From Negaprion brevirostris (Eukaryota), in contig JARDVH010000121.1 of the NCBI GenBank assembly GCA_030324005.1, forward strand, positions 10,633,553-10,684,533: a stretch of 50,981 nucleotides of DNA, in the 5' to 3' direction. Every line of letters starts with the position of its first letter. Within the stretch, counting starts at the first letter, position 1. The notes under the pieces were generated by a model, which was given only the letters and a program-made list of their open reading frames with translations, was not told the DNA's origin and searched no databases. Below, in pieces: positions 1 through 50,981 of the stretch. A program made the translations under genes and the position numbers.

Positions 1-29
1 CGGCAACAAACCAAAGATGACAACATTTT

Positions 30-168
30 TTTTTTACCCTGGCTCTCAGCTTCCATGGTAGCTCCCTAAATTCCTGTTTTATACCCCATCCTTTCTTCTA
101 CCTACGTCGTTGGTACTGATGTGCACCACGACCTGCAACTGATTCCCCCTCTCCCTTATGGATCTTAA
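30..168 (-). mobile_element. CR1 LINE ORF1 (SGNH esterase-like) fragment
   Basis: Minus strand reads QVVVHISTNDVGRRKDGV, matching the CR1 ORF1 motif VVVHIGTNDIGRK. Confidence 0.65.
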
Positions 169-3100
169 ATTACGTCCCTTTTTATAGTACTTATGACATA
201 TTACAATTCCTGAAATTGGATTGGCTTGAAATTGGCAAAAATGGTAAATACAAAGTTGATTGGTCTTAATAGCTGGGTGTTTTATTTAACCTCATAGGCT
301 GTGAGCCAAATGTCTTCTTTAAACTCAAAGGCTATCACAAACAGAAAAATTGACAACACTGGTTACCAAGGCAACCTTGCTGTTTTTGATCTTAAACAAA
401 TTTGCCATTTGTGTATTCTGTATCTGCATTTTAAACATTTCAGCATAGAACACAAAACTTTTTTTTGAAGGGACCCTGGACTTTTTTCTTCCCTCTAATA
501 TTTCCTCATCCAAGACATTGCCTTTGTATGCCAGCAGTATCTGTACTCTGGGTTACCAATGCCCATTTGCCGGCCTTTATTACATGCAAGGAATGCATCG
601 ATCATGCACGTGTACAGTCACAGACATGCGGATAATCAAGCCAGTTTTAAATAATTATCTGATGTTTTGACATGAACTAACGTTGGCAATCTCATTCGTT
701 TCAATTGCCATACCTTATTTTTGCCATGTGTAAAGCACCTCTTCTGAAGCCTGAGCCGACTTTGGTCGTTTTTTTGACTGAAACTTACTTGCCAATACCC
801 ACGAAGTAAGTTCATCTTTGTGATGGAAGTATCACGTTCTCCTTTTCCCCCCACAATTTTCCAAGTTTGAATTTGGATATGAGTCGGCTTCAATTATTGT
901 GTTGACCTTCTAATAATCTTCGAACAACCGCAGAGGTTGGGAACCAGGACGATCAACGAACACTATTCACCTTGTTTGGGTTCTCTAATATTGCATTGTT
1001 TCATCGCATTCTCTTGCTTTTGAACCTGCACTGCAATGAGCGGATTGAGTCGATATGGCTGTTGTTTTGTCGGAACAACATGCACTATGTCAACCTCGTG
1101 TGTTAGGTCATCAGTCCCACGGAATCTGCTTTTACGTAGGTCCTCACAGCACTATAACACGTTTTTCACCTCAGTGTTCTGATCCTGGGACAGATAATTC
1201 ACTATCCGACTCCAGTTTTTAAGGACTTCTTTGTTAATTAATTTGCTTTTAGGTACATCAAGACCCGTAACATCGGGATTGGATTACTCACATTGAGTGG
1301 ATTTATTATATAAATGCGTTATTGTATCTTCTGTCCGTTGAAACTCTCTTAATTTTCCAGAACTAAACACCTCTACCTGCTTAAGTTATTCCCTTGCCAT
1401 CTCATCAAGTAGAGTGTCAGTTAAATGGAACTCAAATTCTTCGTCTTTCTCCAATGTTCTCCCTTCCTATTTTAAATTATAGCTGTGGGGTGTTGTCACA
1501 ACACAGCCGGGAATGATTCCAAAGTAACATTTTTTTAACTGTTCAGTCTCCTGGTTCTCTTGTGACGTTTTCCTTACCATGGGCATCACTCCCACTTACA
1601 GTTCAGCTTTATCATTTGCAGCATTAAAACAGACCCTGGAATCGCTAGGTTTTCAATCACTCCCGCTATAATGTCTCCAGACTGGATTTGACTCTCTATC
1701 CTTATTATACACTTCAATACAGTACTCCTTTCCTTATGTTCTTCATGCGTCATTCTTGTCTCTGTCAGTATTTCAGAACGAGTGCAGAAATCCTCAATTT
1801 TTACTATAATAGGTATACTAACTTCCATATGTCTCATTTGTTTCACTTTACCTACTCTCCATGTTCTACCTGTCTAAACCTTACCCACGCAGTTGAGGTC
1901 CATGAAAGGGTAGGGGTCTAATTCATCCTCCAGAGTATGACTTGACTGTGCATTCTCCTTCAGCTCCTCAACTTCTTTTGGGATTTATTTATCTTTCTTA
2001 ACTAAACCCATTGATTGAGTCTCTTCTATCGTTTCCTTTTTTCCCAGTGCCTTTCTTAAAACAGCAGAATAGTGAATTTATGACTTCACCTTATCACAAT
2101 GAAAACACCTGAAGACTTTTACCTCTTTCCTACCCTCTTGGATGTGGTTTTTCATCGGGGAAAAACAGTTCCTGGTGTGATTTACATTTGGTTTTTCGCT
2201 GAAGGATTTCCTTGTTACCCAATTCCTATCAATGACGGACTGAAATGGCTGTCGGAAACCAACGTTAAATTAATGCACTAATGTGTGTTCGTCCGGATCT
2301 CTGCAACTTTTCACGCCTTCTTAATTTTCTCTTCCTCAACATGAAATCTTGTTACTTATGAAAGTGAGTTGTTTTTTTATTCCTCCTGAAAAAGAATATC
2401 TCTCAGGGCTATATATATATTCAATTTTTATCATTTCACGTATTTATCGAAGCATTCTGCTTAATTATTGCAAACTTGTTAAATGTCTGGGCTGATTCCA
2501 TCCTCACATTTATGAACCATTTTCTGGGTGCTTTTTGTACCAATCCGTAAGCACTCAAAGCAGCCTTCATTACATCTTTATACTTCCCTGTCACCTCCTC
2601 TGGTAGTCCTGCAAACACCGCAGTAGCCTTGCCTACCAAGTTGATCTGAATTAACATTATCCACGCATCGTCTGGTCATTTGATCTGGATAACCAATTTC
2701 TCAAAGGATACGAAAAAAGTTCCTAGTCTCTTTTGTTTTTTTTTAATGTTTGCTCATTCTTGAATATATCCTTACGAGGCAGTTAACAGTTTTATCCTCA
2801 TCATTTTTATCTGGCACTTTCTCCTGCCATTTGTCATTTTTTTTTCGTCCATTTAAAACATTTTCTTTCCTAATTAAACACCCTTTCTGTTTTCCTATTG
2901 TTCTGCTAGTGTGCTCCTCTTTCTTTCTCTTTCACTTTATTCTCCCATTTTTTTTCCGTTTCCTTTGTTAGCGCTTTCTCTTTTTCCAGTTATCTTTCTC
3001 TCTAGTGCCTTTTCTTCTGCGAGGACCTTCCTCTCTCTTTCCGTTTCTTCTCTCTCTAACTCCACCCTTTCACTGTCGTTTTTAACTCTATTTTTAGTTG

Positions 3101-3379
3101 CAATCTGTTTGGTGCTAACTCCACTACACTTGACTGTTTCTCTGCTAACCTCAGCTTTCTTGTCCTCCTTGGTTCAACTCAATTTTAGCTTGTTTTCTAA
3201 TTTTAGAAGTGTCGCCTTTTTCTCTTTCTCTAAAGATTCTTGGCAAATCTGGGACTCATCGTCGACCCCCATAAATAATTTAGCACGTTTAAGATTGATT
3301 TTGTCCTTTTTTTGCATAAGAATGTTCATATCCCATTTAGCGTTGTTTAAATCTGTTAAAACCGTTCAAATACCGTTCA

Positions 3380-3395
3380 GATCCTGGACGAGCCC
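3380..3395 (-). promoter_or_regulatory. Primer binding site, tRNA-Pro type
   Basis: Minus strand gggctcgtccaggatc directly after the LTR end; cf. tRNA-Pro PBS TGGGGGCTCGTCCGGGAT. Confidence 0.7.
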
Positions 3396-4337
3396 TGTTA
3401 TTTCACGACACCGAGGCCAATCCCCTTTAGCTCCCGTCGTTGTCTGCTTAATTATTCTGGAAGGTGTTATCTGTTTGTAGTTAACATTTCAAGATTCGTT
3501 GAAATAAGGGCATGATACTTTTTTCTAAGTGAAGAATTAGCAAGAGATTTAATGCAAATATTCATGAATTTAATCTAAACAAGTAGCACATTAACTCAAA
3601 TACGGATAGACTAAATGCTGGGCGGATAACACAAGGAAAATCGATTACTGAAAGTAGAAATACAAGGATTACTAGAACTCTCAAGGAAATGATACAAAGA
3701 AGACTTGATGGAATTAATCATTTTCTAGAGTTCTTCTGTGTTTGTCTGTTGTCTGTACACGCTGAAGGAACCTTGACCTTTCACTGGTTGGAGGACGAAT
3801 TATTTTAAGACATATCTGGAACTGGCAGTTAGGAATTAACTGCTGCACAAAATCTAGCAGCTCTTAACTGCCTTTACCTGCCTCAGGTGACCTGGCCCTG
3901 CTTTTCGTTGAACGTGGGTCTCAACTCTCATGGAATTTCAGGTTCAACTCCCCTCAAGGAGTTGCGTTCATTTTTTATAGTCCTTGTGACCTATTAAAAT
4001 TCTTGTTGGCTTGAGATTGGCAACAACGTTAAATTCTGCTGGCTCTTAATAGTTAAGTGTTTTCTTTAAATTCATAAGCTAAGAACTGAGTGTTTTCTTT
4101 AAATGCAAAGCCTAATGCAAATACAAAAAACTGCAGAGCTCGTTAGCAAGGGAACCCTGATGCGTTTGGTCTGAAACAAATGTTGCCTTTTGTGTACACC
4201 GTATATCTGCAATTTAAGCATTTCAGCATCAAACGCAAAACAACAGTGCTTTTTTAGCCAACTCTAACAGATTTTGCATTCATTTTACATCTTTATAAAC
4301 ATTTTTATCACATTTTTAGAAACTCAGTTTCACAACA
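3396..4337 (-). repeat. 5' LTR of the Gmr1-like element
   Basis: TGTT...AACA termini, adjacent PBS, homology to ~175-460. Confidence 0.7.
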
Positions 4338-5399
4338 AGTCTCATGGGGCCACATAACGGCCACTCATTATCCTTCCTCCCTCCCTTAACTTTGAGAACT
4401 AATTGTGTTTTCAAAAAATAGTATCGACAGTTTCGTGCTCACCATTACTCAACACTATCCAAGGTTACGGGGGAAAAGGAACAGAATGCCAGAAATATTT
4501 CATGTTCGCTTGAATAGCTGATGTAACGATAAAGTAGTCACCTCCCGTATCGTTACAATTCTGTGATTACTGACAGTAATTTTCACTTTCAAATGTAATT
4601 AGCTGAATTGAAGTTGCAGTAGCTGTTTTCATGGGATGCCAAATCGATGGACTTTCTCTTTGGGGTTTATTTTCTTCATCATTAATCCAGCAATATAGCC
4701 ACTGAAACACCACCACTCTACTGTCCAAGGTTTCTGACAAAACACTTCATCATATTCATTCAATATCTCTGAATATTTCTAGCTGACAGTCATCCAGCTC
4801 TCAACACTTTCAATTCCGCGAGTTTCCAGGTGCAAAGGAAGTACAACGATCTCTCAGGAACACAAAAAAAGTTTAATAATTTTACCCATAAAGGTACTTG
4901 AACTATTTGTTTCACTGATGGTTCTTACAAATTCCAGTTGAAGACGCCAGTCTCTTTGCCTATGCCATCTTGCAAACATCGGCCATATTTCAGTGTGTAT
5001 CTCTTCAACTTACAGGAAAATTAGTAGATTGTCTCGTTGATGCATGCATTGTGCGTCAATTTCTGTTATTCTATCTCTTTGCTGCTGCTGTTTGTTCCGT
5101 TCTTTCGCTGGGCAACAAAAGTATTGAGAATATCATTGTAATTGTCGCTAATAAAAGGAAGACTTTTAACCACTTTGCAGTTGTGAGCTTTTTTTTGCAA
5201 TACAGGAAGTATTTAATTATTACGAAACTTAGTGAATAATAAGTAGCAACTAGTTCTAAATTTTGTGCATAAAATGATTCCCAGAAAGAGGGAATAGTGT
5301 CTAAGAAGGCACACGAAGTTTGAATGCTACACGAAAAATAAATTGATAAAGAGGAATTAGTTGCTGAATAACTGGGGAAAGGTGACACCTCCAATGGTA

Positions 5400-6250
5400 A
5401 CGGCAAGATTGGAAAGTATAGATGGATAAGCCATAAACTTTGCAACCTCATTAGAAACAAGGGGACTAAAGAGAACTGGACAACTGCATATGTTACACCC
5501 TCGACCCAAAACGGAGCAAGCATAACGTCAGCCAATGCAGCCGTACCTATTTAATTTTTGTGGTCGGTTTGTTCCTTTTGCAATGATAATAAGGCATCAA
5601 TTGGCATTTCCTTCAACAAAAGGGAAACTTGAAGAAACTCCGCACCGCCTTAGAGGATAAAGTGTGCCCTACTGAATTAGTTGACTATTGTCATGAATCA
5701 GCAGGGATTGATTATGTCAATGCATTTCTGTTCTCATCATGAACCTGAGAAATAAAATTTGACATAATGCCAGGTAACAGATTTATTTAGCACCATATAG
5801 TACATTGAATGATGGAAAATATAACAGGGTAAACGTAATAAAATGTATTGACAAAAATCAGATAATTGATGAAGAGTTATGTTGGTTCTCTATCAGGATG
5901 AAGGGGTATACACAACATCTAAGACGTTGGAATATGATTGGAGCTTTTCCTCCAATATTTAGAAGTGAATGATCTGTTCTTGGGCGTGGCACCAGTTAAT
6001 ATTTTAAACTGTGTAGGGGTGGTGGGTGTGGTATTAATGGTAGCTTCCAGAGGACATGGGTGGATTACTTGTCAACAAGGCCGAATAGATTAACGTTTTC
6101 AGAAAAAGAGAAGAGTTCTATGTAAAACAAAGGGTGCATTTATAAGGAGCAGAGGGAGTTCGTGCTGAGCTTAGATAACTGAATGGGGGAGGAGATCCTC
6201 GCATTCTCATAAAGAATGCAATAAAATATTCGTGATGAAGGGCAAACATT
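5400..6250 (+). mobile_element. Highly decayed CR1-like LINE RT remnant
   Basis: ENWTTAYVTP (cf. DWRTANVTP), NQQG (cf. QHGF) and NDLFLGV (cf. INDLDLGV) occur in the expected order. Confidence 0.45.
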
Positions 6251-6384
6251 TCACAAAACGTTATTTTTGGCCTCAGTGAGAAAACAGTCTCTAGTAACAG
6301 GATGGCGTTGCCTTAGGAAGGATAAAAAGACATTGTGTAGGGTGACGAAAAAAAAACATCAGATCAGTTTCAGGGAGGAAACTT

Positions 6385-6680
6385 ATTTATTAATGTCACA
6401 GCTAGGTTCACATTAACAATGCAAGGACGTTATTGTGAAAATCCCCTCTGCACCACATTGGTGCCTGTTCGTGAACACTGAGGGAGAATTTACCAAGTCC
6501 AATGCACTTAAGCACAACATCTTCTAAACTGTGCAATGAAACCATAGCAACTGAAGGAAAACGGTGCAGGTACGGAGAGAATGTGCAGAATTGGCATAGA
6601 CAGTGACCCAAGCTGGGAATCGAACCCGGGTATCTGGCGCTGTGAGGGAACAGTGTTATTCATTATGCCACAGCATTGCT
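6385..6680 (-). mobile_element. HE1-type tRNA-derived SINE
   Basis: gggaatcgaacccgggt (reverse B box) and cagtgacccaag; body resembles the elasmobranch HE1 SINE. Confidence 0.8.
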
Positions 6681-6890
6681 GTTAGTCGCAACTTCCTCCA
6701 TGCTACTTGGTTCTATGCTTCCATATTTGCAACCTTGGCTGAAATTTAAATATAATCAAGTGGCCAGTGCGAGTGTTGTTTTGCCCTGAGTTCGTGAAAT
6801 GAATGTGGCAAATTTATCCTCTAATTTTCATAATTACATGTTGCTAAAACATTCCTTTAATGCAATCATTGGCTTTCTCCCTGGTTTTAG

Positions 6891-6926
6891 AACTGGACCA
6901 AATGAAAGAAGCTCTGAAACGTGCAG
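6891..6926 (+). CDS. Micro-exon class B (36 nt): xLDQMKEALKRA
   Basis: Acceptor ctttctccctggttttag|AA, donor CAG|gtgcgt; paralogous to 18820, 21393, 36830. Confidence 0.85.
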
Positions 6927-9900
6927 GTGCGTCTCAAAACAAAAGCCATTTTTTTGCTTCCAAGTTGATGTCTATCCTTCCTTTATGCCTATTGTATTTA
7001 CATGAAATGCAGTTTTCAATTCATTAACTCCATTAGGCATTGTTATCGTGTTTTAACTTATTGCCCACCTCAATGTAATCTCAATATTATGTAAATTGAT
7101 GAATACCAAGTAAGAAGTGAAGCTGTCGGAAGGACAAAATTAAACACTTTGTTCACACTCCTCTAACCCTACCATTAGTTTGGAGTGATTAATTTTAAAT
7201 TTATTTGTACACCACTGAGAAACACATTGGTCCTCCTCATGTGGCCACGGTGCCACATTTTTACCAACTCACAGCGCCAGGCGTGTGATTTCAATTCAGG
7301 CCTTCTGTGGCTGTCTGCATGCAGTTTGTATGTTCTCCCGCTGGCTCTGTGGGTTTGCGTGGAGTGCTGCGGTTTCTATCCACAATCCAAACATGTGCAT
7401 GTTAGATGAACTGGCCATCGTAAATTATTTCATATTTTCCAAAGGTGTATAGGTTAGGTAGATTAGTCATGACACATCTGGAATTATTGGGACAGATTTA
7501 TGAGGGCGAGAGAGGTGCGTAAGGGAGTGCTGGAAGGGAAGAGGGTGTGAGTTAAGTGGGCTTGGATAGGATGCTGTGTCGGAGAGTCGGCACAAACACG
7601 ATGGGCCGAATGACATAGTTCCGCACTGTAGGGATTAGGAGGTCCTACTGTATCTGGCAAGTGCAAAATTTCCTGCTAGTCTGACTCCCTTGAATTTGTC
7701 GTAATATACCTGATTTCTTTTCCACTATTGGATACTTTGCAACAACTAATCAGCTCTAAAATCATTTACACAACACTGCTAAAATGCATTGAGTTTTGCA
7801 TCGGATATTTCACAAGTCGATACCGGGCCGGAAAAAGGACAGAGTTAATCAATGTAACACCTGATAATGCGATTCAGTGGCTTTCCTACAGTGCAGATCA
7901 TGCTCAGTGCAGTGGACGTCAGTGGAAGTGAATCACGGACGACCTTTCTTTCAGGCTGCGATGCTGCAGGTTTTGTAGTCCTATGCGAGGTTGATTAGAA
8001 CCTTATAAACGTATAGGCATTGATAATTTCCAGGTCCTCAAAGTTGACTCTCCCCCTCCAAACTACTCGTCTGACCTTATCATCGTAGCTCAAAGACTGG
8101 ATTACAAGGAAAAAGGTAAGAAATGCATCAGCCGTTATTCTCCATGATATTAGGTGTGGTTGAATTGATCTCGATACCAGGGCTGCATGGGTGGCAAAGG
8201 GAAACCATCAAATCGTGATACTGACTGAGACAATTTGTAGCCAAAGAACAAAATAGATCAATATTTTCGAATGATTGAAGTCAAGCTCCACAGCATCTTA
8301 TGCATCCGATATATTTTGAATCAAAAATACAGTAATTCCAGCTTTATAAAATTTCGCTCGATCGTGTCTCTCTGTACGTGCGGAGGGAACTATGCTAAGG
8401 GAGAGAAATTCCCGAAGTGGAATGAATATTTTTCGATGGCAATGAAAATAGTGGGATGACATTGTTTAGTCCAACATCTATGTCAAATCCTTACAGGCGA
8501 AGCAATGGCTAGATTTCAACGCTCGTTCTGTGCCAAGCAGGCGAATAATGCGTACATTGTACCACATGCCCATAGCAGTCTGGCACAGGTTAAGGCTTTA
8601 GATCAATGATAGGATTCACACCGATCGACACAAACCTTGAGAGAAAACAAATCACACACATTTTCACTCAGGATTTTATATTGTTTTGAATTACGATTAA
8701 AACTTCGTACTCATAGTAAGGTAGACGCCATTTTCCTCGTGATCGCAGGGAGATGGCAAGGAGGCTGAGTCATTAAGCGCATCGAACATGCTGTTCCATT
8801 TTATTTGATCATGAGTGATTGGTGGCTTTAATCCATACAGAGGTCCGTAAAAAATCTTAAAAATGACTAATAACATGGCTATGAATTTCAGTTTTAAATT
8901 TAACAGATCATGTATTGTCTTTTGCATTTGATGAATATAGTTTTAAAAACCAGTTGTCCCGTTCGTTAGGAATTGTTTCATCCTTCGATGAAAATCGTAA
9001 AACGTCGAGAAAGCTGTGCTCGCCGCCATCAGTTCTGGAATATGCATCATCATATGGTTTCTGCCCTATTTAAAATTCGAGCAGTCTTTTGTACAGGTGG
9101 AAAAAAAAGGTCTATTCCCATTGTATTTTCATCCTCGGCATATGAAAGCCAGTCTTCTCAACGCCGTTTTGAAAATTTTCTGCAGGATTTAATTGGCAAC
9201 GTACATCTATAGTCAGAATAGCCTGTTTTGAATTTGCAACCAGCTCACGATTTTGCAGGGCATTGATAATGGCAGTGGCAATCATTATATGAGACGCAAT
9301 CTTTCATTCCCCATCACTTTAGAATTCTACGTCTATTCATGAGCCCCATATATGCATACCGATAACCGCATTTTTTTAGCTTTGGGAATGGAGGCGTCCA
9401 AGAAGACTGAACAAAATGCACGTTTTCTTTTCCTCATTGCCCCCGCCCACCTATTCTAATAATCACTTGACTGCTAAGAGCGTTTGTCTGCTGTAAAATC
9501 CGTGGACTAGGGCAGTTTGCTCTACCTTCAAGAAACGTTTAACGTGTGTTTTAATATGCTTTAGAATTGGATGATCTTCGGCAGAAGTGCAGTAAGTAGC
9601 AAATGATTTACCCTATCACTCTCGGCATGAAATCATTAAGTATTAGCTCAACATCAATTGTCATGTTTATCGTCGAGGTACCTTTCAGGCTATTTGAATA
9701 TACAAATGAAAGAGGACGTGATTATCACTTCAGTCGTTTGCTTTTTTAACGTGGTCTTTGTTGAATTTATGAGAAAACATAGACCCTGATGTCCCATATT
9801 GCGCTGGCACACCCGTAAGAGAAGCCAGATAGAACTTACAATACATAGCATCTTCATCCCCTTTACACGAAATGTTCGTTTAACAGAATACTCTTTCTAT

Positions 9901-12900
9901 GGGCAAAACATGACAGATTTCTTCAAAAATAAAAATGTTCCTTCATCTTCAATGTAATGGGGACTCCCAGGAGGCTTTCTCGACTTCGATGAGTTATGGC
10001 CAACTTCTGGGGCTTTCACTACACAATATTCATAAGGTCATGATGTCTATTTAGGACTTGCAATTTAATTTGTATTTATTTTTAAACGTGACCGTGAACC
10101 AACTTCAATTTCAACTTAACTGGTCTAAAGATGGCATGTTTGGTTCGCCAGTAGAAATTTGCCGAGCTGCTGCTGCATATGCACGTATCCTTACAAAGTC
10201 ATTAAAGGGTTTTCATGGTTTGAAGAATTCCCTCTGCTAAACCATTGCTGGATGGATTGCAGGATTCACAACTGGTGTGCTGAAATTAATTGCATTCCAA
10301 AAATTTCCAAAACTCTTGCGAGAATAGTTATTGGCCCTTGTCTGGTTAACTGCAATGCCAAATCGTTTTTATAACCTTTTAATTGCACTTTCAGCTGTTA
10401 TAGAGGACATAAGTAAGCTGCTGCCTACTTCGCATGAGCATCCAGAAGCACCATGAAAATTGTTACTTCAAATTGACCGAAAAATACGACGTGGATGCGC
10501 TGCCAAAGGTTTTCTCGTCAATCCCTTGAGTGAAGAAGCGACAGTTAAGGCATGCTCTCACATAAAAAGGACCGCCCATTGTCACGGATTTCATAATTTC
10601 GTCGACGCCAATCCTCTCAACGAAGCTGCTGGTGATCTCTTTCATGTGAACTGTTCCATGACATACTGAATGCGATGGGTGCAACAGTGGTTTCCTCAAT
10701 GTTGACGCAATAATAACTCACACAACTGAAAACAAACATCGTCGAGTCACAAGCAACTTCATCCTCCACGTCACGTAAAGATGAATGTCAGCTGAGACAT
10801 GAAATTGTGGGCAAGAGATATCAAGCCTGACAAATTCCATAGCTTTGGTCAATGTTGGCTCCACCCAAGTGACCTTCTTGACATGGCACGAAAACTTGGG
10901 TGTGTTATCCACTTGTGAAAAATTGAGGGTGTGTCACTAAATAGTGTATCTTTGAGTATGCTTTTTGCTTGCAGCAAAAAAAGTGATACCTGTGGCTGCA
11001 CCGAATATTGATTCGAGTGGTCAATCGTGAGTCAGGATCGTGATGTTCCAGCCAACCTAATACTGCTAAAATGTGTGGATACGAACATGATGAACATTCC
11101 CTCGTGTTCTTTTTCAGCATTTGGATCGATGACTTTTTTTTAAAGTTCAAAACGCGAACTCTATGCGTCTCTCCACGTCAGTGGGCATTACGTGTGAAAC
11201 AGTGGCCCCAATTCCGTTAAATAAAGCATCGCATGCAATAGTAAAGAAAAAGAACGGTCAAACTGTGTCACTGCCTCGTAATTCTTCTGTGCTGCTTTAG
11301 ACTCTTGAAAATATCATCACAATATTCTGCGTATTTCCAGACGTCCTTCAGGAGCACATGGACGGGTTCGCTGTCGTAGGAGAGTTGGCTGTTTTTTGAC
11401 ATGATGAAGCAGACGTTATAGCCCTGACTTGGAATGTGATTTGTGATGTCCAGCAGCATTAATGACGCACCATAATTGTTCAAAAGAGAGCTGCAAAAAC
11501 TCACATTCGACATTGTAAATCCACGCACGGTACATCTCTTGCATTTTCAAGGTAACACACTAGTTATTCAGGTGATCGTCTTCAGTATTACCAGTGTGTC
11601 ATCAAGCTGGCCCTGAACACCAAGCAAGCGACTAGGGATCTCGTAACGGGCCTTTGAAGAAAGGGTTGCAGCTGACATTAGTGCACAACGCAAGGAAAAA
11701 TATCAGTACTGCCCTGTGTGCTTTGTTATACTAGCATGTTCTTATGAGTTCTCATGAACATGCATTTTTAAACAGGCCTGGCAAAGCTCTATTCTGCAAA
11801 GCTCCTGTCCATCCCAGACCATAAAACCAATCCATAACTCCAGAAAGTGGATATTGTTCCTGATATTGGAAAGAGTTGAGAGGATAACAATGAAATCCCC
11901 ACAGATGCGGATGGAGTATCGCTGCTTGCGTACTGGAACGATGGCTGCGACCCATGAACTACGGGAGACATATCCAAAGATCAAGCATTCCAGCTTAGCT
12001 TCAAAGTTTGGTCGAATTGTATATGGCATAGATCTGGAGTTCAGAAATTGTGAATGACAGTTAGATTTGATATTCAGGAATGCAGTCATTTCCATTATGC
12101 TTCCAAAATAGCCCTTGAACACAACCACATTTTTATAACAACCGTCAGACCAGGTTTCTCAGCTACAATTATATATATTGCGTCGCAGTTTGACCGGATA
12201 TTGTCAATACACGACGGTCCTACAAATGTTGTCCGGTTGCCTTTCACACAATCACAGGTAATTTAGCAGCCTGTCCATTTTTTTCAAATTATTTCTTACG
12301 TATCACATCTACAGGTTTCCATGCTTTCAGATCTACTTTTGAGGGAGCCAGGAGAAGATAATTAAAATTTCCTTTATACGCTGCATTTGGGACCAGAGAG
12401 GCTGCTGCACCTGCTTGTAGTTCTCATCGGTTTGCGATATAGGATGGAGTTGCAAAGCAGCCCTGTCAACTCACTGCCACTGTCAGTATGTGGCTGGGTG
12501 GATGCCTGGGCGCGGGGCGGAGGGAGTTTGCGAGGGGGGGGGGGGTGGCGCAGGTAAAATTAGGGTTCTNNNNNNNNNNTAATATATATCTTCTTACAAC
12601 AGTGACGTGAGTCAAGGCATCTTGTCAGCCTTTTAGTATTTCCAACTTCTCCAGTGCTTGCCATCTTGTGCGCATGCTCAACTGTCATGTTTGTGAATCC
12701 ACTTGACTGCAATCTCCAATTGTCTGCAGAATGAAGTTACTATCGGTCACTTGTGTATCCAGTAGGGAAGTCCGAGATCAACTATCACGGAGTATATCGG
12801 TTAATACTTGATTGCATTCACAATGTTCAGTGAGCTTCTTGCCTATTGAAACAGTGCATAGAATACTTTCTCTATTTTCTGGATTTGTTTTATGCCTCCG

Positions 12901-15900
12901 AGGCTTCTACAATGTCCTCATATGATTTCGTGCGACGCTTTTCAGCCAGCAGCAAAATTTGCAAAATTCAATCACACTTAAGAAGTTTGCCACATTTTCA
13001 TCAATTTCAATTCTAACAACAGTCAATGCAAAAGCTCGGCATCGCAACCGTATCATCAAACTACTTCATCGGGCCGCACAGTCTGGACACTTTTGTCGTT
13101 CTTTTCTCTCTGTCAGTAGTAATTCCGTTTTATTTGTCTTGTTGACTTTTTAAGACTTTCCGCTTTGTTTTTCTTCACTCAGATGCCTCTGCTGCTCTCG
13201 TCTGATTCCCTTTATTCCCCTCATTCTTCGTCAGGGAGACGCCCAGTTGTGGCTGTGCTTCTTTTTCTCGACCTCTGACATTGTGGAACCTATGGCATTA
13301 TTTCTATGTTTTGTTTTTGTACATGGGGGCTCTTCACATCCCCTCAGTTTTCACTGATTTCCCACACCTTTCCTCGCTCTCTAGTTATTTAGCTTAGAGC
13401 TGCTTTGATTCCTAGCAGTGTGTTCACTTGTGATTTAATTTAACGGTTAACTTTTACAAATGTTACTTTTAATGCTCCGTTGTTTTGTTTTAGATCAGCA
13501 ATATGGCTGCAATTCTTCACATTTTCAATTATATTGTACAAGTTTAATTTGTTGCATAAACTTCCGGCCCCACAATTAGCTGCTGTCTTTTCCTGCTGGT
13601 TACGACTTACATGTGGTTCAGGTGGAAATGAAAGATTCCTTACTTTCGTTTCAATGATCAGTGGCATTAAGAAAGTGTCTCTCGTTCTGTTCTCCAGTGT
13701 GTACTGTTTTTGGTCCTGGTACACTTCAACATCATTCAGTACAGAAGTAGATAGCAGAGGTGATCAACATTACAGATAGTGTTTTCTTCTCTGTTGTATC
13801 AACTAAGGAGAATACCTAGTGTACAGTGAACAGCATTGACACAGTCACATGGGGAAGTGCCAAGCCCCAGGACACGGAGTTTGGAGATTAGTTTCGTAGG
13901 AATAATGATGTTGAAGGTGGATCTGCAGTCAATAAATATGAATCTGACATAGATATCGTTGTTGCCTTCGTGTTCCAGAGTTGAGTGTAGGGCCAGTGAA
14001 ACGGTGTGTGTGCGCTGCAGACAGCGGCAGGCGAACAGTAGCGGATCCAGGAAATCTGGAAGACCAGCACTCATTCGTGCCATTTTGAAGCGCTTCATAA
14101 TGATGAATGACGGAGCCATAGGATGTCACGCTGCTTGCAAGCTGCTTGTTTGTTTTTTCTTTCTTTTGTNNNNNNNNNNNNNNNNNNNNNNNNNNNNNNN
14201 NNNNNNNNNNNNNNNNNNNNNNNNNNNNNNNNNNNNNNNNNNNNNNNNNNNNNNNNNNNNNNNNNNNNNNNNNNNNNNNNNNNNNNNNNNNNNNNNNNNN
14301 NNNNNNNNNNNNNNNNNNNNNNNNNNNNNNNNNNNNNNNNNNNNNNNNNNNNNNNNNNNNNNNNNNNNNNNNNNNNNNCGGTCTCACTGACCTCTTGCTT
14401 CAAATGGCATGGAATGCGTTGAGCTCATCTGGGGGGGATGTGTTGGTGCCGGGGATTCCACGTGTCTTACTCGTGTAGCCCGTTATGTCTTGCAAACCTT
14501 GACATAGGAGGTTACAGCCCATGTGGCTAGCCTGGTATTTGTCCTGGTATTTTTTTTTTTTTGGCATGTCTGATGGATCTCTGTAGATCATATATGGATT
14601 TCGTGTTTAGGTTAGGGTAGCTTGACCTGGACTCCTCAGGCTGGACTGCAGAAAGCAATGGCTATCCCTGATCATTCATGGTTTCTGGTCTGGAAACAAA
14701 GGCATTTGCTCCTTTGATCTGGAGGAGTTGACTTTTGACTTTACACTACAGGGGCTAAATCATGTCAATCATGCTTCAATATGAGCAAAATACATTGTGA
14801 GGGCCCAAGGTCGTGAGATAGGCGAACCAACTGTAAACAAGATCACAATTCCTGAACTTGCACCCAAGGTATGCGCCATGCTATGTTGAGGAGTATTGCA
14901 CTTAATTCTTTCACCTTATAAACCATGGAACATTCAATTACCATGGAAAGGCCATAGTGTAGAGGGAGACAATTCGGCCCATTGGGTCTGTACCTACTCC
15001 CTCAACAAGCACTTGACCAGTGCCCACAACCCGCCACCTCTCCTCCTTAGGGTCCTAGCTTTAAACCTGCAGATTCACCGTGGCTAATCCACCTAACGTT
15101 CATTTCTTTCGATTGTCGGGGAAATTTATCATCGCCAATGCAGCTAATCTGCAGATTTCAAGACTATGGGAGGAATCTAGACAACTGGCAAGAAACCTAA
15201 GCAGACACATGTGTAAACTCCACACAGACAACAACACAAGTTTGGATTCAAACACGGGCTCCTGATTCGGTGAAGCATCCCACTATGAAATGCAGTCATT
15301 GGCATAATTAAGATCATTAGAGGTCATTAGAGATCCACAATTTAAAACATTTCGTCAGGGCAAAGACGCGTTTCAATATCAATAGTTTACTTCAATCAGG
15401 CTTGAATAAGGTATAGAATGAAACCAAATTTGCTGCATTCACATTGGATGTATCCAACACATACTGCATTCCAGCAATTATGTTACCTATAGCTATACTT
15501 TTGTACAGAGCTCTGTAAGTCGTTACGGGTATTAGTTCAGATTCCATTTTCCACTCGCAGAAAACTGCAATAAATAGTTTGGCTATATCCAATACGAGGA
15601 AGAAATTATTGTAATGCCAAATCATCTTTAAAAGCAAACATTTTAATTATGTCTCGAATTGTTACTAATTGAATGATAAGTACAATCAACAATGTCCGTT
15701 TATGTAGCAACATCCGTGTAATTTTCATCCTCGGGTTCATATTAGTGTACTCGATCCTTGCACAGACTGACAGCGATGACAATTCTTCAGATCGAAAAAC
15801 ATTAACATTCCTATTAATTTAGAGTAGTATGAAAGCAGACTGCCCATAATAAAGTATACTGCATCCCTTTCAAAGGAAGTAGAGCTAAGCCTGATGATGA

Positions 15901-18900
15901 GTGAGTATGCAAAAGGCATAAAACTATTTCAAATGCCTGCTATTACCAATATCCGACATCTTCTTTACTTACTGTTTTTTTTCATCACCGTTTTGCCCAA
16001 TACCAGCAAAACAGTTTTCTGTTGTATGTTCTGTTCATACGTACTATCAGACCATCCTCCCAGAGTTGGCAGTGGCGTTGCAGATGAGTATTCTGATTAA
16101 ATGCAATTGGTCTCCTAACTTTTTCGAACAGTATCCCTATATATTGACGATCTCAATCATCAAGTTCAATGAGACAAAATAGCGAAAATGAAGTTGCAGC
16201 AATGTAGCGCAGAGAGTGTCATTCAACTCAAGTATCTTTGAAACTAATGAATGTTGGACAAGATGCGTGAAGGCAACTAGATATATATCTATATAGTCGT
16301 GCAAAATATTCACTTAGACATTGCAAGCAAAAACATACAAAAAATCTGGAGATTAGAATTTTTCCATCCAAATGTGGGAAAAGGAGGAAATCACCACTCT
16401 GATTTGACCTGTGTCATACTGCAATGTTCTCCATGAAATACTGTGCGCACTTTGCCCAGTTTATCATATTTGATGAGGTGCTTTTACTTTATGGGATAAA
16501 GGACTGCGGATCAAACATCGCATTATTAGCATCATCCCGAATTTAAAAAAATCAGCTCTTACACATTAAATCAAGCTCACTGCCACAAGGATAAGGAGGA
16601 TGCCTGAGAAATAGATATCACCCGGTCTGGTGAGATCGATTCGGCTGTTGGATTCAATCTACTGAGCTGACGGCAACAGGACAACTCATGGTCCTCTTTG
16701 CACGAATATGGATCTCCAACACCATCTGGCGTCGTCCCAGGACACCGTATGACGGTATGTTTCGTGGAGTTTTCACTGGATTTTGTCTTGAATATTGTTT
16801 TTGTTTTACGTGTGTCTTCTTCCTTCTTCGAATGTTCGCTGATTTGCAACCAATGGCGGGACAGGGCCGGGGGTCACAACACCCAATGACAGTATGTCAG
16901 GTCAGCCCCGTTGTGCATTTTTTTTAAAGCAGAGTCTACTGAACCTATGGAATGCACACTTATGTTGTCTTCCGCCTGAATACCTCCTGGTGAGTTTCGG
17001 TTTTTAACGATGTTCCATTGTAAATTATGAACCTTTCTGCTTAATATACAGGAGATCTGTGTTCTGGTTTGGGTCATGCTGGTTTCCCTACTATTCGGGT
17101 AATATTCGCCTGTGCGATATGCGGGACAGGCCTGGTATGGTTCTCTGTTGGCTTTTGATCTGTGGTACCGCAGTATCAGCAAATGTTAGCTATATTAATT
17201 TAAAATATCCTGTTCTATTTTCTGTGTGATTTCTTAGGCCTTGCCCAGTTGAACATATTATGCACTACAAATAGTTCGGCGCATCATGCAATGTGTGTTT
17301 TTTTTTGCATCTTCGCTGGAGTTGAATGTATCAGTTATAACTATTTGCTGGCGTTGAATGGTGAAGATTTTGTCAGTTATACTGTAAGTACTTTTATATA
17401 TTGCTAAAGAGAGGATAGTTGAGCGCAGCTGCTGATTTGGAGAGCCAATGAGTTAACATCCATACTTGAAGTACGCATACTGAGATTCCAGTGAATGAAG
17501 GTTTATTTTCTGCTGAAGTGTTTATCAACAAGCATTTGGGGATTTTGTGCAATCAAAAGCATGCTCATCGCTGTTGGACATTAATAAAATGTGTTATACA
17601 GTCCAAGTATTTTCAGAATTAAACAATCTCGTTTGTACCTAGTGTAAATTCAGTTCAGTAAATAAATCTGCTATTGTTGCCCATACATTTGTCAGCACTC
17701 CAAAGCTCTATCATAATTCATCTTTGGTATGGCAACGCCATAAATATCACTGCTGAATAATTTAATTGCCTGATATTATCACGCCAGAAATTAATATGAA
17801 TTAAGCAATGTTGGAACATAATCGTATGGTGGCCTGGATTGGGGAGATATCAGCACGCACAGTGTCAATTTCCCTAGAAATAGAAAGCATAATTTATGTA
17901 AATCTTTCGTCCACTTAAACAAACGCATCACTTAATCGAAGTATGCTCCAGTCTCCTAACCACAATAGATCTTTTTCAATCAACCAAACACAGACAGAAG
18001 TGGACGGCTGCAAGACACAACCAGTTATTCACATTTGATTTGGGGAGGAAGAATTGTGTTAGTAATATTTCAAAATTTAAGAACACCAGGAGTGCAAAGA
18101 AAATGATCCGGCTCCATCTAACACGTGTCACTTCATTCATTACTGCATTGACACAGCTGCCGAGAAAGATGGATAAAATTCCTAACATCACGTCATGATT
18201 TTATGTGAAGCTTCCATCAACTTGGGCCCCCAGGCTCGAGCCAGCGGACGTATCAGGTTCTCTGATTGCGCCTTGATTTATTTTTTAACTTTTAACTATT
18301 AATTACCCTACATTAAAACGAAAAACAAAGCTATCTAAAACTCAATCCCATTAAATCAGATTGAATAAGGCATTCTTGTAATGACCCTTTCATTATCTAT
18401 GGCATGGCAACCAAACATTATTCTGCATAACAGTTGTAGATCGTCCTACAAGGTCTTGTGACTCCTGACATAGAGCAAGGCACTCTTGCATTATTTGCTG
18501 AACGCAAGACAACTTAACTTCCTGGACTTAAATTCCACGAGTAATTCAAAGAACAACTTCAATAACCTCCATGAATGTTGCTTTTGCTTTTCATCAATCA
18601 TCCATAATCGTTTCTGCCCCTATATTGGTATTTACCCCCGCATCTGTGCGGACTAATGGCGTTGTGTGTTAAAATAAAACAAAGCAAACAAAAAAAAGTG
18701 TAGATTTTCTACCGCATTGTGTAAACCTCTGTTTTACATACGCATTATTTAACTGTTGCTGGGATGGATATACCTCCTACAAGGTCAGCAGTTAATTAGC
18801 ATTCTTTTTTTAAATTAAGAAATGGACCATCTGAAAGGTGCTCTCCAGCGTGCAGGTGAGTGTGATTCGGAAGTAGGTTGCCAATGGTTTACTTCTGCTC

Positions 18901-21900
18901 TTGCTTATGCTTCACTTATTCTCCTCATCGTACTAAGGTTTTTCATTTACTTTATCTCGTTTCTGTTTTATCCGCCATTTATAGGCGATAGGCTATCCAT
19001 GTCTGATGCTTACTCCATTAGCAGCTCGATTGATGTCATAAACCAAGTGGCAAGACTAGTTTGGGCAACAATTGTTGAAAAGCAGTTCAGAGAAAAATGG
19101 AGTCAAGCGTATATAGTTTCAAGAAAGGAGTGCCTGAGACCAATCAATTCATATGTATTTTCACTGTAATTACCCAAAGGAGGTTGAATTCTAGCGACCA
19201 ATTTCTCACTTTCAATGTTTCCGACGGAATTCATAACTCATTTATACTGCTGTGGGGTATCACCATCCAATTGTTAAATTCTCCCTAACATATAGAATCG
19301 GCATAAATTTTACTGAATAGTTGCTCAGTAGACATTTTTCAGACGTAGAATAGAACATTCAGCAGGTGACGTCGATGCAGTTTCTACAAATTAAATTCAC
19401 CAACGCCATCTCCATCACCTTAATGCCGTGCTCCGACAACAGTTCTTCCCGAAGACAATTGTTCGTTTTTTTTTCCGTCATAAAAACTAGGATTGACGTC
19501 AACACCCTAAATATTCTCGATGTGGAGATTCCGACCTTGGACTGGAGTGGGCGGAGTAAGAAGTCTGATAACATAAGGTTAAAGTCCAACAGATTTATTC
19601 GGTATCAGGAGCTTTGAGAACCTTCATCGGGTGAGTCATTAGGTAAATCATCTTAATCATCTGATGAAGGAGCAACGCTCCGAATGTTCGTCATTCCAAA
19701 GAACCCGTTGGCGTTAAACTGGTGCTGTCAGGTGGTTTATTAAATATTATCAGCAGATGGTATTCAAATTTTATGCATCAGTGGAGGCAAAGTATCTTCC
19801 ATTCAAGTTGACTTCGATTGTGTTTTTGCAAATCAATTTAACATTTCTTGTCCACAGAACAGAATCTGTGGAGGAAAGAGAAAGGTATGATTAAACCATA
19901 TATTCTTTCTGAAATGCAGCATTTTTGTCAATGCGCTATTCTGTCAAAACCACATCATTGTGTCAAAATTGCGGTGAAAATTGAAGCCGGAAACATTTTA
20001 TTCATGGGCATGTTGAGGAGCAGCTGACATGGTATTATTCTAAGACAAAGGGCGTGAGGTTTAGCAGCGTGTTGAAAAGAGAAACATTTTAAATTCAGGG
20101 AATGCAGTTATCTGGACTGCACTGCCTCCGAATGTAGTGGAGGCTTGAAACCTTACAATATTTAAATAAAAACTATATTTTGATGAGCACTTGAAATATC
20201 ATAACATTCAAAGATATGGGTCAAATGCAGTAAACGAGCATGAGCACGCCTTTCGTGGGCAGATATTATCGGTGCCGCCTCGACGAGCCAATTAGCCGTT
20301 TCTGTGGCTATATGACTCTCTTGGAGCGACACAGTTGGAACTTTTTTTCAGGAAACCAAAACCGTCTGCTGGCAAGGACAAAGCGACACACATAATCTTA
20401 ATTTGAGCCATTACAGTGCTGTATTGCATTGGCGTTATTCACTTGCCTCATATTACTCAATGCAATTCTATAGGAAATAGCAGCACAATCGATAGCACAA
20501 TTTGAGTTCCTGCTGCGTCAGAATTTTGGCGTTATGAAACAAATGCCGCAGGTTTGAACAATAAACAGCTTTATGGCACTTCAATGCAGTACCAAGAGTG
20601 CAATGTAATTTGAGTGTTGGCGTTTTTTTTTTCAGGTGTGCTGCTACGTGTAAGCACGATCTGTTGCTCAGTTGAAGAAGCAAATTGTATAAGAGGAAGG
20701 AGCTTATGTCGCCCATCTCAGAGAGCTTTCACCCTATCACCAGACAAAATCAGAAAATGTCAGTGGTGTGTTGGATTCGGAGGTCAGCCGGATGAACACA
20801 TCTGCCAGCATTCAGTAGAAAGCGAAATATGGTAATGAATATTATTGAGAACATGATGAGCAGATGTCATAACAAGTTAATAGCAAAATAAGTGATGGCA
20901 CTCTCCGAAAACAAAACAAAGGGGCAAGTCAGAATAACGCTCTTGGGGATAACAAGTGCCTAATGGCCTTAACAATGAATTCAATGGTTTCAGAAAATTA
21001 ACTCTGTTTGTAACATTTTGTCTTAAATATACTTCCGGCCACTTCAGGTCTGAAAATAATCATGGGGAATTAAGCATTAAGAATATTTCTAGCTGCTTAA
21101 ATGCTGTGAAAATTGTTCAGTTTTCTGTCGTTATTTTCTGAGTGTTTCAGAATTCTAGCATTTACTATATTTTATGTTATTGTTGTCAACAGATACAACA
21201 TTCATTCTAGCGTGGGGCTTCTCCTGACAAATTGACTGGCCCACTGCCAAAATATCAATTGTTCCAAATGCTACTGCAATTCAGAATAAAGCTTGTTGCT
21301 GATTCGTGCAAATGTGAAATAAATCTTATATTTTTGACTAGGAGATCGAACTGATAGACCTAATGCAGTCGTTGATTCCCGAATCTCCCTAGAACTGGAG
21401 AATGCAATTGGAGCTTTGAAAAGTACAGGTGAGTGCACAATCTTTGTAGCATTTGAGTCTTTCTCTGAGAATTCCGATGTTATTGTCACAGAATATATTA
21501 CTGTTTATCACAATTTACCGTACCTTTGATGGAAATTAATTGAACAACAAATTGGAGATTCCCCTCCAAGTCACTCACCCAAGCTGACTTGAAAATATAT
21601 CACCTGTGCTTGACCGTCGCTGTGTCAAAATCCTGGAACTTCTTCCCTCGCTGCACGGTGGACATACCTACAGCTCAGGGATTACAACGGTTGAAGAAGG
21701 CTACCACCACGAAGTACAACGTGACATGGATAACAAATGATGGCCTAGCCTCCAAAATCCACATCCCATGAATGATTTTGTAAAACTTGACCTAATATTT
21801 GTAGAAGTATATTTTGAAGCATGCTTTCACTTTTGTATTTCATTCATTATCTTCATAATGTCTTTAGACTCACCAGATGATTTCTCAGTTGTGAAATTCC

Positions 21901-24900
21901 AGGAATCTTACAAGTCTCTCGCGTCTTTTCTAATATCCTTGAATATGTGGTATTGTGTGGGCTTCTGAGACAAATAAAATCAGATTTGCTTCAACAGAAT
22001 AGCCTGAAAAGCACAAAGAGGGGAGTTCAGTGACAGCTGGCTAACTGTTGGAATGGAGTGGCACAAAACGGGCCACATATGCAGAACATTAATTAAGGGG
22101 GCCACATGTTGATTATCACATCAAATGCCATACTGCACATGCAATATTCAAATTTCATTAATAGACATCATATTGGTAAAAAGATGGATAGCAAAAGTTT
22201 CTAAAAATATACAGACAGCAAAAGTTTCTACAAAGTGATAAGACGAAAAAGAGTGGGTAAAATAAACATTCGTCTTTAGAGGATCAGAAGGGGGATGTAA
22301 AAACTGGAAATGAGAAAATGGTTGAGGCATTGAATAGGTATTTTGTGTCGGTCTTCACAGTGGAAGACACAAAAAACTCCTAAANNNNNNNNNNNNNNNN
22401 NNNNNNNNNNNNNNNNNNNNNNNNNNNGACTTAGAAACTATCATTGTCATGAAAGATGGAGTGTTGGGCAAGCTAATGGGGGGGCTAAAGGTAGACAAGT
22501 CTCCTGGCCGTGACGGAATGCATCATTGGACACTAAAAGAGATGGCGGGAGAAATAGCAAATGCACTAGTGGTAATTTACTAAAATTCTCTGGGGTGGTT
22601 TCCTCAGAATGGAAAACAGCAAATATGATGCAATTGTTTAAAAACGAGGTAAACAAATGTTGGGTAGCTGTTGGCCAGTTAGCTTCAGTTATAGTGAAAG
22701 TGTTTGGATCTGTTATCAAGGAAGAAATAGCGAGACACCCAGACATAAATTGTCCAATTTGTAAGCTGCAGCATATGTTCATGAAGAGCAGGTCATGTTT
22801 GATTAATGTGGTGGAATTATTTGAGAACATTACATGTGCAGTGGACAATGGGGAATCTGTGGGTGTGGTGTATCTGGATTTCCAGAAGGCATTTGCCAAG
22901 GTGTCGTGCCAAACACTGCTACATAAGGTAAAGTTGTACGGAGTAATGGGTAATATATTAGCATGGATAGAGGATTTGTTAACTAACAGAAAGCAAAGAG
23001 TAGGGGTAAATGTGTGTTTTTCTGGTTGCAATGAGTGACTACTGGTGTGCCTGAGGGATCAGTGTTGGGACCACAATTGTTTGCTATTTAAAAAGATGAT
23101 TTGGAAATGGGGACTAAATGTAGTCTGTCAAAAGTCACAGATGATAATAAGATGACTGACAGGGCAAAGTGTGCAGGGGACATTGAAAGTCTGCAAAGGG
23201 ACATCGGTAGTCTAAGTGATTAGGTGAGAGTCTAGCAGATGGAGTACAATTTTGGTAAATCTGAGGTCATCCATTGTCGTCGGAATAACTGCAAAAGGGC
23301 CTATTATTTAAATGTAAAAAAAATTGCAGCATGCTGCTGCAGAGGGACCTGGGTGTCCTTGTGCAAGAGTTGGTTTGCAGGTGCAGCAGTTAATTAAGAA
23401 GGCAAATGGAATTTTGTCCTTCATTGCTAGAGGTGTGGAGTTTAAAAACAGTGGGGTTGTGTTGCAGTTGTATAAGGTGCTGGCCACATCTGGAGTACTG
23501 TGTACAGTGTCGTTCTCCTTACTTGAGAAAGGATATACTGGCACTGGAGGGGATGCAGAGGAGACTCACTAGGTTGATTGTGGAGTTGAGATGGTTGGCT
23601 TATGAGGAGAGACTGACTAGACTGGGGCTATACCTATTGGAATTTAGAAGAATGAGGGGAGATCTTATAGAAACATATAAGATTATGAAGGAAATGGATA
23701 AGATTGAAACAGAGAACTTGTTTCCACTGGCAGGTGAAACCAGAACTTGGGGGCAAGGCCTCAAAATAAGGGGTAGCAGATTTAGAACTGAGTTGAGGAG
23801 AAACTTCTTCAGACAAAGGATTGTGAATCTGTGGAATTATCTGCCCAGTGAAGCAGTTGAGGCTAATTCATTGAATGTTTTTTTTAAAGAAAGGATAGAT
23901 AGGTCTTAGAAAAGTAGAGGAATTAAGGGTTATGGTGAGCGGGTAGGTAAGTGGAGCTGCGTCCGTGAAAAGATTGGCTATGATCTTATTGAATGATGGA
24001 GCAGGGTCGAGGAGNNNNNNNNNNNNNNNNNNNNNNNNNNNNNNNNNNNNNNNNNNNNNNNNNNNNNNCATCTTACACACATTATTCTTTAGCATCGAAC
24101 AAAATGTGAACATTGGAGTGGTTGCTCATGTAGAAATGCATATCCATCTATTTTGCTCAGCAACTTTACCTTTACCCTTACCATCACAGAACAAAGACTG
24201 AGTAATACGGAAAAAGGTATGACAATTCTCATGCTTTCATCATTCACTGTTTGCCTTTGCTAATTTCTGCAAAGACATGTTTAAAGCCAAAAGAGATATT
24301 TCGATTCAAGTTGAGTTTACAGCACTGTTTTTAGTGAAATCCCTGAGATAGCTCACTTGACGCATGTTGTGTGGAATTACAAATCAATCAGTCTATCCCC
24401 CTGCCCCCGTCCATTTCTCTCACCGTCTGCAAGTACATTCATCTGTCCCTCCTTCCTTCCCTCTCTCCCACGTGCTATTCACCCATCCACACAGACTGGC
24501 ATCCATCCATCCATTCATTTGCCTACCTATCTATTGTTACTAATAACCCCCCACTTTGTGAAGTAATGCCGAATCCTCAAAAGGGAAACACTGTGTGGGA
24601 AATGGTGAACACTAGACAGTAATGATTTGTGGTTAACTAAGAGGAATTTCTGGCATTCACTTTAAATTGAACCTTAACAATTCATTTTTCGAGCTAACAG
24701 AAATGTAACTAAACAAGTAGCACATGGAATAAAATAAGATTTTTATATGATGTTGCTCAAATAAATACAATGCGCATTCATTATCCAAAATAAAAACAAC
24801 AATAGAATATAGTCAATCTCAAATCACTTTTTTTGGCTTTCTTCATCTTTTGGAGCTCCTCCGTTGATTAATCTGTCTGTTAATTCTTTACAATTTGGTA

Positions 24901-27900
24901 CCTTTCGCTTGTTAGATGGTGCACTCTGTTCAGATATCTGAAGTTGAGAGCTGTTCTCTCCCTCTTGAGGCTTAAGAGATGGCAAATCTTCTGTTGCTCT
25001 TCTATTCCACATGCCCACACCTCACCTCTGCACTGTCTTTTATACCGTTGATGACTTTTCAATTTTCCAACAATAGGTTGGCCTGATGTTGCCAATACTA
25101 TCAAATTTAATTCTATAGGCTCTTGATAGCCGAATGATTGTTTTAAATTGATTAGGCAAAGCTTTAAACAAGGTTGTAATTTCAAAACTACTACTTGACC
25201 TTTTTTGATACAAATACTTCAGCTTGGATCCTATATATACTTTGGATCTTAGATTTCCAAACGTTGAAAAAGGAACACGACCTTTCAAAGTCATACCTCA
25301 TTGTTTTTTCCCTTTAGCAATTTTACATTTTTTAACATCTTTACCAACATCAATTTCGCTACACTATCTACTTAATTGCAAATGCTGCTCAGTTGTTGCC
25401 TTTAGCATAATACTTAAATTGTCTAACTATCCATCTGTCTATCTATCGATCTATCTCTCGATCTATCTACCTATCTTTCAATCTACTTATTAATCTACCT
25501 GTCTACTTATCTATCTATCTATCTATTTATCTATCTGCCTATCTATCTATCTATCCTTCTTTCTATCTCTCTCGTACCTAGTTGTAAATTTATCACTTTG
25601 TTGATCACATAAATCCTTAAATGTTTTGTTCAACTATTTATATTTTTCAATTCTTTATGCACGTTTTAAATTATTAAATTGTTTCAGACACAAAGGCTTT
25701 TACATTGATTATATCGGATCATTGAGCTGATGTTGACCTTTAGCCTTCTTGGCCCATTTCCTTCATCTGACTAAACGAAGCTATATCTCAGACAGTCAAA
25801 GTCATAACATACATATCATTATTTGATTTTTTCCAGATGAGATTTTACAGCTAATACAGCACATACTGCTCTTGATGTGTTGAAATTCCTCCTAACTTTA
25901 TTCCTGTTATACTTGCTCCAGTCACTATTATCGCGGAGTCCAAGTCCTGGAATTCATGACACAGATTCCACCAAAACACAATTGTCGGTATCTCCTCACA
26001 GTAGAAATCACCACGCTATTTGAAGGTCATAGGGACTTTCCTTCGCTTGAATGGGAAAGTCCCCGTCACACACGAGCTGTCAGATTCATAGTCGGACCCT
26101 GTCCATATTGGTAACTGGCTCCGCAGTTGGACCAGCAAGATCCGAAATCAACCCAACACAGGGCTGTGGTGAAGATGCATAGAGCCTGACGGGCAGGGAT
26201 CCGACAAAAGGTCTTTTCGGGGACGGAAGGAGTTGTGGTTGGGGCTAATGCATTGTCAGAAGTGCTTTGGATGATTGCCCCTTGACGGATTCTCTGTGAA
26301 TTCTTCAAGCAAATACTCTGAAANNNNNNNNNNNNNNNNNNNNNNNNNNNNNNNNNNNNNNNNNNNNNNNNNNNNNNNNNNNNNNNNNNNNNNNNNNNNN
26401 NNNNNNNNNNNNNNNNNNNNNNNCATGTTCGGGTCTTGCTGCGTGTGACAGACTGCTTTAGTATCTGAGTAGTTGCAATTGGGACTGAACACTTTAACTC
26501 AGTGTCTCCATTCTGGCCTAATGATGGAGGGAAGATCATTGATGAAGCAGCTGAAAATGTTTGGGCCGAGAATACTGTCTAGAGGAATTCTTGTATTGAT
26601 GCCCTCCTGATGGAAATGATTGGTTTCCATCAATTACAGCCATCTTTCTTTGTGCTGGGTATGACTCCAGCAAATGGAGACTCTTCCCGTTGATTTCAGT
26701 TTAGCTAGGATTCCGTGATTGCATATTAGGTCAAATGTTGCCCTAATGCCAAGGGCAGTCATTTTAATCTCACAATAAAAACAGAAAATGCTGGAAATAT
26801 CCAAATGGTTTGGAAGCATTTTTGGAGTCAGAAGCAGAGTTCAAGTCAGTGACACTTTGTCAGTTTTTGTACCTATACTGGAAAAGCTTGGTTAGGGGTG
26901 TGGTTAGTTCTGCATAGCAGATCTTCCCTATTACAACTGACATGTTGTCAGGGCCCCATAGCCTTTGCATATCTATACACTCCACTGTCTCTTAATATAA
27001 CATGCAGCCAATTTAATTAGCTAATGAGCAGCATCTGGTACAAGGTTGGCTGTAGACCATCAGGACTCCCTAGATAGGCCATCTTGTTGAGTTGGACCTG
27101 GTTTAATGTATGAGTTTCAGATCCTTCATTGGGTTCCTCAGTCAGTTGGTTTGATGGTGTTTTGTGTGTTAAGCCTTGCCTGCTTTGTTCTGCACCGATA
27201 GTAGTCATGATGTGGGTATGCCGGCGCTGGACTGGGATAAACACAGTAAGAAGTCTGATAACACCAGGTTTAAGTTCAACCGATTTATTTATTTATTACT
27301 ATCAAATAAATCGGGTGGACTTAAACCTGGCGTTGTCAGATTTCTTACTGTGTTCTGCACCAAGCATGCAAATGACCCTTTTGCTTTCAATGAAAACACG
27401 TATAATTTTTACTTTGGCGCATCTCCCTCAGAAACTTGCTTTCATCCCTGGTGCTGTTCCACCCATATTCAGCTCTGCTGCACCCTCATTTGGGCAGTTC
27501 CTCACAGTGGCAGTTTCCTTTGACAAATAATTCACATCCCTGGGCAGGCCTTGTAATTTGTTCATGCCTTGCTCTGTGCATACAGTTGCCTGGACCGTCT
27601 CTGCGGATTTTCCAAAGAGATTTTAGTCTCAGCCAGCAGCTTATTTTGTATTATGAGGTTGTTGGTATGCTGATCCCATGGACGGTATTTCGGTGTCTCG
27701 GCCAAACCTAGGCTGAAATCATGGTTCTCTGCCAGGTGTCGCAGTCTGGCCATGAATCTGCAGACTGTCTTCCCACACAGCAGAATGAATTATACCTCAA
27801 CATGATTGAAGGCTGGGGTTAAAATGATTTTTGACCAATCCAGCTATCTGATCAAAAGACTTTGTATCTGGAGCTTCAAGTGATGCTAGGCTCCTCCACC

Positions 27901-30900
27901 AGACTCAATTTCTGGGCCACAGACTGTGAGTGGTAATCACCATTTGTTTTTCCTCTGTTGTGACCTTGTTAGCTACAAAGATATAATGTAGCCTTAGTTC
28001 TCAATATCTGGATCAAATGGATCTTGATTTCCTATTTTCAGTGCTCAGTCAATTGTTATGATGGTTTGTCCAAGAGTCAAAATTTTAGAAAATGAATGAG
28101 ATTCCATGGGTGTACCTTGGGAGCTTAATATTGTTACTTACAATTTGCCAGTCCATGTTGCTTTTATTCTCCACACATATACAAGTCCTCATCTGGAGTA
28201 TTACATCCAGTAGTGGGTGCCATATTGGAGGAAGGATGTGAAGGCCTTGGAGAGAGTACAGAGGAGATTCAGAAAAATGATTCCAGGGGTAAAGAAGTGT
28301 AACTGAGGATACATTGGAGAAGTTGGGTCTATTTTCCTTGGCAAAAAGAAGGCTGAGAGGGGATTTGGTAGACGTAAATCCAGAGACCACTCCTACCCAT
28401 ATACTCAAGTCATCACTAGATGCACTCAGCAAAAACGGTACCAGAATAAAATCCCATGTGTACTGCTATGCATTTGAACCACTGAGAAATTGCCCTTGAC
28501 TCCTACTCTATGTGCTCAATTCTAACCAGTTGTTAATTCATTTTACTACCCTTTGTGGCAGTTATGAGAAATTAAGATCCAGTACTCTGCACGTTGAATA
28601 GTCTTAGCAGAATCTCTGGAAGCTTGTAATCTATTGATCCATTTCTAAGTTTCTTTCTGTTAATTAAATTTTATTGACTGTATATTTGTGCATAGCTTTT
28701 CAAACAGTATAAAAGGCTTTACATGTAATGAAAAAAAACTTTTATGTAGGCCTGTATCACATTCAGGCAGCTGAAGGTAAATTGAAATACAATGGAGTAG
28801 GAAACTATTTTGTTATTTTTAATTTGCTATTTGTCTGCCCACACAGCTGATCCAATAGAATCATGATGTGGGTATGCCGGAGTTGGACTGGGGTAAACAC
28901 AGTAAAAAGCCTGACAACACCAGGTTCCGCACACATGAGGACGGTCTCAACAGGGATCTTGGGTTCATGTCGCACTATCTGTAACCCCCGTGGCTTGCCT
29001 GGGTTTGCAAAACCTCACTTACTGTACTGTCTGGAGACAATACACATCTCTTTAACCTGTGATCAGTGCTCCTTCCACTCACATTGCCAGCCACTTTATG
29101 ACTTGAACAGCAGGTTCGGTGTAAAGATTCGCATTCTAATCAGTAATCTGTAAACTGTCTGTGCTGTTATATACTTTGTCTGAGGCCAGAACTCACTATT
29201 CACTTGACGAAGGGGCTAACGAGAAAGCTAGTGAGTGTACTATCAAATAAATCGGTTGGACTTAAACCTGGTGCTGTCAGACTTTTTACTGTGTTTACCC
29301 CCGTCCAACGCCGGCACATCCACATCACTTTTGGACTATCAGGAGAAGCTCGAGCACTGGAGTAAAACAGCGCATTGATGAGGAGAATGCACACACTTCA
29401 TTCGCCAAGACTGAACCCATATCCCTGGTGCTATGTAAAAAAAAAGTGTTGTCCACCTCCAGCCCCTTCCCCACAATACTCCACCACCCCGAAAATCCAT
29501 TGAACTCACCATAGACACTGACATTCTTCATTTCCTGTAATTTTCAACTGGGCCTTTCTACTCGCTTCATTTTAGGAACCTGATGTCTCCTAGCTTGTTT
29601 TACTTCGTACTGCTTCATTTACACATAGACGCTGTGCTTCGAAAGCTTGAATCGCAATCGACTTGATTCAGTCGCGTCGGATGAGACAGGCACTTAAGAA
29701 TTTTAGCACAGGTAATTGTGTATGGCATTGACATGCTGACGTTGATTGCCACTCCGACGAAATTATGATCATACTTGTAGTTACGAAAACGGAATCGCTT
29801 TCCAATAATTTAATTCAGACGCTAACCCACGATTTAGCAGCACAGTGGCTGTGAATGGACAAATCGTGAACAATAATGTTACATTGCTATACATTACTGG
29901 AGTTTTGACAATGATGTTTATTCTCGCTAAAGCACGTATTGTTTGTTGGACAGAGTTAAAACGAATGGAGGAGAACTAAATCAAATACCATTGATGACAC
30001 TTCCAACATATATATAACGGACCGGGTTGCTTCATTATTGAATTGCATGGTACTGCTTGTAACTTTCATATCGGTATTTGTTTTATATTACCAATTAAGC
30101 CGAACTGTCTTTCATACATGAAATGTGCTTACCTCGAAATGTGTTTGTTTTTTTTTCAGAATTGGACGAACTTAGGATGAAATGTAGTAAGATGCAACGC
30201 ATTATGTCCATCCTGACCCCTCCAATGATCCATTTCCTCCAATCCATGCCAGCTGCCTTCTATTCAGTTCTGTTCAAGTTGCACGTTTCAATATTCTAAT
30301 AACAGTATTCTGTCAACTGTTATTATAATGAGCGTTAGGAACAGCATGTTTCCTTGCTTCTTCAAACAATGACGAACTTCTTTTGCACAAGTGCCTGATA
30401 CGAATTTAAATTTCACGTCTGCTGAACACACAGCCGTTAAGATGTGAATAGTGTCTGAAAAAAAAACCTTTGCAGAGGAATTGTAATTTAAGGGTTATAT
30501 CCGATTTTTTTTTTCATCAAGTCACTGTGCCAAGTATATTCGATTAATTGGCATAGTAGGTGAGGGGTGGCAGTTAGAATATTGGCAGCGTTGTGCTGGT
30601 GCCTCGCATGAGATATCCATGACATTAGAAAAGAAAGACTTGACAGCAATGCATCGGATTTTGAGATGTCCCCTGACAAAAGGAAAGGCGATAGAAGTTC
30701 AAATCATTACTTATTGCTTTCAATTTAATGAGGATAATATCAAAACCAGTCTCATTAATGAAAACTGCTTTACGTTTGTACGTTTGCAGGGCGTGCGCGA
30801 CACCATACTTCTGAAGGTAACTGCTATTTCTTGCTATCATGGCCCGAAGCATACAATTATTGGCAATATGAAGCCGCAAATATCCAATAAATCACTACCG

Positions 30901-33900
30901 AGCATGCAAATCAAACGAGTACGCTTTACATTGCATTTTCATTGGAAAATACGATAACTTGGAATTGAGCATGTTTAGTAGGTAGTTAACTTGCTGGCTA
31001 CACAGCCAAAATTTATTATCATCATAGTTTCCATGGTGCACAACTACACAACTACCTCCCAAGCATTATTTCCATCTGAGCATAAGGTCACAATTTGGAA
31101 ATGTATGAATTCTAATCACGATTTTTGTAAGAAGAGTAGCTGACCAACACGCTTTTACTTGCATGAGATGAATTGTATAAGCCCTCAGTTCAGATTCATT
31201 AATTACATGGGTAATTGCGATCAGCAATTATTGTTTCTCAATTTTCCCTTTAAATTGACCATCCAAAGTTTAATACAGTGTTCAATCTCTCCTTAGAAAT
31301 CGATGGAGAAGATCATCCCTTAGGTAAAGGTGCATTGCCTCATTTGAATCGTTCTGAGATAATTTCAGATTGTGCAATAGCACGATCCATAGATTCTGAA
31401 TCGAAATCGCGTTTATAGGAAGAAACTAATCATGTGCGCAAACGTAATTATAATGAATTGCGGTGCTGAAATGATCTCGAAGGAACAGAATAAACTTTAA
31501 TACCGATTTTAGAACCAGCTATCAATGTTGTGGCAAAATGCGGGCTCATGTCATGTTGTGCACTGCTCCGACTTGAACAACGCAACATGCAGCATTTGAG
31601 GGATTGCAATTCCAGGTCAATTGTTATCGTGTTTTCAAATCGAATTAATGGAGAATATTATTATCTATTATTATTGTTGTTACTACATCAGAAGTGAGCA
31701 TGTTAGTCAGGATAAATCGTTGTTTTCGGTACCACATTACTCTTAAGCAGGCAACTATAAGTTTTCGTAAACGGCTGCAACATTATTGGTACACGTTTAG
31801 TTCTGAAAGGAGCATATTTAAAACCTTTTCGGGAAGGAACGGTGAGTTAATTCGTCGTCAGAGTACGGTCTGTGTGAGAGGCAACTTTCATGAGACGCCA
31901 TTCGCATGCACCTGCATTCAATGCCATGTTATTGCTGCAGGTATGTAACATGTAACAAACCGAAAGGCTTCCGTTAAGAAGTATTAGAGGAAGATTGGCG
32001 GATTGCCTCGCTGGACACAAATGACATATGTTGCAATTGAGCATCGGAGGCCGAGGGAATTGTGTTCATGGTGTCGACTATCACTGTTGTCCTCGTATCT
32101 TCAACCTTCTACAGATATGTTGGGACACTAGCGATCTGGAAGAATATGCCAGCACCTGTCTGATTTGTTTTCTTAATGGTGAAGTGCATTTTGAGAGTTA
32201 GAAGGAAAGATCATTTTGATGAACTTGCCAACCTGTGAGCTGCTTTTGCAGTATTTTTTCATATGGCAAGTCATGTGATGCATACTGTAAGTGCGCGTAT
32301 GAGGAGATCATCTCCCTCTTTTTCTTGGCATTTCGCTTTTTATTGTGTACGGTCCAAACTGCTGGCGTACAGAAACCCTAAAATAACTGCCAAATACCAA
32401 AGGCATCCGCCGAAAGGGAAAGTCTTTCGAGAATATTTCTCCAGCTGCGTTTTCTCATGCTGAAATGTCAAAACCCAGTCCATCGACTCCTCAAGCTAAA
32501 GCTCCATAGAAGTATGCAAGATACTTGTGTTCCAAGACTGCAATCCACAGACTTCACAGTATTTGGCGCGCCTAAAGCAACCTCGCAATAATGCCCATTA
32601 ACTTATCGTCAACTCGGGGAAGCAGAAGCTAAATGCAGTAGACCATGACAAGAAATCTGGAAAGAAAGAAAGGCAACGCCTCTCCGAAGTTGAATCAAAT
32701 TTGCCTAATTTTACTTTAGAAAAAAATATGTATGCTGCCCCGTGCATTCTGTTTTCTTGCCAGAACTCCAGCGCCCACTATATTTTCTTTTCACCATTCT
32801 TTAAGCATGTTCGAATTCCAAAAAATCCTGCACCCAATGCGAAGCCAGATATAGCACTTTGCATTGCTAGGGATTCAGCTGGCTATGTCTTATCCTTTGT
32901 TTAGAGATCTTAGTGTCTCTTCAAGTTCACCGCAGAGATGGTACTCAAATTCTGATACAGAGCTTAGAAATGACGGTGGAGGCAGCAATTACGACACAAA
33001 AGCCGAGCTCGCTTTACGGACTTTAAAGCTTCCTGCGAGAATGGCAGGGGGCATCCTGTCCAATTGGTCAGCCACTACCTGCCACAGGTCAGGAATCCTC
33101 CGACAAAGAAAGTGCTGAACTAGCATGGTGCATTGGATTCAACGGGCGTTTGTAGTACATAGCCTCTACTCAAAAACTGGAACGGAATGGGCCGCACCAG
33201 GAAAATATATGGTACTAAACAAAACAATTGAAATGGAAACGACTCGCTTGTTTTCATGAGTTACAGTCAAAACTGAAAATTTGAAGCATATTGTTGTTAT
33301 CTCTGAAAGCTGTCTTTCAGGTGGATACTGGAAGCGGCGAGCAGAAACAAAGATCTCAGTTAATCGGGAAGCAGATCCAGGTGAAACAGAGCCCAGCAGG
33401 TTGCGTTCCAACTTACATGCAATAAACGTTGGATGTACTGTCACGTTGGGGTGGGGGCGCTACTGAACCACAGTAAGCGATGCTTTATTCAATATTTACC
33501 AGCAGAGTTTTATCCTTTTCCTCATGAGGCGTATGACTATCAGGACCATTGGTAAGTTTTGTATCAGTCCAGTGACTTTTTTATGGAGGGTGTTCAGCTG
33601 CAGTGAAAATTAAAGATAGGTCTACAACTGCCAACAATTCAATTTCAATGGGCCATCTTGGTTAAATATTGATGTGCAACGTATTTGCCAAATTGCACCT
33701 ATTTCTGCTCTTATATACATGGAAATGCTTTGCTCAGTACTTAATAAGTGGCATATAATAGTAAGGTAGTAAAAAGTCTGACAACACCAGGATTAATTCC
33801 AACCGATTTATTTGATAGTAAACTCACTAGCTTTCGGGTTTGTCCCTCAGTCAGGTGAATGGAGAGTTCTGGCCTCAGACAGAGCATAAAAAGCACAGAC

Positions 33901-36900
33901 AGTTTACAGATTACTGATTAGAATGCGNNNNNNNNNNNNNNNNNNNNNNNNNNNNNNNNNNNNNNNNNNNNNNNNNNNNNNNNNNNNNNNNNNNNNNNNN
34001 NNNNNNNNNNNNNNNNNNNNNNNNNNNACTGTGTTTACCCCAGTCCAACGCCGGCATATCCACATCACACAAAACTAAGCACAGCCATGCGAATATGTTA
34101 ATGCCTTCCCTGTAATTTAGTTGAGATCGGCGAGAAAGCAACTGAAGATGATTAGTTCCATAATCATTGCGTAGCTGCTGCTGCTAAGATGATGGAAAAT
34201 TATATTGATGCAGGTTTTTCGAATGATTGCATTTGATTACGATTTTCTGTGTTTCCTTGGAGACATTCGCATTCAGATATTGCCTTGTTAATCAATGCAT
34301 TAACTCACGTCTTAACTCCTGAGTTCAGATCATGTTTTGTTTTCATGTTTGACTCAAAGATGCAATAAGGCAGCAGGCGGGTGAACGTGTATCACCTTAA
34401 AAGGAAGGTCGCTGAGCAGATTAGGTGAGATAGCTACCATGTTGGAACATTAAACTGTCATCATCAGTCTTCTGAAAATTGAGTGTAGCCATAATTCGCC
34501 TGATTAAGTTTTCCTGTATTTTTTCATGGGGACATGTAAAGCATGGATAATGTTCTGCATCGTTGGTTGAATGCTATCTATACTGGAACAACTGAACGAG
34601 GGGCACAACAAATAGAGTCTGAATGGTTTTCGGAACGAAAGGCTGAATTCTTATAAGGTTTTTTTTGTCCCCGTTGCTTTTGAAGTTCTTGATATCACGT
34701 GGCTGAACTGAGCTGGTTAATACTTGAAATGGGCAGGTGGACTTTTGCGAAAATGTTGGACAGTCTCGGCTTCCATCCTCTGGAATTTTGGAGAGAAAAA
34801 TGAGGTTTAATCCTATATGATCTCGAAGGTTCTTGATAGACTATATGTGGAAAGAAAACCGTTTGACGGGTGAAGCTAAAACTAGGTGTCACTGCTTAAA
34901 ATTATTGGGTCATTCATTCGAAACTTCCATCGTGCAGTTTTTAGTCAAATGTTCTGGTGTTTGTGAACTCTCTTGCTGAAAAAGTAGTGAAGAAAATCGT
35001 TAAGATAGACTTAGGTCGATTGCTGGTAAACATGACGTTAATGTGGGTTTGGGAGTAGGTGAGGCGCAGATCTGAGACTGCCAGATTAACCATTGCCTTA
35101 TTAAAACCTGGAACATTTCGAGCGGATGAATGGCCTACTCTTCCTCGGGTATGTATTTTCCCACTTGTGTACTGTCTCTGAGGACGTCAAGGATACAGGC
35201 AGTGGTAAAGAACCTGAGTTGAGGTTGAACATCAGGCATCAGTGAATGATGGGGCAGGTTTGAAGAGAAGAGTATTATTCATTATTTCTAATATGAGAAA
35301 GGAATATTAGTGTTGGCGTGATGAATTTTCAACAAAGCCTTCTTGATTAGTAATCTAAATTAAAGTTGCGACTACAATTGTAGGTCAGAAGCTGGAAAGT
35401 CTGTGGGGAATAGTGCAACTTCTGTTCCGCTTTGCCTTGTGGCAATCGAGTAAGCATATTAGAAGAGTGTGAGAGAATAATTTCCAATGTCAAGTTTTAA
35501 CCCAATAATCTGCTATGGGAGAGGCTCCGTGATGAAATATTTCTCGATAGTCTCATGATTCTTATGGCAGTAGCGGAGGACTGTATAAGTCAGGAATCTT
35601 CCACCAGCTAATGAATTTAGTTTTGCAGAGTTCACTGGGTGAGAAGGATGGTTAAATTTAGTTGCATTGGTGCGATAATGGGTTGTCGAATATTTCTACA
35701 TATAAGTTCAATTCCTATGTGGCCTTTTGTCACATTCTCGTTCACGCATTTGTGAACCCCATATCTCTGAAATAATTTGAATCATGATTCTTACCGTAGA
35801 AAGAAAGTCAAATGCGAAGGACAAAGGTAGAGATTTCAAAATATCTTGTTTTTTTTCATATTGAAAGAGCGCTGCTTGCTTCCAGATAAGATAATATGGC
35901 AACTGTATTTTAACTCATTACTATAAAGCCTTTTTTGAGTGTGAATGGGGTTGTAAAGCAAATTTATGCACAAATCAGAAATCACAAAACTATTGGTTCT
36001 TGTTGTTAAATGTTTTGGAATGAGCTAAATGGAAATTCGGTAACTATTTCATTGCTGAAGACTTAGTGAAATGAAAATATAGTTGCCATCAGAAGATTCC
36101 AGGTGATTACTGTAGATCCAGTTAATTGGATAGGTGCATGGGAGATCATATAATCAGAGAAACTCTATCGTGTAGAAGGGGAACATTCAGCCCATCCGTT
36201 TGGTACTGAAAACAATCCCGCCCCAAGCCCTATCAACACAACCCCACGCATGTACCCCGCTAATCCCTCTAATTTGCACATGGCGAATTTAGCATGGCCA
36301 ATCGACCTTACCTGCACATTTTTGGACTGTGGGATGAAACCGGAGCGTCCAGAGGAAACCTACGGAGACACGGGTAGAATGTGTGAACTCCACACGGACA
36401 GTGACCCAGGTCCCTGGAGCTATGAGATAGCAGTGCTAACAGCTGTGCCACCATATCCCCCAATCCCCGCCCTTTTGATGCACGAATAAAAATATATATG
36501 CTAATAAATCCAGATTGCCTATGCTATTATTAAGTTACTATCAATGCATTGTTGTGAGCTGAACGCTTTGACCAAATAATTTGTGTATGTTTTGTGCATA
36601 CAGGTTGATTGACTGGTCTAAATAGGAAACGTTCATATTTGTATTTTAAAAAAAGTACTGCTAACGATGTGCTTCTCTCCAGCTCTCTGGAATGCATAAC
36701 ATGAACGCGGAAAGTAAAATGGACAGACACTGGGAAAAATCAAGTCTATTTTACATGTGTTATTACACTTTTTGGTAGCTCATTTAATTGCATAATGTAC
36801 CACGTGTATCCTTTACCTTTGTTCATCAGAATTGGACAGGGTGAAAAAGGCTCTTGCAGACACAGGTAAGTTGCAGAGGCACAGTTGGAATCTAACTGTC

Positions 36901-39900
36901 AAATTCGTACAATCTGAAAACATTATAAATCGACATGGAGGATGATGCATATTGACTGTAATCTCCGCATGGTTGATGAAGCATCACAAATATTGCAATG
37001 TCCAAGTGTGTGAAATCTGGAACAGGACAGATGATCACCTGACGAAGGGGCAGGGTTCCAGAACCTCGTGCTAGCAAATAAATCTGTTGGACTTTAACAT
37101 GGTGTCGTGAGACTTCTTGCTGTGCCAATTGTATGTCACAAAGAAAACATCTCATCAGATTTGAACAAATCGCATCACAAGGCTCAACTGCTCCCCGCAG
37201 ATTAATACAACAGACTTGCAATCGATTGAGAACAAAAAAAAACTCACCTAACAGTTAATTTGAAAGGCCTGTTTGAAAAACTATTCTCTTGTTCTTGACT
37301 ATCCAGTACTTTCTTCCAAGAACCCAACCCATGATGTTCCCTCCGTCTCTGATGTATATATATATATCAAAATTGGACCTCTCATTATTCCAAATATCTC
37401 TGTACACAAAATTAACGTACTTAATGTTGACTCATATCACGACTGGTGGTTTTGATTATTTGAATTTCATCACTGTTTACTGTTTGAGTTTCAATTGTTT
37501 GGGGATGCCTTCTCCACAGAAGGCAAACATTGCAAAATATTTTCAGTCTACAACATCATTTTTTTCAATATTCATTAATTCAACAGCATCAGTCGTTGAG
37601 ATATTACTTTCCTTATGAATTTCCTTCATTGGCCATTTTATAAGCCGTTATTTTAGGCCAATAGTACTGTCAATGGTACAGCTAAATGGTACTGTCGCTT
37701 GAAATAGCAGAAGGTGGAATGTTAAAAAAAACAATCAAATACCTGGAAGCAAAAGTCTCACGCTGATCATGAACATATTGTCTACTTTGGTATCAACTCT
37801 ATCTTGTCCATCGACTCTGAAATAGCCTGGCAAGCCAATCAGTGGAATTCAACAGCTACAAATAGACGAAAAAGTAATGGAAATGGATGCATCACCCAGC
37901 ATCAACCTATACATTGCAATCATACCTGACTGGTAATGTCCCAGAACGCATCATTAGCATTCCTCGATAGGTCCTGAGCCATCGATAAGACAGAACCAGC
38001 ATTCGTGATGGTACAGTGGTAACAGCCCAGCTTTGGGAGTCTTAAACAACTACAACTCACATGGAACCAGATAAAACATGAAAAAGGAAACGTATTGCTG
38101 ATTATTATCATCTGCAATCAATCAACCAGCATTCCTCCTCTTAGGTAGCAAAAGCGGCAAATGTACTCTGAGAGACGTCAATGTCCATCCCCAAGACTGG
38201 CTCAGTTGTACCATCATAAACAAAGATGGACGGTCCTAAAGCACATTTTGATAGACTGGGACTCCGGTAGGTCCGGCACATTAATGCAAAAGTTAAGGCG
38301 TCTTGCATTTGCAATAATGTTCAAGCGGGTGCTGGGTGGATGTTCCATATGAGCTTCATCCGTAGCTTCCCAGCATCACAGAGAGCAATCTTCTGCCAGC
38401 TTAATTCAAGCAATAGGATGCCATTAAACGGCTTCAAGCAGTAGATGCTACAAAAACTATGGGCCATGATAATATTATAAAAATGGCCTGAAGTTTCCTG
38501 TTCCTGAAGGTTTCACGCCCAAAACCAATTTGGTGCAGTACAACGAAAACATTGGTATCTACGTGACAACGGGAAAAGTTGCCCACGTACGTCCTGAACG
38601 CAAGATACTTGACAAATCCAATCCAGCAATTTAGCGTCCCGTCACGCAACTTAAATCTTGACGAAAGTGATACAAAAGGCCATCAAACACACTGTCAAGC
38701 AGCACATACTTGTTCATGGGTGCTCAGTTTGGGTTCCTCGAGGATCAACGCGCTCCTGAACTCAATACATTTTTGGTTCAAACATGAACAAAAGAATTGA
38801 ATTCCACAGCTGAGTGAACCCTACCTCCGTATTCGACCGAGTTTGGCATTAAGGAAAAGTAACATAACTGGAGTCAATGAGAATCTGTGAAAATCCTACG
38901 CCGGTTGGAGTCATGCCTGTCACAAAGGATGATGATTGTTGTAACTGCATGCCAATCATCTCAGCTCCAGGGGTCATTGCAGAAGGTCCTCCGGGTAGCA
39001 TTATAGGCCCAATCATCTTGAACTGCTTCAACAATGATCTTCCTTCAATCATATGGTTAGAAGTAGGGATGTTCGCTGATGACTACATTATTTTCACGAT
39101 CACTGGGGACTGCTCTGGTACTGAAGTAATCTGTGATCAAATGTGGCGAAAGCCGAACAAATCGAGGCTTGAACTGTGAAGCAGAACGTAACATTTGTGC
39201 CAGCTAAGTGCTAGACAGTGACCATAAAGAAAAAGTACACAACAACTTCCAAGCCTTCTGTCACTCATAAATGTTTAAAACACCCTTTAACATTCAGATC
39301 TCAGTATTGGTCACACTAAAACAACCTGGACAAATGGCTCCCATGCCATGCATATTCTTATTCTATTCCATCAAATCACATAATTTGTGAGAAGAATTTC
39401 ACAATTCAAGTTAAGAATGTTTAGTGCTCTTTCTTTTACTAATTTTCTTGGCGCTGTGATTAAATGTTACTGCACTCTTAAACTTGAACAACGAAAACAA
39501 AGAAAAACAAAGAAACTTACGGCACAGTAATAGGCCACCAACTGTGTCGATCATAGTTCTCCAACTAAACTAAAGAAAATAAACCCTCCGCCCTCATTCA
39601 GTCCGCATCCCTCTCATTGAGGATCACAGCATGGAAACAGGTCCTTTGGCCCAACTTTCCCATTTTTAAAGACTGATTTTAAGCTAATCCCAATTTCCCG
39701 CTTTTGTTTCATATCGGTCTACACTCTCTGAACCTATGTGACTATCTAAATGTTTTTTTTAAAGACAAAATTGTACCCGCCTTTACTACTACATCTGGAA
39801 GCTTGTTCCAGACACTCACCACCCTCGCTGTGAAAAGATTGCCCCTCTGGACACGTTTGTCCCTCTCCCCTTTCTCCTTAAACCTATGCCCTCTCATTTT

Positions 39901-42900
39901 AGATTCCTCTACCTTTGGGAAAAGAAATTGACTATCTAGCTGACCTATGCTGCTTATTATTTTATGGACCTCTGTAAGATCACCTCCTGCACTCCAGAGA
40001 AAAAAGTCACAGTCTATCCAGCTTCTGCTTATAATTNNNNNNNNNNNNNNNNNNNNNNNNNNNNNNNNNNNNNNNNNNNNNNNNNNNNNNNNNNNNNNNN
40101 NNNNNNNNNNNNNNNNNNNNNNNNNNNNNNNNNNNNCTCTCAGTACGGCCGTGATGCTTTCCCTAATCAAAAGTGCAAGTCCCCCTCCTCTCTTACCTCC
40201 TGATCTATTTTTCCTATGGCATCTGTTCCCTGGAACATTAAGCTACCGGTCCTGTCCCTCCCTTTGCCATGTTTCAGTAATTCTACAATATACCAGTCCC
40301 AAGCACCCATCCATGCCCTGAGTTCATCGGACTTGCCCCTCAGGTCTCTTGCGTTGAAATAAATGCAGTCTAACATGGACTTCCCTTGTTCTCTGTCTGG
40401 CTTTTGCCCGATCTGTCTGGTACTAGGGTTACTGACGCTGCCTTTACTACTTAATGTTTGTCATGTTCTCTATTCCATATTATTCATGTGCCCATCCAGA
40501 TGCCTCTATACTTTGCCTGTTCCTAGCCTCCTCTTGTAATGTGTTCCAGGTACTGCCACTCTGCATGATAAATTTCCCTCTCACATCTCTATAAGCTTCC
40601 CCCTCACCTTGAATGTGTGCCTGCTTGTAATTGACACTTCCACCCTTGGAAAGGAAAAAGCCTCAGCCTCTCCAAACTGTCAATGTCTCTTATAATTTTG
40701 TAGACATCAGATTTACGCTCAGTCTCCGTCCTCCCTGTGAAAACACTCTGATATTTTCTTTCAAATTCTCCTCATAGCCAACACTCTCGAGACCAGACAA
40801 CATCTTGATGAACCTTGTTTTCAAACTCTGCAAAGCTTCCACCTCCTTCCGGTAGTGTGGCGACCCGAGCTGCATAAAAAATTCCAATGTGGCCAAAGCG
40901 GGGTTTTATATAGCTGAAACATGATTTCCTAACTCCTCTACTCAATGCCCCGGTGATAAATGCAAGTAAGGCATATGCTTTCTTAGTCATCTTGGCCACA
41001 TGTGTTGCTACTTTCAGAGAACTGTGGACCTGCACGCCCAGATCCCTCTTTATGTTAATGTGCCTGAGGTTTCCAAAGTTGACAATACATTCCACACGTA
41101 ACTTTGATCCCAAAAAAGTGTATCACCTTGCATCTGTCCATGTTAATATCCGTCCGCAATTTCTGTGCTAACACCTCAAATCTATTTATACAGAGTTGCA
41201 TCCTGTGACAATCCCAAGGCACTATGAGAAACTTCACCAATTCTGGCGCCATCCACAAACTTAACATTAGACTACCCAGCCCGCATACTCTACTCCAGGT
41301 CATTTATGTGCACTGCAAACAAAATATGTTGCAACACTGATCCCTTCACAAAACAGTAGCGGCAGATCTCCATTCTGAAAAGCACCCTTCCACCGTTAAC
41401 CTCTGTCTAGATAACCAAGCCAGCTTTGTATCCAGCTAGCCATCCCACCATAATTCGCACGTGATGCAATGTTTTGTACCAGTCTGTCGTGTAAGACTTT
41501 GTCATACGTCTTACTAAAGTCTATATAAACTAAACTCCCTCATCAATTATTCATGATACCTCTCAAAAATCTCAATCAAATTGGTGAGACATGGCATTTT
41601 CCGATTGAAACGTGCTGCCTGTCAGTAGCTAGTTCGTTTGCTTTCAAATGTGCACATATAATGTCCTCAGTATCTGCTCTAAAAGCTTTGTCAATACTGA
41701 TGCGGGGCTCAGCAGCCTAAAAAAAATCCAGGATTATCTGTGCTTCCTTTCTTAAACAAGGGAACAACAGTGGCTATTCCCCAGTCCTCTGAAAACTCTC
41801 CTTTCCTTGTGGTCAAAAATGATGGGAAGATATTTGTGAAGGCCCCAGGTATTTTTGCATTGCCTCCCGCAGTAACATGTGATAAATACGACCCTGCCTC
41901 CGGGATTGTATACCTTAATGCAGGAGGCATTTCCTCTACCCACACTATTGTCAAAGTGACTGAGTCGAATTCTCCCAAAGTCCTCCTCTGCCTTCTCTGC
42001 TGGATGATATTCTTCCTGATTTACATTGGAGCGGTTCTTTCTCTTCCCACAGTGCAGGCAACATGATGGAGTCGACTTCTCTCCGAATCGTCCTCTGCCA
42101 GCTCGGCTGTTGATCTTCCTCTTGTTTTTCACTGAAGGTGCTGTTTGTTCCACACACAGCACAGTCGAGGTAACAGAGTCGACGTCTCCCAGACTCCCGC
42201 TCTGCTGCCTCATTTGGATAATCCTCCTACTGTTTGTCACTGGAGGCGTTGCTCTTCTACCCGGAGTACAGTTGGTGTGAATGAGACGACTTCTTCCAGA
42301 ATCCTCTTCTGTCGCCTCTGCAGCATGTTCTTCCTCCTATTTTTTCACTGGAGCAGTTCTCTCTCGACCCACAGTACTGTCGAGGTAACAGAATTATTAT
42401 CTCCCAGAATCATCCTCCGTCGCATCTGATAGATTATTGTTTCCCTGTCTGTCACTGGAAGGGTTCTTTCTCTACCTAGACTGCATTCGAGGTGACTGGG
42501 TTGATTTCTCCAAGAATCATCCTCTGCGATGTCTGCTGGATGACGTTCCGCCTGTTTGTCGCTGGAGCGGTTGTCCCTCTACTCATAGTCCAAGCGAGGT
42601 GATTGAGTCGAATTCAGTCGGAATCATCCTATGCCGCCTCCGCTGGATGATCTTCCAGTGTTTCTTTGGAGTGGTTCTTTCTCTAGCCACAATACAGTCA
42701 AGGTCTTTGAGTTGACCATTCCCAGAATACTCCTCTGCGGCTTCTGCTGGATGATCTGCTTTCTAGTCAGCCCCTAGGCGTGAACTGAAATTCATTTTTA
42801 TGTACACGAACGTGCTAATATCAAATCTCATCATTATCTTTTACTGATCCTTCCGCTTCTTTACTTATCGACCTTTGATACCCAAAATGTAATCAGTTAA

Positions 42901-45900
42901 TCTTTTTGCACTTGAATACACTCAAAAATCATGCAGTCATGTGATTGTCTAAATCATCAGTATAAAGATATTCAATTTCCCTCTTAGCCCTGGTGTCATT
43001 CCACGCAACTGCAAGTCCTTGGATGAGTTTATGTGTGAAGAATGATGGGTGAACCTAGAGTTTGATTATTGCACAAGAGTGATCTAAATTAACTGGAAAT
43101 CTTTCAAAAGTGCTTAGGTCTAATTGCTGCTCAATATGTGGAAATGTATCCACTCTGGCAGATGATGGGCAATGTTTACTATACAGAAGTGTACGTCAAT
43201 TAGTCTCCATCTCCAGAAAGGCAAACCTGTGCAAGCCCAAGATGATGTTGAAGTATATTTCTAATACAATTGGGCATTTGTGAAGCGTGCGGTAAAAAAA
43301 AGGTGACTGTTTAGAGCGAGTTATGAACAGGCTTGCTATGGTTTCCCTCGAAACATGAGACACCCTATGTATGTCCCTAATTTATTAGATGCATTGAAAG
43401 GTGAGATCTAAGGGATTTACACCCATTTCGGTGCTGTCCAAATCTCGTGATCCATACAGATCAGACCGGCAACAAAAAAAGTGCAATACAGGTTGCTGAT
43501 TTTTTTTAACGCGAGAAGTAAAAATCTGTTCACATGCGGACTGGGTAAGGAGATTGGCGTGGACTTCCGTAAGGGCTGCTTGATGACGGTGAAAGTTGAA
43601 TAAATACCATATTGTGTTAAAAAGGACGTTTCTGCATGTCTTCATTGTATGGTCCTAGTGGTCTGAGTGGTATTCCGTCTTTGTATTCCTAGGCTAGTTG
43701 TTATTCATTAATATCTTGACATTCATATTAATTAAGTGATTTTAACAATGGCCTTCTCGTCGGACTGACGTTAGCCGCACAAGTTCACCATTCAAAATGA
43801 TTGGTGATTGCTTATGCAATACACGAAGTTTAAAATTCATTTCCAATTGTCAGTAAATTTTAAAAACAAAATTCTTTCAACAGAACACAAACTGTGATAA
43901 TGCAATTCGCTTCACTGTTCTTTCCGTTCGAGATATACACATTATCACTATTTATTATATAAGAAAAAATAAACTCTGAGAATCCCCATTGTATTTATCA
44001 GGGTAAATTTTACATGCGTGCTCCCAAAATGATTCACCCCACGAGTGCACACACTGTTGTTCTGCTTCATAAATGGAACCATTTATTAATCAAAAGCTTC
44101 ATCTGAAGTTTATTATTGAAGAAAGTGAGCTATCGCATTTTGGCAGAAATGACAGCTACACGCATGTGTAGACTGAAAGACATAGTTTTCAGATTTGTAC
44201 AGGACTGGAATAATGAGTGTTCAGGTGCATCGATACTTTGAGGTCGCTGAAATATTGAGAGCTAGTTAGAAAAACATGTGAGGCCTTGTGATTCACAAAT
44301 GGAGATGTGGATCAGAAATAGCGTGGGATTAATGTTTAGCCATTATAAAGCTTCCCTTCATCCAAAACTGGACACTAGCGTACAGTTCTGGCACCTGCAC
44401 CTCAGGAAGCATGCAAATGTCCTCAAGTAGCGCAGAACAAATGCACCTTCACAATTCCCATGCTGCGGGATTTTAACTAAATTATTCCTTTTCGTCAAGC
44501 TGGAGGTGCTATCCTTGTCGCAAAGGACAGTGTTATAAAATTCGGCAGAAGTGCACAAGGATCATTTTCGTAAGGTATGGAGATAAAAAAAGACAGCTAG
44601 CTGTTAAGTCACAGACATAAACTCTTGGAGAAAAGTCGCGGGTGTATATAAAAAATAATATATCCACATAAAACACGTTGTGGCCATTGAAACTCGTTGC
44701 TTAGCTGCATGATATATATAAATGGATGTATTCACACATATACTAACAACATTTGCCATAATTACACGCTAATATCATGCTGGTTCTAAAATCGGCTGTT
44801 GCATTATTCCAGCGAATTTTGGTCTGTCGATTGGCGGCAAGGTGTTACCTATCAATTTTATATACAACAGTACAATGCAGGGTTGTTGCATTCGAACTTG
44901 TTATTACTTGTCAGTTTTATTTGCCGCCATAGATAAAATGCTAAACGACACAAAGGACGGTAAGATGGTATTCATATAAACAGCCATTATTTAATTGCTT
45001 CAGAACATTTAACCAAATAAGAAATCGCCTACCTACCTCAGTTTAGGGGGCCAGTAAGTACCAGACGTTCTATTTTATCCATATGTCAAATATTTCCATT
45101 TTATAAAGACCAAAGTGTAATACAGCAAACAAAGATACTTGAATGTAAAGTTACAGATTGAATGTTGAAGGCATTTATCATCAAAAGAAAATTTAGTTAG
45201 TGGCCAAGAGGTTGGCATCTGGTTAAAAAAAATCAATCCCAATTTTGGGGAGATATGTCAATTGTGTAAGGGATTCGATAATTGGAGGTGTGTTGTGATG
45301 ACTTGGCGGTAAGGGATAGCAGACCCAGAAAACGTGACGGAATTTAATGATGTAGGAGATTTACAGGGGCTGGAATTTTTAACAGAGGCAGGAGTGGCCA
45401 TGAACTGCACCAACATTGCTAGGAGGTATATCAAGAGTGTTCTGGAAGCACACTTGTTAAAGGTTAATTCCAACCAAATGTTACCAAAATTAGAGCTATG
45501 GTCAATTGAGTGTTTGTGGAGCGCCGTCAGATGTACCGACATCCAAATTTTCCTCCGAGCAACAATCTCAACCCAACCTTTACAAAAGTGTGCAGCGCAG
45601 GATGGGAAAATTCTGCTCAATGTGAAATTCTCAGCTACATGTCAGATTCAATCGATCACTTAAACACACCAAATATTTCAATTTTCCCTGTTTTTAATAT
45701 TCGTTTTAAAATGTTATTTATCTTATCCTCATTTTAGAATGATTCTGGAGTTCAACGTGGTCGAGCGTCACTGCGTAAAATCACTTCGAACTCGTTAAGG
45801 ACTAGTTATTTATTTACTTTTGAGGGAGTAGCATTCGGGTTACGGACCCTTCTGCTGTAAATGGTAATTCCAGAGAAAGAGAAAATGAACAGTGGAAGAC

Positions 45901-48786
45901 AATGTACCACGGTTTTCACACATATTGTTTTGATACTCATTCAGATAATGCCTGATCTGCTTGTTAAGTTGTCCTGGTACAGCAACAAAAACCTGTTGGC
46001 ATGGAAGAATAAATAACATACACAAATATCACATGCAAATACATTAGGATTTCATCTTTAATACCATGCAGGGAACGTAAACAGCTTTCAGAAGCAAAAG
46101 TGAATATCAAAGGTTTGATTCGAAATGGAAATTGTGCAACCGTTACTTAAAGTCACAATCATGAAAACATTTCAAAAACGCTTTGAATGTTATATTGGAC
46201 TATGTTGTGGGCTGTGATGTGAGCCTTTTAATTCATCACATTTTTACCCTTCAGGTAATCAGACCAAGTCACGAATTTCTCCAGAATAGCTGTTTTAATC
46301 AAGATATAGCGTGGTCCCTGGAAAATCACAGATTGTTGGTGGTAATAGCTAGCACCGAGAATTGAGAAATGCACAAGGAGTTATACTTTCAAATTCGATT
46401 ACAAGTCATTAGAAAATGTCAATCACGTTTTATGAGTTATCACTACCCACTTGGAGTTAGTTGTTAAGGTTACACTATTCAAATATTAAACCAATCACAA
46501 TGACATCACACTTGCTAATTTGTGATGTCCAATGCATGCAAATAGTTAATCAAATACTTAATCAGGATGGCACGGTGGCACAATGGTTAGTACAGTTGTC
46601 TCACAGCGCCAGGGATTCAGATTCAATTACAGCCTTACGTTGGTGTCCGTGCAGAGGCTGCATAATCTCTCCATGTCTTCTGGTTTCATCTGAGTGTTCT
46701 GGTTTCCTCCCACATTCCAAAGATGTACGGGTTAGATAGATTGGCCATACGAATTAGCCTCTTAGTGTCCAAAGGCATGTAGGTTAGGGGACTAGCAGGA
46801 TTTGTATGCTTCATTAAAGGGCTACAGCAGGTGGAGAGCCTGGGCAAGATGTTCTGTTGAAGAGTTGGTGCAGAATCAATGGGCTGAGTGGTTTCATTCT
46901 GCACAGTAGGGATTTCATGAGTTTATGCTTCTAAGCCAGTTGAGTTAAGAGTCATTATTGCATGTTATCATTTTCCCAGCTTGTGAATGTGTCTGTAGAT
47001 ATCACTCCCCTTTTCCAGTTCCAGATGTCTGATTTAATAAATTCTCTCAGACCCATCGCCTTGCTGCTTAACTGTGAAAATTTTAATCAGAAGAATTGAT
47101 TTTTATCATAGCAGCTTTCTAAACTGATCTGATCATTAACCAGTTCAGGCTCCTTTATCTCCAGCTAATCAAACAGATTTTATGTCCTCTCTTTAACATG
47201 CTCTGATGGCCCTGTGCACGTTGAGTACTGCACTGCAGTGTCAGCCGANNNNNNNNNNNNNNNNNNNNNNNNNNNNNNNNNNNNNNNNNNNNNNNNNNNN
47301 NNNNNNNNNNNNNNNNNNNNNNNNNNNNNNNNNNNNNNNNNNNNNNNNAGATGTTGCGTCTCCTCCTTTGCTGGGAAAATTCAATCACAAACTTTTGATT
47401 TAGAATTAAGAAGTTGCACGCTAAACAACACTGTCGTGATAATTTTCTTGAATGATGCAGGCAAGCTGAAGTGCACTGTATGATTATGAAAACACATTTT
47501 TTTCTCAGAAAAAAATAGGCAATTTCTCCATTTGTTTTCTTTAAAATAGTAAATCAAGCCCAATTCCAGGAATTGTGCTATCAGTCTTTGCGTACCTGTG
47601 TTGGATTTCTAAATAATTGTATCAGAGAGTCGTAGAAAGGTAGAGCACAATGAATTACTTTTCGGCCCAACATGACTGTTCTATCAAAGGGAACTGAAGG
47701 CCCCCTTTTCATTCTACGTATCTACTCAATGACCCATTCATCCATATATCCACTTATTCATAGATTTCTGCAATCCATCACGCCATCTTTGTCAGTCCTA
47801 ACAATTAGTTTCAGTCTCCAGCAGACCATAGCTCTGGAGGGGGTAAAACAGGCCATTTAGTCCATCGAGTCTGCTCTGCCTTTCAAAGAGATCACGACTG
47901 ACCCAATATGATAATCCTCAACTCCGCATTTTATCCATGTCTGCATAAGCCCTGAATGCACAACTCAATAAATGTCTGTCGGTCTCAGTCCTGTATACAC
48001 TTAACGACCAAACCTCCGCAATACCCTACTGTAAAAAAAAATCCGAAGATGCATAACTGTCTGAGACAAGAAATCTGTACTAAACTGTGTCTTTAATTAG
48101 TTAACCATTGCTCTGACATGATGACTCTGGTACATTGAATTTGTTAAGTCTTTTGATTTGTCCCATCCCTTCATTGCGAAGTTCAACATTTAGGTCACTG
48201 GGAAAGTTTATATTCATTCATAAACACAAATTATTCGAACAAAAATCGTGTCCTTCCCCAATTTGATGGAGAAGAAAGTACAACTCCAGTTTATTCAGGT
48301 AATGGAAATCCCACATCTCACTTTTCTTTGAAAGACGACTGCCCCATCACCAAAACCTTCACGTCCATCCTACATTGTGGAGCCAAAAATTGTATAGATG
48401 ACCACAATTGAGCGTTGACAACATTCCAAGTGGAATTTATAGTCGACCCCACTCAAGTTCGCAAGTTCATCCTACGCAATTCTACTGACTGTGTGCGCCA
48501 CAATAACATTCTGTCAGTAGAGTGTAAAGTGGTTTTAATTGTAACATACAGCCCGTGACACAATGTTATTGTTTAAAAGTAATATTTAATGAGTTCAAAT
48601 GACCACAAATTAGCAGATGCACGGTTAACGCGTCACCTTAGATATTATTCAATCTAATCATGTCCTTCACAGCAAAACTCCAGGGGAACAACTGATAAGA
48701 AATTAACAAGAAACTCCACTTTGTAAAAATGTTAATCATAATATTACTTTGTCCAGCAGAATTGGAAAAACTGCGGAAAAAATGCA
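6891..48786 (+). CDS. Internal part of a spliced micro-exon gene encoding a repetitive coiled coil (11 exons, 333 nt); family unassigned, butyrophilin/BG-like exon architecture
   Basis: Join 6891-6926, 8089-8115, 9565-9591, 18820-18855, 19858-19884, 21393-21428, 24190-24216, 30160-30186, 36830-36865, 44933-44959, 48760-48786. All are AG..GT bounded, phase 1-1 and stop-free: (E)LDQMKEALKRA AQRLDYKEK ELDDLRQKC KMDHLKGALQRA EQNLWRKEK ELENAIGALKST EQRLSNTEK ELDELRMKC KLDRVKKALADT DKMLNDTKD ELEKLRKKC. Further exons may be missing. Confidence 0.85.
7241..7636 (+). mobile_element. HE1-type SINE, near full length
   Basis: tRNA-like head ctcacagcgccagg..ttcaattc, core gtgggttt..ggtttc..ccacaatccaaa, CR1-derived tail gatgggccgaatg..gcactgtagggatt. 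Confidence 0.8.
8089..8115 (+). CDS. Micro-exon class A (27 nt): AQRLDYKEK
   Basis: Acceptor ctgaccttatcatcgtag|CT, donor AAG|gtaaga; paralogous to 19858, 24190, 44933. Confidence 0.85.
9565..9591 (+). CDS. Micro-exon class D (27 nt): ELDDLRQKC
   Basis: Acceptor ttttaatatgctttag|AA, donor GCA|gtaagt; paralogous to 30160, 48760. Confidence 0.87.
9800..13090 (-). mobile_element. Decayed Gypsy LTR retrotransposon (K02A2.6-like gag-PR-RT-RNaseH-integrase)
   Basis: RT WVAAIVPVRK..IRICGDF (11742-12128); RNase H remnants GIGATVSHVMP and TILTHD*PLESIFG; integrase HGTVHMKEI, WQRIHV..LDAHAK, NPSSNGLAE (~10200-10700); many stops and frameshifts. Confidence 0.85.
13845..14700 (-). mobile_element. Rex1/Babar-type LINE RT fragment (spans an N gap)
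   Basis: LDPLLFA..SLALHSTLEH..YVRFIFIDCRSTFNIIIPTKLISKL and QGLQDITGY..PDELNAF motifs. Confidence 0.85.
14950..15285 (-). mobile_element. HE1-type SINE, diverged
   Basis: attcggcccatt tail, gctaatccacctaac, aaactccacacagaca. Confidence 0.7.
18820..18855 (+). CDS. Micro-exon class B (36 nt): xMDHLKGALQRA
   Basis: Acceptor T-tract then aaattaag|AA, donor CAG|gtgagt. Confidence 0.85.
19519..19740. mobile_element. Penelope-like terminal (pLTR-derived) inverted element with degenerate hammerhead core
   Basis: gatgtggag..ttggactgg head; ggttaaagtccaacag inverted against gttggcgttaaactgg; ctgatgaaggagcaacgctccgaat. Confidence 0.65.
19858..19884 (+). CDS. Micro-exon class A (27 nt): EQNLWRKEK
   Basis: Acceptor acatttcttgtccacag|AA, donor AAG|gtatga. 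Confidence 0.87.
21393..21428 (+). CDS. Micro-exon class B (36 nt): ELENAIGALKST
   Basis: Acceptor ttcccgaatctccctag|AA, donor CAG|gtgagt; GAL motif shared with the 18820 exon. Confidence 0.83.
21570..21775 (+). mobile_element. 3' end of an L2/CR1-type LINE (or SINE tail derived from it)
   Basis: gtcaaaatcctggaact..cggttgaagaaggct..ccacatcccatgaatga tail. Confidence 0.6.
22200..24014 (+). mobile_element. CR1 LINE, 5'-truncated ORF2 RT to 3' UTR, frameshifted
   Basis: VVYLDFQKAFAKV, GVPEGSVLGP, PHLEYCVQ, RRMRGDLIETYKI, RRNFFRQRIVNLWN. Confidence 0.93.
24190..24216 (+). CDS. Micro-exon class A (27 nt): EQRLSNTEK
   Basis: Acceptor tttacccttaccatcacag|AA, donor AAG|gtatga. Confidence 0.87.
24440..24535. 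repeat. Degenerate (CCAT)/(CCTT) simple repeat
   Basis: ccttccttcc, catccatccatccatt. Confidence 0.55.
25420..25572. repeat. (CTAT)n / GATA microsatellite
   Basis: Runs of ctatctatctat. Confidence 0.9.
26424..26765 (-). mobile_element. L2/CR1-type (jockey-like) LINE RT fragment
   Basis: TALGIRATFDLICNHGILAKLKS; minus strand SILGPNIFSCFINDLPSII. Confidence 0.75.
27207..27353. mobile_element. Penelope-derived hairpin element
   Basis: About 50-bp inverted arms (27240-27290 vs 27304-27353) around a short AT-rich loop; same head as 19519 and 28865. Confidence 0.75.
28130..28380 (+). mobile_element. CR1 ORF2 3' fragment
   Basis: LEKLGLFSLAKRRLRGDL; catctggagtatt..ggaaggatgtgaaggccttggag. Confidence 0.8.
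28864..29326 (+). mobile_element. Penelope-like element 3' end with inverted terminal segment
   Basis: About 60-bp inverted termini; interior FRTHEDGLNRDLGFMSHYL* resembles a GIY-YIG C-terminus; degenerate hammerhead-like ttgacgaagggg..gaaagc near 29204. Confidence 0.8.
30160..30186 (+). CDS. Micro-exon class D (27 nt): ELDELRMKC
   Basis: Acceptor gtgtttg(t)ncag|AA, donor GTA|gtaaga. Confidence 0.87.
33768..34066 (-). mobile_element. Penelope-like element end, same family as 28864-29326 (spans an N gap)
   Basis: 33768-33927 is the reverse complement of ~29129-29292; the segment after the gap is the inverted head. Confidence 0.75.
36155..36455 (-). mobile_element. HE1-type SINE
   Basis: ggactgtgggatgaaaccggagcgtccagaggaaacc..aactccacacggacagtgacc..gcagtgctaac. 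Confidence 0.85.
36830..36865 (+). CDS. Micro-exon class B (36 nt): xLDRVKKALADT
   Basis: Acceptor cctttacctttgttcatcag|AA, donor CAG|gtaagt. Confidence 0.87.
37035..37126 (+). mobile_element. Penelope-like terminal fragment with degenerate hammerhead core
   Basis: cacctgacgaagggg..aaataaatctgttggactttaacatggtgtcgtgagacttct. Confidence 0.65.
37800..39230 (+). mobile_element. L2/CR1-type (jockey-like) LINE ORF2 remnant
   Basis: GPPGSIIGPIILNCFNNDLPSIIWLEVGMFADD (38877-39179); upstream decayed ORF2; left boundary uncertain. Confidence 0.75.
39620..40036 (-). mobile_element. CR1 3' end
   Basis: GDLTEVHKI..FLFPKVEESKMRGHRFK..GNLFTARVVSVWNKLP. Confidence 0.88.
40136..40380 (-). mobile_element. 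CR1 ORF2 endonuclease N-terminus
   Basis: LDCIYFNARDLRGKSDELRAWMGAWDW. Confidence 0.82.
40470..41835 (-). mobile_element. CR1 ORF2 RT, decayed
   Basis: EDWGIATVVPLFKKG, RDLGVQVHSSLKVATHV, SPHYRKEVEALQ. Confidence 0.88.
41925..42765. repeat. Tandem array of about 8 diverged copies of a ~107-bp unit
   Basis: Anchor gagtcga-like motif at 41962, 42069, 42176, 42283, 42391, 42498, 42605, 42709. Confidence 0.88.
44933..44959 (+). CDS. Micro-exon class A, divergent (27 nt): DKMLNDTKD
   Basis: Acceptor ttttatttgccgccatag|AT, donor ACG|gtaaga; L4 and T7 match EQRLSNTEK; fills the expected A slot between B and D. Confidence 0.75.
46566..46918 (+). mobile_element. HE1-type SINE, near full length
   Basis: ggcacggtggcacaatggttag (A box)..tcacagcgccaggga..ttcaatt (B box)..tctgcacagtagggatt tail. 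Confidence 0.85.
47825..48400 (-). mobile_element. Decayed CR1 3' end(s)
   Basis: ggccatttagtccatcgagtctgctctgcc and gataatcctcaactcc 3'UTR motifs. Confidence 0.6.
48760..48786 (+). CDS. Micro-exon class D (27 nt): ELEKLRKKC
   Basis: Acceptor ttactttgtccagcag|AA, donor GCA|gtaagt. Confidence 0.87.
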
Positions 48787-49297
48787 GTAAGTAATTGAGG
48801 GCATCATGATGTACCAGCCGTTTCATTTCAGAAGGTTGTTTATATTGATTCCTCTTTGACTTGTGATATTTTACACAACACATTTTGGTTCGACGAGAAA
48901 ACCACGACTTCCAATTTTAAGTAATGCCATCGGATAGGGGAGATGAAAACGCTGCCTTGAAAAGTACAGCGCATAGGACCACGGATAATGTGCGGAAAGA
49001 AAGGCAAATTATGATATACGGTTATTATATTGTAGTTCGGTTTCTTAATAAGTGTTGACATTTCAGTTTTAAAACGTTTTAAAAATAATTCAGATGGTGT
49101 GAAAAGACGACAACGTAACAAAACTATATTATTGTATATCCAACACCACCAAGTCATTCGCCCCCTATTCTGGCCCCACGTTGCAGAATTCTGGCACCGT
49201 TTTCAATTCATCACAACAGGAAGCCCATCTCAGTTCATTCCCCCTCTAGTAGTTACGAAATAGACTTCAGGTTAAGTAATCATTGTCCTCGTGACTT

Positions 49298-50240
49298 TGT
49301 GACGAAACTGTGCATTTGAGAAATGTACTTTCTTTACGATTATTGTGGACGATCTGTTTTATTCGTTTATATTTCGTCATAATCAGAATCATGCATTGTT
49401 AATGCAGCTGTATAATTGCACCTAATTGATAGAGAGATTTTTTTTTAGATCTGGACCAACTTGTTACTTTCTTATTTCTTGTTCCCCTGGAGTTTTGCTG
49501 CAAAGGACTTGATTAGATTGAATAATATCTCAGGTAACATGATCGGCTAGAGCGAGGCTTACGCAGAATCTTCAGGTCAATTGTTCATATAGTGGTTGAT
49601 TTGCGTTGAGAGAGTACTGTGTTCTTTTCCCTTGTCTGAAGTTGAGGACTGAAATCTGCCTGGAAGTATTTTTTTTTCTCTGAAATTATGTTAAATGGAA
49701 GTGGATCTTTCTCTGAATGTTGCTGCTTGGAAGCAGCAGAAAGGCAGATATCCCTTTCTGTATCTGAAGGCTGGACTGGGCGTTGTCAGAAATTAGGCTT
49801 CAACTCTGATGTTCTACTGATTGAGAGTATATATTTTCGGGGGGAACTGTTCTCCAGATCACTATCCAGAAGTGTTAAAAGTCCGGAAATCTGGCAGCAA
49901 GTGAGCCTAATTGTTTTTCTGCAAAATAATTTGAAGTAAATGTCACCTCTGTGGAGATATTGTTTGGACTGGAACTATAGAGAATGATTTTATTCAGAAT
50001 AAATCTTTGATATTGTTATTTATTTTAATTGGTGAATGCTGAAGTAATTAATTTTGCTCTTTTATGTGTTCTTAAATAACGCTTATTTTTGACCAAAATT
50101 TTCCAAATGGGCAAATTGAATCATATCTGGAATGCAACTCGCAGTGCTCCCCCTAATATGCAAATTAGATGTAACAGTTGGGGTGGAGGCTAACTGCATA
50201 ACGTACCTTGGAATTTCTGGTTTGGTCCCTCAGCACCACA
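49298..50240 (+). mobile_element. Probable solo LTR, distantly related to the LTR at 3396-4337
   Basis: TGTG start and CACA end, about 940 bp, AATAAA near 49998, patchy similarity to the reverse complement of 3396-4337; no clear target-site duplication. Confidence 0.5.
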
Positions 50241-50981
50241 TGGGTGTGCTGGGATGGCAGTTTCGTTACTTCAGTCGCCAGCACAATTTTACATGAACTG
50301 CATCTAGCTTTGCTTTCCTCACAAGTTGCAGCATTATTTTTGGGAACCCTTAACAGACCTCCAGTTCCATATCAATACTCTTCTTAATCCGGACATCATT
50401 GCTTTACATTTCTGTTCTTAGATTTACCACCTCCTCTTTGCAAAACAACATTGAATCTTACACAATAGCCACATATATTTTCATTCTCACGTGAATATCC
50501 GAGCAAGGAGCTGAGTAGGCCATTTGCCCGACGATCTCTGATCTACCATTCCGAAAGATGAAGATTATAGTTCCATGCGACCAGAATTTGCACCTTACTC
50601 CAAGTAGGAAACCAAGATTTCACACAAGCTTGGCACGGCATTTCCACTTTGCAATTATTTCTGCCCATTTGGCAAGAGTATTGGTTTTCATCTACCTTTG
50701 AAATTTAGGCCTTTGACGCAACCTGCAGTTATGGTAATACAATTGATAGCTTAATCAGTTTGCTTTCCTGCCCTGTGTGCACGTGCATTTCCTAAGTAAG
50801 ACATCACATTTCATCTTTGTTTTCAACATGCATCGCAACACGCTTAGACATCTTAAATCACTTTGAAAATAATGTTCATATTCCACAAAATTAATAAACA
50901 TTTTTCTGAGTATTGCTTCGCAGCAAAGAAATACATTTGGTGCAAATTCGATGATTTTGGTCTCAATTGGTAAAAGCAATT

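Follow-up and report, generated by a model that had tools for sequence, protein, structure and literature searches.

Analysis of the window, a stretch of 50,981 nucleotides from the genome of Negaprion brevirostris (G000:C121:10633553-10684533; genome size 2.69 Gb), supported the view that exon lengths maintain the heptad register along a giant gene that probably encodes a coiled coil and ends in a B30.2 domain. The analysis further revealed a feature that is new here: cysteines are nearly confined to the core throughout the gene family, and those encoded by one exon class, termed D, cap segments of the rod. The reading that we prefer, with a probability of roughly one half, is that the product is a long parallel coiled-coil dimer residing in the cytosol, with buried, redox-sensitive cysteines.

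A splice-site scan located 14 microexons in the window, two of them tentative, between positions 6891 and 48786 (Table 1). All are flanked by AG and GT, lie in phase 1-1 on the plus strand and measure either 36 nt (exon B) or 27 nt (exons A and D). Neither length corresponds to a whole number of heptads, whereas the pair (36 + 27 = 63 nt) encodes 21 residues and thus exactly three heptads. This arithmetic had been put forward in a preliminary description of the window. Three B-A-D modules were found. In each of them, counting from the start of B, Leu occupies residues 2, 9, 16, 23 and 26, Cys occupies residue 30, and Met, Ala or Val is found at residue 5, while the combination of Met at residue 2 with Leu at residue 5 stems from a fourth B exon at 18820. 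The proposal that residues 2, 9, 16 and 23 share one heptad position with the cysteine was thus confirmed in all three modules. For the second core position the same proposal was only partly correct: residues 5 and 26 are indeed hydrophobic, but the d residues 12 and 19 are Ala/Thr and Lys/Thr, respectively, in the window.

Table 1. Microexons of the window, with their assignment to B-A-D modules (positions are those of the window; scores are profile scores unless stated otherwise).
Feature	Position	Strand	Module	Remarks
Exon B (36 nt, 12 codons)	6891..6926	+	1	a = 2, 9; d = 5, 12; score 31.9
Exon A (27 nt)	8089..8115	+	1	Leu on a (residue 16), Lys on d (residue 19); score 22.4
Cap exon D (27 nt)	9565..9591	+	1	Cys codon 9588-9590; exon end A/gtaagt; score 10.9
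Exon B (36 nt)	18820..18855	+		score 32.0
Exon A (27 nt)	19858..19884	+		score 26.3
Exon B (36 nt)	21393..21428	+	2	score 22.5
Exon A (27 nt)	24190..24216	+	2	score 24.7
Cap exon D (27 nt)	30160..30186	+	2	Cys codon 30183-30185; score 18.3
Tentative non-heptad linker exon (27 nt), after Cys	30790..30816	+		splice scores 5.2/5.1; below profile cut-off
Tentative non-heptad linker exon (27 nt), with Gly and Pro	31297..31323	+		weak splice scores 2.1/2.9; below profile cut-off
A-like exon (27 nt), without core Leu	35800..35826	+		score 17.4
Exon B (36 nt)	36830..36865	+	3	score 35.9
Exon A (27 nt)	44933..44959	+	3	score 16.9
Cap exon D (27 nt)	48760..48786	+	3	Cys codon 48783-48785; score 15.1

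Comparison with a contig of a related organism showed no change in the D exons at 9565 and 30160 among the differences listed, where about two would be expected at a background of 3-4%, which is a weak signal. Read by hand, the linker exon at 30790 carried one synonymous and one replacement change and that at 31297 one synonymous change. The introns of the window also contain a LINE remnant that we recognised by eye as reverse-transcriptase-like (22430-23900). A TCTA microsatellite lies at 25414-25573 and a decayed tandem repeat with a unit of about 107 bases and a minus-strand open frame of 194 codons at 41931-42749.

Exons were initially selected on splice score and coiled-coil composition, without regard to position, and the selection was then refined with a positional profile. 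At a score of 8, 730 kb of contiguous DNA yielded 140 candidate exons on the plus strand versus two on the minus strand, and both of the latter represented the inverted copy of a genuine exon pair (L042:7725 and 9320). This inverted 36 + 27 pair, as well as a tandem identical 27-nt exon elsewhere (L112:4063 and 5384), may reflect a recent duplication or an assembly artefact. Alternation of 36- and 27-nt exons was observed at 79 of the 110 junctions of the gene, compared with 54.4 +/- 5.2 in shuffled orders, none of which reached this value in 20,000 trials; downstream of the window it held at 51 of 60 junctions. Hydrophobicity in the alternating runs peaked at a period of 3.5. Over 40 B-A pairs, the a column showed 90, 88 and 95% LIVMF at residues 2, 9 and 16, and the d column 80% at residue 5, 35% at residue 12 and 5% at residue 19, percentages that are biased somewhat towards the pattern because the profile was trained on the same exons. 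Residue 19 is Lys in 28 of the 40 pairs. The d column is weak and only half hydrophobic. A collagen-like reading of the 27- and 36-nt exons was rejected, as they encode no Gly-X-Y.

The array to which these exons belong comprises at least 111 exons (63 of 27 nt and 48 of 36 nt) between -219 and +314 kb, along with a few other short exons, and encodes a rod of more than 1,100 residues, which is a lower bound since assembly gaps occur. The gene spans about 540 kb, with the window about mid-way, and closes with a B30.2 exon at +318 kb (L066:8226-8746) followed by a stop. This exon matched SPRY with an E value of 2e-15 and PRY weakly (E 0.11); its best match among solved structures was the intracellular B30.2 domain of BTN3A1 (PDB 4n7i, E 1.5e-24). 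Another intact B30.2 exon, located at -273 kb, closes an upstream array that begins near -1.2 Mb; an apparent break in this exon was rejected as a 10-N gap. The two arrays may be separate genes or may share a common 5' end. Altogether, the contig carries six B30.2 exons of the family at 6.2-10.95 Mb. They appear to form two blocks (6.23-10.95 Mb), in each of which one gene on the minus strand and two arrays on the plus strand are oriented head to head. The array at 7.14 Mb and that at 9.46 Mb have matching first rod exons, and early exons likewise match between the array at 8.39-8.41 Mb and that at 10.42-10.44 Mb. Beyond the B30.2 exon of our gene, an open frame of 385 codons on the plus strand (about +342 kb, counted from the start of the window) and a frame on the minus strand whose start resembles a signal peptide (about +394 kb) probably represent the next genes. 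On another contig, a dense cluster of conventional B30.2 matches (G000:C84:85-101 Mb) probably represents BTN/TRIM genes.

Exon D follows the pattern E-L-x-x-L-x-x-K-C. It resembles the start of B (on average 10.7/27 identical positions with the first 27 nt of B versus 6.2/27 with A), and its cysteine therefore stands in for the second core leucine of B. A splice-signal origin of the cysteine codon was rejected, as the codon would give a non-consensus exon end. Four copies of D in the gene bear the cysteine (-16746, 9565, 30160 and 48760). The residue had been described as invariant, which is true of the three copies in the window but fails for the gene as a whole, where only four of seven D-like exons encode it and the others have Ser, Leu or Ala; Tyr and Met are seen in D-like exons as well. 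Between pairs of Cys-bearing copies, 18-20 of 27 nt and two to four of eight codons are identical. Since so few codons are shared and the flanking introns do not align, these copies are old. The complete 30-residue module including the cysteine is found in a skate protein (P0157, residues 76-105), with Leu at all a positions, and in a catshark protein (P0180, residues 697-726), with Gln at position 9. The lysine next to the cysteine is not kept in skate. We also considered that the cysteine of D has no special role, having arisen once, been copied along with the exon and been tolerated as a small hydrophobic residue. The descent of the copies from one ancestor exon would agree with this idea, as would the scarcity of cysteine (1.3% of exon residues) and the occurrence in D-like exons of Ser and Tyr, both one base away from Cys. 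Yet the residue was retained in old copies and in skate and catshark, and cysteines occupy d in several independent exon classes, so that we regard a passive cysteine as scarcely credible.

Downstream of D, we observed either non-heptad linkers (-15991/-14962 and 30790/31297) or a B exon whose register is shifted by two positions. Counted along the chain, the cysteines of the window fall at positions 30, 81 and 138 (2, 4 and 5 modulo 7), with spacings of 51 and 57, a count that presumes no exon in the eight N gaps of the window and that moves the third cysteine to 120 (1 modulo 7) if the two tentative exons are left out. Because the shortened D exon resets the register, the cysteine column is common within modules but not across them, and the periodic inter-chain disulfides envisaged in the preliminary description were not supported. 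Instead, the D-exon cysteines cap rod segments.

The preference for core positions extends well beyond exon D. In the gene, 11 of 14 exon cysteines lie on core positions (seven on a, four on d), or six of nine when duplicated classes are counted once (P 0.02). In five paralogs (103 exons, two of them on the control strand), all 14 assignable cysteines were on core positions, 13 of them on d, although some are paralogous to one another and thus not all independent; four more cysteines could not be assigned. The 36-nt exons of the paralogs, for which no typing is needed, gave nine of nine. Among typed exons, a set that overlaps the five-paralog set in the upstream gene, cysteine showed the highest core fraction of any residue (0.93), compared with 0.87 for Leu, 0.32 for Ala and 0.14 for Ser. 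Taking gene and paralogs together, 17 of 25 core cysteines occupy d. Of 45 cysteines in the proteins of relatives, ten were given a register and eight of these were core. The core placement noted earlier as a column in the window thus turned out to hold family-wide. Blocks of 21-nt, one-heptad exons are also present in the paralogs (L087:5830 to L076:6004, -1124 to -1094 kb, and 6.95-7.06 Mb); of 13 such exons, 4 carry a cysteine on d (position 5).

To what extent such cysteines could meet was assessed in an idealised parallel coiled-coil dimer that was built with generic Crick parameters rather than on the sequence of the window. In this model, d-d' pairs (C-beta 4.0 A, S-gamma 2.0 A) are ideal for a disulfide, a-a' pairs (C-beta 5.5 A, S-gamma about 3.1 A) come near bonding distance, and surface positions are 6.6 A or more apart. 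Core placement together with these distances predicts that the cysteines face each other between chains. The earlier proposal of facing cysteines in a parallel dimer is upheld as a prediction, whereas the a-a' geometry reaches only near bonding distance; the cysteine of D would need a slight distortion to bond, which should be easier at the end of a segment. A single-sequence AlphaFold model of skate P0157 (mean pLDDT 45, a quality too low for fold search) placed helices at residues 3-57 and 67-105, the second ending at the module cysteine. Prediction of the P0157 homodimer (residues 18-295, two copies) scored 0.01 against a mark of 0.32 and gave no contacts, a result that speaks neither for nor against a dimer.

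Two thiols predicted to face each other might alternatively coordinate a metal ion, or be modified with an acyl chain by which the rod attaches to a membrane. His and acidic residues are present in the linkers that follow the cysteine at 30160, and palmitoylation of tail cysteines has been proposed for chicken BG proteins in the account of PMC5938342. Against a metal site, each chain offers one Cys per site and no CxxC, and His is absent from the equivalent linkers at -15991/-14962, in skate and in catshark. A buried core cysteine would moreover be a poor site for acylation. We consider a metal or acyl role very unlikely.

A first homolog search returned only multi-domain TRIMs. The gene shows the hallmarks of a chondrichthyan microexon rod-B30.2 family, namely an array of 27/36-nt phase-1 exons and a divergent terminal B30.2 domain. 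In a tree of B30.2 domains, 15 rod-family rows (our six B30.2 exons and RefSeq-type proteins of skate, ray, catshark, basking shark and chimaera) fell on one side with 100/100 support versus six BTN-type and ten TRIM rows; the tree is unrooted, 11 of its 28 inner branches are open, and it does not settle the orthology of database models to our gene. Several RefSeq models on the same B30.2 branch possess a charged rod and are misnamed TRIM39/58/69-like, A33-like or nuclear-pore anchor-like (XP_055510696.1, XP_038671249.1, XP_042192744.1 and others). The models scanned contain no Ig or RING. Database models comprise 202-1722 aa, mostly far below the length of the genomic arrays, and Pfam detected SPRY alone in family relatives, without RING or B-box. 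Isoform pairs from three species (P0155/P0156, P0159/P0028 and P0161/P0031) differ by one 9-residue segment, which is linker-like in two of them; assuming that these models rest on RNA, the differences fit expressed, skippable 27-nt exons. A 137-member cluster of the ESM Atlas (chordate proteins of about 1,579 aa, SPRY in 100%, ATG16-like coiled coil in 34%, score 0.84) provides no more than a lead to comparable rod-B30.2 proteins in other chordates.

The nearest analogies are found in butyrophilins and chicken BG proteins. Butyrophilins likewise combine small heptad exons with a terminal B30.2 domain, and their heptad number is described as variable (PMC12841164). Our gene differs from them by its more than 100 rod exons instead of a few and by a B30.2 domain that forms a separate branch (100/100) from the shark BTN and TRIM rows included in the tree. 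Nor was an IgV or IgC exon found for it by motif search, or a transmembrane exon, though gaps may conceal the latter. The BG tail, as outlined in PMC5938342 and PMC4046983, is a long coiled coil encoded by numerous very small exons, and since the first codon of each exon is split, the true heptad extends from one exon into the next; these accounts also mention alternative splicing and a conserved tail cysteine that projects outward. The 21-nt blocks of our paralogs recall these genes, yet BG combines 21-nt exons with Ig-V and transmembrane regions and lacks B30.2, while our gene has 36 + 27 nt exons, B30.2 and core cysteines. From TRIM proteins the gene is set apart by its 5' zone, in which a motif search found no RING, and by relatives devoid of RING and B-box. 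Tetherin/BST-2, which had served as the model in the preliminary description, is presented in PMC3235769 as a parallel coiled coil with inter-chain cysteines, C91 being on a core position, and as requiring two membrane anchors. This model was not supported: tetherin depends on a transmembrane segment at its N-terminus and a GPI anchor at its C-terminus, whereas our gene, about tenfold longer, terminates in a B30.2 exon and a stop, with no anchor exon found. By the features tested, the gene is thus not a member of the BTN, BG, TRIM or tetherin families. Long leucine zippers joined to B30.2 are known from the cytosolic enterophilins of guinea pig, and snake vespryns are secreted B30.2 proteins with a leader.

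The question of the compartment turns on the 5' ends. The 53 kb preceding the first exon, which include 6.9 kb (13%) of N, yielded no leader, Ig, RING or transmembrane exon, Ig and RING being sought by motif. A motif search of the 5' zones of the paralogs scanned detected no Ig either. Apart from one weak candidate, the 5' zones scanned held no transmembrane exon, although the 13% N in the gene's own zone could hide one. No CpG island was present at the 5' zone of the gene, and tblastn with the N-termini of relatives gave no match. Sequons were not enriched (six observed versus 4.2-6.5 expected). Among seven RefSeq-type relatives whose start could be read, four (Narcine, two catshark and one chimaera) begin without a hydrophobic segment; in length, these leaderless models fall far short of the genomic arrays, and they may be truncated at the 5' end. 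By contrast, the N-terminal 10-residue hydropathy of skate P0157 (3.26) and chimaera P0079 (2.71) is leader-like. One genomic candidate (L094:3797-3857) consists of ATG and 20 hydrophobic codons in phase 1 with a donor score of 7.4, and precedes the earliest rod exons matched in the upstream paralog by about 39 kb. It is possibly a leader exon, or else an AG/GT site without coding role (acceptor 4.8; five such sites elsewhere); in a protein search of its own genome it matched only itself. A second, equally good site, L120:1750, was rejected because it proved to be an internal exon of 24 nt whose intron had been read in frame, as was L175:2280, whose similarity to L094 tied third of 105 by protein score and ranked fourth by DNA score. 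Leader-like sites numbered 106 in 1.57 Mb, evenly distributed over strand and phase, and are often artefacts of intron pyrimidine tracts read in frame, while true exons gave a false leader in 2 of 140 cases. No leader was conserved between the 5' zones of the paralogs, whereas the rod exons are.

These data bear on a secreted or lumenal rod, in which splicing would join a leader exon directly to the rod exons and cysteines of the core would, by symmetric disulfides between chains, staple a very long dimer or trimer with B30.2 heads into a stalk in the manner of fibrinogen or collectins, the D-exon cysteines locking the end of each segment. This reading draws on the paralog cysteines, 13 of 14 on d and none on the surface, with the predicted d-d' geometry ideal and a-a' near, and on the capped module, whose cysteine was retained in skate and catshark although the adjacent lysine was not retained in skate. 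The leader-like starts of P0157 and P0079, the L094 candidate and the lack of a transmembrane exon in the 5' zones scanned (one weak candidate aside) are also in its favour. It is weakened by the ease with which leader-like sites arise from intron tracts, by the failure to find a leader for our gene or one common to the paralog 5' zones, and by the skate start, which would fit intron read-through equally. B30.2 domains, moreover, are mostly cytosolic. We judge a secreted rod to be a serious contender, albeit somewhat short of an even chance.

The cytosolic dimer that we prefer is suggested by analogy with BG and BTN rods, which are cytoplasmic in the sources cited (PMC5938342, PMC4046983, PMC12841164), and by the missing leader, the leaderless relatives and the chance-level sequons. 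The preference of the cysteines for d, their near-absence from the surface, the hydrophobic starts of P0157 and P0079 and the L094 candidate count against it, as do the weak d column with Lys at residue 19 and the fact that the dimeric state is itself a prediction. In the mechanism we propose, the exons would have multiplied by duplication, and selection would have kept 36 and 27 nt alternating because only the 63-nt pair keeps the register. D would be a B-like exon of reduced length, ending a rod segment with a cysteine at the site of the second core Leu of B, and the linker exons or the register shift after it would provide a hinge. The rod itself would be a dimerising spacer that presents two B30.2 domains, much as butyrophilin and BG tails do. 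BG heptad tails are indeed reported as cytoplasmic, and a soluble BG tail, the zipper protein, as a regulator of actin-myosin (PMC5938342, PMC4046983). The cysteines might then behave like Cys190 of tropomyosin, a facing pair in a parallel cytosolic dimer that, as summarised in PMC6274839, is normally reduced and becomes linked in the failing heart; ours, too, would be cross-linked only under oxidation. Tropomyosin, likened here without sequence comparison, has one cysteine in a continuous rod, whereas the rod considered here is segmented, contains many cysteines and bears a B30.2 head.

The literature searched, which did not cover subscription journals, contained no description of a microexon rod-B30.2 family, and databases hold the family mostly as misnamed fragments. 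Heptad microexons and B30.2 domains are known from butyrophilin/BG tails, but are enlarged here to genes of half a megabase and a megabase. The gene of the window thereby offers a large natural test of how protein periodicity constrains exon length, and the rule that cysteines keep to the core sharpens the question of the compartment in a readily testable way. If the rods are cytosolic, they would be tropomyosin-like, redox-sensitive scaffolds. If they are secreted and disulfide-linked, B30.2 domains would act outside the cell, and multivalently, in sharks. More speculatively, and in our opinion doubtfully, cartilaginous fishes may possess a whole family of secreted, disulfide-stapled giant rods tipped with B30.2, each encoded by more than a hundred microexons, in which cysteines restricted to the core lock the segments and exon skipping tunes the length of an extracellular, collectin-like fibre. 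Were this true, it would represent an immune or structural fibre without a described counterpart.
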